Shown here in pieces: positions 1 through 64,000 of a DNA stretch of 64,000 bases. The notes below the pieces were generated by a model. It saw only the letters and a list, made by a program, of their open reading frames with translations. It did no database searches and had not been told where the DNA came from. The position numbers and the translations under genes were made by a program. Every line of letters begins with the position of its first letter. The stretch's first letter is position 1. The stretch spans positions 4,640,001 to 4,704,000 of the forward strand of contig OZ250169.1 in the NCBI GenBank assembly GCA_965237955.1, in the 5' to 3' direction. The DNA comes from Candidatus Marinacidobacterales bacterium. GTDB taxonomy: Bacteria; Acidobacteriota; Vicinamibacteria; Marinacidobacterales; SMYC01.

Positions 1-309
1 CTTCCCGAAGCACCCCAAGTCGTCTTCCTCGTGAGTCGGGACCCTGAGGGCGCGGACCGCTACGTCGTGCTCCGCACGCGTTATCACCTGCTGCCGCACA
101 ACGTGAACGCTAACTACCGGTATCCACCGGTGTCGAGTGAGATCGCCCCCGGCCAGTACGTTCTCGTGATCGAGCCTCGGGACGATATAGATTTTGACGA
201 AGCCGCGGGGCGGCTCCTTTGGGAGACCGGAGACCCAGCGGATCGAGGTCAGCTCGAGCTCGAGCGCATTCATGCTTCGCCCTCGATCTCCTTGTACCGG
301 AGACCCTGA
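1..309 (+). CDS. Hypothetical protein, 5'-partial at the window edge
   Basis: Frame is open from position 1 to the TGA at 309, 1 nt before the next ATG (311), which suggests an operon. Confidence 0.55.
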   Translation, partial: LPEAPQVVFLVSRDPEGADRYVVLRTRYHLLPHNVNANYRYPPVSSEIAPGQYVLVIEPRDDIDFDEAAGRLLWETGDPADRGQLELERIHASPSISLYRRP

Positions 310-310
310 C

Positions 311-1684
311 ATGGACACCGTGCGGATCGGGATCGGCATTTTCCTGCCTTGGCTCACCGGGGTCGCTTGGCTGCGCTATCGATGGCGTGACGCCCCCGAA
401 GGCGCCCTCGCCCTCTGGCTCGGCTACGGCTATGTTCTCGGATTCGTCTTGACGACGTTGCTGCTCAGAGGATTCGACGCGGTTGGCCTGCCGCTGACGT
501 TCTCGGCGACCGCGCTCACACTGGCGGGCTTGGCCGGACTCGGCCTCTTTGTTACGAGAGACGTTCCTTGGCGGCACCGGGGAGAGGAGTCCGGAGTGGG
601 CCGGGAGGGAGCCGTGGACAAAGCCGTATTCGCGGTCCTGATCCTCCTGCTGTTCGTGCGCTACACGGGCCTGGGACTCGAGCTCGTTGGGCGGCCGACC
701 TTCGCGTGGGACGCCTGGGCGAGCTGGGCGCCGAAGGCGCGGGTCTGGTACGAGCTACGGACGCTCGTGCCTTTCGTGGATTGGAGCGCCTGGCTCCAGC
801 AGGGGCCCGGCGGCGCCTATACGATCGCGGCCCACCACTACCCACCCACGGTTCCACTCATTCAGGTGTGGATGAGCCTTGCCCTCGGCCGCTGGGACGA
901 CTCGTTGATGAACCTGCCGTGGCTTTTTTGTGCGGTAGCGCTGGGACTCGGCTTCTACGGCCAGGCACGCGTCTGGGGCGTGCGCGCACTCCCTTCTCTC
1001 GTCGCCGTTTATTTCCTGCTCTCCGTTCCTTTATTGAATACGCAAGTCGCTCTCGCCGGAAGCGCCGATCTCTGGCTCGCCGCCGTCTACGGGCTTGCAG
1101 CGATGGCGTTTTTGCAGTGGTGCCGCACGCGGGAGCTGCGGCAGGCTCTTCTGGCTCTAGCCCTTGCCGCGACGTGCGCTCTCATCAAGGTACCCGGGCT
1201 GATGTGGATGCTGACCTTCGTGCCGGCCTTCGTCGCCGCGACGTGCCGAGTACCCAAGAAACTCCTCATGGCCGGAGGGCTCGTCGCGGGAGCTTCCGTC
1301 ATCGGGCTCGCGATCTCCGGACCGCATGTGTCACTTCCTTACCTCGGTCGTTACGAGCTCGGCTTCCACCCCGACGTGTTCGGGGTCTTCACCGCCGTCT
1401 TCTTCTCCTTGGCAACATGGCATCTGTTCTGGTACCTGTGGTTAGCGATCGTCGTCGTCACGATGCCGGCTCTCGTCGTCAGCCAGCCTGTCTTCCGCGC
1501 GATGGCGATTCTCGTGGCCACCGCATTCGCTTTCGTCGGTGGGGTCTACGTCTTCACTTCGCTCGCCGAGTTCGCGATCGACTACACGCAGATCAACCGC
1601 GCGTGCTTGCACATGGTGCCGATGCTGGCCTTCGTCGCGTTGGTGAGCGCCGAGGCCCGCGCACTCGGCGCGGGGGGCAAGTGA
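311..1684 (+). CDS. Polytopic membrane protein, GT-C/GT39-like glycosyltransferase
   Basis: About 12 hydrophobic segments; loop 'PTFAWDAWASWAPKAR' and 'HYPPTVP' are typical of GT-C-like proteins; ATG at 311 chosen over the ORF-track start. Confidence 0.6.
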   Translation: MDTVRIGIGIFLPWLTGVAWLRYRWRDAPEGALALWLGYGYVLGFVLTTLLLRGFDAVGLPLTFSATALTLAGLAGLGLFVTRDVPWRHRGEESGVGREGAVDKAVFAVLILLLFVRYTGLGLELVGRPTFAWDAWASWAPKARVWYELRTLVPFVDWSAWLQQGPGGAYTIAAHHYPPTVPLIQVWMSLALGRWDDSLMNLPWLFCAVALGLGFYGQARVWGVRALPSLVAVYFLLSVPLLNTQVALAGSADLWLAAVYGLAAMAFLQWCRTRELRQALLALALAATCALIKVPGLMWMLTFVPAFVAATCRVPKKLLMAGGLVAGASVIGLAISGPHVSLPYLGRYELGFHPDVFGVFTAVFFSLATWHLFWYLWLAIVVVTMPALVVSQPVFRAMAILVATAFAFVGGVYVFTSLAEFAIDYTQINRACLHMVPMLAFVALVSAEARALGAGGK

Positions 1685-1710
1685 CGAGCGACGGGGGGAA
1701 ATTCGCGCGC

Positions 1711-2937
1711 TCAGCGCCGGCCCATGATCCCGAAGCCGTCGCCGTCCTGCCCTTCGGTCTGCCAGACGACGACGAAATTTCCAAGCCCGTCGGAGGCCAC
1801 TTGGGGCGCCTGCTGGTTCTCGCCGGTGAAATCGTTGATCCGAACTTCATCGCTTACGGGGTTTCCGGACGGATCGAAAAGCCGGGCGAAGACCCCCTCG
1901 CCGCTTCCGTCCTGACCCAGGCTCGTCCAGACGACGAGAGAGCGGCCGCTCGACGTTCTGGCCACCCAGGGGCCTTTCTGGCTTTCCGCGGTGACGGTGT
2001 TCGCGCGAAACTCGCCTCCGAGACGGGCGCCGGAGGCATCGAAGTCCTGTCCGAAGACGCCTTCACCGCTCCCGTCCTGACCTTGGCTCGTCCACGCGAC
2101 GATGAAGTTCCCCGCGGGATCGGAGGCCACAACCGGTTCCGTCTGAGCGTCGGTCGTGAAGCTGTTCACGACGAACTCGTCGCCGATGGGAAGGCCCGCG
2201 GCATCGTACAAGCGTCCGACGACGGCATCACCGCTTCCGTCCTGCTCCGCGCTTTGCCAGACGACGACGAAAGACCCGCTGACGTTCGAGGACACGGAAG
2301 GATTTTGCTGAGCGTTGCTCGTGAACATGTTGATCTGGAACTCATCGCCGACCGAAGCCCCCGTGTGCGAGAACCGGCGGCCGTAGATTCCCGGGCCGCC
2401 CCCGTCCTGCCCTTCGCTCTGCCAGACGACCACGAAGTTCCCGGCGCCGTCGGCCGAGACGGCGGGCCGGGACTGGGGGCCGGCAGTGAAGCTGTTGACC
2501 TGAAACTCTCCACTCATAGGCGTGCCGGCTGCCGTGAAGACTCTGCCGAACACACCATCACCGCTTCCGTCCTGTCCTTCACTCTCCCAGACCACGACGA
2601 AATTCCCCGCCGCATCCGCAGCGACGGAGGGTTGGGACTGCCGGCTCGACGTGAACGCGTTGACTTGGAAGTCGTCGCCAAGGGGGGCGCCGGAAGGGTC
2701 GAGACGCCTGCCCATGAGCCCGAGTCCGCTTCCGTCCTGCTCACTCTCCCACACGACGACGAAGTTCCCGCTCGCGTCTGCGCTCACGGTGGGAGCGGTC
2801 TGCGGACCGACCGTCGTAAGATTGACGGGAAACTCCGCTCCCGTCGTCGGGATTTGCTGGGCAATCGCCCACGCGACCGGAAGTGCGGAAAGAAGGAGCG
2901 ACCAGAGAAGCAAGCGTTTCGTTACGATGCCATGCAT
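1711..2937 (-). CDS. Secreted tandem-repeat protein (six ~63-aa repeats, probable beta-propeller)
   Basis: Signal peptide, then repeats of 'EFQVNSFT..Q..P.VA.D..GNFVVVW.S.GQDGSG.GV.GR'. Confidence 0.8.
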   Translation of the reverse strand: MHGIVTKRLLLWSLLLSALPVAWAIAQQIPTTGAEFPVNLTTVGPQTAPTVSADASGNFVVVWESEQDGSGLGLMGRRLDPSGAPLGDDFQVNAFTSSRQSQPSVAADAAGNFVVVWESEGQDGSGDGVFGRVFTAAGTPMSGEFQVNSFTAGPQSRPAVSADGAGNFVVVWQSEGQDGGGPGIYGRRFSHTGASVGDEFQINMFTSNAQQNPSVSSNVSGSFVVVWQSAEQDGSGDAVVGRLYDAAGLPIGDEFVVNSFTTDAQTEPVVASDPAGNFIVAWTSQGQDGSGEGVFGQDFDASGARLGGEFRANTVTAESQKGPWVARTSSGRSLVVWTSLGQDGSGEGVFARLFDPSGNPVSDEVRINDFTGENQQAPQVASDGLGNFVVVWQTEGQDGDGFGIMGRR

Positions 2938-3097
2938 GAATTTACCTTGTCGGTGCGGTCCTTAGCATTTCTCATTATACCGGAACGAGCAAATGGAAAG
3001 AGTTAACTGCATAACATCGGTGAATCCCGAGCGTTTCCACCCGCCCGGCCCCTGAGCGAGCGACCATGGGCACGTCAACGACGAAGCTCGCCCGATA

Positions 3098-3799
3098 ATG
3101 CGTAAGAAGAACAGTCTCCTCCGACGGGCGTGGCGGAAGCTCTTGCACTGGCGATTCCACCGGGTGCGCCGTGCCGAGGAGACCGGGAAGCGCGGACCCC
3201 TCCTGGAGGAGGTTCTCGGCCGGCCCTTGATCGTGCTTCCGAGTGTTTTCGACCCGAAGCTCCTGCGCTCGGGCGCGTTCATCGCGGAGAGCTTGAGCGC
3301 CGTTCTCGTCCCCCCCGGTGCGCGCGTTCTCGACCTCGGGACGGGGACGGGCATCGCGGCCCTCATCGCGGCCGAGTGGGCAGAAAGCGTCGTCGCCATC
3401 GACATCAACCCCGAGGCGGTGCGAGCGGCGCGCATCAACGCTCTCCTGAACCGGCTCGAGACGAAAATCGATGTGCGTCTGGGGGACCTATTCGCTCCGG
3501 TGGCGGGAGAGCGATTCGACGTCGTCTTGTTCAATCCGCCTTTTTATCGAGGCGAGCCCCGGGATCTCCGGGATCGCGCCTGGCGAAGCCCCGACTTGGA
3601 CCACCGATTTGCCCGAGATCTCGGCCAACATCTCGAGCCGGGGGGGCATGCACTCGTCTGCCTCTCGACGGATGGGGATTTGCCGTTCGTCGACGCGCTC
3701 GGCGAGGCGGGCTTCGACGTCGAAGTCGTGACTGAGCGCGACCTCGTGAACGAAGTGCTCCGGCTGTACCGCGCGTGGCCGCGCGCGAGCTCCCGGTAG
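3098..3799 (+). CDS. HemK/PrmC-like class I SAM methyltransferase
   Basis: Motif I 'VLDLGTGTG' and 'NPPF' motif. Confidence 0.85.
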   Translation: MRKKNSLLRRAWRKLLHWRFHRVRRAEETGKRGPLLEEVLGRPLIVLPSVFDPKLLRSGAFIAESLSAVLVPPGARVLDLGTGTGIAALIAAEWAESVVAIDINPEAVRAARINALLNRLETKIDVRLGDLFAPVAGERFDVVLFNPPFYRGEPRDLRDRAWRSPDLDHRFARDLGQHLEPGGHALVCLSTDGDLPFVDALGEAGFDVEVVTERDLVNEVLRLYRAWPRASSR

Positions 3800-4899
3800 A
3801 GAGCCGTAAGCTTCGTCACGGTGACGTCCAGAGAGTAATCCTCTTGGATCCGCCGTCGTGCCGCTTCGCCCATGAGGCGACGCCGGGTACGATCCCGCGC
3901 CGTCGCCACGAGAGCCCGCGCCAGAGCTTCTTCGTCTCCGACGGGGACGGCGACGCTCGCGGGCTCGAGGTCGGGCAGGACACCGACGCGCGTCCCCACC
4001 GCGGGGCAGCCGCACGCCGCCGCCTCTTGCGTCACCCATTCCTGTCCTTCGTGACGGGAGCTCATGACGAGGAGATCGGCCGACCGGTAGTAACGGGGCA
4101 GCGTCTCGTGGGGCAGGCGCCCGTGGAAACGAACCCGCGAATCGATACCGAGGGAAGCCGCCAAGCTCCGCAGTCTCGTCGAAAGCGGCCCGTCTCCTAT
4201 TACGTGGAGGACGGCCTCGGTAAGCTCGGTGCGCGTGCGAGCGAACGCCTTGAGGAGCATGGATTGATCTTTGACGGGAACGAGAGACGCCACGTGGAGA
4301 AGCTTGAGACCTCCCTCGAGGAGTGATGGCTCACGAGCTCCCGGGTGAAACTTCGCGGTGTCGACGCCGAGAGGGAGAAACGCGGGAACGAACCCGCGCG
4401 TCTCGGCGAGTCCGGCGAGGTAGCGCGAGCCGGCGGTAATAGCCTGGGCGTCTTTCAAGGCTCGAGCCGTGAGGAGGCGGTTCAAAACGCTGAGCCGACC
4501 GCCGTAACCAATATCCGGGAGCGCTATGAGCTCACCTCCCAATAAGCTCACCACCCGGGGGATCCCGAGCCGGCGACCCGCTTGTGCCGCCACGAAGCCC
4601 GGCTCGTCGGCCCAAATACCGTGCAGGATGTCGAAAGGTTCCTGCCGGTGAAGCTGCTTGACGGCCCTGAGGGCGCGAGCGAGCAGCGGAAGCCGGGAGA
4701 GCCCCCGCGCACCGCCGCCTCCGAGGGCGCGAACTTGGACACCGTGCACGGCGTAGTCGCGGCGCATTTCCGGATATCGCAGCGTAATGACGCGGACGTG
4801 GTGGCTCTCCCGAAGCCGGCGCACGAGCGCGAGAAGCGCCGGGATGCACTCGTCCCCCTCGTGAGAGCTGAACCCGGGTACGACGAGGCCGACGTTCAT
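3544..4899 (-). CDS. Glycosyltransferase family 4 (GT-B)
   Basis: 'SSRHEGQEWVTQEAAACGCPAVGT' (ExxxxxxxE-type motif) and 'LVPVKDQ'; the C-terminal tail overlaps the convergent methyltransferase. Confidence 0.85.
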   Translation of the reverse strand: MNVGLVVPGFSSHEGDECIPALLALVRRLRESHHVRVITLRYPEMRRDYAVHGVQVRALGGGGARGLSRLPLLARALRAVKQLHRQEPFDILHGIWADEPGFVAAQAGRRLGIPRVVSLLGGELIALPDIGYGGRLSVLNRLLTARALKDAQAITAGSRYLAGLAETRGFVPAFLPLGVDTAKFHPGAREPSLLEGGLKLLHVASLVPVKDQSMLLKAFARTRTELTEAVLHVIGDGPLSTRLRSLAASLGIDSRVRFHGRLPHETLPRYYRSADLLVMSSRHEGQEWVTQEAAACGCPAVGTRVGVLPDLEPASVAVPVGDEEALARALVATARDRTRRRLMGEAARRRIQEDYSLDVTVTKLTALYRELARGHARYSRSTSFTRSRSVTTSTSKPASPSASTNGKSPSVERQTSACPPGSRCWPRSRANRWSKSGLRQARSRRSRGSPR

Positions 4900-4900
4900 C

Positions 4901-6379
4901 TCAGAAGCCCGTCGTCTCCGGCCGTTGATACGACATGATTTTGTGAAGTGCTCGTAGCTCGAACGGATACCGATACACCTCGAGGTGGTAACGCCACGCG
5001 CTTACCGCCCGAAGGACACCGCGTCGCAGCCCACGGAGCCGAAGATCCGTCGACGTCGGATAGTAGGCATTCAAGACGCGCTCGAAGTCGAAGACCCTGC
5101 GTCGGAGCGAGCGCTCGATCCACGGCATCGAAAGGCTTCGCCTCTGGGTGAACGCTTGCCACTCCGGCGAGATCCACTCCTCGAGGGTCTCCGGAAAACG
5201 GAATCCGCTCGCCTTCGCTTCTTCGTAGAGCACACCGGCGAGAGGTACGGGAGAATAGAGATACAGCACGATCTCCGAGCTGGGATTGACTCTCTTGACG
5301 CGGCGAATGAAGGCGATGGTCTGCTCGGTGTCCTTCACGGGCTCGGGCGGGTTGCCGAGAACGAACGACAGCTCGGGAACGATGCCGTACTCGGCCATCC
5401 TCCGCGCGATCTCGATCGTCTTTTCCGCCGTCGCCGTGCCGCCTTTGTTCATCCGTTTCAAGACCTCGTCGGAGCCCGACTCGGCCCCGAGGAACACCAT
5501 GCGGAGCCCGCTCTCGGCCATGAGCTTCCAGGTGCTCTCGGCGTACCCGAGCAGCGTATCGATGCGTGCCTCGCCCCACCATCCGATCTCCGCATCGACG
5601 ATGCGCTCCGAGAATTCACGCACGCGGGCCTCGTCCACGAAAAAATTGTTGTCGTAGAACTCGACGGCGTCGGCCCCGTAATCGCGTACGAGCCGGCGAA
5701 CGACGGCGGCGGTTCGCTTCGCGGACTGCGCGCGCCAGCGTCCTTCGGCCAGGTTGACGACCGCGCAGAAGTTGCAGGTGAAGGGACAGCCGTAGCTCGA
5801 GTGATGCGGAAGCGTTCGCCGTCCCAGAAACGTCGAACGGACATAGCGCTCCATAGGCACGCGATCGTAGGGAAAGTCGGGAAGCGCGTCGGGCGCCGGC
5901 AGCTCGGGGAGGACGAGCTCCGCTGTCTCACCGCTCGGTGCGCGGCGGGCGAGCCCGGGAACCTTCGCGAGACCGGGCCTGTCTCCGGATTCGAGCGCCT
6001 CGAGGAGCCGTGGAAACGTGAGATCCGCATGTCCTCTCAAGACGTAGTCGACGTAAGGAACGCGGAGACAGGCATCTTTGTGCTGCGTCGGGAAGTATCC
6101 ACCCCAGACGATCGTGACGTGCGGGTGTCGCTCCTTGAGCGCTCGGGAGAGGGGCACCGCGTGTGAGAGCTGCGGTCCGGGCATCACCGTCATCGCGACC
6201 ACGGAAGCGCCATCATCACGAATCCGTTGATCGATGGCGCCGAGCCCGTCCGGGGTCAGGTTGCCGTCGACGATGGTGAAATCACGTTGTCCTTCGAGAA
6301 CGGAGCCGAGAGCGAGTAGTGACATCGGCAGCACCGGCTTTCGCGTCGCGCTGCTCGGCGGGTTGTAGAGAACGATCAA
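4901..6379 (-). CDS. B12-binding radical SAM protein (1)
   Basis: N-terminal cobalamin-binding domain ('IVWGGYFPT'), CPFTCNFC, 'GAESGS'. Confidence 0.9.
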   Translation of the reverse strand: MIVLYNPPSSATRKPVLPMSLLALGSVLEGQRDFTIVDGNLTPDGLGAIDQRIRDDGASVVAMTVMPGPQLSHAVPLSRALKERHPHVTIVWGGYFPTQHKDACLRVPYVDYVLRGHADLTFPRLLEALESGDRPGLAKVPGLARRAPSGETAELVLPELPAPDALPDFPYDRVPMERYVRSTFLGRRTLPHHSSYGCPFTCNFCAVVNLAEGRWRAQSAKRTAAVVRRLVRDYGADAVEFYDNNFFVDEARVREFSERIVDAEIGWWGEARIDTLLGYAESTWKLMAESGLRMVFLGAESGSDEVLKRMNKGGTATAEKTIEIARRMAEYGIVPELSFVLGNPPEPVKDTEQTIAFIRRVKRVNPSSEIVLYLYSPVPLAGVLYEEAKASGFRFPETLEEWISPEWQAFTQRRSLSMPWIERSLRRRVFDFERVLNAYYPTSTDLRLRGLRRGVLRAVSAWRYHLEVYRYPFELRALHKIMSYQRPETTGF

Positions 6380-7761
6380 GTCTCGACCCCCGCTCCCAGA
6401 GCTGCCGCGCGCCGCCCTCTGTGCCCTCCGTGAATGCCGCGCGGCGTGTGCCAGGCGCCCCGGCAGCGCTGAAAAATAACGAGCGTCAGCACCAGCGTCA
6501 CAGTGCTGAGCGCGAAGAACCCCGCGATCATGCCGAGGGCGCCATACAACTTGCCGAGACCGGTAAGACCTATTAGAGCGGCCGCGCCTTCGACGATGGA
6601 GACGAGCACGAGAGGCTCTTTCTTATGAGCCCTAAGATAGCTCGCGAGAGCGAAGCGGAGCTGCTGGAGCACGATGGCCCCGAGAAAGAGAGCGCTTGCG
6701 ACAGGCGAAAGGAAGCGGCCGGCCAAATCGCTTCCGAAGAGCTCGAGGGCCGCGACGCCTCCGCAGAACACGACGGCGCCTCCCGAGACGATCGCGAGCG
6801 AGCCTAAAGTCACGCGGCGGAAGAGCGCGTCCATCGCTTCGTACTCGCGTTGCGCGGCGAGGATGGCGAGCCGCGGAACCTTCGTGGCCACGACCGCGAA
6901 GGCGACGGAGGAGATCGCGGTGGCGAACATGACGGTCATTCCCATCCGGCCTGCGACCTCCGGACCATGAAAGGCGAAGAGCACCGGAGTAAACAGGGAG
7001 AACGCGAGATAGCCGCCGATCCAGCTCACCGCGAATCTCCACTGGAGAGGCCAGACCTCGTGCCGCCACGAGAGGGCGGTCGTCCGGACCGCCGGAGCTC
7101 GCCGAATCCAAAGGCCCCGAAGGATGCGAAGGGCCTCTTCCCGGAGCGCGAGCACACCGGTGAGAAGCGTCGCGATCCGGGAGAGCGGGATGGCCAGAAG
7201 CCCCCCACCTGTCAGGATCGCGGCCCAGCTCACAAAGCGGCCTGCGAGAGCCTGGGCAAGCCGCGCGCCATAGACGCGCTCGACCTGGTTCAGCCCCTCG
7301 AGGATCGCCAGAACCGGCGTGAGGAGCACGCCTGCCGACGTCGCGAGGCAAGCGCCCCACCACAGCAGACGCCAGTGCTCGATCGCTCCGCTCGCCGGAC
7401 GAAACCTCTCGAAGTAGAGACTCCCGAGAAAACCCAGTCCCAAAAAGAGCACGAGCGCGACCCCGCAGTACCAACGACCCGCGAGCCGCTCGAGCTCGGC
7501 GAGCCGCCGGCGTGCCTTTTGTGTCTCGTCCGTGTTCTCGCGCCGCTCGAGTCGCGCCCACTCGTGGCTCGCGAACTGCTGGAGGACGTGGGCGAGCCCG
7601 AGCTCGGCAAGAGTCGTAAGCGTGAGAAGTCCCATGAACGTGAAGTAGTAACCCTGGAGCACCGGCGAAAAACGGTACGCCACGAGAGCCGCCGTGACGA
7701 GACCGGCGGCGCTTCCCCAAAGACGGTTCCCGATCGCATACCAGGTGGCCCGGTCCGTCAC
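6376..7761 (-). CDS. Wzx-like polysaccharide flippase
   Basis: About 12 TM segments, 'FSPVLQGYYFTF', 'PLQWRFAVSW'; GTG start at 7761 overlaps the upstream stop (GTGA). Confidence 0.75.
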   Translation of the reverse strand: MTDRATWYAIGNRLWGSAAGLVTAALVAYRFSPVLQGYYFTFMGLLTLTTLAELGLAHVLQQFASHEWARLERRENTDETQKARRRLAELERLAGRWYCGVALVLFLGLGFLGSLYFERFRPASGAIEHWRLLWWGACLATSAGVLLTPVLAILEGLNQVERVYGARLAQALAGRFVSWAAILTGGGLLAIPLSRIATLLTGVLALREEALRILRGLWIRRAPAVRTTALSWRHEVWPLQWRFAVSWIGGYLAFSLFTPVLFAFHGPEVAGRMGMTVMFATAISSVAFAVVATKVPRLAILAAQREYEAMDALFRRVTLGSLAIVSGGAVVFCGGVAALELFGSDLAGRFLSPVASALFLGAIVLQQLRFALASYLRAHKKEPLVLVSIVEGAAALIGLTGLGKLYGALGMIAGFFALSTVTLVLTLVIFQRCRGAWHTPRGIHGGHRGRRAAALGAGVET

Positions 7762-8804
7762 GGTCTTAGCTCCGCACTCGAAGCGACGAGCTCGATGGCT
7801 TTTTTGGCCACGTCCCGAGCGTCGTATCGAGTCAGGCAGTGCACGTCCCCGAAGCGGCACTCCGCCTCCATGCAGAACCCGCACTCGAGATCGCCGGAGT
7901 GGAGACAGACCGACGCGGGCCCGAGGGGTCGCGAACGATCGGCGCGGCTCGATCCGAACAGCGCGAGCGTCGGGACACCCGAGACCCAGGCCATGTGCAT
8001 GAGACCGGAGTCCTCAGAGAGGACTAAGCAGGCGCGCCTCACGAGAGCGAACGCCTCGGCCGGGCTCGTCCGACCCACGAGATCGACGACTGCCTCCCCG
8101 AGCTCGGCGCTCAGGTACGAGGCTTTGGGCTTCAGTGTCTGAAGCCCGAGGAGCAGAAACCGCGTGGGCGCGGGCACGAGCCGTTGCCATTCACGGGCGA
8201 AGGCGACGTAGCGGTCCAGAGGCCAGTGGCGCGAGGGAAAGGCTCCCGCCGGGTTCAGAACGACGAGCTTCGACCCGCTCCGATAGCCCGCTTGCTCGAG
8301 GAGCACGTCGACTCGTCCGTCGCTCGAAAGCTCGAGACGTGTATCCGGCCCAACCGGACCGAGCCCGGAGGCGTCGATCGCCGCGCGCGTACACTCTCCG
8401 GCCGGGAGCGGGCTTCCTCTGTCGAAGCGACTCCACGCCCGAGGCCTCGTCGCCGCCACGACGAAACGGCTGATCTCGTTGTTCTGTAGGTCGATCACGA
8501 CGTCGTAGCGTCTCGCGACGAGACGCGGCAAAAGGCCGAGTGTCGAGAGACACTGTTTCTTGAAATGCCGGCCGCCGCCAATCGCGAAGACACGGGAGAA
8601 CGTCTGGAGGCTCCTCGGAATCTCCGCCGTCTCCTCGCGGGTGAGGAGATCGACCTCCGTTTTTGGAAGCTTTCTCCGGAGAGCCGTCAAGTAGGGAAGC
8701 GTGATGACGACATCGCCCATCGCCTGGAGGCGGATGGCGAGAACGCGACCGGGCGCAGCGGCTCGGGTCCACGGCCGCGCGACGATCCGTGCTCGATCCG
8801 TCAC
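7758..8804 (-). CDS. Glycosyltransferase family 9 (heptosyltransferase-like)
   Basis: 'IRLQAMGDVV' and 'EDSGLMHMAWVSGVPTLALFG'; GTG start at 8804 overlaps the upstream stop. Confidence 0.9.
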   Translation of the reverse strand: MTDRARIVARPWTRAAAPGRVLAIRLQAMGDVVITLPYLTALRRKLPKTEVDLLTREETAEIPRSLQTFSRVFAIGGGRHFKKQCLSTLGLLPRLVARRYDVVIDLQNNEISRFVVAATRPRAWSRFDRGSPLPAGECTRAAIDASGLGPVGPDTRLELSSDGRVDVLLEQAGYRSGSKLVVLNPAGAFPSRHWPLDRYVAFAREWQRLVPAPTRFLLLGLQTLKPKASYLSAELGEAVVDLVGRTSPAEAFALVRRACLVLSEDSGLMHMAWVSGVPTLALFGSSRADRSRPLGPASVCLHSGDLECGFCMEAECRFGDVHCLTRYDARDVAKKAIELVASSAELRP

Positions 8805-9598
8805 GAGCGTCTCCGGAGCTCCAGCACGTAGTGATCGCCGAGATAAGCGAAAGGCCAAAAATGCCGGAGCGATCTCTCGACCCCTGCCATCGCGGCGAGG
8901 AGCCTCGGTCGCTTCTCGAGAACGCTCGACCAGAGCGACGGAGGGAGCGCCCATCCGAGCGCGGATAACCGCTCCACGCGGAACCCGGGCTCGAAGGCGC
9001 GGGCGAGCTCTTCGGGCCAGCGGTAGGAGATCCGGATGCGCACGTCTCCGACCCGCGCCGTCGAGCCGCTTCTCGAGAGACGCCGAAACGCCTGTCCCGC
9101 GTCGAGCCGCATCATCGAGGCCGCGAGCTCCCACAGACACAAAGGCCCCATCACCACGAAGACGACAGGAGCGTTGGGTCGCACCCAGCGCGCGAGCGCC
9201 TCGGCGAGAGGCCCGAGCTCGGCAACGCAGTTGAGTCCGCCGAAATTAGAGAACGCCCCATCGAGGCTCTCCGATGCAAGCAGAGCGGGTGGCTCCGCGA
9301 GATCCAGGATGCGGAACGCGATCGATTCCTCGAGACGCCGCCCGCGCGCTTTTTGTTCCGCCTGCGCGAGCATGGCCTTCGAGCCGTCGGTGGCCGTCAC
9401 CCGCACTCCTCGCGAGGCGAGCCAGCAGGCGTCCTCCCCGGTCCCGCAGTTGAGCTCGAGGACGTGATCGCCGGGCGCAAAGAGCGCGGCGAGACGCTCC
9501 CACACGAGGCTCCGGAGCTCCCGACCGAGCTTCGTTTCCGTGAAGGTGCGGTCATAGCTCGGCGCCGCCCGATCGAACGCAGCGATGGAAGCCCCCAT
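8801..9598 (-). CDS. Class I SAM-dependent methyltransferase
   Basis: 'VLELNCGTGEDA' and 'DGAFSNFGGLNC'. Confidence 0.9.
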   Translation of the reverse strand: MGASIAAFDRAAPSYDRTFTETKLGRELRSLVWERLAALFAPGDHVLELNCGTGEDACWLASRGVRVTATDGSKAMLAQAEQKARGRRLEESIAFRILDLAEPPALLASESLDGAFSNFGGLNCVAELGPLAEALARWVRPNAPVVFVVMGPLCLWELAASMMRLDAGQAFRRLSRSGSTARVGDVRIRISYRWPEELARAFEPGFRVERLSALGWALPPSLWSSVLEKRPRLLAAMAGVERSLRHFWPFAYLGDHYVLELRRRS

Positions 9599-11001
9599 CA
9601 CCCCTCGACCTCCCGCGCGCGGAGCGCCATCTGCAGGCGGCCCGTCGCCCACCGGGCGCCTCTTTTCGCCAGACGGCCGATGCGGCGGATCTCAATTCCC
9701 GGACGGTGGAGCTCACGGTGGAAACCAACCTCGCTCACGATCCACTTCATCGCGGCTTCGTAGTAGCGACGCGAGTGCCTTCCGGCGACGACGAGGTCCC
9801 GGTCGGAGCGATGTTCCCACGCGCGCGACGAGCCCACGCGATCGCGAACCTTTTCGTAATATCCCGTTCCCTTGATCGGATAGGCGACGGTGGTCAAAAA
9901 GACATCTGGACCGGCTTTCTTGAGATGCTCGACCGTCGCCCGCAGGTCCTCTTCTTCTTCTCCTTCGTAACCCACCATGATGAACATCCCCACCTCGATA
10001 CCTCGGCTCTGACAGAGCCGGGTCGCGGCTTGCACTTGCTCGACCGTTACCCCGCGCCGCATCGCATCGAGAATCTTCTGGCTGCCCGACTCCGATCCAA
10101 TCCAGATGCGAAAGCATCCGATGCGGGCGAGGGTATCGACGATGGGCTCGCTCAGTCGATCCGCGCGCGAGATGCACTCGAAAGGAACATGGAGCCCCCG
10201 CCGCTCGAGCTCTTCGGCATAGGCGAACAGCCACGACGGCTTGATGGTGAAGACATCATCTGCGTACCACACCTGGTCCGGCCGGTAGCGGCTTTCGAGC
10301 TCCTCGAGCTCTCGGGCGACGTTCGAAGGCGAGCGGCGGCGGTGGGTCTTTCCGTAGACGGCGTGGCTGCACCAGTCGCAGTGGTAGGCACAGCCGCGTG
10401 CGCAGATGAGCGAGAGGGAGCTTCGTCCATGATGTTCTTTCCACACGCGGAGATAGGGCTCCATGTCGATCGCGTCGCGGTCCGGCATTGGGAGGACGTC
10501 CAAGTCGGTCAGGAAAGCGCGCGGCTCGGTGCGGACAACCGAACCCTGGTCGTCGCGGAAAACGATACCGCGAACACTGTGGAGCTTCCGGGACGCGCTG
10601 CGGGAGAGTGCGAGCGCGAGCTCCTCCATGGCCTCTTCGCCCTCGCCGATCACGATCGCGTCGGCGCCGCGGGCGAGGTACTCCTCGGCATGAAACGGAG
10701 GGTCCGGCCCGCCGAGGACGACCGGAACGCCCGCGGCTTTCGCCTCTCGCACCATGTCGAGAACCCGTCGCTTGGTCATGAGGTTGCAGTAGATTCCAAC
10801 GACCGAGGGCCGCTCTCGTTCGAGTGCGGCGGTGAAGTCTTCGGGAGCGCGGAAGGTCGCGTCGAACACGGACACGGACAGACCACGTTTCTTCAGGTAC
10901 GCCGAGATGTAGAGGAGCCCGAGCGGAGAATAAGGTTTCATGACCTCTCCCTCGTGCTCGTCGAGGGCGAGATGGTAGCCGTGTGTCAAAAGAACGTGCA
11001 T
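9598..11001 (-). CDS. B12-binding radical SAM protein (2)
   Basis: 'PLGLLYISAYL', 'VVLGGPDP', CAYHCDWC, 'GSESGSQ'. Confidence 0.92.
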   Translation of the reverse strand: MHVLLTHGYHLALDEHEGEVMKPYSPLGLLYISAYLKKRGLSVSVFDATFRAPEDFTAALERERPSVVGIYCNLMTKRRVLDMVREAKAAGVPVVLGGPDPPFHAEEYLARGADAIVIGEGEEAMEELALALSRSASRKLHSVRGIVFRDDQGSVVRTEPRAFLTDLDVLPMPDRDAIDMEPYLRVWKEHHGRSSLSLICARGCAYHCDWCSHAVYGKTHRRRSPSNVARELEELESRYRPDQVWYADDVFTIKPSWLFAYAEELERRGLHVPFECISRADRLSEPIVDTLARIGCFRIWIGSESGSQKILDAMRRGVTVEQVQAATRLCQSRGIEVGMFIMVGYEGEEEEDLRATVEHLKKAGPDVFLTTVAYPIKGTGYYEKVRDRVGSSRAWEHRSDRDLVVAGRHSRRYYEAAMKWIVSEVGFHRELHRPGIEIRRIGRLAKRGARWATGRLQMALRAREVEG

Positions 11002-11004
11002 GGC

Positions 11005-12030
11005 TTACACTCCGAACGGTCTCGCCCGGACGAGCTCTCGAGGCGCCTTGAAGGACGGACAGACGCAGCGAAGGCAGGCGTCTCGCTCTCCCCTTCGGAT
11101 CTCTCCCCGGATCGCCATCAGCTGCGGGTCGTTGAGATCCCGAGCCAAACTTCCGGATCCGGACGGTGGTCGGCCTTCGATGAAATGACAGGGCTGGAGC
11201 GCGCCGTTCGCGCGCACCACGATCGAAAACCGCGGCGCGTTGCAACGGACGGGTGGGAGCTCGTCGAGGCCGTGGTGGGCCGCGAAGAACTGCAGCATGC
11301 GGCCTAGCTTCTCGGGGCTCTCGGCGACGAAGCCGCTCGCGATCTCCGTCGCGAACTCCCGTTCGAGCCGGGAAAGCACGTCGCGAAAACGAGGCAAGTC
11401 TTCTTCGTCGAGCATGGCAGCACGCGACACCTCGTCGCCGTGCGCGAAAGCCGTCCCTCCGTCGACGTCGACGGGGAAAAAGGAAATCTCCCGCACGTTC
11501 GAGCGTCTCGCCAGCCGGACGAGCTCGGGTATCTCGAGGTAGTTTGCCCGCTGGACTGTGCAGCGGAGCGACACCCACGTGTCACGAGCCACGAGGGCCT
11601 CGATCCCGTCGAGCACCGTCTCGAACGCGTCGACGCCGCGGATCGCACGGTAGGTCTCTCGCGTCGCGCCGTCCAGCGACACCGTGACGCGCTCGCAGAG
11701 CTCACCGACGCGATCGGCCTCTCTCTCGAGCGACAGTCCGGCGGTGAGAAGCCAGAGCGCGAGTCCCCGCGATCGAAACGTCGCCGCGATGTCACCCCAT
11801 CGCGGGTGGAACAACACCTCGCCGCCGGTGAGCAGTACGGCCTCAGTGCCGAGCTCCCTAAATCCATCGGCGAGCTCCCGGGCTCGTTCCAAAGACAACT
11901 CCTCGACTCCGTTCTTCCAAAAATCACACGTCACGCAGCGCGAATTACAACGCTCGGTCACGTACACAATGCCGAGCGGCAGGCCGTGCAGGCGGTCACC
12001 GAAGAAGTTCAAGCCCACTCGCAGGTTCAT
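11005..12030 (-). CDS. Radical SAM protein with C-terminal SPASM/twitch-like Cys cluster
   Basis: CNSRCVTC, 'TGGE', C-terminal C..PC..CLRCVC; ATG at 12030 overlaps the upstream stop. Confidence 0.88.
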   Translation of the reverse strand: MNLRVGLNFFGDRLHGLPLGIVYVTERCNSRCVTCDFWKNGVEELSLERARELADGFRELGTEAVLLTGGEVLFHPRWGDIAATFRSRGLALWLLTAGLSLEREADRVGELCERVTVSLDGATRETYRAIRGVDAFETVLDGIEALVARDTWVSLRCTVQRANYLEIPELVRLARRSNVREISFFPVDVDGGTAFAHGDEVSRAAMLDEEDLPRFRDVLSRLEREFATEIASGFVAESPEKLGRMLQFFAAHHGLDELPPVRCNAPRFSIVVRANGALQPCHFIEGRPPSGSGSLARDLNDPQLMAIRGEIRRGERDACLRCVCPSFKAPRELVRARPFGV

Positions 12031-13706
12031 GCGCGCTCCTCGCGGATGGCGGCGGAGGCGACGCCGAGAAGGATCCAAAAAGCGAGATAGATCGGGGTCA
12101 GCGCGAGGAGGTAGTCGAAGACACCGTGCACGAGAAAGCCCATTAGCGCCGCCGTAACGGTCGCGGCGGCGAGGGTAGCGTCACCCTTGCGCACCCGATA
12201 AAGGCCTCGCAATGTGCTTGCGACGAGAAGGGCAAATGCCACGGCGCCGAAGAGACCGGTCGTCGCCAGGATCTCCAAATAGAGACTGTTCGAGAACGCT
12301 CTCGTGTCCCATGAGCTCCGGCCGGCGGCGCGGCCGTACAGCCAACGGAAGTTGTCGGGACCGACGCCTGTGAGCGGCTGCTCTCGAAACAGCGACAGCG
12401 CCAGGCCCCAGAGCTCCAGACGCCCGGGACGCCACGCGAGGCTCGCGATCCTCTCGCCGAGCTCGGAGAGCTCGGCCAGCTCAGAAAGACCGCCCTCACC
12501 GACCGGACCGACGGCGACTCGCACGAAAGCGCCGATCCCCGTCTTGTCGGAAAACCAAGTCATGCGCCCGTGCACCATGTCCCAAATCAGAACGTACTGT
12601 CCAGGATGTGCGGGCGCCCGAACGTCAGCATAGAGATCCACCTGCTCATCCGGTGCGAGCGATTTATCGAGCCGGGTCCTAGTGCCTTCGATGCCGAGGG
12701 GCACGAGGCCGCGCTCGTCGGCGGTAAACCACCGATACGAGAGGAAGAAGTCTCTTTTCTCGGAGGGCCACGGCATCCTTCCTGTGTTTGTTACGCTCAC
12801 ACGCATCGTCCGGCGCTCGCCCGGCTCTAGCGAGAGCGAGTTCGTCTCCGGCGAAAGCGCGGCGCGGTACCACGCGGCATCTCCCTCATTCGCGACCCGC
12901 AAGCGAAACGTCGGATCGGACAGGCTCGAGACGAACAGAAGCGCGACGAACCCGAGCAAGAGCCAGAAGAGAAACCGCGAGCCGTCCGGTCTCCGACGTC
13001 TGAGCCAGAGCCACTGGAGCAACAGGGCGCTCACCGCGCCGAGAACGGCGCCACGCGAACGGGTCAAGAGAATGGAAGCGAACATGCCGGTAGCGGCCAT
13101 ACCCGCGAGCGTTCTCACGCCACGCCGCGTGCGTTCATGGCTCACGAAATACAGCGCGGCGGGGAGAGCGAGAACGAGAAACCCCGCCGTCGTATTCGGA
13201 AAAGCAAACGTCGCCGTGACTCGAGGCTGGCCGCCCACTTCGAAAGGATGCTCGCGAAACGGAGCGAGCCACGACGCCATCGCGACGGGACGGAGAGCCT
13301 CGACGACGGCCAAGATCGCCGTGACGCTTCCGGCGACGGAGAATCCGGTGAAGACGACGCCCCAACGCGCCACCGGCCCGAGAGCCGAGGACGTGAGGAA
13401 GAATGCAACGACTCCCGCCGTCAAACGGAGACTGAACTTGAGCGGCAGGACTCGAGGTGGAGCCGACGCCAGGGTCGACACCATAAAGGCAAGGAGCAAC
13501 AAGAGAGCCCACGCCGCGAGAGGCACCGGACGGCGGTGGAACCCGCCCTTCGGGTAGAGCCCCAAAAGGAAGCCGGCGGTCGAAAGGAGCAACAACGCCA
13601 CGACCTCGAGCAAGCTCATCTCGAAACCTAGGGCGTGCGCCACGGGCTCCATGGGCTCGAAGGGCAGGAGCGCTGCGAGGAGACCGATGGCGACGACGGC
13701 TTGCAT
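12027..13706 (-). CDS. O-antigen ligase/Wzy_C family protein with inserted Ig-like domain
   Basis: 'FPNTTAGFL', 'LTRSRGA', 'PLTGVGPDNF', 'HGVFDY'; soluble insert 'VTNTGRMPW...LSYRW...PGQYVLIWDMV'. Confidence 0.85.
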   Translation of the reverse strand: MQAVVAIGLLAALLPFEPMEPVAHALGFEMSLLEVVALLLLSTAGFLLGLYPKGGFHRRPVPLAAWALLLLLAFMVSTLASAPPRVLPLKFSLRLTAGVVAFFLTSSALGPVARWGVVFTGFSVAGSVTAILAVVEALRPVAMASWLAPFREHPFEVGGQPRVTATFAFPNTTAGFLVLALPAALYFVSHERTRRGVRTLAGMAATGMFASILLTRSRGAVLGAVSALLLQWLWLRRRRPDGSRFLFWLLLGFVALLFVSSLSDPTFRLRVANEGDAAWYRAALSPETNSLSLEPGERRTMRVSVTNTGRMPWPSEKRDFFLSYRWFTADERGLVPLGIEGTRTRLDKSLAPDEQVDLYADVRAPAHPGQYVLIWDMVHGRMTWFSDKTGIGAFVRVAVGPVGEGGLSELAELSELGERIASLAWRPGRLELWGLALSLFREQPLTGVGPDNFRWLYGRAAGRSSWDTRAFSNSLYLEILATTGLFGAVAFALLVASTLRGLYRVRKGDATLAAATVTAALMGFLVHGVFDYLLALTPIYLAFWILLGVASAAIREERA

Positions 13707-14714
13707 CTACTTCTTTTCCGCGATGAACAGAGGAAACCGCGCGGGCGGCGGGAGACGGCGCAGGCGGCAGTAGCGGCGCCGCAGAGCTCGCCTCGTGCCC
13801 TCGAAGGGCAGCCTCACGTCCACGTCGAAGCCGAGCTCTTGCAGAAGCGCGACCGTCTCGGAGAGAACGAGGAAGCCCGCCGGTCGGGGATCGTCGTTGA
13901 TTCCGTATCGTTCGCGGTGCTCTCGCTCGCGGCGCTCCACCATGGCGCGTCCTACGCGAGGATCGTCGTACGCCGGGCTGTCCAGGAGAATCAAGAAGCC
14001 GCCGCGCCGCATGAGACGGCGGGACTCCTTCAGCACGCGCGGCGGGCTCTCCGCGTAGTGAATGGAAGCGTTGGCGACGACCAAATCGAACTGAGAGTCG
14101 TCCAGCGGGAGAGATTCCATGTCGGCCCGGGCCCGTGTAACTCTATCGTGAATCCCGCGGCAGCTCCTCTGGTACCGGTCCATCGCCAGTAGACCGTCGT
14201 CCTCATCGAGAGAAATGTCCGTCGCCAGAACGTAGTGCCCCCTCGTAGCCATACGCCAGGAGAGCCACCCATTCCCGGCGCCAAGCTCGAGGACCTGGAG
14301 CACGCGCCGTCCGCACGCGCCGCCTCGCTCACCCGCCTCGATCGAGCGAAGCACCGAAAGAAAGTGTCTAAAATTTCTAGCGCGCAATCTCCAGATACTC
14401 CGATGTCTTCCGGTTCGTTCGAGGAAAGGGAGCGCGCGGTAATAGTCCGCGTCGCCGCTCCATCCCTCGACGCGCCGGAGCCGGCCGTAGCTGTCGAGAA
14501 ACTGCGCGAACGTACGCGCACGCTCCTCGGACAGAAGGGGAAGGACCTCGCCTCGACTCTCGATTCTTCCCCCCTCGGCGGGACAGACCAGATCGAACCC
14601 GAGGGCGAAGGCGGTGGAACCGCACTCGGGGCAGCGGAGCTTCCATCCATCAAAAGCGTCGGTAGTAGTGAGCGGGGCCTCTTCCGGACGGGAGGCGTCA
14701 TAGGCGATGGACAT
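13707..14714 (-). CDS. Class I methyltransferase with N-terminal Zn-ribbon/Trm112-like segment
   Basis: 'LRCPECG...VCP', 'VLELGAGNGW', 'FDLVVANASIHY'. Confidence 0.85.
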   Translation of the reverse strand: MSIAYDASRPEEAPLTTTDAFDGWKLRCPECGSTAFALGFDLVCPAEGGRIESRGEVLPLLSEERARTFAQFLDSYGRLRRVEGWSGDADYYRALPFLERTGRHRSIWRLRARNFRHFLSVLRSIEAGERGGACGRRVLQVLELGAGNGWLSWRMATRGHYVLATDISLDEDDGLLAMDRYQRSCRGIHDRVTRARADMESLPLDDSQFDLVVANASIHYAESPPRVLKESRRLMRRGGFLILLDSPAYDDPRVGRAMVERREREHRERYGINDDPRPAGFLVLSETVALLQELGFDVDVRLPFEGTRRALRRRYCRLRRLPPPARFPLFIAEKK

Positions 14715-16794
14715 GACTCATTTGCCTCGAAACGGAGGTAGTACCGGACTCCTCCAGGGCGCGATCTAATCCCAGCAGCCCGTTGAGCTTCCTGGAGAGC
14801 TCGGCTCCGTGGTCGTTGAAGTGCAGCTTGATGACACCGGTCTTGAGCGTTACGGACTCAGGGCCGCCCGCCCTTCGCCACTGCCGACGGAGGTGGCTCC
14901 GGAGAAGTAGCCGTCCCATCCACTCCAAGAGAGCGCCACCTCCCACAGACAGAAACCGCTCGAGCCGAGAAGCACCCGCGGGCGGTTCGTCACCGCCAAT
15001 GGGCTCGTGCTCACGAAAACGTTCCCAGAAGTTCGGGAAGAATCGCGCTCCCCAGCCGTTGGCCCGGACAAAGCGCCGGTAGACCGCGTGACCCGCGATG
15101 GGTCGCAAGCCGAGAATCTGGTTCGCGGTGAAGGCGTCGTTCTCGGTCAGGGTGAGACGATCCTCGCCCAGGAAATAGTTCAGGCACATCGTGCGCCGGA
15201 GTCCCAGAAGCTTCATTGCCACGAAGAGAAAAAGCGCGACCGCCCAGGTCTTCCCTCGCTTCGTGATGAGAAAGAGGTCGATGTCTCCGTCGGCGGCGTT
15301 CTCTTTCGCGATGGCGCCCGAGAGCGCCACCATGCGCACGAAGGGAGTACGCCGAACGAGCTCCAGGACGCCGCGGTGCTCTTCCAAGAGCACGCGCGAG
15401 AGGCGACGCGTGCGCGCGCGGGACTCGACCGAGGAGCGACGGCCTTTTAGGAAGAAGAAAGGCGGCGCGCGCTCCACCGCCCCGAGCACGTGAGGATCTT
15501 CGTCGAGAATCCGGCGTAACTCTCGTCGCGAGAGCGTGACGCCCAGTAGAGAGCGCTCGATCTCCGGAAGTGTCATCGGGTAGTCGAAATGGGCCCCGTA
15601 GGCGATGGTGTCCACGACCGCGCGAGCTTCCCTTGCGTTCGTTGTTTCGGCGATCCGATGGCGGACTCGCACCGTCCGCCGCTCGAGCGCCTCCTCGTAA
15701 ACGGCCAGCGTGTCGCGCGCGGTCCGCTCCCATGAAAAGGAGCGCGCCCGAGCGAGCCCGGCCCCAATCCACGTCTCGCGGTCTCTCGTGTCGGACAGCG
15801 CGTGCTCCATTCCTTCGCTCAGACAGTCGACGTCGTGCGGATCGACGAGGAGCGCCGCCTCCGCCGCGATTTCTTCGAGGGAGGATGTCTTCGAGGTGAG
15901 CACGGGCACACCACAAGCCATCGCCTCGAGCACGGGAAAGCCGAACCCCTCGTACAGAGAGGGATAAACGAACAGCTCGGCATGGGAGTAGAGCGCGGGA
16001 AGCGCGTCCTCGTCAACGTAGCCGAGGTGTTTGACGGCGCCATCGAGCCCGAAGGCTTCGAGGCTTTGCAATAGTTCTTTGGACCGCCAGCCGACGTCGC
16101 CGGCCAAGTAGAAGCGGTGGTCGGGAAAGCGAGGCCGTATCCGGGAAAAGGCTTCGACTGCGCGAACGAGATTCTTCCTCGGCTCTAGTGTTCCCACATA
16201 CAAGAGGTACGGCTTCCGGAGCTGGAAGCGTTCTCGAAGGCGGCTCCAGCTCTTCCGGCTCGTGTTCGGGCGGAAGTGCGTGTCCGCCGCGTGGGGAATC
16301 ACTCGTATCTTGTGCTTCGAGATGCGGAAGATGCGAGCGAGGTCCTCCTTGGTCGACTCCGACGGCGTGATGACGAGCCGCGCCCGTTTGGCAATAGCGG
16401 GCGCGATGGTCGCCGTCAGCAATCGTTTCCGCCACCTGTGAAATTGCGGAAAGAGCTGCAGAGTCATGTCGTGAAACGTCACCACGAATGGCCGGTCGAG
16501 CGCGAGCGGGGCGAGATAGTTCGTGAAATGGCAAAGGTCGGGGCTCATCTCGCGCAGAATAAACGGGAGCACTCCTTGCATCCACGGCGCGCGCAACGGA
16601 AAATAGCCCGACGCCACCTGCCGTGCTCGCGGAAGCGGTCCGAAAGCAATAGGTCGATTCGATAGAACGAGAAGCTCGTCGATGGGGTTTGTGTCTCCCC
16701 CGACGCGAGTGAGCCTATCGAGAAGGCGCGACGAGTAATAGCCGACCCCGGTCTTGTTGCCCCGAATCGTGGTGGCGTCGTATCCCAGAAGCAT
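14698..16794 (-). CDS. GT4 glycosyltransferase fused to a nucleotidyltransferase-like domain
   Basis: N-half 'PSLYEGFGFPVLEAMACG'; C-half 'VALSGAIA...DGDIDLFLI' (Pol-beta-type G[SA]...DxD). Confidence 0.85.
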   Translation of the reverse strand: MLLGYDATTIRGNKTGVGYYSSRLLDRLTRVGGDTNPIDELLVLSNRPIAFGPLPRARQVASGYFPLRAPWMQGVLPFILREMSPDLCHFTNYLAPLALDRPFVVTFHDMTLQLFPQFHRWRKRLLTATIAPAIAKRARLVITPSESTKEDLARIFRISKHKIRVIPHAADTHFRPNTSRKSWSRLRERFQLRKPYLLYVGTLEPRKNLVRAVEAFSRIRPRFPDHRFYLAGDVGWRSKELLQSLEAFGLDGAVKHLGYVDEDALPALYSHAELFVYPSLYEGFGFPVLEAMACGVPVLTSKTSSLEEIAAEAALLVDPHDVDCLSEGMEHALSDTRDRETWIGAGLARARSFSWERTARDTLAVYEEALERRTVRVRHRIAETTNAREARAVVDTIAYGAHFDYPMTLPEIERSLLGVTLSRRELRRILDEDPHVLGAVERAPPFFFLKGRRSSVESRARTRRLSRVLLEEHRGVLELVRRTPFVRMVALSGAIAKENAADGDIDLFLITKRGKTWAVALFLFVAMKLLGLRRTMCLNYFLGEDRLTLTENDAFTANQILGLRPIAGHAVYRRFVRANGWGARFFPNFWERFREHEPIGGDEPPAGASRLERFLSVGGGALLEWMGRLLLRSHLRRQWRRAGGPESVTLKTGVIKLHFNDHGAELSRKLNGLLGLDRALEESGTTSVSRQMSHVHRL

Positions 16795-16803
16795 GATCTT
16801 TCC

Positions 16804-18213
16804 TCAGGGGCTGCCGACGTCCGTCGGTGAAAGCATCCTCCCCGAAGGCGTTGGCGAAACCGTCTCGACGGTTTCGTGGACGCGCTCGGGAGTCGTTAGC
16901 GAGCCAACGGGAGGACGGAGCAGATCCAAAGTAAAGGCCAGACTCGCCGCGGTCAGACTCCACTCGGCGGCGCAAACGGCCATGGCTGCTCCCGAGGCGC
17001 CGTGACTCGGAATCAAGATCACGTCGAGCAGAATCCCTACCGAGAAACGAACGAGGACGGCGGCGAGGAGCCGGCGAGGTCTCTCGGCGGCGATCAGCAG
17101 GTGCGTCGTGAGCGCGTTCAGATACACGGCCGGGATCGCGAGGCCGAGCCATGCGAGGACGGGCGCCGCGTCGCTGAATCCAGCCCCGTAGACAGCGGTC
17201 AGCGTCGGCCCGGCTAGCGCGAAAAAGACGGTGCCGATGGGGAAGGCGGCGGCGAGGAGCCACGTTCCGAGCAGCCGTATCAGCGGCCCATGGGTACCTT
17301 GGCCCATGGCGCGCACCAGGAGCGGGAACGCGCCCGCAACGATCGCCGCGGAGATGACGAAAGTGGCTTCGAAGAGACGGAACGACGCAGCGAACAGACC
17401 CACTTCGACGGGCGCGCCGAGCACGGCGAGGATGAGCAGATCCGCCCTCAAGTAAATGAGTGTGACGACGGACGTCGCCGCGAGCGGCAGGACGTCCCGA
17501 ACGAGCGGTCCCGGCTCGGGCGTGGCGGCCTGCGCTTCCGATCCCGCCGCTCGTCGCCTCAAGACCCCAGCCGCGGCGAAGAGCGCAGGAACGCTCGCGA
17601 GGGCAAGGTAAATGGCCAGCTGGCGAAGATCCGTGCTCCGCCACACGGCGAGAACTGAAGCGACGAGCCAGCTCGAACGCAGCACGACGAGGAGCACCCC
17701 CTCGCGGGCCACGCCCCCGCGACTCCGGAGCACGACACCGCCGAGTTCGACCCATGAGCCGGCCAACTGCACGAACAGAAGGAGGGCGAGCGGGAACGCA
17801 TCTGCGTCGAGCGCCTGCGTTGCCAGGAGCACGGCGATACCCGCGGCCGCGAGCCCGGAAAGAAGTGCTTTCGCGCCGAGGATGCCGCGGAGCGTTTTCG
17901 CCCGGAAGTGGCGCGAGAGCCTCCGGAGCCCGACGACGTGGAGCCCGAGATCCGTCGCCTGCGCCAGCATCCAGGCCGTGTACCAGAGGACGGCGAAACG
18001 ACCGAACCCGTCGGCGCCGAGACGCCGCGCGAGCACGATCGCCATCAGGAAGCTCAGCGAACGGGACGAGACATCCCAGAAGAGCTTGCCGCTACTTGCG
18101 ACGAACGCTCGGCTGCGGGCGTCGGCGTCTGGACTCGTTCCTTCTGTTGTGTTTGCCATCCAAACAGGGAAAAGCAATCTCCGTGCCGGCGGCGCGTGCG
18201 ACGGAGCAGGCAT
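16804..18213 (-). CDS. Wzx/MOP-family oligosaccharide flippase (start uncertain)
   Basis: 'LARRLGADGFG', 'TDLGL', 'IYLRADLLIL', 'GASGAA'. Confidence 0.82.
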   Translation of the reverse strand: MPAPSHAPPARRLLFPVWMANTTEGTSPDADARSRAFVASSGKLFWDVSSRSLSFLMAIVLARRLGADGFGRFAVLWYTAWMLAQATDLGLHVVGLRRLSRHFRAKTLRGILGAKALLSGLAAAGIAVLLATQALDADAFPLALLLFVQLAGSWVELGGVVLRSRGGVAREGVLLVVLRSSWLVASVLAVWRSTDLRQLAIYLALASVPALFAAAGVLRRRAAGSEAQAATPEPGPLVRDVLPLAATSVVTLIYLRADLLILAVLGAPVEVGLFAASFRLFEATFVISAAIVAGAFPLLVRAMGQGTHGPLIRLLGTWLLAAAFPIGTVFFALAGPTLTAVYGAGFSDAAPVLAWLGLAIPAVYLNALTTHLLIAAERPRRLLAAVLVRFSVGILLDVILIPSHGASGAAMAVCAAEWSLTAASLAFTLDLLRPPVGSLTTPERVHETVETVSPTPSGRMLSPTDVGSP

Positions 18214-18287
18214 TTTTAGGCGCGTTTCGAGCCGGCCTTACAACCCGCGTAAGCAAGTTACGAAACGAGAAAGCCGGCTGTCGGAGC

Positions 18288-19739
18288 TCAAGCGACACCG
18301 AGGGCACGGTTCTGCCGGTGCGAGCGGATCTCGAGGCGCATCCGGGCGGCCATGAGCCCGACGAGCTCCCTTACGGCTCGGGCGGCGGCCATCGGCCGGG
18401 GCAGGCGTCCGAGCTCGCGGCGCAAGCGGAAGTCCCGGTGAACGAACTGATAGAGCGCCCGGTAGAAACCCGGCGTGTACCGGCCGCGAAACATGAGATC
18501 CAGATCGTCGCTGTCGGTCCAGTTGCTCTTGTCACCGAGCTGGGATCGGACGCGCTCGTAGAATGGAGTTCCGGGTAGCGGGTAGCTGACGGAGATACCG
18601 ATGTCGTCCGGTCTGGCAAGCCGCACCATCTCCAGAGTCTTCTCGATATCTTCCCACTCCTCGCCGGGATAGCCGAACTGTAGAAAGAAGCAAACGCGGA
18701 TTCCACGCGAGCGAAGGAGTCTCGCTGCGTCGTGAATCTGTTCGACACGCGTTCCCTTGTCCATAGCATCGAGAATCTTCTGAGAGCCGCTCTCCGCTCC
18801 GAGCCATACGCTCTCGCATCCGGCGCGGGCGAGCGCGTCGGCCACGGTCTCATCAATCAAATCGACGCGGGCCTGGATCTTGAACGAGGTCACCACCCCG
18901 CGAGATTCGACTTCTCGAGCGAACGCCTCCACCCAACCGGGCTCGAGACCGAAGATGTCGTCCGCGAACCAGATGTGATCCGGCTCGAGGTTGTGCTTCA
19001 CCCACGCGAGCTCTTCGGCGACGTTCGCGGGTGAGCGCACGCCGTAACGCTGTCCATAGATGGGCTTCGCACACCAGTTGCAGTGATAGGGACAGCCTCT
19101 GGTCGTCACCATGTTGATCGAGAAGATGTCGTGACGTTTTCGCCACGCGCTCCGGTATCGTTCGGCGTCGATGAGATCCCAAGCGGGAAAAGGAAGACCA
19201 TCCAGGTCCTGAATCAATCCGCGAGGCGCCGACTTCACCACTTCGCCGTCACGGCCGAGGTAGGCGAGCCCGGCGACGCTCCCGAGCTCGGCCGTCGGCC
19301 CTCCCAGAGAGAACGCCTCGACGAGCTCGGCGAGGCTCAGCTCGCCCTCTCCCAACAAAGCGACATCGATGTCCGCCTGCAGATACTCCTCCAGCCGATC
19401 GGTGGCATCGGATCCGTTCACGACAACCGTAGCCCCTTTCGACCTCGCGAGACGTGCCTTCTCGAAGGCCGCGCTCCGCATGTTCGTGAGGCACATTTTG
19501 GACAGGTAGTTGAAGTTGTCTTCGTAAAGGGCCACGAGCTGGGGGCGAAAGCGGTCGAGGTCGGTCTCATACTCGTCGTGTCCCGACGCCAACATCGAAT
19601 CCGAAAGGAACACCTCGTGCCCTCGCTCTCTCAAGACCGACGCCGCGTACAGCGTTCCCAGAGGCGGATAAGGCTCGAGCACATTTGTTTGCTTCGGGTC
19701 CAGCTCTAGCTGGAAGGAGGGTGAGAGGAGCACTCTCAT
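18288..19739 (-). CDS. B12-binding radical SAM protein (3)
   Basis: 'YPPLGTLYAAS', CPYHCNWC, 'GAESGSQ'; clear paralog of 9598..11001. Confidence 0.92.
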   Translation of the reverse strand: MRVLLSPSFQLELDPKQTNVLEPYPPLGTLYAASVLRERGHEVFLSDSMLASGHDEYETDLDRFRPQLVALYEDNFNYLSKMCLTNMRSAAFEKARLARSKGATVVVNGSDATDRLEEYLQADIDVALLGEGELSLAELVEAFSLGGPTAELGSVAGLAYLGRDGEVVKSAPRGLIQDLDGLPFPAWDLIDAERYRSAWRKRHDIFSINMVTTRGCPYHCNWCAKPIYGQRYGVRSPANVAEELAWVKHNLEPDHIWFADDIFGLEPGWVEAFAREVESRGVVTSFKIQARVDLIDETVADALARAGCESVWLGAESGSQKILDAMDKGTRVEQIHDAARLLRSRGIRVCFFLQFGYPGEEWEDIEKTLEMVRLARPDDIGISVSYPLPGTPFYERVRSQLGDKSNWTDSDDLDLMFRGRYTPGFYRALYQFVHRDFRLRRELGRLPRPMAAARAVRELVGLMAARMRLEIRSHRQNRALGVA

Positions 19740-19885
19740 GACGCCATGGTAGCACAAGGCTTTCCGAGTCCGATGTTCGATCTGTTAGCGCGCTCACCAG
19801 CGCGAAGTCCCGGGCGTACGGGCGTACTGTATGAGCTTGGTCACACTTTCGAAGGGCGATGTCTTCGGCAGCGCTACAATGGTTC

Positions 19886-20903
19886 ATGACGTTTCAATGG
19901 CCTTCCGACTTCGTGCGGATCCCCGACGAGGAGTGGGGCCGTCGCCCCATCGAAGAGCTCGCGCGCAAGTACGACACCGTGGAGGCCCACGGCTGGTATC
20001 GAAACCTCGAGCCGACCGTCACGGCGCTCGCTGCATTCTTGAACGACGGCGACGTGCTCCTGGACTACTCGGCGGGCACCGGAATCCTTGCGAGCCGTCT
20101 TCTTACCGGAGATCCCGACTTCGGAATTCTGCTCGTCGATTCCTCGCCCAAGTTCTTACGACTGGCTCTCGAGAAGTTCCGTCACGACGAGCGTGTCGCC
20201 TTTCGATGGGTTCGCTACTTGCGAGACGAGAAACGCATCCAGTTAATAGACGAAGTCATACGCGGCGAGCTCTTGACTCGCGGGATCAAAGCGGTCTCGA
20301 GCACGAACGCCATTCACCTCTATTACGACGTTCCCGCAACGATCGCTTGCTGGAAGCGGATCTTGTGCCGCGACGGCGCGGTGTTCGCGCAGTCGGGCAA
20401 CATCCGCCATCCACGCGCGCCGGCGGAACACTGGATCATCGACGAAACGGTCGAGGCCGTTCACGAGGAAGCCCTCCGCATCGTCGCCGCCGATCCGGAC
20501 TATCGGCTCTACGTCGAAGGGACTCGCGAGCCCGAGCGGATGAAGGCCTACGAGCGCCTTCGCCGCAAGTTCTTCCTTCCGGTGCGCGACCTCGACTACT
20601 ACCTGGAGGCATTTGAGCAGGCGGGCCTCCCCGTGACCGACGTGTTCTAACAGGGCCTACGACGCCAACGTGGAACAGTGGTATCAGTTTGTGAACACCT
20701 ATCACGAAGGTGTATTGGGTTGGGTCGGCGGTAGCGAGCGGATCGAGGGCAAGCGGCCCGGGCCAAAGGCAATAGAAGATCGCCTGGCCCTCATGCGAAA
20801 AGCCATGGAACGGGTTTTCGAAGGAAATGCTTCCTTCCTCGCAGGATGGACCTACCTCCGTGCGGACAAGGGCGCTAGTGCTCGATCCCCGGTCCTCGTG
20901 TAG
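19886..20903 (+). pseudogene. Class I methyltransferase, frameshifted near 20645
   Basis: 'LLDYSAGTG'; the frame stops at 20650, but removing one T in GTGTTCTAAC joins it to the 20670..20903 ORF. Confidence 0.7.
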
Positions 20904-21195
20904 CGTGTGACTTCACCTTGAGGTAGACGATTTCCATTCGGAGATCGTCCAGCCGAGCGCGAAACGACTCGGGTGCGGCCTGTCGCTCATCATTATTAAT
21001 ACTAATCCGGACGGGTTCGCGGGCCAACGCCCGTCGGCGGGCAAGGCATCGGACGATTGGTCGCTGCGAGGGAAGGAAGACGAGAACGAACTCGTCAGTA
21101 CCCAGACGGAGCAACCGCGAGCGCTCAGAGGAGGCGAGAACGGCGCGTAAGTCTTTGATTTCACACGCGGACGCATTTTGATGAGGCACAGGTGG

Positions 21196-22491
21196 CTACT
21201 CAATTTCTACCGCCAAGAGTGAAACATCGTCTTCCCGCTTGGCATCGCCGCTAAAGGCTTGGATGCGTTCCAGCAGATAAGAAATCGCGTCCTGGAGAGG
21301 TCGGTCGCGACTCTCGTCGACGGCCTGCTTCAGGCGATCCCTGCCGAAAGCCTCGTCGTGCGGGTTGACGACTTCGGTCAATCCGTCCGAATAGAAGTAG
21401 AGTCGAGAACCGGGCTCAGCTTTTATGAGTTGCTCTTCATAGGTGGCGTTGCTGAAGAGTCCAATCGGAAAACCGTATTCTCCAAATTCAAACGCCGGCC
21501 CCCGAGGAGGCTTGTAAACAGGTGGAGGGTGGCCAGCAAGGGCATAGCAGAATTGCCTCGTCTTGGTGCTGAGGACCTCATAGATCAACGTAAAGTACTG
21601 GGGGATTACGGCCTCCGCGTCCATTGGGAACAGGCGGTTCAAGCCTCTCAAGACCAGGGCCGGGGAGACGATGTCGTAGCTGGACCCGCCATCCTGCAGT
21701 CGAGTCAATAAAGAAGTAGGGCCTAGGATGGGTGTCAAGACCCGGTGAAGGGCAACGGAAAGCATCGCCGCCGAGGCCCCATGTCCGCTGACGTCGAGGA
21801 GGTAGAGGCACAGATGCTCCCTATCCAACTGAAAGATATTGAGCGTATCGCCATGGAGTTCCTCGCACGGCTGGACCTCCCACGCAACCCTCACCTTCTC
21901 CAGCACCTGAGCACGCTTTGGCAGGAGGGATCTTTGAATCTCGGCCGCGGCCTCAAGCTCGGCTCTCATCCGCTTGTTTGCCTTCCGTAACTCCTCTTCG
22001 GCTCTCTTGCGCTCACTCACATCCCGAACCATCGCGATCATGCACGTTCTGCCGTCGACAGCGATGAGGGAGGCCGAGATCTCGGACGCCAGTTTCCTCC
22101 CGGACTTGGTCGAACACGTGAGCTCGTTCGTCCAGCCGACCCCCTCTTTGCGAACGTGCTTCGCAAAGGCCTTGACCTTAGGCATTTCGTCCGGGTGGAT
22201 CGCCGACATCGGCAGGGAAAGGAGTTCCTCACGCGCGTATCCCAGCATTTCGCAGGCCTTCGGGTTGACTTGGATAATCTCGTCGCGGTCTGCGTCGACA
22301 ACGAGGATCCCATCATTGGAGTGATCAAAGATCGTTCGAAAGGCCTCTTCGCTTGTGCGGAGGGCCTCTGCGGTCTTGTTCCACTCCTTTCTTGCAGCCT
22401 CGAGTTCAGCCACCTCGGAGCGCAGCTCCTCCAGTTGACGGGTGGACTGCTCGCCGGACTTCTCAGAGTCCTTCTTGGGAGTACGTGACAT
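21196..22491 (-). CDS. PAS domain + SpoIIE/RsbU-type PP2C phosphatase
   Basis: PAS ('VNPKACEMLGY'), 'DVSGHG', 'YSDGLTE', 'DDVSLL'. Confidence 0.9.
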   Translation of the reverse strand: MSRTPKKDSEKSGEQSTRQLEELRSEVAELEAARKEWNKTAEALRTSEEAFRTIFDHSNDGILVVDADRDEIIQVNPKACEMLGYAREELLSLPMSAIHPDEMPKVKAFAKHVRKEGVGWTNELTCSTKSGRKLASEISASLIAVDGRTCMIAMVRDVSERKRAEEELRKANKRMRAELEAAAEIQRSLLPKRAQVLEKVRVAWEVQPCEELHGDTLNIFQLDREHLCLYLLDVSGHGASAAMLSVALHRVLTPILGPTSLLTRLQDGGSSYDIVSPALVLRGLNRLFPMDAEAVIPQYFTLIYEVLSTKTRQFCYALAGHPPPVYKPPRGPAFEFGEYGFPIGLFSNATYEEQLIKAEPGSRLYFYSDGLTEVVNPHDEAFGRDRLKQAVDESRDRPLQDAISYLLERIQAFSGDAKREDDVSLLAVEIE

Positions 22492-22575
22492 TCATCACCT
22501 CGGGACCCTTTCTCGCGGCTGTGCGGGTGCGTCCTCCAGGAGAACCGAGAGGGGCCTCGCAGGAAGGCGGCGGGC

Positions 22576-24237
22576 TCAGCGAAGCCGCCGAAGATCGATG
22601 AGCCCGAGGCCGATGTCATTGTTCTTTGTCTGCTGGCCCAGCGGGTCGGCGGCCGCCTCGAGCGCGTCGCGTAGCGAGGCGACATCCATAAACGGGTTCG
22701 CGGAAAGCACGAGCGCCGCCGCTCCTGCCACGTGAGGGGTCGAGGCAGAGGTGCCGTAAAATCGTCTTATGCCGAAGGAAACGGTGGAGACTTGGTCGGG
22801 GGCAACCAGATCCGGTTTCACGCGACCGTCGGCTGTGGGCCCGCGAGAGCTGAAGGATTGGACCTCGAGAGAGTCCAAGGCTACGGCTCCCACGCTCAAC
22901 GCCCCCCGAGCATCGCCGGGCAGGGTGAGCGTGCCAGCTGGCGTCGCCAAGTTCGCAGAGACATTGTTGCTCGCCCAGAGGTAGAACTTCTGAGAGGAGT
23001 TCAGAGGGCTTGCCGGATCGTGACGGACGATCGCGTACAGAACCTCTTCCTCGGATTCGAAGCTGAGGAGCTCCAGTGGATCTTGGACACCGGCCTGAAC
23101 ATCGCGGCTGCTGGCCACGATGTCGGGATTGTCCTCCGAAATATCCCAGCTGCCGGTGAAGCCCGGCTTGACCACAAAGAGATCGTAGTCGTGCTCGCTC
23201 GCACCAAACGGATCGTCCCAGCGTAGGCTCACCATGGTAGTTTGATACGGGTTCACAGTTATGGGCGCCGCGAACAGACGCTGGTCGCCGAACTCGAGGA
23301 ATCCATCCTGGTCGATGTCCTGCCAGGTTCCCTGATAGTATTTCTCGGCTTCGTTGCCTGCTGCGGTCACGAAGAGGATTCCGGAGGCGGTGATCCTGTC
23401 CACCGTTTGAGCGATGATGTGATTTCCGTCGGGAGAAAAGAGGTTGTCGAACCCTATGGAGTGGCTGATGATGTCGACCCTCGCTCCCATGAGCTGGTCC
23501 AGTTGCTCGCCCCAAGAGACGAGATCCTCGAAGGCGGCGAAATACAGCTCCGCCCCGGGCGCGATGTCGTGAATGATCTCCGCGCACGCAGTGCCGTGCG
23601 GGCTCTCGAACTCTTCCAGGTTGCCTAGGACGAACGTGGCGGAGGTTCTTTCCGCGGGAAGCTCGCTCCCGATCAGCGCCTCGGCATTCTGAAAACCCAC
23701 GTCCAGCACACCGACGACGACCCCGCTTCCGTCCACGCCCATTCGCATGATGAAGTCGTCTGCTCCGATCACCGGCGCTCCTTCGCTCGTGATTTCCTTG
23801 GGGCTCGGGTAGTAAGGCGGCCGCATTCTCGCGACTGCGGCGTGGCTTGCCACCCGGCGAACCGCGCTCGCCGGCAATCTCACCTTCACCAGTTCTCGGA
23901 ACTGGCCTTCGATGGTTCCTCCTGCGTCCTGAACCACCCCGACGACGTCGCTCGCCGTCGCCCCGGGGGAAAGGACGATCACTGCGGTCACCATGCGGGT
24001 GTTCGAATCTAGGTACCGGAGCCCCCGTGCGAACGCCAGCTCTCGCCGTTCCGACGCTTTTGCAATGCGGTGCAAAGCATAGGACAGCTTGCCGTACTCC
24101 TGCTTTTCGGACTGCGCCCAGGCCACCGTCGGCAGCGCGAACAGGAGGAGGACGCTGGTCGATTGTAAGAAAAATCGAAGCGTTCGCATCGAAGAACTCA
24201 TTTCAGACAGGAGCCAGGCGAAAGCCGGGACCGTCAA
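22576..24237 (-). CDS. Secreted S8 (subtilisin-like) serine peptidase (start uncertain)
   Basis: Triad motifs 'GVLDVG', 'HGTAC', 'GTSASTPHVAG'; signal peptide. Confidence 0.9.
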   Translation of the reverse strand: MTVPAFAWLLSEMSSSMRTLRFFLQSTSVLLLFALPTVAWAQSEKQEYGKLSYALHRIAKASERRELAFARGLRYLDSNTRMVTAVIVLSPGATASDVVGVVQDAGGTIEGQFRELVKVRLPASAVRRVASHAAVARMRPPYYPSPKEITSEGAPVIGADDFIMRMGVDGSGVVVGVLDVGFQNAEALIGSELPAERTSATFVLGNLEEFESPHGTACAEIIHDIAPGAELYFAAFEDLVSWGEQLDQLMGARVDIISHSIGFDNLFSPDGNHIIAQTVDRITASGILFVTAAGNEAEKYYQGTWQDIDQDGFLEFGDQRLFAAPITVNPYQTTMVSLRWDDPFGASEHDYDLFVVKPGFTGSWDISEDNPDIVASSRDVQAGVQDPLELLSFESEEEVLYAIVRHDPASPLNSSQKFYLWASNNVSANLATPAGTLTLPGDARGALSVGAVALDSLEVQSFSSRGPTADGRVKPDLVAPDQVSTVSFGIRRFYGTSASTPHVAGAAALVLSANPFMDVASLRDALEAAADPLGQQTKNNDIGLGLIDLRRLR

Positions 24238-24369
24238 GCCACCTTAGAATGTAACCGCTCGGATTTCAAGCGAATCAGGTTGAAAGCGAGACCAGCGAGG
24301 CTGCGGGGAGGAGACAATCGCAAAGAGCGTGTAATCATTACGACGGGTAAATATTGGCATAAGGAATAA

Positions 24370-24935
24370 TACATCGGCAGCTCGGACATCGCCATGTGGG
24401 GCGGCGGCGGCAACGTGGTCGAGGGCAACTTCCTCGGTGCCGCGCTCCAACGCTGGCGCCTCGAACAACCTCGTAACTCGCAACGTCTTCGGAAACGTAC
24501 CCCGTCTCGAACGAGATGCGCGGAGTCCAACTTCGTCGAGCACAAGACGAAGCCGTTTCCGATCACCGATCGTCGCTTCTGCTGCTTCTGGCCGCGGTCG
24601 GATTCTTGCTGCTCCTCGCTTACGTCAACCTGGCCAACCTCTTCTTGTTCCCCGCGCTGACGGCGGCGCGGGACGGGCTCGTCGACGTCCTGAAGGACGG
24701 AGCGCGCTCGGGGTGCGGCCGTCGCCGTGCGCTCGGGGGTATTCGCTCTCGCGGAGATCGCCATTGCGACCCTTCTGCTCGTTGGCGCGGGTCTCCTGTC
24801 GTTGCACTGACCGCCCACACCATGAAAGGCGACCGGGAGCGATGCCTCGAGGCGGGCATGGACGATTACATTTCGAAGCCGATCGACAACGAGGAGCTTT
24901 TCCGGATCATCGAGCGGCTGGCTATACCGGCACTC
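24370..24935 (+). pseudogene. Mosaic of gene fragments: beta-helix-like piece, ADOP-type ABC permease piece, receiver-domain C-terminus
   Basis: 'GNVVEGNFLG'; 'LLAAVGFLLLLAYVNLANLFL..PAL.AAR..LVDVLKDG'; 'VVALTAHTMKGDRERCLEAGMDDYISKP'. Confidence 0.6.
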
Positions 24936-25046
24936 GCTGCCAGGAGGTCCTGGGGGCCTCGCCCCGGCCACGCGGTCTTCGATCCTTCGGCTCGATGATG
25001 ATCGTGAGACTCGTGACTTCCAAGCTCCGTAACCCTTTCGTTCAGT

Positions 25047-25071
25047 TGGTGGCGGGGGCGGGATTTGACCC
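25047..25071 (-). other. tRNA 3'-end remnant (att-like site)
   Basis: Minus strand GGGTCAAATCCCGCCCCCGCCACCA resembles a T-arm + acceptor + CCA; no 5' half is present. Confidence 0.55.
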
Positions 25072-25459
25072 GATCAAGCCATTTTCTCAACTGGCTGATG
25101 GTGCGCGACTTTCGTCACTAAGTGCCTCAACCCCAACGGCTTCACCATCATTATTAATACTCTCCCAATTAATACTCTCCCAGTCCTGCCGAGTCCTCTG
25201 GAATCCTCCCGTGGTTTTGGAGACGATTTGGAGACGGACCGTTCCGGAAACGGAGGTCCCGTCGAAAGGTCCGGCTAAAGCTAGCCAGGTAAACCTGAAA
25301 GCTGTTGAAATGAAATCACTTAGCTCGCGCCCGCTGAAAAGTGCGAACAAAATCCTCGTCCGGTTCCCTTGAACTCGTTAGAAAACTGCGCCGCACCCAC
25401 CGAAAATCCTACTGAAATCCCAGTCTGCGCACCGGTCGTCCATCTTCTGTAGCGTGTTC

Positions 25460-25880
25460 TCAAGGACGGTGAGGCGACTTGCGGCTGCGAGACCTAGCGA
25501 GCTCGGCGGGGATCCGCTCGGCCTCTTCGCCGCTGTAGAAGTACTCGTCGGCCCAGATACGAGGTTGATCCCCCGGCATGACGAAATACGCCTGCAGTCG
25601 CAACCGCCCGTTGATCCCGTCGCGCTCCACGCTCCCGGCGAGAACGTAGTCGACGCCGAGTGCCTCGGCGATCTCCCGAGCGCCGCCCGCGAGCCCCTTG
25701 TACTCGAGCACATCGGCACGCGGCACCACGTCGAACACTCCGAGCGCCGCGAGCTCCTCGGTGATCGCGACCGTGACGTTCGCAGCGATGAGCTCGAGCG
25801 CATCGGCCCCGTCGAGGTTATCGAACGGAAGCACCGCAAGAGAGGGACGAGCCGACCGCTCGGAAGAGATCCGTTGATTT
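25460..25880 (-). pseudogene. TolB-N/FlgO-like domain fragment
   Basis: 'LAVLPFDNL...ITEEL...LGVDYVLAGSV'; lacks flanking domains. Confidence 0.6.
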
Positions 25881-25965
25881 GAGGAGGATCGCCTCGCTAA
25901 AGTTCAGCCCGCCCTGAGCCGACTAGGATCACTAGACATCTTTCCAATTCCAAGGCGAGAGCAAT

Positions 25966-27195
25966 CTACAAGCGCCCGCCGGGAACGAGGCGCTCGTCTT
26001 TTGCTTCGGAGCCCGTGTCTCGTTCCCGCGTCCATCGGAGCCCAGGCTCCAAACCGTCCTCGGCGAAGCTCAGATGGGTTGCCAGACAACCGGGCGAACG
26101 TTCCGGCAGATCGGCGAAACGGTCATGGATGGCCGTGAGGTCATCGACATTCTCGAGAAACAGATCCAGGAGCTCTGGGTCGAAGTGACTACCGGACGCC
26201 GCGCGCATCCGGGCTAGTGTGTCTTCGAGTGAGAAAGCTGGCTTGTAGCAGCGCTTGGTCATCAACGCATCGAACACGTCGGCGATCGCGATGATTCGGG
26301 CCACCTCCGGGATCTGATTGCCCACCAGGCCACGCGGGTAGCCGCTTCCATCGAAGCGCTCATGATGATGCTGGGCCACCTCCGCGCCCAGCTGCAGGAG
26401 CCTTGATGCCGAGCCGGCAAGGATGTCGGCCCCGATTCCCGGATGGCGCTTCATGATCGTGAATTCCTCCGGAGTCAGCTTTCCAGGCTTGTTGAGAATC
26501 ACGTCCGGGATGCCGATCTTGCCGATATCGTGCATCTTGGCGGCCGAGAGTAGCATATCGGAGTCTTCCGCCGACCAGCCACACCGGACGGCCAGCAGCG
26601 CCGAATAGTGGCTCATCCTGGATAGGTGTGCCGCGGTGCACTTGTCCTTGAACTCGGCTGCCGCCGTCAACCGCAATACCGTTTCCCGGTGGGCCAGCAA
26701 TATCTCCTGCCGGGCGGCAGCCAAAGTCCTGACCGTTTCGGTCAGCTCTCTCGTGCGCGCCTCGATCTGGGTCTCCAGCGTGGCATTGAACTGGTTGAGC
26801 TGTTTCTGGTAGCCCCCGATCCGCAGCATCGATTTGACGCGGGTCCGTAGTTCCGTCGGATCCACCGGCTTGGCGATGAAATCATCGGCACCGAGGTCGA
26901 TGGCCTTCAGTCGGCTGACGTCATCGGACCATGCCGTCATCACACAGACCGGAATCGAACGATTGGCATCGTTGCTGCGAAACTCCTTCAGGAAACGGTG
27001 ACCGTCCATGACGGGCATCGCAATATCCAGTAAGATGAGATCGGGACGATGCTGTTCGAGCACTTCCAGGGCCTCGCGCCCGTTTTCCGACTCGAGGAAG
27101 GCCAGCTCCTGGGGACGCAACACGCGCTTCACTGCATTCCGGTTCGAGACTTCGTCTTCGACGAGCAATACGATCTGTTCCACGATGTCTCCCAT
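25966..27195 (-). CDS. Response regulator with HD-GYP c-di-GMP phosphodiesterase domain
   Basis: REC 'DLILLDIAMP'; 'HDIGKIG'; 'HHERFDGSGYP'. Confidence 0.93.
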   Translation of the reverse strand: MGDIVEQIVLLVEDEVSNRNAVKRVLRPQELAFLESENGREALEVLEQHRPDLILLDIAMPVMDGHRFLKEFRSNDANRSIPVCVMTAWSDDVSRLKAIDLGADDFIAKPVDPTELRTRVKSMLRIGGYQKQLNQFNATLETQIEARTRELTETVRTLAAARQEILLAHRETVLRLTAAAEFKDKCTAAHLSRMSHYSALLAVRCGWSAEDSDMLLSAAKMHDIGKIGIPDVILNKPGKLTPEEFTIMKRHPGIGADILAGSASRLLQLGAEVAQHHHERFDGSGYPRGLVGNQIPEVARIIAIADVFDALMTKRCYKPAFSLEDTLARMRAASGSHFDPELLDLFLENVDDLTAIHDRFADLPERSPGCLATHLSFAEDGLEPGLRWTRERDTGSEAKDERLVPGGRL

Positions 27196-27215
27196 GATTT
27201 TCCGAGCGGCTCACT

Positions 27216-27751
27216 GCCTTGGTGCACAACTCCGATAGAGGCCGAGAGCTCGCTTGGCCCCGACTCCCATCATCCGATCATCTCGCTATCAGGCATCCCG
27301 AGCGCCGTCATCGTGTTGAGAATCTTGCACCCGATCCTTGCCTCGACTCTCTGTGCCGCCAACCCTCTCGCTCGCATCGCTGAGCCCACGATAGCCTTGT
27401 AGCGATGGAACGTTGTCTCGACTTTGCTCCGTTTGCTGTAGCCCGATTCTGTGTGCCACTTTCGTTTGCCGAGCCGAGCTTGTGCTGCAATGTTGCGATT
27501 GCGCTGTCGGCTGCTCGCCGGCCCCGATGCGAGCTGGGCGCCCTTGCGCGGCGGTATCAGCACCCTCGGCGAGCAATGAGCGCTGTGATTCTCGATTGCC
27601 TCATAGACGCCGCCGGCGTCGTATGCGGTGTCAGCTCTGGCCGATGAGATGGGACTGTCGATCTGTCCGACAAGCGATGCAACCCGCGATGAATCGCGGG
27701 CTCTTTTGCTCGTCAGCTCGCCGGCGACGACTTCGCCACTCTGCTCGTCGA
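27216..27751 (-). mobile_element. IS5-family (IS903-like) truncated copy
   Basis: Appears identical to 42549..43084, including the IR GCCTTGGTGCACAACTC. Confidence 0.88.
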
Positions 27752-28554
27752 TCTACGTGAATGCAAGCGTAGGTATCTGGTGGGCAGGCTGGTCGTTCGG
27801 TGGGCGGCGTTTCGACGGTTGTTTCCTGTTCTTCGTGGTGGGTCTCGCGGTGCTCTTCGATTGGCTGCGTCGGCATCCCATCATCCCAATTCTCGGAGGA
27901 AGCCTAGCCCTCGTTTTGTGGAATCTGGAACTTGCGCATCAAACGCGGCGAGGGCTCGTGCCACCCGATCGCCTCGTCTCCTTCCGAAGCGTATCGGAGA
28001 GGACCGTCCGAGAGCTATATGACCGCTTCGGCTACCCGTTTGCCGCGCCTGCGAATTGGATCTTCGCCAGGCGCTTTGGCGTTTCGCCGGAGAAGTTTGA
28101 CCGCGTCTTCGGTCACGAGGGCTTCGGAAATTTTAAGCTGGTGTTCGATTCGGGTAGCGAGCCGTTTGTTGCAACCGGCTGGGGAGACGCAGAGCTCGAC
28201 GCTGATGGACGACCGTTTCGATGGTCGCTAGGCGAGGTGTCTCAGCTATTAGTCCCGTTGCGGGCCGTGCGGGAGTACGAGTTGAACGTCGAAGTACGGC
28301 CGTTTTCTGAGACCGTGCCCAACGAGCTTCGGGTGTCCGTGAATGGCTCGACCGAGCCGGGTCGCCGTTTGAGCACGGCCGAAACGTTGACAGCGCGATG
28401 GGTCCTCTCCGCTGAGCTCTTTCGGCCTGGAGTCAACGTCCTTGCGTTCCGCCTCGTTAAGACGAAGCGCCCCTCGGAGCTCGACCTGAGTGCAGATTCC
28501 CGCGAACTCGGGGCAGCGTTTTACCGGATGGAGCTCGTCGCCGTACCGGACTGA
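27752..28554 (+). pseudogene. 3' remnant of a membrane glycosyltransferase-like gene truncated by IS5
   Basis: 'YVNASVGIWWAGWSFGGRRFD' followed by a soluble C-terminal domain; its 5' part is replaced by IS sequence. Confidence 0.6.
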
Positions 28555-28606
28555 GGCCCATCGAGGCATCCATGTCTCAGACGTGTGCTAGGATACCCGC
28601 CTTCTT

Positions 28607-30255
28607 ATGGCAGAGCTCCGGCGCTGGACTGCGACGGCTTCTCTGACACGCCCTGCCGTACTTCTCGCAATTCTCATTCTCGCGGCGGTGCTGCGCTGGT
28701 GGGGCTGGGATTACGGCCTTCCGCATCCGATGGCGCGCCCAGATGAAGAGATTACTCTGGAAGCCGCTATCAAATGTTCGCGAGCGGGAATCCGGATCCG
28801 GTTTCGCTGCCGTATCCAAGCTTCATCGTCTACCTAGACGTGGCGGCGTTGCGTCTCTACTACAAGGTGGGGGAGTTCCTGGGCCGCTACGATCGGCGTC
28901 TCGACATGCTCTTCGACATGGTCGTACTACGCCCGCGTTTTCACTACCGAGTGGCACGCACTGTGAATCTCGTCTTTGGCGTCGCAACGGTAGCGCTCGT
29001 CTATCTGCTTGCAACCACGACCTTCCAGACTCGAGACACAGGATGGCTGGCTGCTCTCCTCCTGGGCACGAGCTTACTTCATGTCATCTACTCGCGGTTT
29101 GCGACCGTGGACGTGGTCACTACGTTTCTCGCGACGGCGGCGGTACTCTTTGCCGTCCGAGCAGCTTCGTCGTCGAAAACGTCGTCCTATGTCGTCGCGG
29201 GCATGTTCGCCGGCCTTGCTGCATCGAGTAAGTACAACGCCGCCGTCGTTGTCTCGGCGCTCGTCCTTCCCGTCGTCGCCGTGCTCTTCGGTGGAGAGGC
29301 GAAGGAGCGAGCCCGATCCCTCTCCAATCTTGCAGTCGCGGGCTTGGTGACGGTTTTGGTCTTTGCAGTGACATCGCCCTTCGTCGTTCTCCACTACGAA
29401 GAGGTTTACAGATTCGTCACGCACATGGGTCGCGTCCTCACTGATGCTCCTGACGAATTGGCACTGTGGGTTCACCTGCGCGACACGTTTCCCCGAGGGA
29501 TGGGGTGGCCATTCTTTGCCGCTGCTGTTGTGGGGCTTGGTCGCGCCGGCTGGCGGCGGCGACCCGAGGACCTCGCGCTGGTTGGATTCGCTGTCGTTTA
29601 CTTCGCCGCTATCGCCGGCGCACGCATCGTCTTCCCGCGATACGTGCTGCCCCTCATACCGGTACTTGCCGCGTTCGCCGCCGAAAGTTCCGTTTGGCTT
29701 GCAGCCCGCTTTCGACACCGAGCTGCTGCTACCGCGGTCCTGACTGTTTTGCTCGTCGTGCCTTCGCTCGCGAGCTCCGTTCGATTCGATCGTCTCGCGG
29801 CTCGGACCGACACACGACTGCTCGCGACCGAGAGGATCGAGGAGAATCTCCCCAAACGGTCGAAGATCGCCCTCTGCCGTGGATACGGCGCACCTAGTAT
29901 CAACTCGGACCGTCGGCGCCCACCAGCGTTCGAGCCGGTAACGATAGTTTGTTCTGTTAACGCGATTCTGGCTTCTGGTGCGCGCTACCTCGTTACCTAC
30001 GAATACCCTCCCCTTGAGCACCGACTCGCGTCGGACGTTCACGAACTGCTCGCGAGACGTGCCACCGCCCTACGGCGCTTCGATCCCTTTCGTGCTGATT
30101 CGGAGGAGACACCGTTCTTCTATCGGCGCGATGCTTTCTACTTGCCTCTCTCCGGCTTCGGGGCCCTCGAACGTGGCGGGCCAATCGTCACGGTCTGGGA
30201 TATGAACGTAGCGGACGAGTCAGGGGCGGAGACGCCGATGGGACATCCCGGTTAA
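28607..30255 (+). pseudogene. GT39/ArnT-like glycosyltransferase, frameshifted near 28772
   Basis: 'DYGLPHPMARPDE' then 'YPS...SRFATVD...SKYN'; one A missing in ATCAAATG. Confidence 0.75.
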
Positions 30256-30414
30256 CCCTAGCTACTCGGCAGGCACCTGGATCTTTAGGAAAATCAAAAT
30301 CTCATTTCTGATGCGTGCCAGAGCGAGCACCACAGTCGTACAGGGAAGGGACCTAATCCTGTCTTACCTGTGGTCTTCCGCCTGGGTGAGCCTAGGGGTG
30401 AGTGACAAGAACTC

Positions 30415-30827
30415 GCTGTGCCTTCTATTTATTCATCCGCGCGCCCCGAACTTGATTAGTCTCCGGTCTGCCGGCACCATGTCGGCATGATTTCGTCGTT
30501 GGTTCCCGCTCTCATCTCTGCCTTCAAGGCTTGTCGCGAGCTGGCTCTCGAGAATGTCGCTCTTCGGCAGCAGCTCGCCGTCCTCCGTCGTTCGGTGAAA
30601 CGGGCGCGGCTCTCGAATGTCGACCGTGGGTTTTGGGTGCTGTTGCGCAGAATCTGGACTGACTGGGAGAGCGTCCTCGTCATCGTGAAACCTGAGACGG
30701 TCGTCCGCTGGCACCGTTGTGGGTTCAGACGATATTGGGCGTGGAAGAGTCGACGGCGTAGGCCCGGACGACCAGGCGTCGCTCCCGAAATACGTGAGCT
30801 GATACGGAACATGAGCAGGGCCAACCC
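30415..30827 (+). mobile_element. 5' fragment of an rve-integrase IS-like element (second subfamily)
   Basis: 'LALENVALRQQL...VKPETVVRWHR...PGRP...RANP' cut by the repeat at 30828; its end sequence recurs at 38498..38559. Confidence 0.75.
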
Positions 30828-30881
30828 CGTCCTGTGCCAAAACTCGGCCCTTTTGAAATAGACCACAAATCAGCAGCTTAG
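30828..30881 (+). repeat. Terminal repeat copy 1 (CGTCCTGTGCCAAAACTCGGCCC...AATCAGCAGCTTAG)
   Basis: Near-identical to six other copies. Confidence 0.92.
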
Positions 30882-31090
30882 ACGCCCTTGGAATCCGCGC
30901 AGAATCGAGGGTATTTCGCGCCGCAGGGCTGGCTTCCGACCCCAGAGCTGCGGGTGGCGAGCGACAGGCCCACCGGGGGTGCGCACGGCTGGCTCAAATC
31001 GGCTGCGGGGCGAGCTACGGGCAGTGAACTGCGCACCCGGAAGTCCCTCATTAGACTGGACTTTATCGAGCACAAGAGCGAACGTTCGGT

Positions 31091-31523
31091 GATGCCGCAG
31101 GATACAGGGGTTGGCCGGAACGTCGTTTTGGACGGTTTGGACTTCGCCAGCTTACGGCGGGTCTGGGAGCAGACCTTTGGGGCTGCTCCTCCAAGCTCGC
31201 TCTCGCGTGTTTTCCTGCGCCGCGTTCTCTTGCACGAACGCCAGTGCCGGACCCATGGCGGGCTTTCGGCCGCAACCCGGCGCGCTCTGGCCGCCATGGC
31301 GAACGAGACACCAAGCTCCGGCGCTCCCGCAGGGTCCGTTTCTGCCGGCACCCATCTCGTCCGCGAGTGGAATGGCCGGACCTACCAGGTCGAGGTAATC
31401 GACAACGGCTATCGGTTCGATGGCAAAACCTATCCGTCCCTCACTACCATCGCAAAGCGAATCACCGGCACCCACTGGCCTGGACCACGCTTTTTCGGTC
31501 TGACGCCCAAGCGCAAGGCCTAA
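31091..31523 (+). CDS. DUF2924-type protein
   Basis: 'GTHLVREWNG...YPSLTTIAKRITGTHWPGPRFFGL', directly upstream of a recombinase. Confidence 0.8.
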
Positions 31524-31524
31524 C

Positions 31525-32916
31525 ATGAAGAAGATCCGCTGTGCCATCTATACGCGAAAGAGTGCGGAAGAGGGTCTCGAACAGGAGTTCAACTCCCTCG
31601 ATGCGCAGCGAGAAGCCTGCGCCGCGTATGTCGCGAGCCAGAAAGCGGAGGGCTGGGTGCTGCTGCCAACCGTCTACGAGGACGCGGGGCTCTCGGGAGG
31701 AACCCTGGAGCGCCCGGGCCTGCAGCGCTTGCTCGCCGACATCGACGCCGGTCTCGTCGACCAGATTGTGGTCTACAAGGTCGACCGACTGACCCGTTCC
31801 CTCTCCGACTTTGCAAAGCTCGTCGAACGGCTCGAGGCGGCCGGCGCGGTTTTCGTCTCGGTGACTCAGTCCTTCAACACCGCGACCAGCATGGGACGAC
31901 TGACGCTGCATATGCTGCTGTCCTTCGCACAATTCGAACGCGAGGTCACGGCCGAGCGGATCCGCGATAAGGACGCTGCCTCCAAGCGCAAGGGACTACG
32001 GATGGGCGGCCGCGTACCGCTAGGCTATGAGAAGGACGGGCGCACGCTGCGCATCAACGAGGCTGAGGCCGAAACGGTCCGGACGCTCTATGCGCTGTAC
32101 CGAAAGCACGAAACGCTCCGGCAGGTGAAGGCCGAGGCGGACCGCCTGAGACTGCGTACCAAGCAACGCTTCACCGCGGATGGAACCCGAACGGGCGGGC
32201 TGCCGTTCCGTCGCGGACACCTCCACTGCCTGCTGACCAATCCTCTCTACGCCGGCCGCATCCGGCACCAGAGGCGTGTCTACGAGGGCCAGCATCCATC
32301 GATCATTGCTCCGGAGCTCTGGGACGCGGTCCAGGCGCAGCTGCAGGCAGGGGCTGCCAAACCAAGGAGACGCACGACGAAGGGCCGTGCAGCCCGTTCC
32401 CCACTGGCAGGCAAGCTCTTCGACGAGACCGGGGACCGGCTGACGCCGAGCCACACCAAAAAGAAAAACGGGCAACGGCTCCGCTACTACGTCTCCCGGC
32501 GCCTCATCCAGCACAGTGGCCAAAAGGACCTCTCCGGCTGGCGACTGCCCGCCCCGATGCTGGAACAGACCGTCGTGCATCTCATCCGACAGCATGTGGA
32601 TGCCACGACCTTCTCGGCCTCGTTGATCCACACTCCGACGATGCAAGAGCTCGCCTCGGTGCGTCGCTTTTTAGACGGGCTGTGTTCCGGCAGTAATAAT
32701 GATAGTGCCTCGGCAGCCCCCCTGCTCCGTCTTATCCGGCGGGTCGACATCAGCCCCGGCTCTGTGTCCATCCTGCTCGACCGCAATGCGTTCGCTGCTT
32801 GCCTCTCTATGGGACCCGAACGCATTCGCGAGGATGCACTCCGCATCCTCGCACCGTTCCGCTTGCGTCGACGCGGCGTCGAGACCAAGCTCGTTCTGGG
32901 CAACCCCACGAACTGA
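31525..32916 (+). CDS. Large serine recombinase, 3'-truncated by an IS3 end
   Basis: 'AIYTRKS', 'VYKVDRLTRS', 'FAQFERE'; the stop codon is supplied by the IS3 terminal TGA at 32914. Confidence 0.9.
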   Translation: MKKIRCAIYTRKSAEEGLEQEFNSLDAQREACAAYVASQKAEGWVLLPTVYEDAGLSGGTLERPGLQRLLADIDAGLVDQIVVYKVDRLTRSLSDFAKLVERLEAAGAVFVSVTQSFNTATSMGRLTLHMLLSFAQFEREVTAERIRDKDAASKRKGLRMGGRVPLGYEKDGRTLRINEAEAETVRTLYALYRKHETLRQVKAEADRLRLRTKQRFTADGTRTGGLPFRRGHLHCLLTNPLYAGRIRHQRRVYEGQHPSIIAPELWDAVQAQLQAGAAKPRRRTTKGRAARSPLAGKLFDETGDRLTPSHTKKKNGQRLRYYVSRRLIQHSGQKDLSGWRLPAPMLEQTVVHLIRQHVDATTFSASLIHTPTMQELASVRRFLDGLCSGSNNDSASAAPLLRLIRRVDISPGSVSILLDRNAFAACLSMGPERIREDALRILAPFRLRRRGVETKLVLGNPTN

Positions 32917-33065
32917 ACCGCCCCGGGTTTTCCGGAGACTGTTTTAGTTGAGTCTCGCCATCTCTAGCGAGCCTTCCTGCGACCGATAGTAGTTCATCTC
33001 GTACTCGACCGGAGAGACATTTCCGATCGGCTCCAAGAGTCGTTGCGTGTTGTACCAATGGACCC
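32914..33065 (-). mobile_element. IS3-family right-end fragment
   Basis: TGAACCGCCCCGGGTTTTCCGGAGAC end plus the orfB C-terminal codons; matches 38569.. and 40907..41058. Confidence 0.85.
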
Positions 33066-33124
33066 CGTCCTGTGCCAAAACTCGGCCCTTTTGAAATAGA
33101 CCATAAATCAGCAGCTTAGTGTCT
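33066..33124 (+). repeat. Terminal repeat copy 2
   Basis: Direct match to the repeat family. Confidence 0.92.
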
Positions 33125-33203
33125 ATGGCGCGCTCCCGTGAACGGCTTGCCGGGTTGCTACGTTTCTACCATAGGGAAGCCGCATGAGTATTTTGACCTT
33201 ACG

Positions 33204-33276
33204 GGCACTCCCACAGGAAACGGGGAGAAACAGATAGGCCGCGCCTACGGAGCACCGTGCCAGCCCTCGACCCTAC
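33204..33276 (+). ncRNA. Group II intron 3'-end fragment (domain VI)
   Basis: Nearly identical to the reverse complement of 36539..36611; ends ...CCCTCGACCCTAC. Confidence 0.75.
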
Positions 33277-33384
33277 CGCGATGGAGCCTGACCAGAAGCC
33301 TGCTGGGCCGGACAGTTCCCCCGCTGATGCCCAGGGTGCCGACTATAATAGTGATGAAGGAGCCTCATCGGTGGGCCTTTTATC

Positions 33385-33460
33385 GGCCCGGTCGCAAACA
33401 CAGACACTAAGCTGCTGATTTATGGTCTATTTCGAAAGGGTCGAGTTTTGGCACAGGACG
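33385..33460 (-). repeat. Terminal repeat copy 3
   Basis: Inverted copy ending GAGTTTTGGCACAGGACG. Confidence 0.9.
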
Positions 33461-33552
33461 GGGTCAGGTCAGCTGAAAGACAGGGTCTGCAAATTGCTGG
33501 CGGAAGAGCCCGGTTTAACGGACCGGAAGACCACCACCGCACTCGGCACATC

Positions 33553-35775
33553 GTGACCGGTGCGGCCAGGCGACAACAGAAAGCGCCAAACCAGGAGGTT
33601 CTGGCTGGCCTCGTCGAGCGGGTGACGTTCCACAACGCCGATAATGGATTCTGCGTTCTGCGCATCAAGGCCCGGGGTCATCGCGATCTTGTGACGGTCG
33701 CCGGGCACGCCGCCATCGTTTCGGCCGGGGAGTGGGTCACGGCAGCGGGGGAATGGGTCAACGATCGCACCCACGGCCAGCAATTCAAGGCGGGCTTCAT
33801 GCGCACCTCGGAGCCATCGTCGATCGACGGCATCGAGAAATACCTTGGCTCCGGCATGATCCACGGCATCGGGCCGGTCTACGCTAGGAAGATGGTCAAG
33901 GCGTTTGGCGAAAAGGTATTCGATATCATCGAGGCCGAGCCGGAACGACTGCGCGAGGTGACCGGCATCGGCCGTGTGCGTGCCAAACGCATCACCGACG
34001 CCTGGGCGGAACAGAAGATCGTTCGCGAGATCATGGTGTTCCTGCACAGCCATGGCATCGGCACGGCGCGCGCGGTGCGGATCTACAAGACCTACGGCGT
34101 GGATGCCGTTCAGGTCATGACCGAGAACCCGTACCGCCTTGCACGAGATATTCGCGGCATCGGGTTCAAGACCGCCGACATGATCGCCATGAAGCTCGGC
34201 ATCGAGAAAACAGCCATGATCCGGGTTCGCGCGGGGATTTCTCATGCGCTCACCGAGGCGATGGACGATGGTCATTGCGGCCTGCCGGCCGAAGAGCTTG
34301 CACCGCTCGCCGTCGAATTATTGGAAGTGTCAAAGGAGTTGGTTCAAGACGCGCTGGACCTCGAACTGGCAGAAGGCACCGTCGTCGCTGCGGCGGTTGC
34401 CGGAACTCCCTGTATATTCCTTGGCGGCCTCTACCGTGCCGAACGGGTGATCGCCGAGAGGGTTCTCCGGATTACGGGCGGCAAGCTTCCTTGGCCGGAT
34501 ATCGATGCCGGCAAGGCGCTACCCTGGGTCGAGGGGAAGACCGGTCTGTCGCTGGCGGCAAGCCAGGCCGAGGCGGTTCGCCTAGCCCTGACCTCCAAGG
34601 CATTGGTCATCACCGGCGGGCCGGGCGTGGGCAAAACGACCATCGTCAACGCCATCCTGCGCATCCTGGCCGCCAAGGGCGTGACCCTGCTGCTCTGCGC
34701 CCCAACCGGCCGCGCCGCCAAGCGGATGACCGAGGCCACCGGGTTCGAGGCGAAAACGATCCACCGGCTACTCGAAGTCGATCCCAAGGGCGGTGGGTTC
34801 AAGCGCAACGGCAACAACCCTCTCGATTGCGGCCTGCTGGTCGTTGACGAGACCTCGATGGTGGACGTCATGCTGATGCAGGCCTTGCTGAAGGCGGTCC
34901 CCGACACTGCCGCGCTACTGATCGTGGGAGATATCGACCAACTGCCCTCGGTCGGTCCGGGCCAGGTACTGGCCAGCATCATCGCCTCCGGTGCCGTCTC
35001 GGTCGTGCGGCTGACCGAGGTTTTCCGTCAGGCCGCGCGAAGCCGGATCGTCACCAGCGCGCACGGGATCAACCGGGGTTCCATTCCCAATCTTTCGAAG
35101 CCCGAGGGCGACAGCGACTTCTACTTCGTGCAGGCGGACAATCCGGAAACCGCGGTGCCGATGATCATCGAATTGGTGAAGACGCGCATCCCAAGGCGCT
35201 TCGGGCTCGATCCGATCCGCGACATCCAGGTACTGTGTCCGATGAACCGCGGCGGCGTCGGCGCCCGCTCGCTCAACATCGAGCTGCAGACCGCCCTCAA
35301 TCCGGCCGGAGAGCGCAAGGTCGAGCGCTTCGGCTGGACCTTCGCGCCCGGCGACAAGGTGATGCAGATCGAAAACGATTATGACAAGGAGGTTTATAAC
35401 GGTGACATCGGCTATATCGACGATGTCGATCCCGAAGTCGGCGAGCTGACCGCGCATGTCGACGGGCGCGCCGTCGCCTATGGCTTCGGCGAGCTTGACA
35501 CGCTGGTTCCGGCATACGCTGCAACCATTCACAAGAGCCAGGGTTCGGAGTATCCCGCCGTCGTCATCCCCGTTCTGACCCAGCACTACGTTATGTTGCA
35601 GCGGAACCTGCTCTACACCGGCGTGACACGCGGCAAACGGCTGGTTGTGCTGGTCGGCCAGAAGAAGGCTGTGGCCATCGCCGTGCGCAATGTCTCGGGA
35701 CGGCGGCGGTGGTCGAAACTGGATGAATGGCTCGGCGATGCGGGAAACCGGCTTGCTCTCTCTTCCGGCAGCTGA
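33553..35775 (+). CDS. recD2: ATP-dependent RecD-like DNA helicase
   Basis: 'VERVTFHN', HhH 'GIG' motifs, Walker A 'GGPGVGKT', 'DETSM', 'HKSQGSE'. Confidence 0.92.
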   Translation: MTGAARRQQKAPNQEVLAGLVERVTFHNADNGFCVLRIKARGHRDLVTVAGHAAIVSAGEWVTAAGEWVNDRTHGQQFKAGFMRTSEPSSIDGIEKYLGSGMIHGIGPVYARKMVKAFGEKVFDIIEAEPERLREVTGIGRVRAKRITDAWAEQKIVREIMVFLHSHGIGTARAVRIYKTYGVDAVQVMTENPYRLARDIRGIGFKTADMIAMKLGIEKTAMIRVRAGISHALTEAMDDGHCGLPAEELAPLAVELLEVSKELVQDALDLELAEGTVVAAAVAGTPCIFLGGLYRAERVIAERVLRITGGKLPWPDIDAGKALPWVEGKTGLSLAASQAEAVRLALTSKALVITGGPGVGKTTIVNAILRILAAKGVTLLLCAPTGRAAKRMTEATGFEAKTIHRLLEVDPKGGGFKRNGNNPLDCGLLVVDETSMVDVMLMQALLKAVPDTAALLIVGDIDQLPSVGPGQVLASIIASGAVSVVRLTEVFRQAARSRIVTSAHGINRGSIPNLSKPEGDSDFYFVQADNPETAVPMIIELVKTRIPRRFGLDPIRDIQVLCPMNRGGVGARSLNIELQTALNPAGERKVERFGWTFAPGDKVMQIENDYDKEVYNGDIGYIDDVDPEVGELTAHVDGRAVAYGFGELDTLVPAYAATIHKSQGSEYPAVVIPVLTQHYVMLQRNLLYTGVTRGKRLVVLVGQKKAVAIAVRNVSGRRRWSKLDEWLGDAGNRLALSSGS

Positions 35776-35848
35776 TCCAGGAAGTGCGGTCGCTAGCGGC
35801 GTGCGGCGGTGGTTGCCGGTGGCCCTGCTGGTGGTCAATGGATGGTAC

Positions 35849-35977
35849 TGGATCTGAAGATAGCACCCTCGGGCCAGACGATTGTAAAGCCCACGGCCCT
35901 TGGCCCGGTCGCAAACACAGACACTAAGCTGCTGATTTATGGCCTATTTCAAAAGGGCCGAGTTTTGGCACAGGACG
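35849..35977 (-). repeat. Terminal repeat copy 4 (129 bp)
   Basis: Near-identical to 40778..40906. Confidence 0.92.
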
Positions 35978-36369
35978 ACATACATTGGGATCCTTTACTG
36001 GCGGTTGCAGTCATAGGTGTGATGGCCTTGCAGGCATCGCATGCGAGAAGTGAGGTTCGAGCGAGAATTGAAGCGCAGATTCTCACCGCAGCGGAGAAGC
36101 TCAACGATGCAGAGTTGGAAGCGGAGAAAAAAGAACTGGTCTCGGATTTAATTCTCGCCGGACTCGTCGGCTGCACTTGGTGGGAGCCCAACGGCCAAGC
36201 GAGGGCGTCGGCGCTGGCAATGCTACTCGAGCAGCTGGCGGAAGGCGATTCGTCTCCGGTGTTCTTAAGAAGCAGGCTCTTTATCCTGCGCTTGTATGAC
36301 GCCCTTCCCGTGAGTCAGGCACGACAATTCTGGCGTGTGCGGAATTTGTTGCGACGGATGAAGTCGTAG
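35978..36369 (+). pseudogene. C-terminal fragment of an unknown helical protein
   Basis: Protein-like open frame with lower GC; its 5' end is cut at the repeat terminus. Confidence 0.45.
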
Positions 36370-36451
36370 TGGTGCTTCTGTCATCAGAGGTAAGGGCAGT
36401 CTGTAAGGCGGACGCCCTGGGGGTATTGTCTGGCTGCCGGTCGACCGACCT

Positions 36452-36506
36452 CGTCCTGTGCCAAAACTCGGCCCTCTTGAAATAGACCATAAATCAGCAG
36501 CTTAGT
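36452..36506 (+). repeat. Terminal repeat copy 5
   Basis: Direct match to the repeat family. Confidence 0.9.
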
Positions 36507-36538
36507 TGTGATCCGCAAAAAAGAAAATCGCGTACCCG

Positions 36539-37440
36539 GTAAGGTCGAGGGCTGGCGCGGTGCTCCGTAGGCGCGGCCTATCTGTTTCTCCCCGTTTCCT
36601 ATGGGAGTGCCTCACTAGCCGCACCGTAAGTCCGTTTCCAGCCCCCGCCACATCGCACGCAGCGTGCGGCTTTCCCGCACTACGCGCTCCTGCACACTTC
36701 CCGCGAAGGGTTATGTGACCTATCGAGCCGGGGCGTCTTTCGGCGAATCTACGAGATATCGAACTCGGTAATCTGTGAACAGTCCGACAGTCGCCTACAT
36801 CCATCGCCTGCTCCATCGCTTCCAGCCGAAACCTTGGCGCAAGAAGCGCCAAGACTTCTCGGCCTTCGCCTTGACGTATATCCTTCATCTCAGCTCCTGC
36901 AGAGTGATGGGTGATTTTGTCATCTCACCCCTGCCTCGCTTGTTGACGAAGGAGTTGTGTGCAGCAGGGCCCCTTTGCTCCACGGGCGTTGCCCCGTTTC
37001 AACGCTACTACGGACCCAGCCGCCACCGTCTCGTCTTCAACCGTTTTCCCGGGGCCTCCGGTTATGCGGTCTACCTTGCTCCGTCGATTTCTCGACGGGA
37101 CGAGGACGGCTTCTCCAGTTGCTTGGCATGTCCTTGTCACCGTGCTGTCCCTACCACCCCGCCAGAGGGATGTGCCTCATCAGATAGTCTGGCGACACAT
37201 CCCTGTTGCCTTCGTCCGACACGAGAAAACTCGGCCTCTGGGGTCTATTTTTTTGTCGGGGCCACCTATGGGTTCACTTGTGTTACGGCCCGGTGACTCG
37301 CTCACCATCCTCAAGATGGCTTTGTCAGTCAGCTTCATCCGTCTCGTTTCCTCCACGAACGTGACTCAAGCTACGGGGCGCTAACTTTTTCCCCGGTGGG
37401 ACTCTCTCCCACTGAACATGCCAGCCTTCGCTGGACGCAC
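36539..37440 (-). ncRNA. Group II intron, RT ORF internally deleted (902 nt)
   Basis: 5' GTGCG at 37440; domain V at 36655..36688; domain VI ending GACCTTAC at 36539; ORF relic 'MTKSPITLQELR*RIYVKAKAEKSWRF/LRQGFGWKRWS'. Confidence 0.88.
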
Positions 37441-37890
37441 TCGTGTCCAAAAATACAAACGAACTCTAAGACCCGCGCGCCGGGACGTCGCCGAGTTCAT
37501 CTATCATTATCATGGAGAGTGCAACCATCAAGGGCTTGGCAACACGTTTGTATTTTGGACACGACGGCATCGCTTATGAACCACTCTCATCGCAGCCTCC
37601 TTCACGTCGCACCGGCGTGGAGCCCACGAACTTGTAATCTAATAGACGCGCTCAACAATCCAAGCTGGATAGAAAACGCAATTTGGGGTACGCGCAGGAC
37701 TCCCAGCCAAACTTGACAACGGGCTCAGTCGCACCAACGTTGAGCCGACCTCTGAGCCGGTGCCATCTACAGAGACTACCGCGTTTCATTCATACGGGGT
37801 GGCCGTCAGGCCGTGAAAAACTTGACAGTACCATCCGAAACGCTCCGGCTGATGCAAGTCTTGAGTTCGTTCGTGTTTTTTGACACGACG
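37441..37890. mobile_element. Degenerate miniature rve-integrase element with inverted ends
   Basis: 37441..37472 is inverted relative to 37858..37888, with an extra end at 37545..37566; internal relic 'HYHGECNHQGLGN'. Confidence 0.6.
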
Positions 37891-37938
37891 CGCTCACTCA
37901 AACGATTGTGCGGCCGGCAGCGAAAATGTAGCGGGCGC

Positions 37939-38199
37939 CTAAGGGAGTGGACCGATCCGACCGGGAGCCTCGAAACTTCGGGCTCGCTTCCAAGCTCTCA
38001 TGAGCTCATCCTGATGTTGAGAGGCCCACTCCACAACGAGACCGGTCGCGCGAGCGGGAAGGCGGCCTGCCGTCAGCGATAGCGTCTCGATGGCAAAGAG
38101 AGCCTCGTCGGACCCGTAATACGCATGGAAATGAGGAGGGGCATGATCGTTGAAGAACATCCGCACGACGATGCCATAAAACCGGCTTAGCTCAGGCAT
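37939..38199 (-). CDS. DUF4160-type protein (putative TA component)
   Basis: 'MPELSRFYGIVVRMFFNDHAPPHFHAYY...EWA'. Confidence 0.85.
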   Translation of the reverse strand: MPELSRFYGIVVRMFFNDHAPPHFHAYYGSDEALFAIETLSLTAGRLPARATGLVVEWASQHQDELMRAWKRARSFEAPGRIGPLP

Positions 38200-38476
38200 C
38201 TACATCGGCGACCGATATTCGAGGAAAAACCTCCTCCGGCTTCTTTCCGGTTAGCTCGAGGTAGATGCTGTCCGGGCATAGCTCGATGTCTTTGTTCCAC
38301 GCGATGCTTCCGTGGGGGCTCACGTGGACGGTCTCGAAGAATGCAGGATCACTCCACGACGAGAATATGCCCTTGCCGACGAAGGGAATGAGGTCCACCT
38401 CGCCTTCGGTGCCATCCTCGTAACGCACCCAAATCTTGTACTTGGGCAACGCTCGAACTTCGCGAACCTTCAACAT
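38192..38476 (-). CDS. DUF2442-type protein (putative TA component)
   Basis: 'YEDGTEGEVDL...F...IAW..DIELCPDSIY'. Confidence 0.82.
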   Translation of the reverse strand: MLKVREVRALPKYKIWVRYEDGTEGEVDLIPFVGKGIFSSWSDPAFFETVHVSPHGSIAWNKDIELCPDSIYLELTGKKPEEVFPRISVADVDA

Positions 38477-38497
38477 GCCCACATTGTAGCACCTCCG

Positions 38498-38559
38498 GCT
38501 GTGCCTTCTATATATTCATCCACGCGCACCGAACTTGATCAGTCTCCGGTCTGCCGGCA
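38498..38559 (+). repeat. Second copy of the element end seen at 30415..30476
   Basis: GCTGTGCCTTCTATATATTCATCC...CTGCCGGCA. Confidence 0.8.
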
Positions 38560-38568
38560 GAAACAGAC

Positions 38569-39072
38569 TGAACCGCCCTGGGTTTTCCGGAGACTGTTTT
38601 AGTTGAGTCTCGCCATCTCTAGCGAGCCTTCCTGCGACCGATAGTAGTTCATCTCGTACTCGACCGGGGGGACATTTCCGATCGGCTCCAAGAGTCGTTG
38701 CGTGTTGTACCAATGCACCCACTCGAGGGTGGCGAACTCGACGTCCTCAGGACCACGCCAGGGCCCGCGTCGACGGATCACCTCGGTCTTGTAGAGGCCG
38801 ATGATGGATTCAGCCAAAGCGTTATCGTAAGAGTCGCCTCGGCTGCCGACGGACGGCTCAACACCCGCCTCGGCGAGCCGCTCGGTGTAACGGGTCGAGA
38901 CGTACTGCACGCCGCGATCGCTGTGATGCACCAATGGATCTTCTGGGTTTAGTCGGCGCTCGTGCAGCGCCTGCTCCAACGCATCGAGAGCGATGCCGGC
39001 AGTCAACGATGTCGTCGCTCGCCAACCGACGATGAGTCGAGCGAAGATGTCGATGACGAAGGCGACATACAC
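38569..39072 (-). mobile_element. IS3-family transposase 3' fragment with right end
   Basis: 'VYVAFVID', 'HHSDRGVQY', 'DSYDNALAE', 'YKTE'. Confidence 0.88.
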
Positions 39073-39440
39073 GCCAGAAGTCGACATCAGAGGCGGACAG
39101 CAAGCTCGCCATCGTCTCGTCTGCGTCGAAGAGTTCGACACCGCGCATAGCATGGAGACAAATTCGCAGTCCAACTCGCCCGGGAAGGCTCTTCAAGCCA
39201 GTTACAAGGCTCCTCGTACGATCTCGATCTAGAATCGCGGCCTGAGGCAAAGAGTCCATCAGCACTCGAACTAAGAAATTAACACCTCCGTGGCCTTCGT
39301 TCTGAACGTGCCCTTCAATAGACGGCACTTCGGAATCGTTGCAGTCATAGTCGTCTGCAATCAGGTCAAGTTCCGATTGCAGTTCAAGAGCGGACTGCAA
39401 TTCAGCGATTGCTAAGTCGAGAATCCGTCCGGCGCGATCC
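39073..39440 (-). pseudogene. Internal fragment of a large protein, possibly SIR2/Dsr-like
   Basis: 'DSEVPSIEGHVQN..GVNFLVRVLMD'; bounded on both sides by mobile ends. Confidence 0.3.
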
Positions 39441-40906
39441 CGTCCTGTGCCAAAACTCGGCCCTTTTGAAATAGACCATAAATCAGCAACTTAGTGTCTG
39501 TGTTTGAAATAGACCATAAATCAGCAACTTAGTGTCTGTGTTTGCGACTGGACCAAGGGCCGTGGGCTTTACAATCGTCTTGGGCGGGCGGGTCGTCACC
39601 ATGCAGATGACCACCTAGTCGAGAGCGAATATCGAAGCGTGTTCCTGAAGCGGTTTCCACGCTACGCCGGTCGAGCCCGCCGAGGGGCTACCGTCGCCGG
39701 CGACCATCTACGCGGCACGGCAGTAGTAGTTGAGAATGCCCCCAAGTCGCTCTCGCGACACGATGGGGCCAGCGTCATTCGCGCTTGCCGGCAGAGGTGT
39801 GAGGAGCTCGTTGCCGAGACCTTGGTGGTTCCGTTCTGTGTGATAGTGCACTACGTATTCGGTTACTGCTGTGCGCAGGTGTCGCTCACTGAGAGGTACG
39901 AAGCGGTCGAGACACTCTCGACGTATGGAGAGAACGAATCTTTCCGCATATGCGTTCAGATTCGGACTATTAGCGGGAAGGCGAAGGGGCTTCACGCCTG
40001 AATCTCTCAACAGCCCACGTACCGCCTCGGTGAATAGCGGGTCTCGGTCGTGGATGAGGTATCGCTTGCCAAGGAGGAAACCATCCCACATGTCAGTGAG
40101 GTTTCTTGCCACCTGCTTCATCCACTCCCCGTTGGGGTCCGACGTTATCCCACCGATGCACACGCAGCGAGTGGCGATATCGATGACAAACAGGACATGG
40201 TAGCGGACGAGCCCGAACGGGTTCACAACCTCGACGGTGAACAGGTCTGTCGCAGCGATGGCACCCCAATGAGCCTTGATGAAGGTGCTCCACGACATGC
40301 TCCTGCCCCGCTCCGGCGCAGGAGCAATACCGTGCTCGGCGAGGATCCTCTTGATAGTGTTGCGTCCGAGTTCATGTCCTAGGTTCTTGAGTGCGCCTCG
40401 CAGGCGCGTATATCCCCACGTCGGGTTCTCCCGCGCCACGCGCACAATGAGCTCACGGATGTCCTTCGCCGTCGGAGGTCGGCCTGGACTCCGGTTCTTG
40501 CTGCCATCGTACTTGGCTGCGATGAGGTGGCGGTACCAGCGCAGAAGCGTAGCGGGTGTGGCAACGGACGCAATCTGGGCCAGCGCCTCGCGGCCCAAAG
40601 CCTGGGCCTTGACCGCGAGCCTGCGCCGGTCGTCGTCCGAGAGACTGAGACGCTTGCCCCGAAGCCCGGCTCGGAGCACACGGTTCTCCTCTTGCAGGTA
40701 GTCGATCACATCCTGCTGCTGGCGGTTGACCCAGCCAGCTAGAACGAGCAGTAGGAATTGCACGTGGTACGTCATCATGGATCTGAAGATAACACCCTCG
40801 GGCCAGACGATTGTAAAGCCTACGGCCCTTGGCCCCGGCGCAAACACAGACACTAAGCTGCTGATTTATGGCCTATTTCAAAAGGGCCGAGTTTTGGCAC
40901 AGGACG
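39441..40906 (-). mobile_element. Complete ~1.47-kb rve-integrase IS-like element with ~100-bp terminal inverted repeats (copies 6 and 7)
   Basis: Repeat at 39441..39580 (with an internal tandem duplication) is inverted to the repeat ending at 40906; single integrase ORF inside. Confidence 0.8.
39708..40778 (-). CDS. Integrase core (rve, DDE) transposase
   Basis: 'ENPTWGY', 'ATDLFTVE', 'LIHDRDPLF', 'NAYAERFV', 'ERNHQG'. Confidence 0.9.
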
Positions 40907-41058
40907 GGGTGCATTGGTACAACACGCAACGACTCTTGGAGCCGATCGGAAATGTCGCCCCCGTCGAGTACGAGATGAACTACTATCGGTCGCAGGAAGG
41001 CTCGCTAGAGATGGCGAGACTCAACTAAAACAGTCTCCGGAAAACCCGGGGCGGTTCA
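40907..41058 (+). mobile_element. IS3-family right-end fragment
   Basis: Inverted copy of 32914..33065. Confidence 0.85.
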
Positions 41059-41174
41059 GGACATCGCCGCCTTGAACTTCTGGGAGACTTTCCGATACGT
41101 CCTTCCCCGCACCACGATGGCCAGGAAGTGGTCGGGGGTCAAGGTGTTCAGAAATAGTGGGAGGATTTTCAAGA

Positions 41175-42266
41175 ATGAGAAAACTACTTTTACTCTTTGG
41201 ATTAACATTATTGATTTCTTGTGTGGGAGTCAAAGTTCAAGATCGGGATACCAGTTCAAAGGCTATAGCTGAGGTAACTCAAACAACTTCAGAAAGCTCG
41301 GCAAATGAAGATACGGTGGCAGACACTTGGGGACAAATTATCGAGGCTCCACCAGAGACATTCTTTGCAGCAGACTTGTCTGATGATGTGCGTAGCGGTT
41401 TAACCAATACATTGCTTGTAGCAACTTCTGAATGGGGAAACTACGGCCCGCTGGAGTATTGGGTGCTGGGGACGGATCTAAAGGCCGCCCAGGAGCTTAC
41501 TGAACTCTTCTGCGAACGTCGCTCAGAGCTTGGGCAGTGGGAAAAATCTGAATGTTTAAGTCGTCACAGGGACGAGCATGACTTTGAGTCCTATCGGAAG
41601 ATAGGCGCTGATGCCATTGAACGTAGGAAGGCGAGTGGCTCCATGGGCTGGAATGGTAATCGAGAATGGGGTATTCATTTTTATACCTCTTCGTATCCTC
41701 TCGGCTTTGATAGACTTTTTGGTTCAAGTCCAGGAGGGGAGCAAAAAGGCGTATTTCATGAGTACTTTCACGCAGTACAGCAAGCTCACATTTTTGCTCA
41801 AGATAATGATGAAAGGAAAGCACTCTCGGGACTCGTATGGTTTATAGAAGGTGGAGCTGACTACATGGCGCAAACTGCTACCAGAAAGTTGTGGGCTTCA
41901 GGTAAGTTGACCACGATCGACAATAGTAGTTTAAGCTCCCTCGAACAGACCTTTGAAAACAAAATGAAGAAGGGTAAGAAGACGATCGAAAAGAACTGCC
42001 CTGGGGTCAAGTTACATGAACTTACTTACGACAATGATTGTTCGGGTGCGGCCTATGATTTGGGTGCCTGGGCAATGGGTTATCTGCTAAACAAGGTAGG
42101 CCAGGAAGCGCTACTAGACACCTTCTATCCCAGTCTCAACGAACTTGGGTGGGAGGGAGCGTTCCAAAAAACCTTCGGGATGTCATCGGAGGATTTCTCC
42201 GCCGAATTTAACCTCTTCTTGGAAAAACCTCTTGCCGATCAATTGGCCATACTTCCCAAAATATGA
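41175..42266 (+). CDS. Lipoprotein with HExxH zincin-like motif (low GC)
   Basis: 'MRKLLLLFGLTLLISC' lipobox-like signal; 'HEYFH...WFIEGGADY'. Confidence 0.75.
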   Translation: MRKLLLLFGLTLLISCVGVKVQDRDTSSKAIAEVTQTTSESSANEDTVADTWGQIIEAPPETFFAADLSDDVRSGLTNTLLVATSEWGNYGPLEYWVLGTDLKAAQELTELFCERRSELGQWEKSECLSRHRDEHDFESYRKIGADAIERRKASGSMGWNGNREWGIHFYTSSYPLGFDRLFGSSPGGEQKGVFHEYFHAVQQAHIFAQDNDERKALSGLVWFIEGGADYMAQTATRKLWASGKLTTIDNSSLSSLEQTFENKMKKGKKTIEKNCPGVKLHELTYDNDCSGAAYDLGAWAMGYLLNKVGQEALLDTFYPSLNELGWEGAFQKTFGMSSEDFSAEFNLFLEKPLADQLAILPKI

Positions 42267-42349
42267 CTAGAAAAGATGCTGCTAGCCTACCAGCATATCG
42301 AAGGAGTCTGTAAGCGAGTACCGGGAGTTCGTCCAACTTCGGCTGCGTA

Positions 42350-42548
42350 AGCGGGTACTGGAGGCGATCGAGGTCGTGCTCGAGGAAGAAGTCAACCAAG
42401 CGCTGGGGTGTGGTAGCTACGAGCGTGCGGAAGACCGCCGTGGATATCGCAACGGAGCCGAAACCCGTCGCGTGACGACGTCGGTGGGAACTCGCGAGCT
42501 CCGGGTGCCACGAGCCCGCGTGCGAGACGAGGAAACGGGAGAAACGAT
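42350..42548 (+). mobile_element. IS256-family transposase N-terminal fragment
   Basis: 'LEEEVNQALG..YER...GYRNG...TSVG..ELRVPR', cut by IS5. Confidence 0.75.
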
Positions 42549-43634
42549 GCCTTGGTGCACAACTCCGATAGAGGCCGAGAGCTCGCTTGGCCCCGACTCC
42601 CATCATCCGATCATCTCGCTATCAGGCATCCCGAGCGCCGTCATCGTGTTGAGAATCTTGCACCCGATCCTTGCCTCGACTCTCTGTGCCGCCAACCCTC
42701 TCGCTCGCATCGCTGAGCCCACGATAGCCTTGTAGCGATGGAACGTTGTCTCGACTTTGCTCCGTTTGCTGTAGCCCGATTCTGTGTGCCACTTTCGTTT
42801 GCCGAGCCGAGCTTGTGCTGCAATGTTGCGATTGCGCTGTCGGCTGCTCGCCGGCCCCGATGCGAGCTGGGCGCCCTTGCGCGGCGGTATCAGCACCCTC
42901 GGCGAGCAATGAGCGCTGTGATTCTCGATTGCCTCATAGACGCCGCCGGCGTCGTATGCGGTGTCAGCTCTGGCCGATGAGATGGGACTGTCGATCTGTC
43001 CGACAAGCGATGCAACCCGCGATGAATCGCGGGCTCTTTTGCTCGTCAGCTCGCCGGCGACGACTTCGCCACTCTGCTCGTCGACACACAGATGGAGCTT
43101 GCGATAGTCCCTGCTCTTTGGTGCTCTGCGCAGCTGGCCGGCGTGGACAGCGAGACCGCTGCTGTCGATCAAGATGTGCAACGGCGTCTTCTGCTTGTCT
43201 TGGTAAGAAGGGGACCTTACCCAGCTTCGCCTTGCGCCTCGAGATCGTGGTGTGATCGGGCACATCATTGTCTAGCTTCATCAGAGCGAACAACGATCGC
43301 AGCAATCCCTCGCTCTGCCTAGATGACAGATGAAACACCATGCCCAGGGTGACAGCCGTCTCGATGGCGTGGTTCGAGTACTTGCGTTGACGGCCCGGTT
43401 TCCTCCTCCTTGGCCGGGGCGCGTCCCAGTTCACAAGCTTGCCGGCGGTGAGCGAGATCCAGACGGTCAGGCTCCCACGGTTGCGTAGACCCGCCTCATA
43501 TTCACGCCAATTCCTCACGCGATAGGCCTTCTTCACATACTTCCGCTGAGTGCGTTTGAAAATGCTCATGGGGAACCTCGAATCCGTGAGTAAAGGACAA
43601 TTGTGGCCCGAGATCGCGAGTTGTGCACCAAGGC
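42549..43634 (-). mobile_element. IS5-family (IS903-like) element, transposase frameshifted near 43205
   Basis: Perfect 17-bp IRs GCCTTGGTGCACAACTC; 'YRVRNWREYEAGLRNRGSLTVW', 'PDHTTISRR', 'IDSSGL', 'YSKRSKVET'. Confidence 0.9.
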
Positions 43635-43635
43635 A

Positions 43636-44933
43636 CACATACACCGGCAAATCACATGGCCGAGAGACCCGAAGAGCCCCCCGGATGTCTTCCCCGTCAC
43701 GGGGTCAAAAAGGCCGATGGTCTGGTCAGGGTTGTTGGGAGTGTCGTCAATAAACTCCTTCCACTGCCGGTTGTACTTGACGTCCAGAATGGTGTCATCG
43801 CCAAACAGATGCGTGAAATTGAAATTCAAGATCTGCTGGTTCCGGTGGTGGCTGTTCCAGGTCTCCGGGCTGTCGGCGTTACCAAAACCCACACGGAACG
43901 GATAAACATCTAGGTCCCGAGTTGTCAACGAGCCGTGAAGCCGGGTGGCCGCGGCCAACTGAGCCGTGACCTTGACGAAGGTATGGGTCTGATTGATCTC
44001 GAATGGCTGGGTGGGGAAGAAGGGTTCTTGCAGCTCGTGGTTCAGCCGACGGATATTGCCGAAGAACCAGATAGTATCTCGCTTGATCGGTCCCCCAAAC
44101 GTTCCGCCTATGTCCTGGTCCTTGACCACACTCGATCCGACCCCGATTTGCTTCTCGAGCTCGGGCGTGAGGTTGTCCCACTCCGTGCCTTCGCCCTGGT
44201 AGTAAATGTACGCTCCACCGGTGAAGTCGTTCCCTCCTGACTTGGTCACGAAGTTGAAAACCCCACCGGGGGCCATGCCAAACTCCGCCGTTTGACCCGA
44301 GGTCGTGACCTGGACTTCCTCGATCATGTCGATCGGGATTTCCGTCAAGATGTAGCCGACCACGGTGTCATTGGCAACCGCTCCATCGATGGTGTACAGG
44401 TTGGCCCGGGGGTCGCTCCCGTGAACCGTTTGTGCCGGAGCGAAAAGATACTCAGAATCCAGGACGCCCGCCATCGACGTGAGGAGATCGTCATAACTGC
44501 GTCCCAGGGGGGATGTTCTCGAGCCGCTCCTGCTCGAGCGTCCGCATCGCCTGCGCGCTCTTGACATCGAGGAGCGGCGTTTCTCCAATGACGGTCACGC
44601 GCTCCTGCAGTCCGGCCGGGGCCAGTTGCGCATCCACCGCAATGAACTGCCCGGCACGCACGATCACCTCTTCAAAGGTGACGGTTCCAAATCCTCCCAA
44701 CTCCACCACCACGGTATAGTGGCTCGAGGGTGTTAGCCGCTGGACACGGTAGGTACCCTCCATGGTGGTCACTCGAAGTTCGGTCGAAATGTGCTGTGGA
44801 CTCGAGATCGTCACCGTCGCGCCCGGTACCGCAAGCCCCTGCGGATCCGTGACCGTGCCGTAGATGCCTCCCGTGATTTCCTGCGCGAAGGCCGCCCCGC
44901 AGGCCAGCACAAGGGCCAGCGGCACCACCATCA
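43636..44933 (-). pseudogene. Oar-like TonB-dependent receptor, frameshifted and 3'-truncated by IS5
   Basis: 'GTVTDPQGLAVPGATVT', 'AEFG..PGGVFNFVTKSGGN', 'GGPIKRD'; G6 run at ~44507. Confidence 0.8.
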
Positions 44934-44971
44934 AAGCGCGTCGTGGTGGCCCACCTGGAGCAATTGCCTTA

Positions 44972-46897
44972 GGGCCGGCGACAAAATAAGTTCCCGTTTT
45001 CAAGACGGTCGGATGGTGTAGTTCCATTTGGGTAGAGTCTGGTCCTTTGTAACGGAAAGCGCCTGCATCCGCTCGTCAGTGATTTTGACGCCCTTCGGAT
45101 AACGACGCCGGATAAGGTGTGCGCGTACTCGCAAACCGGAAGAGGTGGTGGTCGTGCGGATGTATTTGAGGATGGTTTCGTAGCTGTCGAGAGGCCTGCC
45201 CGCCCAGTTCTTGCTGATCTCGCTGAACAGACGGTGCTCCACTGGATTCCACTTGGATGTACCGGACGGATAGTGGGCTATGGTGATAGCGATGTCGTGG
45301 CGATTGCAAATCCGCGTTTGAAGCCCGTGCTTCCAACCCCGACACCGATAGCCATTGCTGCCCCCGGCGTCTGCCAATATCGCGAGGTCACGGGCTGCAG
45401 GATAGCGTCGCCGTCCTTCCGTTCGCCACCACTTCTCGATGGCATTCACGGCGAAGTCCGGGGTGTTGTACGAGGTACCAATGAACACTGTCCCGCGGTT
45501 CGCGAGCAGATCGTAGACGCCGTAGGGGATTGCGATGCCGTTCGATTCGGAACGGAAGTCATGGTCTTTGACGAGAGTCGGCTCGCGGTTCCAGGCCTGC
45601 CCGCCGTTTTTGAATAATCCCACCAGCTCCCGTTTCTTCGTGTCTACGCTGATGATGGGATGACCAGCTGCGGCAAAACGCTCGCGCAGTTCGGCGATAC
45701 ACGCGAATTGGGTATCGCGATCTTCGGACGTGGCACCGCACAGCTTCTTGTGGTTCACCCGCAACGAGAAGCCGAGCTGTTTGAGCAGTCGACCGACGGT
45801 TTTGCTGCTGACGTTCACACCGAGGCTTCTTAGCTCGCAAGCAATCTTGTCGGTGGTCCGCCGCGTCCATTTCACTCCCGTCATCGGATCGCCCGCGGTG
45901 TCGTGCTTCATGAGTTCTTCGATCTTGGCGATGACTTCTGGCGTTTTTTTTGCACGGCGCGCCGTCCGCCACCCTTTCGCCGAACTCCGTCGAGCTCAAC
46001 ATCTCTCATTAGTAATTCCCTACGACCTCTGGCTACCGTGCTCGGATCCATCCCGAGCAGTTCGGCAATCTGTTGGTCGCCACCGTGACCGAGCTTCATG
46101 GCCTCGACTCCCGCGTAGAGACGGCGCTGCTTTTCATCGAGCAGGCTGTAGAAAAGAACGATCGCAGCCTTCAACTCCACGGGGAGCACGCGGACTCCCC
46201 CGACCCAGCCCAACGTGGAAGGTGACGCCTCATGTACCTGGCGGGCCGAGAGCTGTTGCTTGCGCGTGCTCACATCGGTGGCCAGATACAGATATCGGCC
46301 GAACACCTGCTCGCGCGCCAATCTTTTCTCTCGGACCAGTTTCAACAGAGGAGCCTTGACGTCAACCTGCACCTCGTCCTCGAGCTCGTCGACGTAGTAG
46401 CCTGCCTCACAGGCCGCGACCAACGCTTTTACCGTCGCAAGCAACGTCCCGTACTTCGAGAACCACACTGAGCGCAACGACCAAAGACCTTTTCGATCGA
46501 ACTGGGCGATCTCGTCCAACGTGTAGTAGCTACCACGGTGGGAGTAGCTTGTCCGATACGCCAACTCATTGAGCTTTCGGAAGACGGTCGAGTCCACATC
46601 GGTACCCAACACTGCCTTCAAATCATCGAGGGTAGCTATTTTGTGCTTCCTCAACAGGCGGTCGAGATCTTCAGACTGATAGCTCGTAGGTCTCATAATA
46701 GGAGAAGTGCTCCTTGATAGGCGTAATCCTCCCTAAAATGAGGACCGTTCGTCAAACACGCGCTGGTTGCTGAAGATCTACAAATGTTCCGTTTCTAGGG
46801 AGCTTGCCAGGCTCTCGTGATGCCAGACGACATCGCGATCACGACCTGAAACAGGAAGAGTGTGCTCAAAACCAGACAGTTATTTTGTCGGCGGCCC
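44972..46897 (-). mobile_element. ISAzo13-family element (two ORFs, 45908..46696 and 45000..~45950)
   Basis: IRs GGGCCG(G/C)CGACAAAATAA; 'ISVDTKKRE', 'ADAGGSN', 'SKWNPVEHRLFS'; A8 run at the ORF overlap; TA on both flanks. Confidence 0.9.
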
Positions 46898-49458
46898 TAA
46901 GTGCGGACGTTGAATAAGCCGTACAACGCGGCGATGCTGAAGAGCACGTTCGGGGCCCACGCCGCCATGAACGGCGGCAGCATTGCCGTTTCACCCATGA
47001 ACGCGAAGATACGCGTGGTCACGTAGTAGGAAAGACCGATCGCGATCGCGATGCCGATCCCGTAGAGGGCACCCTTCTTCCCTGGTGCGAACGAGAACGG
47101 CACGCCGATGAGCACCGTGACCATCGCTGCGAGCGGGAACGAGAACTTGGCTTGCCGGGCCACTTCGAGCGGAACCACGTCGTAGCCGGCCTGCTTGAGA
47201 TCCTCTACATAGCGAGTCAGCTCGAGGTAGGTCATCTGATTGGAGCGTTTTTGCTCCTTGACGAAATAGGACGGGGGCTCCATGTCGTGCACCGGAAGCG
47301 CCTCGAAGCGCTCGATCTGCCGACCTTCGGCGAAGTTGCGCTTCCACCCTTTGCTGAACACCCACGCGCCGATGTCGGACTCCCACTTCGCCTCCTCGGT
47401 GTAAAACCGCTCGGTGATCTCGAAGGGATTCGTAGCGTATTTGTAGACGGCGAGCCCGCTGAACTTCCGTGAGTTGGGATCGTAGTAGGCGTAGTTGTAG
47501 AGCTCCTGGCTCTCTCCCATCATCCACTTGCGGTTCAAAACGTTGTGCGTTTGGACCGGACGCTTTTTGATCTCGTCCCGAAGCTCGGCGGCGCGCCGGT
47601 TGGCGTAGGGAAGGAGGTATTCCTGAAGCGCGAAACAGCCCGCGCTCACGACCACACCCATGAGGACCACGGGCACCGCGAGTCGATAGAGGCTGATGCC
47701 GCCGGCCTTCGCTGCTGTCAGCTCACTCGTCTTCGTCAAAATCGCGAAGCAAACCAGCGTCGCCATGAGCGTTGCGAGCGGGAGCATATGAAATAAGATC
47801 TGCGGCTGGGCGAACGCGAGGTACTCGAGAACGACTTTCCCTTGAATGTTGTGCTCGAACGCGTCCGCGATCACATCGATGAGGAGCCCGAGCATGTACA
47901 CGCTCACGAGCGCCGCGAGGATGAGAAGAAAAAAGCGGGTGAACTCCCGGCTGATGTAGCGGTCGAGCGTGTTGGGAAAGCGCAGGCTCATACGGAGCAA
48001 GATCACGAAGCAAACCAACGTTGCCACGAGCGTTGCGAGCGGGAGCATGTGAAAGAAGATCTGCAGTAGGGCGAACGCGAAGTTAACGAGAACGACTTTC
48101 CCTTGAAAGTTGTTCTTGAACGCGTCCGCGATCACATAGATGAGGAGCCCGCTCACGAGCGCGGCGAGGATGAGAAGAAAAAAGCGGGTGAACTCCCGGG
48201 TAATGTAGCGGTCGAGCGTGTTGGGAAAGCGCAGGCTCATGCGAGGGATGCGGAGCAGGATCACGGTGCGGCTCCGGGGGTGCTGTGAGCTCTTTCGCAA
48301 CGAACGGAGCTTCGAACCGAGCAGGGGCCACAATGTGTCGACGCCGAACAAACCTCGCTGGGATTCGCGGGCGGCGCGAACCAGAAGTGCTATCGCCCCT
48401 GCACCAAGGACGATGTTCGGAGTCCACATACCCCAAAACGGCGACAAGCGTTCGCCGATTGCCATGTTCTCGCCAACATCGATGAGGACGTAGTAAATGA
48501 AAATGACGGCGAGGCTCATGACGAAGCCCCAGGAGCGGCCGTCGCGCCGGTTGCGAATCCCGAGAGCGAGTCCTAAAACTCCGAACACGAAGCACGCGAA
48601 TGGGATGGAAAACTTCTTGTGGATCTCGGTCAAGTAGACGGGAAGCTCGGTCTCCCGATAGGACGTACGAAGCTCGGCAAGGCTGAGCTCGCGCGCGCCT
48701 CGCGGCACGTTGATGTCTTCGGGCGGAAAGAACGTTTCCGTCGGAAGCGGCAGGAAGATCTCCTTCGATAGCTGGCGTTGATACTCCGCGGGCCGGCGGT
48801 GCGAGACTTGATGGAGCTCCGCGTCCCGCAAGTAAAACATGACCGTCCGCGCCTCCGGGTCGATGAGGAGCCGTCCCTGGTCGGCGAACGTCACCCGCGG
48901 GGATTGGGGCTCGGACAAATCAGCAAGAATGACGTTTTCCCAATAGTCCGAGTCTGTCGGTGTATCGAGAACGAGGAACATCAGATTCGGGAAGAGGCGA
49001 TCGTAGAACACCCGCGGTCGTACTTCCGTCCCGGCGTGAGACGTCAACACCTTGAAGAACAGCTGGCGCACCCGCTGATTCGAGTCCGGTAAAACGTTGA
49101 TGATGAGGTAGGAGGTCGCGCCCCACGCGAGGGTGGCGGCGACGAGGATTGGTGTGAGCAAGCGATAGAGGCTCACGCCGCTCGCGCGCATCGCGATGAT
49201 CTCGCTATCGGCGGCGAGGCGCCCGAGCGCTATCAGGACGCCCAGCAGAAACCCCATCGGGATCGTCAGGCACAGGACACTGGGCAACAAGTTCAACAGG
49301 ATGCCGAGCGTGTCCGAGAGCGACGCGGACTGGGTGACCAGGCGCTGCGCGAAACGCAAGATCTCGTTCAGGAGAATGACGAACGTGAAGACGCAGATTC
49401 CGAGGATGAAGCTCGGGATGATTTCCCTGAAGACGTAGCGGTCGAGGATCCGCATCAT
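46897..49458 (-). CDS. lptF/lptG: Fused LPS export permease LptF-LptG with internal ~83-aa duplication
   Basis: Two LptF/G units ('LDRY..RE', 'DSEIIAMRASGVS', 'SELTAAKAGGIS'). Confidence 0.88.
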   Translation of the reverse strand: MMRILDRYVFREIIPSFILGICVFTFVILLNEILRFAQRLVTQSASLSDTLGILLNLLPSVLCLTIPMGFLLGVLIALGRLAADSEIIAMRASGVSLYRLLTPILVAATLAWGATSYLIINVLPDSNQRVRQLFFKVLTSHAGTEVRPRVFYDRLFPNLMFLVLDTPTDSDYWENVILADLSEPQSPRVTFADQGRLLIDPEARTVMFYLRDAELHQVSHRRPAEYQRQLSKEIFLPLPTETFFPPEDINVPRGARELSLAELRTSYRETELPVYLTEIHKKFSIPFACFVFGVLGLALGIRNRRDGRSWGFVMSLAVIFIYYVLIDVGENMAIGERLSPFWGMWTPNIVLGAGAIALLVRAARESQRGLFGVDTLWPLLGSKLRSLRKSSQHPRSRTVILLRIPRMSLRFPNTLDRYITREFTRFFLLILAALVSGLLIYVIADAFKNNFQGKVVLVNFAFALLQIFFHMLPLATLVATLVCFVILLRMSLRFPNTLDRYISREFTRFFLLILAALVSVYMLGLLIDVIADAFEHNIQGKVVLEYLAFAQPQILFHMLPLATLMATLVCFAILTKTSELTAAKAGGISLYRLAVPVVLMGVVVSAGCFALQEYLLPYANRRAAELRDEIKKRPVQTHNVLNRKWMMGESQELYNYAYYDPNSRKFSGLAVYKYATNPFEITERFYTEEAKWESDIGAWVFSKGWKRNFAEGRQIERFEALPVHDMEPPSYFVKEQKRSNQMTYLELTRYVEDLKQAGYDVVPLEVARQAKFSFPLAAMVTVLIGVPFSFAPGKKGALYGIGIAIAIGLSYYVTTRIFAFMGETAMLPPFMAAWAPNVLFSIAALYGLFNVRT

Positions 49459-49498
49459 GGTAGCTTCACGTGCAACTTAACATAGCGCATCGGCAAAG

Positions 49499-49558
49499 CG
49501 CCAAGATATTGGAGCCTCATTTTGGGGTAACCCTTTGAATATCTACTATATCTGGTAG
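49499..49558. promoter_or_regulatory. Two NrdR-box-like palindromes between the divergent lptFG and smc
   Basis: cgcCaAgATaTtGgag (49499..49514) and ctaCtAtATcTgGtag (49543..49558). Confidence 0.45.
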
Positions 49559-49615
49559 TTTTTGCCTTGGCTCGCCTTCTGGCCGTGTGCTAGGATTAAT
49601 TTTTCCGGGGTCAAC

Positions 49616-52600
49616 ATGAAACTCGAGCGGGTCGACATCAGTGGGTTCAAGAGCTTCGGTGAGAAGGCGGAGCTGACGTTTCACGAGGGCGTGACTGCCG
49701 TCGTGGGTCCGAACGGGTGCGGTAAGAGCAACATCGCCGACGCCATCGGGTGGGTCCTGGGCGAGCAGAGCGCTAAATCGTTGCGCGGTCAGAAGATGGA
49801 AGATCTCATTTTCAACGGCAGCGAGTCCCGCCCTCCTCTCTCTCTAGCCGAAGTAAATCTTCGGGTATCGAATGTCATCGTCCCGGGGCGCCAGAATAGA
49901 GACAAATCGAATGCCCCCAAAGGCGAAGTCCTGGTCACGCGCCGGCTGAACCGTGCCGGCGATAGCGAGTATTTGCTCGACGGCGTCGTAAGCCGGCTCC
50001 GGGACGTTCAGGATCTCTTCATGGGGACGGGTGTGGGCTCGAAAGCGTACGCGATCATCGAGCAGGGCACAATCGGGCTCATTCTTTCGAGCAAGCCCAC
50101 CGATCGCCGTATGATCATCGAAGAGGCGGCCGGGATCACGAAATACAAGTCCAGGCGCCGTTCGGCCGAGCTCAAGCTGACGGCGGCGCAGCAGAACCTT
50201 TTCCGCGTCAACGACATCGTCTACGAAATCACTCGTCAGATGAACTCGTTGAAACGCCAGGCGGGGAAAGCCCGCCGGTATCGCCGCTTGCGCGACGCCA
50301 GGGATCGGTTGGAGAAAGTGTTCTCGGTGAAGCGCGCCGAGCACCAAGAGCGAACGCTTCGCCACGTGCGCGCTCGACTCGAGGCGGTCTCCGATGAGGA
50401 GTTGCGCCGCTCGACGAGTCTAACCATGGTGGAGGGCCATCTCGAGCGGACTCGACTTCGGCAAGCCGAGCTCGAAGTCGAGCTCACCGATGCGCGTGAG
50501 AGCGTGCACCAACTCGAGCTCACCATCGAGCGCCTCGACCAGACGATCGAGGGCGACCAACAGCAGCTCGTCGAGTTGGACTCGCGTCGCGATCAGCTCG
50601 AAACGGAGATGAACGAGCTCGAAGCGCGGCGGGGGCCCGTGATCGAGCACCTCGAGAGCCGGCAACGAGAAGAAGCGGAGCTTGCCGGTGAGCTCGAAGG
50701 ACGCGAGCAGCAGACACAGAAGCAACAAACACTTTTGAAAGAGGCGAATCTGTCGCTCTCGGAGCTCGAGTCGAGGATCGAAGAGCGTCGCTCCGAAATC
50801 GTACACCGCATCAGCAAGATTGCCGCGCTGAACAACTTCCTCCAGGGTGTGCTCGCGAACGCCGACAAGGTTTCCGCGGAGCTCCTCAAACTCTCCGAAG
50901 AAGTGCGGGAGGCCGATGCGGAGCGTGGTCGAGTCGAAGGCTCGTTCGCGGAGGTGCGGAGCGATCTCGACAGCCTGAAACAAAACGCGGAAACGCTCTT
51001 GGGAGAGCGCACGGAGCTCGACGAGAAAGCCGAGAGCGTCCGTCGGCGGCTCGAAGCGATCGACGAGCGCGTGAGCTCCGACAAAGATGAGCTCGCAGCA
51101 CTCACCGCACGCCTTGCCTCGCTCGAGGAGCTCGTCTCCGCTCGGGCGCATTTTGCCAGCGGCGCCCGGCTCCTTCTGGAGAAGGGCAACGCTCACGGCG
51201 TTCACACGAAGGGGTCGATCGCGGACGCGATCGAAGTCGAAGAGCGTTTCGAGCGCGCGGCGGAAGCGTTTTTTGATACCGCTCTCCAGCGAGTTCGGGT
51301 CGAGAGCGAGGACGACGTCCGCAAGGCTCGCGATCTGCTGCAGGGAGACGAGGAGGCTACCCGTTCGGAGCTTCTCGTCGAATCACTTGCGACGTCGTCC
51401 CGCGTGAAACCATCGGATCTGCCGAAACTACCGTCCCTGCCAACATTGAAAGACACGCTCGAGCGGTTGCGGAGCCTCGGTATCTCGGGACTCATAGGGC
51501 TTCTCAGCGACTACATCCGATGGACCTCGGAACCGCTCACGTCGGCGCTGCCGAACGCCATCGTTGTGGAAAACCTCGAGGTCGCGCTTCGCTGCTACCG
51601 GGACGAACAAGCGTCGTACGTCACTCTCGATGGCGAGGTGGTAAGCCCTCGCGGCGTCGTGGGGCTCGGACCGGGTGGCGCCAGTGAGGGGCTTCTCCAA
51701 ACGAGGCGCGAGATCCGCGAGCTCGAAGGCACGGTGTCTGCCAAGAGAGAGCGCCTCGAAACGTCGACGGGGGAGCGTGGCTCTCTGCAAGAGGAGCTCG
51801 ATAGTTTATGGGCGCGCCTCGAGCAGGTGCGCGACTCCCAACATGCGCTCGACAAGACGCTCGTAGGGCTCGAGCACAGACGTGAACAGCTCGACGAGGA
51901 GTCGGAGCGACTCCGTCGCAAGCACGACGTGTTGGCGAGCGAGCGCGCACGCTCGGAATCGGAGAAGGGCTCGCTCGCGGCCAAACGCACCGAGATGGAA
52001 ACTGCGCTCGAAGTCGAAGAGGGGCAGAAGAACGTCGCGGACACTAGCCTCGAGGCGATGCGAGGAGAGTTGGCGAACCGCCGCACCGGCGTCGAGGAGC
52101 TGCAGGTCAAAGCAGCCGAGGAAGCGTCACGACTCGCGGCGCTCAAGGAACGCCGCGACGCGATTCGCGTCGACGTCGAGCGGTTGAAAGAAGGTGTCGA
52201 AGAGCTGGGCACTCGCCTCGACACCAATGTTTCAGAGCAGCAGGGCCTCACCGATCGCAAAGCGAGCCTCAAGGACGAGATCGCGCGCGCGGAAGACGAG
52301 CTGAAGGCCTCGGTCGCGTCGCGGGCCGCGAAGGAAACGCTCACCCGCGCGCTCGAAGACAGCGTGAACGAGCTTCGGGACCGCGTCGATGTGACCGAAA
52401 ACGCTCTCAAAGCGCGCCGCAAGGAGCTCGAGGATGTCCGCGAGCGACGCTCCGCCGAGGAGGTGGTTCTCGCGAAGGAAGAAAACGACTTTCGACATCT
52501 GAAGGAGGGGTTCGAGACCAGCCACGACATGACGCTCGAAGAAGCAGCGTCGATCCTGAATCCCGTCGAGCTTCTGCGTGACGACGCCGAGACGCGCGAC

Positions 52601-53269
52601 GAGCTCGATGACCTCAAGGAGAAGATCGACGCGATCGGCCCCGTGAATCCCATGGCCGACGAAGAGTACCGCGAGCTCGAGACGCGCCACGAGTTCGTGA
52701 CCAAACAGCGACAGGATCTCCTGGATTCGATCCAGAGCACCGAGACCGCCATCAGCCGTATCGACCGCACCTCCCGGCAGCGGTTCAAGGAAGCGTTCGA
52801 AGCCATCAACCAGGAATTCGCCGTCACGTTCCGTCAGCTCTTCGGCGGCGGAAGCGCGGGACTTCGGCTAATAGACGAACAAGACACTCTCGAAAGCGGT
52901 ATCGACATCATCGCGCAGCCCCCGGGAAAGAAGCTCCAGAACGTTTTGCTTTTGTCCGGCGGCGAGAAGGCGATGACGGCGATTGCGCTCCTGTTCGCTA
53001 TTTTTCGCTACCGGCCCTCTCCGTTTTGCCTCCTCGACGAGGTCGATGCCCCGCTCGACGATGCGAATGTGGGTAGGTTTCTCGCCATGGTCAAAGAGCT
53101 TCGTGATACGACCCAGTTCATCGTCATCACCCACCACCGCAAGACCATGGAAATGGCCGACCACCTCTTCGGGATCACGATGGAAGAGCCGGGTGTCTCG
53201 AAGCTCGTATCGGTGAATTTTGGCGAACCTGAGCCGCTGGCCACCGAGGCGGTAGCGTCGCCTTCTTAG
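49616..53269 (+). CDS. smc: Chromosome segregation protein SMC
   Basis: 'GFKSF', 'GPNGCGKSN', long coiled coils, 'LSGGEK', '[10 protein letters not shown]'. Confidence 0.96.
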
Positions 53270-53348
53270 CCGCTACCCGCTTTCCGCTTTCCGCCCTCCG
53301 GCGCGCGATTGCGCCGCGTGAAACCCGCGGTCTACACTGCGCATCCAC

Positions 53349-53933
53349 GTGACGATTCAGCTCGAACAGGAAGTGAAGTTTCCTTTGCCCTCGATCGACG
53401 CGGGCGCTTCCAAGCTTGCCGCGCTCGGCGCTCGCGTCGAAACGAAACGCCACTTCAAAGCGAACATACACTACGACTTTCCCGATGGACGGTTGTCGAA
53501 ACGCGACGAAGCACTTCGCCTGAGGCGTGTCGGTGACGACGCCTGGCTCACGTGGAAAGGACCCCAACACGGCGTTTCACGTATCAAACAACGCCGCGAG
53601 CTCGAGTCCCTGCTCGAAGATGGTGACGCGGTGGAAGGGATCCTCGAGGCCCTCGGCGTCGAGGAGTGTTTCCGCTACGAGAAGTACCGTACGTCGTACC
53701 GTCTCCACCGTCTAGAAGATGCGGTGTTGACGTTGGACGAGACACCCATTGGTGCGTTCATGGAAATTGAGGCTGCCCCCGCACGCATCACCGAGCTGGC
53801 CGAAAAGCTCGGGCTCGATATGGCCGATGCCATCAGCGTCAGCTATCCGCGTTTGTACGAGCGTTTCCGGCTCGAAACCCCAGATGCGCCGGAATTCATG
53901 GTGTTCCCGGAGAACGCGTCACCAGCATCATGA
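53349..53933 (+). CDS. CYTH/class IV adenylate cyclase-like protein
   Basis: ExExK motif 'EQEVK', 'LRLR', 'YEKYR', 'EIE'. Confidence 0.88.
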   Translation: MTIQLEQEVKFPLPSIDAGASKLAALGARVETKRHFKANIHYDFPDGRLSKRDEALRLRRVGDDAWLTWKGPQHGVSRIKQRRELESLLEDGDAVEGILEALGVEECFRYEKYRTSYRLHRLEDAVLTLDETPIGAFMEIEAAPARITELAEKLGLDMADAISVSYPRLYERFRLETPDAPEFMVFPENASPAS

Positions 53934-55003
53934 GCTTTCGGATTAAAAAGGCCATGGTCCTGGCGGCGGGCTTTGGCAAACGGTTGCGACCACTTACCGT
54001 CCACACGGCGAAGCCGGCGTTCCCGCTCATGGGGCGTCCTGTCATCGAGTACATCCTCCGGCGGTTGGCGAGAGCCGGCGTTGGTGAGGTGATCGTCAAC
54101 TTGCACCATCATGTGGAAACGGTGACGCCGTCACTCGAGCGCGCGCCGGCGGAACTTTCCATCCATCGCTCGGTCGAGGCCGAGCTTCTCGGCACTGGCG
54201 GTGGCTTGAAGAAAGTCGAGTGCCATTTCGCGTCGGAAGACGCGTTCCTACTTTTGAACGCCGACACGCTCGTCGATTTCGATCTGGACGCGATGATGCG
54301 TGTGCATCGAGATTCCGGAGCGTTGGCGACGCTGCTTTTGAGGCCCAAGCCGTCGCGCAGCCCCTATTCCACGGTTGATGTGGGAGCGGATGGACGGATC
54401 AACTCCATCGTGACTGGGGGTAGCGACGGGGAGTGGATGTTCGCAGGTGTGTGGGTCCTTTCACCGAAGATACTGGAGCGGCTTTCCGGCGCGCCTTGTG
54501 GACTCGAAAAAGAGCTCTTGCCTGGACTCATAGCAGAAAGAGCCGCGTACGCGTGTCCGCAGGAACCAAACTGGATTACCATCGACACCCCCAGCCGGTA
54601 CTGGGGCGCGTGCCTGACGATGGCCCGCGAGCGACTCTTCGAAGACGATTGGAACGTAGAGCTGGTATCGGATTACGAACCGACCAAGGTGTGGGCCGGC
54701 CCCGGGACTTGCATCGAACCGGGTGTTGACTTTCACGGCGATGTCGTCCTGGGTGCGGGGTGTCGCGTCGCTCGCGGCGCCCACATCGAGCGTGCCGTTT
54801 GCTGGGACGAGGTGGACGTTCCCAAAGGCACGCGACTCGAGAACTGCGTGATTACCGAAGGGGTACGGCTTCGAGCAGGGATGGAGCTCACCGACCGGCT
54901 GGTGATGCAAGTAGCTGGCGACGAGTCGGAGCTCAGAAAACGGGAGATTCGGGACAAGCTCCTGATTGCGAATCTGAGGAGCGGACGGACGCGAGGACTG
55001 TGA
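53930..55003 (+). CDS. NDP-sugar pyrophosphorylase (MurU/GMPP-like)
   Basis: 'AMVLAAGFGKRLRPLT...KP'; C-terminal hexapeptide-like region. Confidence 0.88.
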   Translation: MSFRIKKAMVLAAGFGKRLRPLTVHTAKPAFPLMGRPVIEYILRRLARAGVGEVIVNLHHHVETVTPSLERAPAELSIHRSVEAELLGTGGGLKKVECHFASEDAFLLLNADTLVDFDLDAMMRVHRDSGALATLLLRPKPSRSPYSTVDVGADGRINSIVTGGSDGEWMFAGVWVLSPKILERLSGAPCGLEKELLPGLIAERAAYACPQEPNWITIDTPSRYWGACLTMARERLFEDDWNVELVSDYEPTKVWAGPGTCIEPGVDFHGDVVLGAGCRVARGAHIERAVCWDEVDVPKGTRLENCVITEGVRLRAGMELTDRLVMQVAGDESELRKREIRDKLLIANLRSGRTRGL

Positions 55004-56010
55004 GCCTGACCGGAGTCGAGCCACTCGAGCGCATGCGCCGATTTCTGGCCGGCATCTCCGAGTTTGACGTCGCGCGCATCGAGTCTCTCGTCGGTGACGC
55101 GTCGAATCGAGCCTATTTTCGCATCGTGCTCGACGACGACGACACTCGGGTCGTCGCGCTCTTGCCGGAAGCATTCGAGACGGAGTCGCTCCCGTTTCTC
55201 AATGTCGCTCGGCTACTATCGGCGATCCCGGTTCGAGTTCCCGAAGTGATTCACGTAGCCGGCGAACAGGGAGTTCTGGTTCTGGAGGATCTCGGCGACA
55301 ACATATTGCAGGACGTCGTTGACGGAGCCACGATCGGACACAAGACCGAGCTCTACGAGGAGGCGATCGACATCCTGGCGAGGCTACAGCGAAGAGGCGC
55401 CGAGCTTAAAAGCGAGCGCTTCCTTCCGTATCGGGTCGCGTTCGATCCGGAAAAGTTCACGTGGGAGCTCGACTTCTTCCGCGAGCATTTCTTGGAGGGT
55501 TTCCGCGGATGTGTGATCGAGCCCGCCGACCGCGAAGGTCTCGAGACCGCGTTCCAAGCTCTCAGCGCGGAGCTTTGCGCACAGACGTTCGTGCTATGCC
55601 ATCGTGACTACCATTCCAGAAACTTGATGATCGTTTCCGGTGATTCCTCCGCCGCCGAGCTCGCCGTGATCGACTTTCAAGACGCGCGCCAGGGTCCTCG
55701 CGCGTACGATTTGGTGTCGCTTCTGAACGACTCGTACGTTGCGCACACACCGGAGTTAATAGGCGTGATGACGGAGCGGTTCGAGCGTGCGGTCGATGCC
55801 GACGTGTCGGAGGACTACGACGTAGCGGCGCTTCAGCGCAATCTCAAGGCGCTGGGCACGTTCGGCTACCAGATCGGACGCCGTGACAACGCCGTCTACG
55901 AACGCTACCTGGACGGAACGCTTTCGATGGTGCGAGCGAATCTAGAGCGGAACCCTAGGTGGGACTCACTGCGACGTATACTGGCACGTCATTGCGAGGA
56001 GATAGGATGA
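55000..56010 (+). CDS. AmgK-like APH-family phosphotransferase
   Basis: '[10 protein letters not shown]', 'HRDYHSRNL', 'IDFQDA'. Confidence 0.85.
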
Positions 56011-57308
56011 CAGGCGACAAACAGGTCTACATCTCGGAGCTCGCCGAGCACAACCGCGAATCCGTGACCATGCGCGGATGGCTTCACAACCGGCGATCGA
56101 GTGGCAAGCTCCAGTTTCTGATCTTCCGCGACGGCTCGGGGTTCATGCAGGCGGTGGTTTCGAAGGCGGACGTTTCCGAGGACGCGTGGAACGACACCTT
56201 GGCGCTCACTCACGAGAGCTCGATCGAGCTCTCGGGGACCGTCCGCGAAGATGTGCGCGCGCCGGGTGGGTACGAGCTCACCGTGGCCGACGTGAAGGTC
56301 TTTCAAGTCGCGGAAGAATTTCCGATCACCCCCAAAGAGCACGGGGTCAATTTTCTCCTCGACCACCGGCACCTGTGGCTTCGCTCCAAACGGCAGCACG
56401 CAATCCTGCGCATCCGGAACGAAGTCGTCATGGCGGCGCGGCGCTACCTCGACGATCAGGGTTTTCTCTGCAGCGATACGCCCATCTTTACACCGAATGC
56501 GTGCGAAGGCACGACGACACTCTTCGAAACGCAGTATTTCGACGACAAGGCGTTCTTGGCCCAAAGCGGGCAGCTCTACAACGAGGCGATTGCAATGGCC
56601 GTCGGCAAGACTTACTGCTTCGGACCAACGTTCCGCGCCGAGAAATCGAAGACCCGCCGGCATCTCATCGAGTTCTGGATGATCGAGCCCGAAGTCGCGT
56701 ACCACGAGCTTGACGACACCATCGACCTCGCGGAGAACCTCATCTGCACCATCATCGAGACCGTTGTCGAGCGCCGACGTACCGAGCTCGACGTGCTAGA
56801 GCGCGACGTGTCGAAGCTCGCCTCCATCAAGAAGCCGTTTCATCGCATGACCTATGACGATGCCGCGGCGAAACTGAAGGAGAAGGGGACGGAGTTCACG
56901 CCCGGCGACGACTTTGGAGCACAGGACGAGACTGCCCTGACCGACGACCTCGACCGGCCCCTGGTGGTGACGCACTACCCGACGAACATCAAGGCGTTCT
57001 ACATGCAGCCCGATGCGGAGCGGCCCGATCGCGTCCTCTGCGTCGACATCCTCGCCCCCGAGGGCTACGGCGAGATCGTCGGCGGCGGACAACGGATCCA
57101 CGACCACGAGCTGATCGAAAAGCGCCTGAAAGAGCACGAACTGCCGCAGGATCAGTTCCAGTGGTATCTGGATCTTCGCCGCTACGGGAGCGTGCCCCAT
57201 TCGGGGTTCGGGATGGGGATCGAGCGATTCATCTCGTGGATTTGCAAGTTAGAGCATCTCAGGGAAGCGATACCGTTCCCGAGAATGCTGTACCGCTTGA
57301 CGCCGTAG
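56007..57308 (+). CDS. asnS: Asparagine--tRNA ligase
   Basis: 'RHLWLRS', 'QSGQLY', '[12 protein letters not shown]', 'GSVPHSGFG'. Confidence 0.95.
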
Positions 57309-57317
57309 CTGCCACTC

Positions 57318-57405
57318 AAAAACAAACGCAAAGACGCAAGGGCGCAAAGAAACCGAGCTCTTTGCGTCTTTGCGTCTTCGCGCCCCTGCGCCTTTGCGTT
57401 TTTTT
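57318..57405. terminator. Palindromic 8-bp-periodic REP-like element, likely bidirectional terminator
   Basis: (CGCAAAGA)n arm paired with (TCTTTGCG)n arm, A-run and T-run flanks, between convergent genes. Confidence 0.7.
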
Positions 57406-58539
57406 CTAATCGGTCGACTGCCCTTCCAGAAACGGTTCGGGTCGAATGGACTCGGCGCCGTTTTCCGTGCACAACGCAAAGCGCGATCTCTCCGACGAGT
57501 ACATCGAGACACCAGCGTGCTCGCCCTTCTTGTTGAGAATGTAGAAGCTCAGCCCGAAGTTCGGGAGGCCTTTCTCGTTCAGCAGACGTTTTTCCACCGT
57601 CGTCTCCTGGACGCGCCGTAGCGCTTCCATGCCTGCGTCTTTCGGATGCTTTCCGCGGCGCATCTCTTCGACGATCAGAAACGAGCACAGCCCGTAGAGG
57701 TTCGCTTCACCGCGCCCGGTCGAGCCGCAGGCGCCGACTTCGTTGTCCACCCACAGCCCGGCGCCAAGAATCGGGGAATCGCCCACCCGCCCCGGTATCT
57801 TCCACGCTAGACCACTGGTGGTGGTCACGCCACAGATGTCGCTGTTCGCGTTGATGCCGTCGCAGTTGATGGTGCCCCAGAACGATTCCTCGTCGACGAG
57901 GCCCTCTTTCAGCATCTGGCGGGCCGCGGTGAGGCCGGCGTCGGCTCGCTTCTTCGGATCCAGGTAATGTTCCGGATCGATCCGGCGTTTCCACTCGAGC
58001 CACATCTTGCGGGAGCGCTCGGTGTTCAAGTCGTCTTCGATCTCGAAACCCATGTTCCGAGCGAACTCTTGCGCGCCATCGCCGACGAGCAGGTGATGGT
58101 CGGTGTACTCCATGACCGCGTGCGCGACCTTGGACGGGGTGCGTACACCCTCGATGGCGCCCACGCCGCCCGCGCGTTTTTTCGGTCCGTGCATGCAGCA
58201 CGAGTCGAGCTGCACGACTCCATCAGCGTTCGGGCGTCCCCCGTAACCGACCCCGCTATCTTCGGGGTCGAGCTCGACGATGTTGACTCCAGCGATCAAC
58301 GACTCGAGCACGTCCTTTCCCTCGGTCATCATCTCGAACGCGGTCTCGACGCGCGTCTTCGTCCCGCCGTTTTTGACCGTATTGCCGTTTCCGGAAGCGA
58401 TCACCAGCGGCTTGACTTCGCTTGGGACGATCATGGTGGGCATGGTCGGAGACGACCCGAACGCAGCGGCCGGGGTAGCAGCCGCGACACCAGCGGCACT
58501 CCTCAAAACGAAATAACCCCGACTGATTTTCTTCTTCAT
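57406..58539 (-). CDS. N(4)-(beta-N-acetylglucosaminyl)-L-asparaginase (Ntn hydrolase)
   Basis: 'GVGYGG', 'GTIN', 'TTTSG', 'GRVGDSP', 'TGRGE'. Confidence 0.9.
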   Translation of the reverse strand: MKKKISRGYFVLRSAAGVAAATPAAAFGSSPTMPTMIVPSEVKPLVIASGNGNTVKNGGTKTRVETAFEMMTEGKDVLESLIAGVNIVELDPEDSGVGYGGRPNADGVVQLDSCCMHGPKKRAGGVGAIEGVRTPSKVAHAVMEYTDHHLLVGDGAQEFARNMGFEIEDDLNTERSRKMWLEWKRRIDPEHYLDPKKRADAGLTAARQMLKEGLVDEESFWGTINCDGINANSDICGVTTTSGLAWKIPGRVGDSPILGAGLWVDNEVGACGSTGRGEANLYGLCSFLIVEEMRRGKHPKDAGMEALRRVQETTVEKRLLNEKGLPNFGLSFYILNKKGEHAGVSMYSSERSRFALCTENGAESIRPEPFLEGQSTD

Positions 58540-58615
58540 TCTGGGTCCTTCCGACAAATGCCCGACAAATTTTTGTCCAGCGCGGATAGTACTTCTTGGA
58601 TCCGGCTCGGGCAAC

Positions 58616-58798
58616 CCTGTAGTCAGCTAGCTGCGTACCCCTCCATTCTTCCCTGTCCCGAGCCGACGACGCCTAGTTCACCTGAACAAAGGCTGCGTTG
58701 AGTAGAAGGCCCTTGGGCGTCTCGAGAGCCTCCATCCCTCTCCGACGCCATCGAAACCGCCCCGCCGTCAAACCGGCACATATGTGCCACCCTACAGG
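58616..58798 (+). ncRNA. Candidate small RNA (resembles sX9-type sRNA from memory; strand and ends uncertain)
   Basis: Intergenic; CU-rich motifs 'TTCCCTGTCCCGA' and 'GCCTCCATCCCTCTCCGACG'; CCTGTAG/CTACAGG closing complement. Confidence 0.35.
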
Positions 58799-59033
58799 AC
58801 AGGTAGGAATTATCCGGAGGGGCTCGACGCACAGCCTCGCGACCTATTCCAACCACCCCCGTTCGGGCCCATTTCAGCCCTCAAAACCGTTAAGCACCCG
58901 AGGCGAGCTCCTCGAGTACCAGCACGGACTCATCCATGCATCGGACATGCGACAAAACTATCCTGACAAAGGGGGAGACCTTCACAAAGAGCTAATGGCC
59001 GAAAGGCGAATCTTGCGCTACTCTAGCGTCTTC

Positions 59034-60383
59034 ATGAGCAAGAAAGTCGGGTTCGTAAGCTTGGGTTGCCCGAAGAACCTCCTCGACACCGAGGTGATGT
59101 TGGGGCATTTGACGAAGTCCGGCTACGAGCTTACCCAGGCTCCTGAGGACGCGGAAGTTCTGGTCGTCAACACCTGCGGCTTCATCGACGCCGCTAAACA
59201 AGAGAGCATCGACACCATCCTGGAGATGGCCCGTTACAAGAAAGACGGTAACTGCCGCCGGCTCGTGGTCACCGGTTGCCTGGCGCAGCGGTATTCTCAA
59301 AACATCAGCGCCGAGTTCCCCGAAGTCGATGCCGTCATCGGGCTCGATCAGCTGCACACGATTGTGGATGCGTCCGAAGGCAAGGAGCGACGGGTGGAAT
59401 CGCTCCGCGCGGACGGTTCGGCTGCCTACCTTTATGACCACTTAGCACCTCGGGTGTTGACAACACCGACTCACTACGCCTACGTCAAGATTTCCGAAGG
59501 GTGTGACTACCCGTGTACGTTCTGCATCATCCCGAAGATTCGAGGCGCGTACCGAAGCCGCCAGCCGGACTCGATTTTGGCAGAAGCAGAAGCGCTCGCC
59601 GCGCAAGGCGTCAAGGAATTGTGCCTCATCGCCCAGGACACGACCCGCTACGGGGACGAGATCGGGCTCCGGCACGGGCTTTCGGATCTTTTGCGCCAGC
59701 TCGCTCGAGTCGACGGGATCGAGTGGGTGCGTTTTCTCTACGCCTACCCGACGACGGTGGATGACGCCGTGCTCTCCGCGATGGCGGAAGAGCCCGAGCT
59801 TTGCCGTTACGTGGATATCCCGCTTCAGCACGCGAGCAACCGCGTGCTCAAAGCCATGAAACGGCCCGGAACCGGTGACAGCAACAAAGCGTTGATCCAG
59901 AGGATTCGAGACGCGGTTCCGGGAGTCGCGGTGCGCAGCTCCTTCATCACAGGCTTTCCCGGTGAGACCGAGGAAGACTTCGAAGAGCTCCTCGATTTCT
60001 GTCGGGACGTCGAGCTCGACCACCTCGGCGTATTCACGTACTCCAATGAGGAAGGGACCGAGGCGTACGTGCCCATCGAGACCGTCTCGGACGAGGAGAA
60101 GGCGCGTCGCCGGGACAGCCTCATGGAGTGCCAGCGTGAGATCTCTTTGAGGAAGAACCAGCGGCGGATCGGCTCACGGGTGCGCGTGCTCGTCGAGGGG
60201 CTCGCGGATGAGACCGACCTGCTGCTCCAGGGGCGTACCGAGCATCAGGCCCCGGGTATCGATGGGGTGGTTCTCATTAATGATGGTGAGGCCCAGCCCG
60301 GCAGCTTCGCCGATGTCGAGCTCACCGAAGCCCATCCTTACGACTTGATCGGACACGTCGTCCAGCCGGAAATGACGGGTTGA
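59034..60383 (+). CDS. rimO: Ribosomal protein S12 methylthiotransferase
   Basis: 'SLGCPKNL', 'NTCGFI', 'EGCDYPCTFC', TRAM domain 'APGIDG'. Confidence 0.93.
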   Translation: MSKKVGFVSLGCPKNLLDTEVMLGHLTKSGYELTQAPEDAEVLVVNTCGFIDAAKQESIDTILEMARYKKDGNCRRLVVTGCLAQRYSQNISAEFPEVDAVIGLDQLHTIVDASEGKERRVESLRADGSAAYLYDHLAPRVLTTPTHYAYVKISEGCDYPCTFCIIPKIRGAYRSRQPDSILAEAEALAAQGVKELCLIAQDTTRYGDEIGLRHGLSDLLRQLARVDGIEWVRFLYAYPTTVDDAVLSAMAEEPELCRYVDIPLQHASNRVLKAMKRPGTGDSNKALIQRIRDAVPGVAVRSSFITGFPGETEEDFEELLDFCRDVELDHLGVFTYSNEEGTEAYVPIETVSDEEKARRRDSLMECQREISLRKNQRRIGSRVRVLVEGLADETDLLLQGRTEHQAPGIDGVVLINDGEAQPGSFADVELTEAHPYDLIGHVVQPEMTG

Positions 60384-60408
60384 ATTCAAGATCGCCCTAG
60401 TCTATAGT
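60380..60408 (+). promoter_or_regulatory. Sigma70-like promoter for the rimP operon
   Basis: TTGAAT-17 bp-TATAGT. Confidence 0.55.
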
Positions 60409-60432
60409 TGGGGTCTAATTTACGGGACCACG

Positions 60433-60461
60433 GAGTGGGCGCTCGTTTGCCCACTTTTTTT
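60433..60461 (+). promoter_or_regulatory. rimP leader hairpin/attenuator
   Basis: AGTGGGC...GCCCACT followed by a T-run, upstream of rimP. Confidence 0.7.
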
Positions 60462-60579
60462 ATGGCTTTGAACGCTCGAACGTCCTTTCGCGCGACCCCA
60501 TAGACAGTCGAGGTGTTTTTTCGAGGTGATTGGAACCCTAGCGCCTTCTTTAGACGCTGCAGCTTGAGCACATGGAATC

Positions 60580-61119
60580 ATGACGACCCCTGATAACGTC
60601 GACGTCGACGCGAATCTGCTTCGAGAGCTCGAGGGCTTGGCTCGTTCTGCGGCCTCCGCGGAAGGCGTCGATGTGGCCTGGTGCGAGCTGAAGGGGAAGC
60701 ACGGCTCCCGGGTGTTGCGCGTGTTCATCGAGAGAACCGATGGCGACGTCGGTCTGGCCGAGTGTGAGCGCGTGTCGAAGAAGCTCGGAGTCGTGCTCGA
60801 CGTTGAAGATCCCATCGATTCGGCGTACACCCTCGAAGTCAGCACTCCCGGGCTGGATCGACCTCTGCACGACGAGCGTGACTACCTGCGGTTTACGGGC
60901 AAACTCGCGCAGGTGAAAACGAATCGAGCGGTCGACGGCCGGAAACGGTTCGTCGGGCGGCTCGCCGGGATTTCGGGAGGGTTCTTGTCGCTCGATGGAG
61001 AGGGGGCAACGGCCCGCCTACCTTGGTCGGCGGTCGAAAGTGGACGGCTCGAGGTCGAGCTCGACCCGCCGGGCATCTTCAACCGGTCCAACCGGGCTCG
61101 TTCGAGGAAGCGCGCATGA
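60580..61119 (+). CDS. rimP: Ribosome maturation factor RimP
   Basis: 'LRVFIE', 'YTLEVSTPGLDRPL'. Confidence 0.93.
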   Translation: MTTPDNVDVDANLLRELEGLARSAASAEGVDVAWCELKGKHGSRVLRVFIERTDGDVGLAECERVSKKLGVVLDVEDPIDSAYTLEVSTPGLDRPLHDERDYLRFTGKLAQVKTNRAVDGRKRFVGRLAGISGGFLSLDGEGATARLPWSAVESGRLEVELDPPGIFNRSNRARSRKRA

Positions 61120-62540
61120 GCCTGCTCTTCCAGCACATCGAGCAGATGAGCCGCGACAAGGGCGTGGATGCGGCGATCATCGTCGAGGCTGTCGAAGATG
61201 CCATTCTGACGGCGGTCAAGAAGTACTACGCCACCGAAGAGCCTTACCAGGCTCGCTTCAACAAAGAGACCGGGCAGGTCGAAGTCTTCCTCGTCAAGAC
61301 CGTGGTCGAAACCGTCACCGACCCCGAGACCGAGATTGCGCTTCCAGACGCCGAGCGCGTCGTGCGCTCGGCAACGCTCGGTAGCCAAGTGGAGCTTCAT
61401 AAACCGACCGACGTGCTCGGACGTATCGCTGCCCAGACGGCGAAGCAAGTCATCTTTCAGAAGGTTCGTGAGGCCGAGCGCGATCACATCTTCAGCGAGT
61501 ACGGCGATCGTGTAGGACAGCTCGTCACCGGCTTGGTGAAACACGCCGAGAGCGGTGACCTCGTCGTCGACCTCGGAAAGACGGAAGCGCTCTTGCCACG
61601 ACGCGAGCAGTCGCGCGCCGAGATCTTCAACCCGGGTGAGAGGATTCGGGTGGTCATCACCAGGGTGTCGAGAACCGCGCGTGGCCCGCAAGTCATCGTT
61701 TCTCGCACCGACCCGGCGCTTCTCGCAAGGCTCTTCGAGATGGAGGTTCCGGAAATCTACGAAGGCACCGTCATCGTGAAGAACGCCGTTCGCGAGCCGG
61801 GGGACCGCGCCAAAGTCGCCGTGTTCTCCAAGGAAAAGGACGTCGATCCCGTTGGAGCGTGCGTCGGCATCAAAGGAGCGCGCGTGCAGAACATCATCCG
61901 CGAGCTTCGGGGCGAGAAGATCGACATCGTGGAATGGAACGACGATGCACGGAACTACGCGCTCAACGCGCTTAATCCTGCCAAGGTCAGCCGCGTCTCC
62001 ATCGTGGACGAGAAAGACAAGGTGATGGAAGTGATCGTCGAGGAGAAGCAGCTTTCGCTTGCTATCGGCAAGCGTGGACAGAACGTCCGGCTGGCCGCGA
62101 GGCTCCTCGGATGGCGCATCGACATCAAGGGCGAGGAGGAGAAAAAGCTCGAGATCCAGACGCAAATGGACGCGGCCATGGCGCCGTCCGTAGGGACGGA
62201 TATTCGCGTCATCGAGGGCATCGGTGAGAAGACGATGAGAAAGCTCATCGCGCACGGGTTCACCTCGCTCGAGAAGGTGGTCGCGACGCCCGAAGCGGTG
62301 ACCGACGTCCCCGGTGTCGGTGTCAAGACGGCTGAAAAGCTCGTCGCCCAAGCCCGTGCGTCTCTCGGCAGTGCCGAGACGCCGGTAATAAGCGACGACT
62401 CGGCGCCGAAAGACGGCGAACCAGTCAACGAAGAGGAAGTAGTGGCGATGTCGGTTGCAGATGGCACCGGCGGCATTGCCGAAGTGGAGCCGGGGCCCGA
62501 TTTGAGCGGGCTCGACGAAGCTTCTGGGAGTGAGCGCTGA
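61116..62540 (+). CDS. nusA: Transcription factor NusA
   Basis: '[12 protein letters not shown]', 'REPGDRAK', '[12 protein letters not shown]'. Confidence 0.96.
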
Positions 62541-64000
62541 TGGACAAGGTCAGAGTCTACGAGCTCGCTCGCGAGCTCGGCATCACGAGCCCGAAGACAA
62601 TTGCGCTTCTCAAAGAGAAGCTCAAGATTCGGGTGAAGTCGGCGTCGAGCACGATCGAGGAAGACACTGCCATCAAATTGAAACGGCTGCTGCGTCTCGA
62701 AGGCTCGTCCGCGATGCGGAAGAAAGCCGAAAAAACGGAAGCGGCCGCTGCGGGAGATGGCAAAGGCGACGCTCGGTCGGCGCGTAAGCGCCGCGCCGAA
62801 AAGGCCCGGCTCGCGTTGCTCCAGGAGATGGACGACGAGGACCGCGCCGAGAGAGAGAAAATCGAAAAGGCGGCGCGCGAAAAAAGAGAACGAGAGCGTC
62901 TCGAGGCCGAAGAGGCAGCACGGAAGGCCGCCGAAGCAGAGCGCGAGAGGGAGGCCGCCGCCGATGCCACTGCTCTCGCCGAGCTCGAAGCCATTGGCGA
63001 GGACGATGCGGAAGCGCCAGCAGGAGTTGGCGAAGATGGTGTCGTCCATGTAGGGCAGGTGGGGCCGGTGGCAAATGCGCCGGTCGAGCTACCCGCATCC
63101 GACGGGCCTGCTCAGCCTGGTCAGTCTGTCCAGGCGGCGCCCATGCCGGGGCCGATGGATCGTAGAGTTGATCTGTTGCGAAAGCCCTCCGTTTCAGCCC
63201 ACGTGCCAAAAGCCACGCCGGCTCCCAAGCTGCCTCCCGCGCCAGCGACTCCTCCTGCCGCGGCGCCGCCCGTCGCGACGACGGCGCTGCCCGCTCCGGG
63301 TCGAGAGTCGTTCGTCCCCGGACCGACGGCGCAATACGTTCGCACGCGGCCGGCGCTGCCACGGCCAACGCCCAGTGCTCGACGTGATCAGCCCAGGCCG
63401 GCGCCGTCACGTCCGCGGCCCGCAGCACCGATCAAGCGCGTTCCCGCACGCGCCGATGAAGGCAAGCCCAAATCCAAGCGGAAGGGGAAACGGCCCCAGC
63501 GTGCCGCCGCCGTGCCCGATGCCGCCGAACAGGCTCTGCCCGAGCCCATGCCTCGGCTCGACGAGCGCAATCAGGCCGCGCCTAAGATCTTCCGCAAGAT
63601 CGCATTGACAGAAGGACTTACCGTGAAGGAGCTTGCGGAGAAACTCGAGGTCAAGCACAAAGACGTCATCAAGGTTCTTCTTGGTCGCGGCGTTCTCGCG
63701 ACGATCAATCAGACGCTGACTGCCGACACCGCCAAAGAGCTAGCAAAGCAGTTCGGCGCGGAAGCGGAAATTCTCTCGTTCGAGGAGGACGTTCTCCGCG
63801 AAGAGGCAAGCGAAGAGAAGCCGGAAGATCTCGTGAGCCGCGCTCCGGTGGTTACGGTGATGGGCCACGTCGATCATGGAAAGACGAGCTTGCTCGATGC
63901 CATCCGGGAGACGAAGGTCGTCGAAAAAGAGGCCGGCGGCATTACCCAACACGTTGGCGCGTATAGCGTCACCGTGAACGAGCGGAGTGTCGTCTTCCTC
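62540..64000 (+). CDS. infB: Translation initiation factor IF-2, 3'-partial
   Basis: '[14 protein letters not shown]' from the ATG at 62540; '[14 protein letters not shown]' and 'EAGGITQH' near the window end. Confidence 0.95.

Follow-up and report, generated by a model that had tools for sequence, protein, structure and literature searches.

Sugar chemistry by B12-dependent radical SAM enzymes is known from antibiotic pathways and not from surface-glycan loci. What could be the product of an operon in which three such enzymes lie among glycosyltransferases and flippases? We addressed this question in a 64,000-nt stretch of DNA (the window) from a Candidatus Marinacidobacterales bacterium, for which an earlier note had proposed a lipid-linked glycan or glycolipid, heavily radical-modified before export.

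Gene content and coupling

Twelve minus-strand genes (3544–19739) form a coupled run. Intergenic distances range from −17 to +74 bp and there are five 4-bp overlaps (one ATGA, three GTGA and one TTGA), so that the tight GTGA/ATGA coupling described before was borne out. The run encodes three B12-domain radical SAM enzymes, a fourth radical SAM enzyme, two methyltransferases, two GT4 and one GT9 glycosyltransferases, two flippase-like proteins and an O-antigen-ligase-like protein; all the genes named in the earlier note were found in place, with Pfam matches for all but one of the flippase-like proteins. Scans for promoters (one promoter-like site versus 1.5 expected) and terminators (22 terminator-like sites versus 14.6 ± 3.9 expected) were uninformative. 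Genes described below are on the minus strand unless stated, and their recurrence was counted in 38 long loci anchored on the B12 enzyme rS1.

The gene set of Wzx/Wzy loci (flippase, polymerase/ligase, glycosyltransferases) is represented in Pfam terms by PF01943, PF04932, GT4 and GT9. GT4a (3544–4899; PF00534/PF13692) occurs in 24 of the 38 loci. Its domain extends to about residue 372; the final ∼80 codons lie in antisense overlap with the HemK-type gene, and the orthologues in loci L148 and L149 have 375 aa. Of the two flippases claimed earlier, wzxB (16804–18213) is a Wzx-type protein with PF01943 (Polysacc_synt) above cut-off (30.2 versus 28.2 bits), whereas wzxA (6376–7761) is only a probable Wzx-like flippase, since it has no Pfam match, scores 63 bits against a cut-off of 300 with WZX_like (NF041503), and shows its eight hydrophobic segments in a crude scan only. 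Both are lineage-specific: wzxA was found in one long locus and wzxB in none at 80 bits, with identities in close relatives of 52–57% and 45–48%, respectively. The lineage-specific, heptosyltransferase-like GT9 (7758–8804; PF01075) scores below the WaaC/WaaF cut-offs and is likewise present in 1/38. The O-antigen-ligase/Wzy_C-like membrane protein (12027–13706) has PF04932 above cut-off (50.6 bits) and an Ig-like (NBR1) insertion (PF16158); this type of ligase recurs in 10 long loci.

The methyltransferases fared differently. MT2 (8801–9601) and MT3 (13707–14714), both class I by Pfam, are core genes, found in 23–27 (depending on the query set) and 20–24 long loci, respectively. MT3 has an N-terminal Cys-containing, Trm112-like segment, with a weak PF03966 match in one homolog. 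Two further methyltransferases had been described as flanking the run on the opposite strand. The left one (3098–3799, plus strand; PF05175), a HemK/MTQ2-like class I enzyme with an NPPF motif, belongs to the core: it has a homolog in 31/38 loci, mostly immediately upstream of rS1, and LFNPP is kept across 64 sequences. Here the gene is inverted, tail-to-tail with GT4a. The right one, MT4 (19859–20903, plus strand; weak PF08242, below cut-off), was rejected as a member of the system. Its reading frame (19859–20650) stops early and the sequence continues in another frame to 20903, and it was seen in none of 80 related loci and none of 40 relatives.

The radical SAM enzymes

The three cobalamin-binding radical SAM enzymes noted earlier are rS1 (4901–6379; TTG start, CPFTCNFC), rS2 (9598–11001) and rS3 (18288–19739, the first gene of the run). 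At the level of domains this assignment held: PF02310 scores 52, 80 and 39 bits (cut-off 32), PF04055 is present in all three, and each has a single CxxxCxxC motif. rS2 and rS3 are paralogues (39% identity), present in 23 and 29 long loci, and rS1 homologs share 57–69% identity across phyla. Three or four distinct B12 types were held by 22 of the 38 loci, and in a quick tree built without characterised enzymes each type formed its own clade across phyla (SH-aLRT 95–100). The host genome also has a cobalamin riboswitch and further B12-binding proteins.

Cobalamin-dependent radical SAM enzymes carry a GG, a downstream G-x-S/T-x and a GE motif (PMC9204698). The rS1 family has WGG, TVM and GHgE (GHAD in the window copy), and rS2 has GGP and GEGE, but G-x-Y in the middle. 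In rS3 this region is divergent, GSDAT replacing GG while GEGE is retained. With GG missing from rS3 and a Tyr replacing Ser/Thr in rS2, neither enzyme can be taken with certainty to bind cobalamin or to act as a methylase. The Trp two residues past the Cys motif of the iterative methylases TokK, ThnK and CysS (PMC9204698) is absent from rS1–rS4 (rS4 being a type from other genomes), which have C-A-V, C-S-H, C-A-K and C-A-D.

We also asked whether the radical SAM enzymes belong to a characterised family, one of the two points on which the earlier note had staked its reading. None reaches a family cut-off: as equivalogs of BchE, HpnJ, HpnR, PhpK, BzaD, AprD4 or TsrM the B12 enzymes score far below every NCBIfam cut-off, the best being BchE at 116–145 bits versus 481. 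Their PDB matches (OxsB, TsrM, CysS and TokK) are weak, at ≤58 bits. A plasmid search for annotated close homologs gave 12 records for rS1, all at ∼30% identity or below, and no record for rS3.

The fourth radical SAM enzyme, rSP (11005–12030; Pfam Radical_SAM), is present as stated, but its SPASM-like label did not stand. Its five invariant C-terminal cysteines (C263, C280, C319, C322 and C324; 21 sequences) form a twitch-type set and not a full SPASM set. By the cysteine spacing of known twitch domains and its BlsE-like fold, rSP classes as a twitch-domain radical SAM enzyme with a putative auxiliary cluster. BlsE is its nearest relative by sequence, Foldseek and VIA (Z 28.0, rmsd 3.0 over 303 residues; next match Z 23.1), at 20% identity. 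The rSP family retains a Met preceding the third motif cysteine, called unusual in BlsE (PMC3715490); the window's rSP has Thr there. With TIGR04466 at 51 bits versus a cut-off of 400, rSP was rejected as a BlsE equivalog. It occurs in 17 long loci.

The winged-helix module fused to GT4b

The second GT4 gene (14698–16794) encodes more than a glycosyltransferase, and the earlier note had missed its other half. Residues 1–372 are GT4b by Pfam; residues ∼385–690 (about 14701–15654) form a winged-helix and nucleotidyltransferase-fold (NTase) module, recognised from its model (pLDDT 86.8) and motif. The pol-beta-type nucleotidyltransferase motif is hG[GS]x9-13DhD. The module's G-A-x9-D-x-D, in which G113, D124 and D126 are invariant in 24 sequences and A, E, S or G follows G113, places it by motif in this class. 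An invariant C-x-N-Y lies on the strand where the third catalytic acid is usual. Fold matches stay at the level of a common arrangement: Z is only 7.7–7.9 against ANT(4′)/MNT folds (rmsd about 3, 106–114 residues), Foldseek matches have E values of 0.03 or weaker, and Pfam gives no family for the window's copy. Tam41- and LicD-type nucleotidyltransferases are not among the fold matches listed, although the module may still be related to them.

The GT4b gene with this module occurs in 25/38 long loci. Among 46 long NTase-bearing proteins, 43 contain GT4 and three are NTase–rS3 fusions (P0246, P0249 and P0250). As the NTase is fused to either GT4 or a B12 enzyme, the modules appear to be linked. 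Within the phylum the NTase is present in 23 of 300 genomes, and rS2 or rS3 in 23/23 of these versus 15/277 others, counts in which kin are not independent. An NTase profile run at E ≤ 0.001, with no positive control, found nothing in the 15 NTase-negative carriers.

The winged helix is similar to DNA/RNA-binding domains. Together with the NPPF-type methyltransferase and weak GT4-conflict matches, this could suggest a cassette that hypermodifies RNA or DNA, with the NTase binding nucleic acid. Such a function is hardly to be expected, as most loci have flippase, GT-C or ligase genes and the cassette is patchy (38/300 genomes of the phylum) and freely rearranged.

A RiPP-like role is also very improbable; in it the substrate would be a peptide or protein, recognised through the winged helix, to which the NTase would add sugar-phosphate in the way PsmN appears to. 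A HemK-type methyltransferase would fit this, and so would the frequent neighbours of NTase-free variants, NTP_transf_5 (8 of the 12 genomes fetched) and HprK-like kinase genes (9/12), which as a pair phosphorylate and hexosylate pseudomycoidin (PMC6993621). Yet seven of the eight NTP_transf_5 cases come from a single family, the loci have no recurrent peptidase, and no conserved precursor emerged from 4327 small intergenic ORFs of 138 loci, whose top clusters were shadow frames or pieces of genes; a remote or very variable one may still exist. Moreover, the winged helix begins with helices, unlike the PqqD-type element.

A hydrophobic helix in the NTase (residues 136–150) would fit another alternative: the B12 enzymes would methylate or cyclise a non-hopanoid membrane-lipid chain, and the NTase would make a CDP-lipid that is then glycosylated. 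B12 radical SAM enzymes do modify lipids (GrsA/B and a ladderane candidate; PMC13459092), and Acidobacteriota have methylated ether lipids, a description of whose methylases was not found in the literature searched. We regard this as distinctly unlikely, because NCBIfam models of lipid type score far under their cut-offs (TIGR04072 50–118 versus 360, HpnR 49–110 versus 650), no acyl-carrier or lipid-synthesis gene recurs, and three class I methyltransferases with a BlsE-like enzyme are better suited to a polar substrate. A hopanoid product was rejected: the host genome (98% complete) gives no match to squalene-hopene cyclase, which is present in 8 of 38 carriers (absent from 30) and in 0/23 NTase carriers.

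Conserved core, proposed product and known systems

What the analysis shows directly is which genes are present, how they are coupled and conserved, and which fusions and folds they have. The locus consists of two modules, a radical-SAM/methyltransferase/NTase core and interchangeable flippase, GT9 and ligase genes. Loci with the core are found in Chloroflexota, Acidobacteriota, Bacteroidota, Gemmatimonadota and KSB1, and it is for the core that co-conservation across phyla holds; the full architecture is not the conserved unit, with GT9, wzxA and wzxB in one, one and none of the 38 loci. A genome-tile control gave 0/376 and is biased, since its queries came from the same loci. Some membrane glycan gene (flippase, GT-C or ligase, of several unrelated families) was observed in 32/38 long loci.

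Three near-complete cores (L027, L028 and L045) and one locus with most of the core (L177) yielded no glycan gene in a scan that covered 61 of 124 unlabelled genes. The core may therefore make a free molecule: a soluble, glycosylated or nucleoside-like compound of blasticidin or aminoglycoside style, exported by the flippase-like proteins, with the other glycan genes as looser neighbours. The substrate of BlsE is a nucleoside uronic acid built by a glycosyltransferase (PMC3715490), the nearest folds of the NTase are aminoglycoside nucleotidyltransferases, and some variants carry GTP cyclohydrolase II (7 loci) or an amidohydrolase resembling purine/deoxyadenosine deaminases below cut-off (23 loci). 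However, this amidohydrolase may merely clear SAM by-products. GT87/PMT-like GT-C and ligase genes recur in 19 and 14 long loci; these enzymes use lipid-linked donors. On balance we consider a soluble product unlikely.

The best reading is still a glycan-linked product, with the core alone as the conserved unit and three of the four methyltransferases retained: probably a multiply C-, O- and N-methylated sugar unit that a flippase moves across the membrane and a ligase joins to a glycoconjugate at the cell surface. B12 radical SAM precedents in sugar-containing pathways are GenK/GenD1, Fms7, MoeK5 and HpnJ (PMC9204698). In such a pathway rSP might dehydrate, decarboxylate or epimerise a sugar of uronic-acid type; rS1, rS2 and rS3 (and rS4 elsewhere) would place methylcobalamin-derived C-methyls at different positions, and MT2, MT3 and the HemK-type enzyme would add O- or N-methyls. 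The NTase could activate the unit with an NTP, or link it by a phosphodiester, and pass it to the fused GT4b, after which GT4a, GT4b and GT9 would load it onto a lipid carrier or extend it there. The modifications may be made on a lipid-linked intermediate or on a soluble precursor. Assembly is likely cytoplasmic, before likely flipping by the Wzx proteins, and the ligase-like protein would carry out attachment or polymerisation.

A broader proposal is tentative, and we hold it doubtful: that the cassette makes a cross-phylum, undescribed building block of the cell envelope. A sugar would be rebuilt through four or five conversions by radical SAM enzymes, a new winged-helix NTase family would either activate it or attach it through a phosphodiester, and interchangeable flippase/GT-C/ligase machinery would handle it. 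The sugar would then be branched, ring-altered or equipped with extended alkyl ethers, and the NTase would physically couple the B12 enzymes to GT4. The machinery would operate in Chloroflexota as well as in Acidobacteriota, and in one acidobacterial family the NTase step would be taken over by a kinase together with another NTase family.

Across five or more phyla of bacteria that abound in soil and sediment, three to four B12 enzyme types are kept at 50–70% identity. If the surface-glycan reading is true, a widespread envelope modification has gone undescribed, and functions would be gained for a new NTase family and for several large families auto-annotated as BchE or YgiQ (6396 matches at E ≤ 1e-30, distant relatives included). 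Few-contig genome assemblies carry a variant, so a cultured carrier may exist. No published description of the cassette was found in the literature searched (most subscription journals and supplements were outside its scope), in agreement with the earlier statement that the architecture has no characterised product. Close characterised relatives are lacking for all enzymes of the operon.

Surface glycan pathways that depend on Wzx/Wzy or GT-C enzymes include O-antigen, EPS and ArnT-type decoration. The operon resembles them in combining GT4/GT9 enzymes, Wzx flippases and ligase or GT-C genes. It differs in having no initiating phosphoglycosyl transferase or chain-length regulator among the genes at 3098–20903 and no sugar-nucleotide synthesis gene within the operon, and its radical-SAM core was not found in described pathways of this kind within the literature searched. 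Like the class B (cobalamin-dependent) radical SAM methylases of aminoglycoside and moenomycin pathways (GenK/GenD1, Fms7 and MoeK5; PMC9204698), the cassette has B12-binding and radical SAM domains clustered with glycosyltransferases and methyltransferases; unlike them, it brings three to four paralogous types together, ties them to flippase and GT-C/ligase genes, and gives no close sequence match in PDB (best 58 bits). With the BlsE/MilG system of blasticidin S, whose substrate is cytosylglucuronic acid, rSP shares the C-terminal cysteine cluster and its family the Met described above, but the identity is 20% and nucleoside-peptide genes do not recur. HpnI/HpnK/HpnJ hopanoid head-group tailoring has a B12 radical SAM enzyme acting on a lipid-linked sugar, as may be the case in the operon; here HpnJ scores are 94–127 bits versus a cut-off of 578, in a host that has no squalene-hopene cyclase. 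Finally, the NTase module shares the G-x-x9-D-x-D motif and a probable pol-beta-type core with MNT, ANT(4′) and PsmN, and is set apart from them by its N-terminal winged helix, its C-x-N-Y and its fusion to GT4 or a B12 radical SAM enzyme.

The operon and its relatives

The genome carrying the window (G000) is one contig of 8.13 Mb and is 98% complete. The operon's 12 genes, spanning 19739 to 3544 of the minus strand, come in the order rS3, wzxB, GT4b-NTase, MT3, ligase-like, rSP, rS2, MT2, GT9, wzxA, rS1 and GT4a. Here rS1–rS3 are B12-binding radical SAM enzymes, rSP is a twitch-type radical SAM, MT2 and MT3 are class I methyltransferases, and wzxA and wzxB are flippase-like. Intergenic spacing ranges from −17 to +74 bp, with five 4-bp overlaps. 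Domain searches agreed with the gene list of the earlier note for all genes but wzxA, which gave only a sub-threshold match. The two flanking methyltransferases had also been assigned to the cluster. The left one (HemK-type, 3098–3799) is indeed a core gene, that is, it belongs with the radical SAM, methyltransferase and nucleotidyltransferase (NTase) genes. The right one (MT4, 19859–20903) was rejected as a member, because it is frameshifted and is missing from all 80 related loci and 40 relatives; likewise, it was found in none of the 38 long loci described below (80 bits).

Near the operon lie an unassigned multi-pass membrane protein (194–1684) and a repeat-rich secreted protein (1711–2937), and a PMT_2 GT-C gene is found at 28774–30255, within the 27628–30255 neighbourhood. 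Elsewhere in G000, a GT4 gene pair occurs in three near-identical copies with equal tblastn scores (C1, around 255600, 649100 and 663100), suggesting that the segment either is repeated in the genome or was duplicated during assembly.

An rS1 scan that took a single genome from each species confirmed 268 relatives, and the best 80 of them were retained. These 80 share 57–69% identity, and the groups named in their titles include Chloroflexota, Acidobacteriota, Cytophagia/Rhodothermales, Gemmatimonadota and KSB1; rS1 was present in 9/40 relatives. Genes were tallied at an 80-bit threshold in those 38 loci that extend over 20 kb or more, excluding 42 shorter loci. Among the core genes, HemK-type MT was found in 31, rS3 in 29, MT2 in 27, NTase in 25, MT3 in 24, rS2 in 23 and rSP in 17. 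The corresponding counts for the glycan genes were 24 for GT4a, 10 for the ligase, 6 for GT4b, one each for wzxA and GT9, and none for wzxB.

The block wzxB, GT4b-NTase, MT3, ligase, GT9, wzxA is kept in stretches of G013, G009, G001 and G016, and both of its ends were seen in those of G025; the radical SAM genes change position around it in these genomes. G013 and G009 have a second locus with rS2, rS4 (a fourth B12 type), HemK-type MT and rSP. Next to such a split rS2-rS4-HemK-rSP locus, with the reverse orientation, lies an extra radical SAM family, K24 (5 loci; L155:7789–8964 and L156:8528–9703). At L016, the most similar locus, the HemK-type MT is inverted as in the window and only its 3′ part was detected (12730–12933), which suggests decay after inversion.

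No description of the cassette was found in the literature searched, which takes in only a minority of subscription journals. The cassette is real, conserved and uncharacterised.

The nucleotidyltransferase-like module

The gene at 14698–16794 had been read as a GT4. The GT4 is present, but its second half, which lacks any Pfam match, is a winged-helix and NTase-like module that had been overlooked. Its atlas neighbours (score 0.95) carry PF01909 in 11–15% of members. An alignment of 24 sequences showed G113, D124, D126 and C157-x-N159 to be invariant (module numbering). The predicted structure (pLDDT 86.8) has a winged helix at residues 1–75 and an NTase-like core at 83–207, the latter matching ANT(4′) and MNT weakly in the predicted model (Z 6.2–7.9). 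Among 46 long NTase-containing proteins, 43 have GT4 domains (the window's copy counted) and three are NTase-rS3 fusions; one of the 46, P0285, also carries MT3. According to PMC6993621, a phosphorylated peptide receives its hexose only with the help of the NTase-family protein PsmN, which shows that sugar-phosphate attachment is within the reach of NTase folds.

As an anchor independent of rS1, we searched for the module in 300 genomes from the window's phylum, each at least 90% complete (the unpublished G063 was tallied as a non-carrier, and no conclusion depends on it). The NTase profile matched 23 of them. rS2 or rS3 occurred in 38, including all 23 NTase carriers, an association inflated by kinship among genomes. 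The other 15 gave no NTase match at E≤0.001 in the profile search. Within the stretches read from fetched loci of 12 such carriers, NTP_transf_5 was present in 8 and an HprK-like kinase in 9 (raw counts, uncorrected for background frequency); 7 of the 8 NTP_transf_5 cases come from one family. The NTase-free variant (L160–L171, L173, L174 and L178, mostly family f39) features a methyltransferase-amidohydrolase fusion, GT87, GTP cyclohydrolase II, flavin-reductase-like, PhyH and NanM-like sugar O-methyltransferase genes, besides the HprK-like kinase and NTP_transf_5.

Glycan genes and the proposed product

In 32/38 long loci the core is accompanied by at least one flippase, GT-C or ligase gene, and these genes belong to several families (PMT-like, GT87, differing Wzx types); a genome-tile control, biased towards the loci, gave 0/376. 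On balance, we consider it probable that the cytoplasmic core remodels a sugar unit and methylates it several times, that the NTase would activate or link this unit and hand it to GT4, and that local flippase and ligase genes would place it on a surface glycoconjugate. All these chemical steps we infer; the roles of NPPF motifs in HemK-type enzymes, of GT-C donors, of twitch-domain spacing and of the NTase motif are general background. GT9 in the window's lineage hints at the LPS core region.

L027, L028, L045 and L177 (G046) carry most of the core and no glycan gene among the genes scanned, and the ligase-GT4b-NTase genes of G046 lie ~110 kb from the L177 core; the core can thus stand apart from the glycan genes, and its product could be a soluble unit. 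A soluble glycoside or nucleoside, which would fit this, we regard as unlikely. Modification of a lipid chain seems more improbable still; the passages of PMC13459092 cited for it mention neither Chloroflexota nor Acidobacteria. A hopanoid product was rejected, as squalene-hopene cyclase is absent from G000 and from 30/38 carriers, and no recurrent precursor peptide was found.

The radical SAM enzymes

With additional queries, the long loci were seen to carry one (8/38), two (8/38), three (12/38) or four (10/38) distinct B12 types, rS4 being the fourth. None of the B12 enzymes attains the cut-off of a curated family model, and the best PDB match is ≤58 bits. A quick tree, built from these enzymes with no characterised ones included, pairs rS1 with rS4 and rS2 with rS3 (SH-aLRT 95–100). 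Judged by the cobalamin motifs given in PMC9204698, rS1 and rS4 appear canonical, rS2 carries Tyr in place of Ser/Thr, rS3 has GSDAT instead of GG, and none of rS1–rS4 has the TokK tryptophan. The same text gives methylation as the most frequent activity of the class; rearrangement instead, by analogy with HpnJ, BchE and OxsB, is possible. The host appears to use B12. A lone frameshifted rS4 orthologue (57–60% identity) lies amid transporter genes ~3.1 Mb from the operon (G000:C1:1533742–1535149; L180:9742–11149, minus strand), and may be a gene in decay or an artefact of assembly.

In rSP, five C-terminal cysteines are invariant. Its top match by sequence, Foldseek and VIA is BlsE (VIA Z 28.0 vs 23.1 for the runner-up). 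The Met preceding the third cysteine, called unusual in BlsE by PMC3715490, is also kept in the rSP family, whereas the window's rSP has Thr there.

Follow-up and report, generated by a model that had tools for sequence, protein, structure and literature searches.

Ends of an abundant IS481/IS3-like insertion sequence from sponge microbiomes lie at a one-sided target motif and lack target duplications

Seven ends and their cargo

The window, by which we mean the whole 64,000-nucleotide stretch of Candidatus Marinacidobacterales contig OZ250169.1 that was analysed, contains seven ends of one insertion sequence, at 30828(+), 33066(+), 33460(-), 35977(-), 36452(+), 39441(+) and 40906(-), all of which start with CGTCCTGTGCC. 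The outer flank is ACCC at 30828, 33066, 33460 and 40906, ATCC at 39441, ACCT at 36452 and ATGT at 35977, and an IHF-like box lies at inner positions 41-53 in 7/7. A first-pass annotation had given the same coordinates, strands, common outer end and flanks, with the box near positions 40-53, all of which we recovered on re-reading the sequence. It had also put the inner length at 54-140 bp; measured as similarity to the end of the intact element, this is 54 bp at 30828, 62 at 33066, 78 at 33460, 132 at 35977, 55 at 36452 and 69 at 39441, a range of 54-132 bp for six ends, and 40906 matches over its full length.

The intact copy occupies 39441..40906 (minus strand) and, by end comparison, has CGT...ACG ends and 108-bp imperfect terminal inverted repeats (TIRs). 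Its length is 1,466 bp, against a typical 1,428 bp, owing to 38 bp that are duplicated internally in its right end. The genome holds 26 inward-facing pairs of 1400-1500 bp, 20 of them with an intact open reading frame.

End 1 (54 bp; 30828..30881, +) truncates a more distant rve element, of which a 5' fragment is left (30417..30827, +; end TGTGCCTTC); a second end of this type lies at 38500. End 1 is joined at AACCC|TCT inside another rve transposase gene, with 21 empty alleles, and heads a module of a DUF2924 gene and a large serine recombinase (31092..32913, +), cut by IS3 here and encoding a recombinase of 553 aa in another copy. The module has 25 other copies in the genome and 35 in the fetched loci, and about 50 ends head it (clusters of 33 and 15); an end is constant only on its 5' side, and the module lacks a fixed closing end. 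The IS3 terminal fragment that follows (32914..33065, +) is interrupted at ACCC|ACT, a hot spot for which 22 empty alleles and 16 filled junctions with that flank were found; a second such fragment, interrupted at this hot spot too, lies at 40907..41058 (minus strand; 44 empty alleles). Together with end 2, the first fragment forms an arm of an inverted repeat of 215 bp, the other arm of which involves 40907..41058.

Ends 2 and 3 bound a 395-bp non-autonomous mini-element (33066..33460) enclosing a scrap of group II intron domain VI (33204-33278), with 6 other copies in the genome and 5 in the fetched loci. Next comes a recD2 helicase passenger (33461..35848, +; ORF 33448-35775, above the TIGR01448 cut-off), and the 33066-35977 cargo unit is closed by end 4 (35849..35977, -), a piece of about 130 bp from the left end of the element. 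End 5 (36452..36506, +) is a 55-bp orphan recognised by its match to the intact end. The end of a sister CGT-ended element (36537..37470) is interrupted after two bases, with CG at 36537-36538 and resumption at 37441, by a group II intron with an internal deletion (36539-37440, minus strand), which has 2 other copies in the same context. Finally, a DUF4160 (DhiT-like)/DUF2442 toxin-antitoxin-like pair (37939..38482, -) is single-copy, and we saw no sign of it moving with these ends.

The earlier proposal that inward-facing pairs enclose these features describes the window correctly, and only 33066-33460, 33066-35977 and 39441-40906 recur whole elsewhere; no other copy covers at least 80% of 30828-33460 or 36452-40906. 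The same cargo between two fixed ends with different flanks was found for the mini-element and for the 33066-35977 recD2 unit, and not for the recombinase module, the large intron or the toxin-antitoxin-like pair. Cargo carriage is partly supported. The picture of tidy nested cassettes is not, as the recombinase lacks a closing end, the toxin-antitoxin-like pair occurs once and the intron sits in the tip of the sister element.

The transposase and the spread of the element

The intact element encodes a 356-aa DDE transposase (39708..40778, -) in which a domain search found rve_3, HTH_32 and HTH_21. Residues D178, D244 and E279 are invariant and, judging by their D-35-E spacing, are probably catalytic; the protein is presumably the enzyme that acts on the ends. 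Its fold matches TnsB, IstA and retroviral integrase, and a PDB sequence search gave no match below E 0.07. The best family match, NF033577 (IS481; E 5e-29), reaches 101.7 bits against a cut-off of 224, and NF033516 (IS3) 82.9 bits against 160. The element is an unclassified IS481/IS3-like DDE insertion sequence, in agreement with the first-pass assignment to a poorly classified rve family. Relatives of the transposase number at least 7,993 (E<=1e-20); a literature search, incomplete in its coverage of subscription journals, found no publication on the element family or its target motif.

The element is very abundant and is found in sponge microbiomes. The genome-wide search for ends that had been proposed for this DNA gave 498 matches to the outer 20-mer (<=2 mismatches) in 8.13 Mb, and 2 Mb of shuffled sequence gave none at <=3 mismatches; the similarity of the ends is therefore not due to chance. 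CGT...ACG termini are present in 99% of the 498 ends and also in 45-86% homologues; the 37%-identical Streptomyces relatives start with TG. Among more distant homologues the IHF-like box occurs in 1/15 and the repeats are short, about 20-25 bp, so that the long TIRs and the box, both present in the window, are limited to the lineage and are not a family trait. Element sequence also occurs in RNA contigs, a presence that says nothing on expression.

As this is a metagenome-assembled genome with 6.2% contamination and hundreds of repeats, the junctions might be assembly artefacts at a high-copy repeat. We find this scarcely credible, given that the same junctions occur in independent assemblies, that contigs from short reads run across 35848/35849 and contain the empty IS3 allele, and that an assembler would not generate a sequence-specific outer-flank motif. 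The 498 ends, and the presence of ends in 10 of the 31 genomes searched, also make mis-assembly very unlikely.

Target duplications and the target motif

In textbook DDE transposition two ends are joined to one target, which yields a symmetric motif and a fixed duplication. The main point absent from the first-pass annotation is that the present element has no target duplication and a one-sided motif. A target site duplication (TSD) of at least 4 bp was found in 0 of 225 distinct element pairs, and flank matches of 2-25 bp equalled those of permuted pairs, those of 2-3 bp being at chance level. Long TSDs or local duplications turned up as isolated cases only. Shifting the ends by up to 3 bp gave no TSD, and alternative boundaries, with CG or CGT counted as the duplication, fail because the element's CGT is absent from the empty alleles at 341 of 422 targets. 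The homologue family showed no TSD of 3 bp or more in 22 rows, one of them a mis-called focal copy, and six Streptomyces pairs, with GACCC-like flanks, showed none.

Two elements of the same genome served as controls. IS3 keeps 3-4 bp TSDs in 11/25 copies, and mapping of its flanks gave d=-3 in 4/6. An IS903-like element gives a symmetric logo of 9 bp, with 7 cross-matched 9-mers where a shifted control has 0, and has lost its TSDs in 79/79 intact copies; since TSDs are lost in these islands, which other ISs have heavily scrambled, missing TSDs alone prove little. That loss is what would be expected if a conventional, concerted insertion of the IS481 type, leaving a short duplication, had been followed by erasure of the footprints through intramolecular replicative transposition, inter-copy recombination and adjacent deletions, which are known causes of TSD loss (PMC11708052, PMC7986276). 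Such erasure is already disfavoured and in our view improbable, as the symmetric logo and the partner halves survive it in the IS903-like control, whereas the focal element has neither, and low-copy homologues lack TSDs too.

What is new here is that the target, (G)AYCC|NGY, extends across the junction and that no mirror image of it lies within 80 bp. The flank logo of the 498 ends at -4..-1 is A67 C64 C89 C77%, with identical preference at left and right ends, and the empty alleles of 422 targets continue with C43/A31 at +1, G64 at +2 and T59% at +3, and are flat beyond. These data bear out the target preference suspected from the window and its non-random ACCC-type flank. The attacked strand reads RCN|GGRT, similar to the element's own end-flank junction, ACG|GGGT. 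At offsets from -80 to +80 the mirror motif reached at best 8.8% (at -6), where a two-ended site would give 60%, and it was not enriched at any offset out to 280 nt. The apparent 6-bp signal (8.8% mirror; 40 cross-matches) is explained by base composition, a column shuffle accounting for the value at -6 (7.7% observed vs 8.5% shuffled); at +6 there is a weak excess (5.2% vs 2.6%). Moreover, A/T stands at -2 in 6/977 distinct flanks although it stands at +1 in 45% of targets, and hence junctions of the partner half are missing. In a TGTGCC-ended family, which is more distant, the motif is also one-sided but differs from this one and does not match the family's own tip; the logo pattern of the sister family caught 8 ends only, too few.

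Both flanks could be mapped for 72 pairs. None lay within 36 bp, and in 66 the flanks were unrelated; the six related pairs lay at +37 (the closest), -326, -179, +706, +1152 and, inverted, -474. A one-sided logo is likewise expected if both ends act in one complex, each finding its own motif at a variable distance, with the target stretch between them replaced or duplicated. Such paired insertion would directly explain the arrival of whole elements with two good flanks and agrees with the colinearity of five of the six related pairs; the +37 case and the weak +6 mirror excess fit paired insertion with deletion equally well. We nevertheless consider it unlikely in view of the 66 unrelated pairs and the inverted one, the lack of mirror enrichment out to 280 nt and the fact that single flanks differ between copies. 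Exactly one flank was common to both copies in 13 same-length element comparisons. In genome G013 the recD2 unit keeps its left flank and has a different right flank, and in G008 the junction of the mini-element's end lies 273 bp deeper in the same flank, at ACCC|ACT. Reuse of hot spots can also give rise to single shared flanks.

Joining of single ends and known systems

The lack of TSDs, together with a motif on one side of the junction, makes it likely that each end joins new DNA by itself, thereby reshuffling and carrying neighbour genes. We lean, at somewhat better than even odds, towards a transposase that transfers one end at a time. By this route of single-strand transfer and resolution, which we infer, one end would be moved to the target with the other uninvolved; that end would gain a new flank, the other half of the target would be attached to no end, and host replication or junction processing would complete the event. 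Repetition could generate adjacent deletions, duplications and inversions, as well as stacked orphan ends and mini-elements, and DNA inside an end would be carried along. A wider proposal, to which we give slightly less than an even chance, is that this very widespread integrase-core family consists of DDE enzymes in which concerted insertion of two ends never takes place, with ends that are independent, sequence-directed sites of flank swapping. The family would then be a one-ended DDE rearrangement engine, assembling islands of megabase size and passing genes among unrelated sponge symbionts with no target duplications left behind.

Single-end transfer gives no direct account of first entry into a genome or of the rise in copy number. 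No reciprocal scars were found near ends, within 15 kb, and two other searches were confounded by ends of other elements. No end-to-end circle junction occurred in 276 outward pairs (closest 24 bp) or in the contigs of 4 runs, contigs being prone to drop rare forms, and series of adjacent deletions were not in excess (111/1855 vs 7% background). The empty site of the window's island had no clean locus in relatives because the flanking genes were themselves shared island DNA; for the single copy in G161, the 31 genomes held a homologue of one flank only, and G017 gave two matches, on different contigs.

The missing reciprocal products also bear on the idea that flanks are swapped by a different enzyme, for instance the serine recombinase linked to DUF2924, which would recombine the end with look-alike sites. 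The target does resemble the end junction and the recombinase module stands behind some 50 ends, but in distant taxa the rve gene has these ends as its terminal repeats, and the flanks there are biased in the same way; moreover, the motif of the TGTGCC-ended family is unlike its own tip; we regard this explanation as very improbable.

Transfer of single ends has precedents in IS26 targeted cointegration (PMC10433875) and IS911 targeted insertion (PMC7986276). The IS911/IS3 pathway includes single-end strand transfer, and host processing of branched intermediates has been proposed for it (PMC7986276). The focal transposase shares the D-35-E core with IS3/IS911; in contrast, it is a single 356-aa ORF without an OrfA/OrfB frameshift, the element lacks the 3-5 bp TSD, and its target is a short motif rather than an IS end. 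No abutted end junction was seen among the outward pairs and contigs searched. IS26 forms IS clusters and passenger DNA without flanking repeats, and has a targeted route with the transposase acting at one end only (PMC10433875). The focal element likewise builds such clusters, although its transposase belongs to an unrelated group; TSDs of 8 bp arise where IS26 enters new sites, and two copies of the IS are linked in its one-end route, whereas every focal junction with non-IS DNA is one-sided. Nor did we find, as for an IS26-like symmetric target with a TSD shared between daughters, a mirror motif or an excess of cross-matched TSDs.

Prokaryotic IS481 members have TGT...ACA termini. The focal element resembles them in its single-ORF rve-type DDE transposase with HTH, similar size and terminal inverted repeats, and differs in its CGT...ACG ends, lack of a TSD and one-sided target; TGT termini are shown for IS481EU, and IS481 TSDs measure 2-15 bp, mostly 6 (PMC10045372). 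The short target motif, lack of a TSD and passenger DNA at a fixed end are reminiscent of IS91/ISCR. Those elements combine a fixed end with passenger DNA of variable length, a short target motif and no TSD. However, they rely on a rolling-circle enzyme of the HUH (Y2) type and their two ends, oriIS and terIS, differ, whereas the focal element has an enzyme with an RNase H-fold DDE core and inverted repeats, both ends behaving alike.

If joining of single ends is correct, a family with all junctions one-sided would represent a different reaction geometry, which would explain why very common genes are poorly classified and are missed by TSD-based IS finders. A direct test would be simple, since the autonomous element is small, mini-elements of 134-395 bp occur naturally and the motif is defined and 7 bp long. 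Flank swapping would also provide a mechanism for the scrambling of islands, which total about 1.8 Mb in this genome and whose passenger genes are shared, at 96-99% identity, by sponge symbionts of different genera and families.

An IS with a poorly classified transposase

Re-reading of the window sequence placed all seven ends, with their flanks, where the first-pass annotation had put them (30828(+), 33066(+), 33460(-), 35977(-), 36452(+), 39441(+) and 40906(-)), and the IHF-like box it described lies at inner positions 41-53 of each. A genome-wide search of the kind it proposed, made with the outer 20-mer, gave 498 matches at up to two mismatches in the source genome, a single 8.13-Mb contig containing the window, versus 0 in a shuffled 2 Mb sequence. 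These ends fall into 17 clusters, together 1.79 Mb. The end is present in 10 of the 31 genomes searched, the source genome included, at up to 476 copies per genome. Named records of transposases 97-99% identical carry the label Candidatus Marinacidobacterales, and several sequencing runs containing the element are labelled sponge metagenomes.

The insertion sequence itself (39441-40906) has 108-bp imperfect inverted repeats. There are 26 inward pairs of 1400-1500 bp in the genome, 20 with an intact ORF, and the median identity among full-size copies is 97% (21 compared). Another 39 inward pairs measure at most 400 bp, with mini-element size classes of 134, 317/318, 329, 345 and 392/395 bp. The 356-aa protein contains rve_3 and HTH domains, D178, D244 and E279 are invariant across 38 sequences, and the predicted fold (mean pLDDT 77, pTM 0.51) is nearest to TnsB, IstA and retroviral integrases. 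The description of a poorly classified rve family was apt, as the transposase falls below the cut-offs of both the IS481 (101.7 bits against 224) and IS3 (82.9 against 160) profiles. The long terminal repeats, proposed as a family trait, and the IHF-like box are features of this lineage: homologues at 45-86% identity keep CGT-starting ends with short repeats, and the box was found in 1 of 15. There are at least 7,993 relatives. Prokaryotic IS481 members have TGT termini. While the element works like IS481/IS3-type DDE elements, it differs from IS481 in score, termini and target duplication (TSD); TSDs of IS481 members span 2-15 bp, mostly 6 (PMC10045372). No published description was found in the literature searched (main texts, few subscription journals).

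One-sided motif and unrelated flanks

In this element the target motif is one-sided, TSDs are missing, paired flanks are unrelated and flanks change singly. The claimed target preference is real: positions -5 to -1 read G48 A67 C64 C89 C77% over the 498 ends, alike for left (n=85) and right (n=58) ends. Uninterrupted alleles were located by mapping flanks of 60 nt onto the source genome and 188 loci (2.66 Mb) of other genomes; as some loci overlap, all counts rest on the distinct flanks and pairs among the 1,248 ends. The empty-allele set held 422 targets, 2 being removed as ends of other elements. Past the junction they show C43/A31 at +1, G64 at +2 and T59% at +3, and are flat beyond. Two-ended insertion has to mirror the flank motif at some fixed offset, whereas the best value across offsets -80 to +80 was 8.8% against the 60% expected, a value that column shuffling accounts for (7.7% observed, 8.5% shuffled; 977 flanks), and a score scan of 186 targets out to 280 nt found no mirrored motif. 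Only 6 of 977 flanks have A or T at -2, whereas 45% of targets have one of these bases at +1, so ends are practically never found attached to the other target half. Separately, 49 ends have the element itself as flank, most mapping within ~230 bp of its left end in the source genome.

None of 225 distinct pairs (60 full-length) has a TSD of 4 bp or more, and flank matches of 2-25 bp are no more frequent than in permuted pairs. Both flanks could be mapped for 72 pairs: 66 have unrelated flanks, none lie within 36 bp of each other, one pair lies 37 bp apart, and five lie at -326, -179, +706, +1152 and inverted -474. In same-length comparisons, exact duplicates removed, 13 share exactly one flank and 1 shares both. 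The nearest rival reading, in which both ends insert as a pair but each at its own motif, replacing a variable stretch of target, we consider rather unlikely. For the elements at G000:C1:2845959, 3660277 and 7944559 on the source contig, a second copy of the left flank lies beyond the right end, at distances of 203, 326 and 1,433 bp downstream; these repeats are possibly long duplications from independent end joining.

Controls and a proposed single-end reading

Ordinary insertion with footprints erased afterwards would also remove TSDs, and causes of such loss are known (PMC11708052). With the same scripts, 11 of 25 IS3 copies proved to retain a TSD of 3-4 bp, and 4 of 6 mapped to d=-3. An IS5/IS903-like element (1,087 bp; 42548-43635, fragment 27215-27751; 263 ends genome-wide) has lost its TSD in 79 of 79 intact copies, so scrambling alone can erase footprints here. 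It nonetheless retains a symmetric 9-bp logo and 7 partner 9-mers on other copies (0 in the shifted control); by the same tests the focal element has neither symmetric logo nor partner halves, and we regard erasure as improbable. Partner halves of the IS903-like element can be as far apart as 2.8 Mb, and this, with the lost TSDs, suggests that replicative inversions are frequent.

No TSD of 3 bp or more was seen in 22 homologue rows outside the lineage, of which one proved to be a wrongly called focal copy and another has its left end wrongly called; two ends could not be called at 14 other loci. A Streptomyces plasmid, with relatives that are 37% identical and have GACCC-like flanks, gave 6 pairs, again without such a TSD. 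A 30%-identical rve family of the same islands, with ends (TGTGCCTTC) at 30417 and 38500 and 107 in the genome, has its own one-sided motif, GSY|NCT (147 targets; bar, junction), and no TSD of 4 bp or more in 23 pairs. Several sister CGT-ended elements of 45-70% identity coexist in the source genome, some outside islands.

On balance we lean towards a model in which the transposase would nick one end and join it to a single strand of the target at RCN|GGRT, where the context resembles the element's own ACG|GGGT junction, with replication or junction processing completing the event. Single-end transfer has precedents in IS26 targeted cointegration (PMC10433875) and IS911 targeted insertion (PMC7986276). 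Against the single-end reading count the failure of searches for an intermediate, reciprocal scar or end-to-end circle junction, and a flat deletion-series test; it also leaves first entry into a genome unaccounted for.

Modules between the ends

The suggestion that ends enclose cargo units held in part: the mini-element and recD2 unit recur, the recombinase module lacks a closing end, and the TA pair is single-copy, as is 36452-40906. The 395-bp mini-element (33066-33460) has 6 other copies in the source genome and 5 in fetched loci. Together with recD2 and a left-end piece it forms the unit 33066-35977, found whole in genome G013 at 98.6%; there the left flank is unchanged and the right flank is another. 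The two arrangements differ in the way that an inversion between the 215-bp IS3-plus-end repeats would be expected to produce. G008 and G015 show still other left flanks, and the mini-element of G008 has its right end attached to recD2 at a point 273 bp deeper in, at ACCC|ACT. Short-read contigs of other runs bridge junction 35848/35849 and contain the empty IS3 allele.

The module of DUF2924 and a large serine recombinase (31092-32913) occurs a further 25 times in the source genome and 35 times in the loci; almost all copies begin at an end, shared length varies, and none of these copies reveals a fixed closing end. Since many are cut by other ISs, variable length alone does not prove one-ended capture. 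In several symbiont genomes, amplification has brought the module to dozens of copies; in the literature searched, mentions of DUF2924 all concern Wolbachia.

Within 36537-37470, a 902-nt group II intron, internally deleted with both termini intact, lies two bases inside a sister CGT-ended element's end, a position shared by its 2 other genome copies. A 1,934-bp ISAzo13-family element (44968-46901; 21 inward pairs genome-wide) inserts at CT(T/A)AG. Seven degenerate 165-bp tandem repeats at 1716-2814 are probably a repeat-protein gene.

Follow-up and report, generated by a model that had tools for sequence, protein, structure and literature searches.

A spliced group II intron lariat acts together with a reverse transcriptase (RT): the RNA reverse-splices into a DNA site that pairs with its exon-binding sequences (EBS) and is then copied into DNA. 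Group II introns without an open reading frame (ORF) are a known form. An earlier note on the DNA studied here had named RmInt1 (ISRm2011-2) as the precedent for an intron inside an insertion sequence (IS). The closest described system is instead RmInt2 of Sinorhizobium meliloti GR4, which homes into the inverted repeats of ISRm17, as reported in the accessible portions of two papers (PMC4615759; PMC5894124). TeI3 introns that lack an ORF are mobilised by the RTs of related introns, according to the available part of PMC2882425, and excerpts of two other papers present introns hiding in mobile elements as a general pattern (PMC7306698; PMC12584367). For the g2 introns, the accessible part of PMC3552965 gives as hosts in Table S2 transposase genes, a hypothetical gene and non-coding DNA, and leaves IS-end targeting unstated.

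Here we analyzed a 64,000-nt stretch of a Candidatus Marinacidobacterales contig (the window). Probably, an RT-deleted class F/g2 intron retrohomed in this region with an RT from a full-length relative, and its three guides pair with the last 13 bases before the junction, and one base beyond it, at the end of an rve-type IS.

The group II intron (36539..37440, minus strand, 902 nt) has no intact RT ORF. It starts with GTGCG at 37440 and finishes with CTTAC at 36539; on the minus strand the 5′ exon ends in TTTTTGGACACGA, and CGG follows the intron. These boundaries were set by three full copies in the host genome (G000) and by a vacant/occupied allele pair, and GTGCG...TAC satisfies the IIB-type rule (5′ GUGYG, 3′ AY). 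Domain I was detected by the Rfam model group-II-D1D4-4 (37414..37278, minus strand; 120 bits, cut-off 49). A putative domain V, followed by a putative long domain VI (36539..36689, minus strand), was placed from a weak match to Rfam Intron_gpII (36689..36601, minus strand; 28.1 bits, E 0.005, below the gathering score of 40) and from the local fold of the 3′ region, in which the domain V hairpin forms and domain VI is of unusual length. Compared by blastn with a full-length relative of 2010 nt (L048), intron positions 1–597 align with 1–595, and 601–809 with 1706–1914, which places an RT ORF deletion of ∼1.11 kb in the focal intron. The remnant of the RT/maturase ORF (36690..36923, minus strand) consists of ∼27 N-terminal codons, with an internal TGA, joined to C-terminal codons near 36843. 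The early TGA is found in all three full copies of the host genome; with the deletion, it leaves the focal copy without an intact intron-encoded RT.

RNA contigs from 4 of 22 listed runs, which cannot show absence, contained pieces of the intron and no exon-exon joint, and no joint skipping exactly 36539..37440 was found in four runs of unrecorded kind. A promoter scan over 36300..38600 found none. The surroundings contain a DUF4160 and DUF2442 gene pair (37939..38482, minus strand), which we take to resemble a small toxin-antitoxin module, and a serine recombinase (Resolvase and Recombinase domains) with a RecD2-like helicase amid IS debris (31525..35775), likely the remains of an integrated mobile element.

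The invaded DNA is a 128-bp MITE, whose body (37441..37566, plus strand) was recognised by its match to a family-A element (in L008). It is an internal-deletion derivative of a family-A IS, made up of the left end, the 3′ part of the transposase gene and the right end of that element, and 13 near-full copies lie elsewhere in the host genome. Its left inverted repeat is invaded and its right one vacant, and the terminal CG of the left end (36537..36538, minus strand) has been moved 902 nt away by the intron. When flanks were compared with uninterrupted DNA, 63 of 79 junction comparisons had no base common to the tip, which defines the family-A tip as ...ACG and puts the intron two bases inward of it. 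The earlier note had located the intron at TTTTTGGACACGA^CGG: the junction is exact, but the third base of CGG belongs, by the same 63/79 comparisons, to the target DNA. With insertion at GACACGA^CG the intron points outward, and beyond its 3′ end nothing of the element remains but the terminal CG, followed by host DNA.

Both unoccupied end motifs reported earlier, which with the intron make up the span of that note (36539..37890), are present on the plus strand. ATTTTGGACACGACGG (37552..37567, the end proper reaching 37566) is the right end of the same MITE, judged by sequence, and TTTTTGACACGACG (37877..37890) is another family-A end, with IBS1, IBS2 and IBS3 all intact. The end-motif pattern matched twice in the window, whereas 100 shuffles gave 0.01 matches on average. 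Across the host genome, a pattern search found rve-type ends of five families (155 A, 454 B, 28 C, 108 D and 133 E); in families D and E, flanks compared with uninterrupted copies gave ...ACA tips. In the window, rve-type IS sequence was also noted at 36447..36463, 39445..39461 and 39442..40905.

The family-B transposase in the window has an rve_3 domain and falls below the NCBIfam cut-offs for IS481 and IS3 (101 bits against NF033577, IS481; cut-off 224). The IS481 profile was scored on this protein, to which the family-A transposase is 55% identical. IS481-type TGT...ACA termini are present in families D and E and not in family A, which ends in ACG. No target site duplication (mostly 6 bp in IS481) was visible in paired ends of the host genome, and a search of that genome found no empty site uniting both flanks of one element. 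Families A, B and C match no NCBIfam IS family above cut-off, have CGT...ACG termini with flanks G/C-biased on both sides, and are represented by orphan ends and MITEs in their hundreds. Adjacent deletions or inversions may be their main way of moving.

Three guides face this target. EBS1, UCGUGU(C) (37218..37224, minus strand), pairs at 7/7 positions with IBS1, (G)ACACGA (−7..−1); EBS2, AAAAA (37249..37253, minus strand), pairs at 5/5 with the T-tract of the IS end (−13..−9); and the predicted EBS3, a G (37154..37154, minus strand), pairs with the C at +1. The hairpin at 37216..37234 proposed in the earlier note has the sequence given there, and its UCGUGUC (37224..37218) pairs with GACACGA as claimed. 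The homologue alignment upheld this EBS1 and replaced the CCGA/UCGG stem, which would bury the final two EBS1 bases: the loop is closed by GUUU/GGAC in the focal intron and by GCCC/GGGC in most relatives. The stem was chosen by homology because the energies of the two local folds are about equal (−4.0 vs. −3.9 kcal/mol).

To these relatives belong 106 non-redundant 5′ ends from genome and metagenome contigs and plasmids, the RT matches kept being 80 out of 586 from genomes and 80 out of 598 from metagenomes; EBS1 was readable in 101. In these 101 copies, which retain a few rows with false or shifted boundary calls, EBS1 paired with a mean of 5.58 of the last six exon bases, and with at least five in 93. 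Shuffling gave 3.02 ± 0.11 (maximum 3.45, 2000 shuffles). EBS2 paired at a mean of 4.06 of 5 positions (100 copies retrieved), compared with 2.29 when shuffled. At EBS3, 53 of the 75 copies with a 3′ flank have G opposite a +1 C, and another 13 have A opposite T. Owing to the kinship of rows, shuffle controls here and below overstate significance; the pairing effect is very large nonetheless. Across ∼100 homologues, each of the three guides is complementary to the insertion site and changes along with the target.

The RT of the full-length relatives clusters with that of B.th.I3 (g2; 48% identity, 99% SH-aLRT) in a class tree with one reference each of g1, g2 and g3, and with no g4, basal F or class D sequence. 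In one such relative (L014) the RT has the RVT_1 and GIIM domains only, with no D/En domain. RT5 of the full-length relatives carries FADD, which alone is not diagnostic: the g3 reference has YADD, but other En-less RTs tested have FADD. By these sequence features, the focal intron descends from class F/g2 and has lost its RT gene to deletion.

Among the matches retrieved, 16 RTs form a clade, with 99% local support in a FastTree tree that left out the long-branch rows L084 and L124, and 93% SH-aLRT in a quick tree. By a label given from flank sequence, and independently supported in 10 of the 17 labelled RT-tree rows, 14 of the 16 introns lie in rve-type ends, in the same register and with different EBS1s. 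The exceptions are L190, which interrupts an RT ORF, and L193, whose site is unrelated. L014, L028, L060, L061, L106, L142, L160 and L213 each have a neighbouring rve ORF or a partner repeat, and the host genomes of L060, L072, L077 and L106 hold vacant copies of the cognate end, some beside rve ORFs. The L184 end, the weakest case of label support, resembles a family-C end of the G000 genome, and no convincing vacant end copy was found in the genome of L059. Site labels change 4 times on the RT tree, compared with 15.7 when shuffled.

When the EBS were masked, the RNA tree placed the focal intron inside a 24-row group (94%), of which 21 rows are end-targeting. This group is joined by L106, L206 and L183, whose rve-type end sites fall outside the RT clade. 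L106 and L206 have their RNA with the end-targeting introns and their RT with another subclade, hinting at an RT/ribozyme swap. Eighteen distinct EBS1 hexamers were counted in 22 IS-end rows; the first base is U and EBS3 is G in every one.

Outside the RT clade, the flanks place most rows within the domain V of another group II intron and a few in coding sequences. Judged by its sites, the class F/g2 lineage as a whole is not end-specific. The homing to transposon ends ascribed to the lineage in the earlier note is supported for the close subfamily (19/21) and the RT clade (14/16), but not for class F/g2 overall. Unrelated flanks in homologues had been named there as evidence against the idea. 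That outcome did not arise: in subfamily and clade, the 5′ exons are mostly rve-type ends with co-varying EBS1. At L036, L038, L062–L073 and many of L079–L203 the insertion is at one position of the domain V 3′ strand, approximately CACGTCCGGTT^CTG, and EBS1 matches it. In such a niche of one intron within another, the host ribozyme would be broken if the guest were not spliced out. A separate subclade (L105, L108, L109, L133, L194 and L197) has EBS1 ACUUUU(C) and sites like GAGAAGT^CGG, some palindromic.

The fixed register could instead reflect active recognition of the end, with the RT or RNP engaging a frayed, bent or transposase-bound end and the EBS only picking the family. Wherever the tip is defined, be it ACA or ACG, insertion lies two bases from it, and this holds across introns of several phyla that are ∼70–76% identical in RT. 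Their RT is without an endonuclease domain, and an endonuclease-less RT needs exposed DNA. We nevertheless consider active recognition quite unlikely, given that base pairing and a shared A^C(A/G) layout account for the register alone, that L190 shifted to an RT ORF site with A^C kept, and that the class D precedent, in the available text, homes to cloned inverted-repeat targets (PMC4615759). Under the preferred reading, in which guide pairing chooses the site, the ends would have a common layout (T-rich tract, variable core, A^C(A/G)), and this shared layout would explain the fixed register. The first-base U of EBS1, the G of EBS3 and the A-rich EBS2 would be kept, and alteration of the middle of EBS1 would open a new IS family with the register unchanged. 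The hundreds of intergenic ends could provide a harmless and renewable target pool, with one site per strand per element. Once an insertion had parted the tip from its repeat, that end would be inactive for transposition.

The same deletion derivative, at 98–99% identity, is present in five genomes of two families. A pattern search read 21 distinct 5′ contexts in its subfamily, 19 of them ends of family A; some copies occupy the left end of an element and others the right end. The 5′ context of L013 is a related end, GGACAGTA, and its EBS1 is altered to match (UGCUGU). L010 was rejected as an exception: a later IS, presumably IS256-like, inserted at its junction and produced an 8-bp duplication, and the original exon is found on the far side of this IS. 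In the subfamily, CG opens every one of the 33 distinct 3′ flanks, and an exact vacant allele was obtained for 1 of the 33, occupied in G033 and empty in the host genome. The host genome contains three full introns, ∼36 3′ fragments and ∼150 vacant perfect or one-variant family-A targets, and so few full copies qualify the suggestion of the earlier note that the element is possibly disabled; 23 of its 26 3′ flank clusters start with CG, and the following two bases show the family-A target bias. EBS1 reads UCCUGU in three copies, one in GACAGGA (host genome) and two, mismatched, in GACACGA. The case for a compensatory EBS1 change within the subfamily is weak, and the single compensatory host-genome copy (1/3) was not taken as proof.

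In a phylum sample, domain I matched in 4 of 400 other genomes, at five loci, of which the boundary pattern read two (L239, with no IS end, and L242, end-like and truncated) and missed three. The replication-strand test was uninformative, with weak GC skew and 13/31 intron ends vs. 53/148 vacant ends. Intron fragments of the host genome are ∼36 to 1 in favour of 3′ over 5′, and many start directly at an intact IS tip, which suggests either IS-mediated deletion of the 5′ part with a blocked end or incomplete reverse transcription. A distant related intron (G000:C1:6212203..6210729, minus strand; 74% in domain I) occupies a non-IS site, is split by ∼1 kb of foreign DNA and is truncated. Elsewhere in the host genome, a group II intron of a different class interrupts an rve transposase ORF (L001, G000:559–561 kb), and at L003 (G000:372–376 kb) a family-C end adjoins intron GTGCG, the 3′ exon being the tail of an rve ORF.

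None of the five RVT_1 matches in the host genome is a cognate RT (best 34–35% identity). RT fragments 78–88% identical are present in G018; viral contigs gave distant RTs only (30–37% identity), and no autonomous intron with EBS1 UCGUGU was found among the matches retrieved. The missing cognate RT fits the idea that most copies are passengers, one old insertion having spread by IS-driven duplication, recombination and horizontal transfer. So do the flanks common to several copies of different genomes, the two host-genome copies with the same 3′ flank and different 5′ exons, and a 73-nt 3′ fragment of the focal intron type, followed by CG (33204..33276, plus strand), that was amplified within a 393-bp family-B MITE (33067..33459). 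Yet the 33 distinct 3′ flanks, the 21 distinct 5′ contexts including left and right ends, and the precise vacant allele run against it, and EBS covariation across the clade is not explained by cargo transfer, which makes a mainly passive spread quite unlikely. In another view, the transposase accepts the intron 3′ end, with CG added, in place of a true IS end; intron and IS would then travel as a composite, and the flanks would vary by DNA transposition. This view would also predict the target bias in the post-CG bases, but is hardly credible, since truncated fragments with the same 5′ breakpoint mostly have the same 3′ flank, the T-tract of the repeat is absent from the intron 3′ end, and the vacant allele shows the flank to be older than the intron.

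For insertion by retrohoming, the RT would have been supplied in trans by a full-length relative, as for TeI3 in the accessible part of PMC2882425. As its host genome yielded no cognate RT, the focal copy probably no longer moves.

A bolder reading, which we regard as unlikely, is that (i) a cross-phylum intron clade has specialised on rve-type IS tips, with guides reprogrammed per family and insertion always just before the terminal CA/CG, where the transposase has to cut; (ii) insertion falls there because the RNP reads the structure of the end or a transposase-engaged end; (iii) an end is lost with every insertion, and the clade acts as a natural, programmable suppressor of an IS superfamily; and (iv) the mini-intron spreads between host families on a borrowed RT. 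The homologues offer a natural guide/target series, in which a retroelement would follow diversifying DNA-transposon ends with the register constant. Two questions become testable with it: whether tip insertion blocks transposition, and whether an endonuclease-less intron is drawn to ends beyond base pairing.

The target families resemble DDE elements related to IS481, IS3 and IS1202 in their rve_3 core, HTH domains and terminal inverted repeats, and families D and E share the TGT...ACA ends, as far as the available text describes these elements (PMC10045372). Families A, B and C differ from them, ending in CGT...ACG, with no target duplication found. The intron lineage, in its full-length members, resembles the class F/g2 intron B.th.I3, which in the accessible portion of PMC3552965 has FADD, an RT and maturase without endonuclease, a length of ∼2.0 kb and a 435-aa protein. 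The focal derivative is also like the ORF-less TeI3 of Thermosynechococcus elongatus, which in the accessible part of PMC2882425 has a single ORF deletion common to its copies, remnants of both the N- and the C-terminal coding parts, many sites, good EBS/IBS pairing, EBS divergence and insertion into other mobile elements. TeI3 is described there in the ORFs of introns, in an IS200-family element and at intergenic sites, and its driver RTs are in the same genome, whereas the genome of the focal intron yielded no cognate RT. Unlike TeI3 as described there, the focal derivative is common to two host families.

The basic habit is already published, and the gain is in scope and geometry, with no new principle. 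Our search of the freely accessible literature found no g2 clade retargeted across rve-type tips at fixed register; judged from the sequences, one lineage repeatedly retargeted over many IS-end families at fixed register is the part not found published. Like the focal intron, RmInt2, in the portions of its reports available to us, is endonuclease-less and uses both inverted repeats as EBS-specified targets, with two sites per element on opposite strands. RmInt2, however, is a class D intron; a single intron and a single IS are involved, and experiments have demonstrated its mobility. In contrast, the system described here is of class F/g2, its RT grouping with g2, extends over 18 EBS1 variants and many rve-type end families, includes a non-autonomous derivative, and inserts, at the IS ends it occupies, always two bases from the tip.
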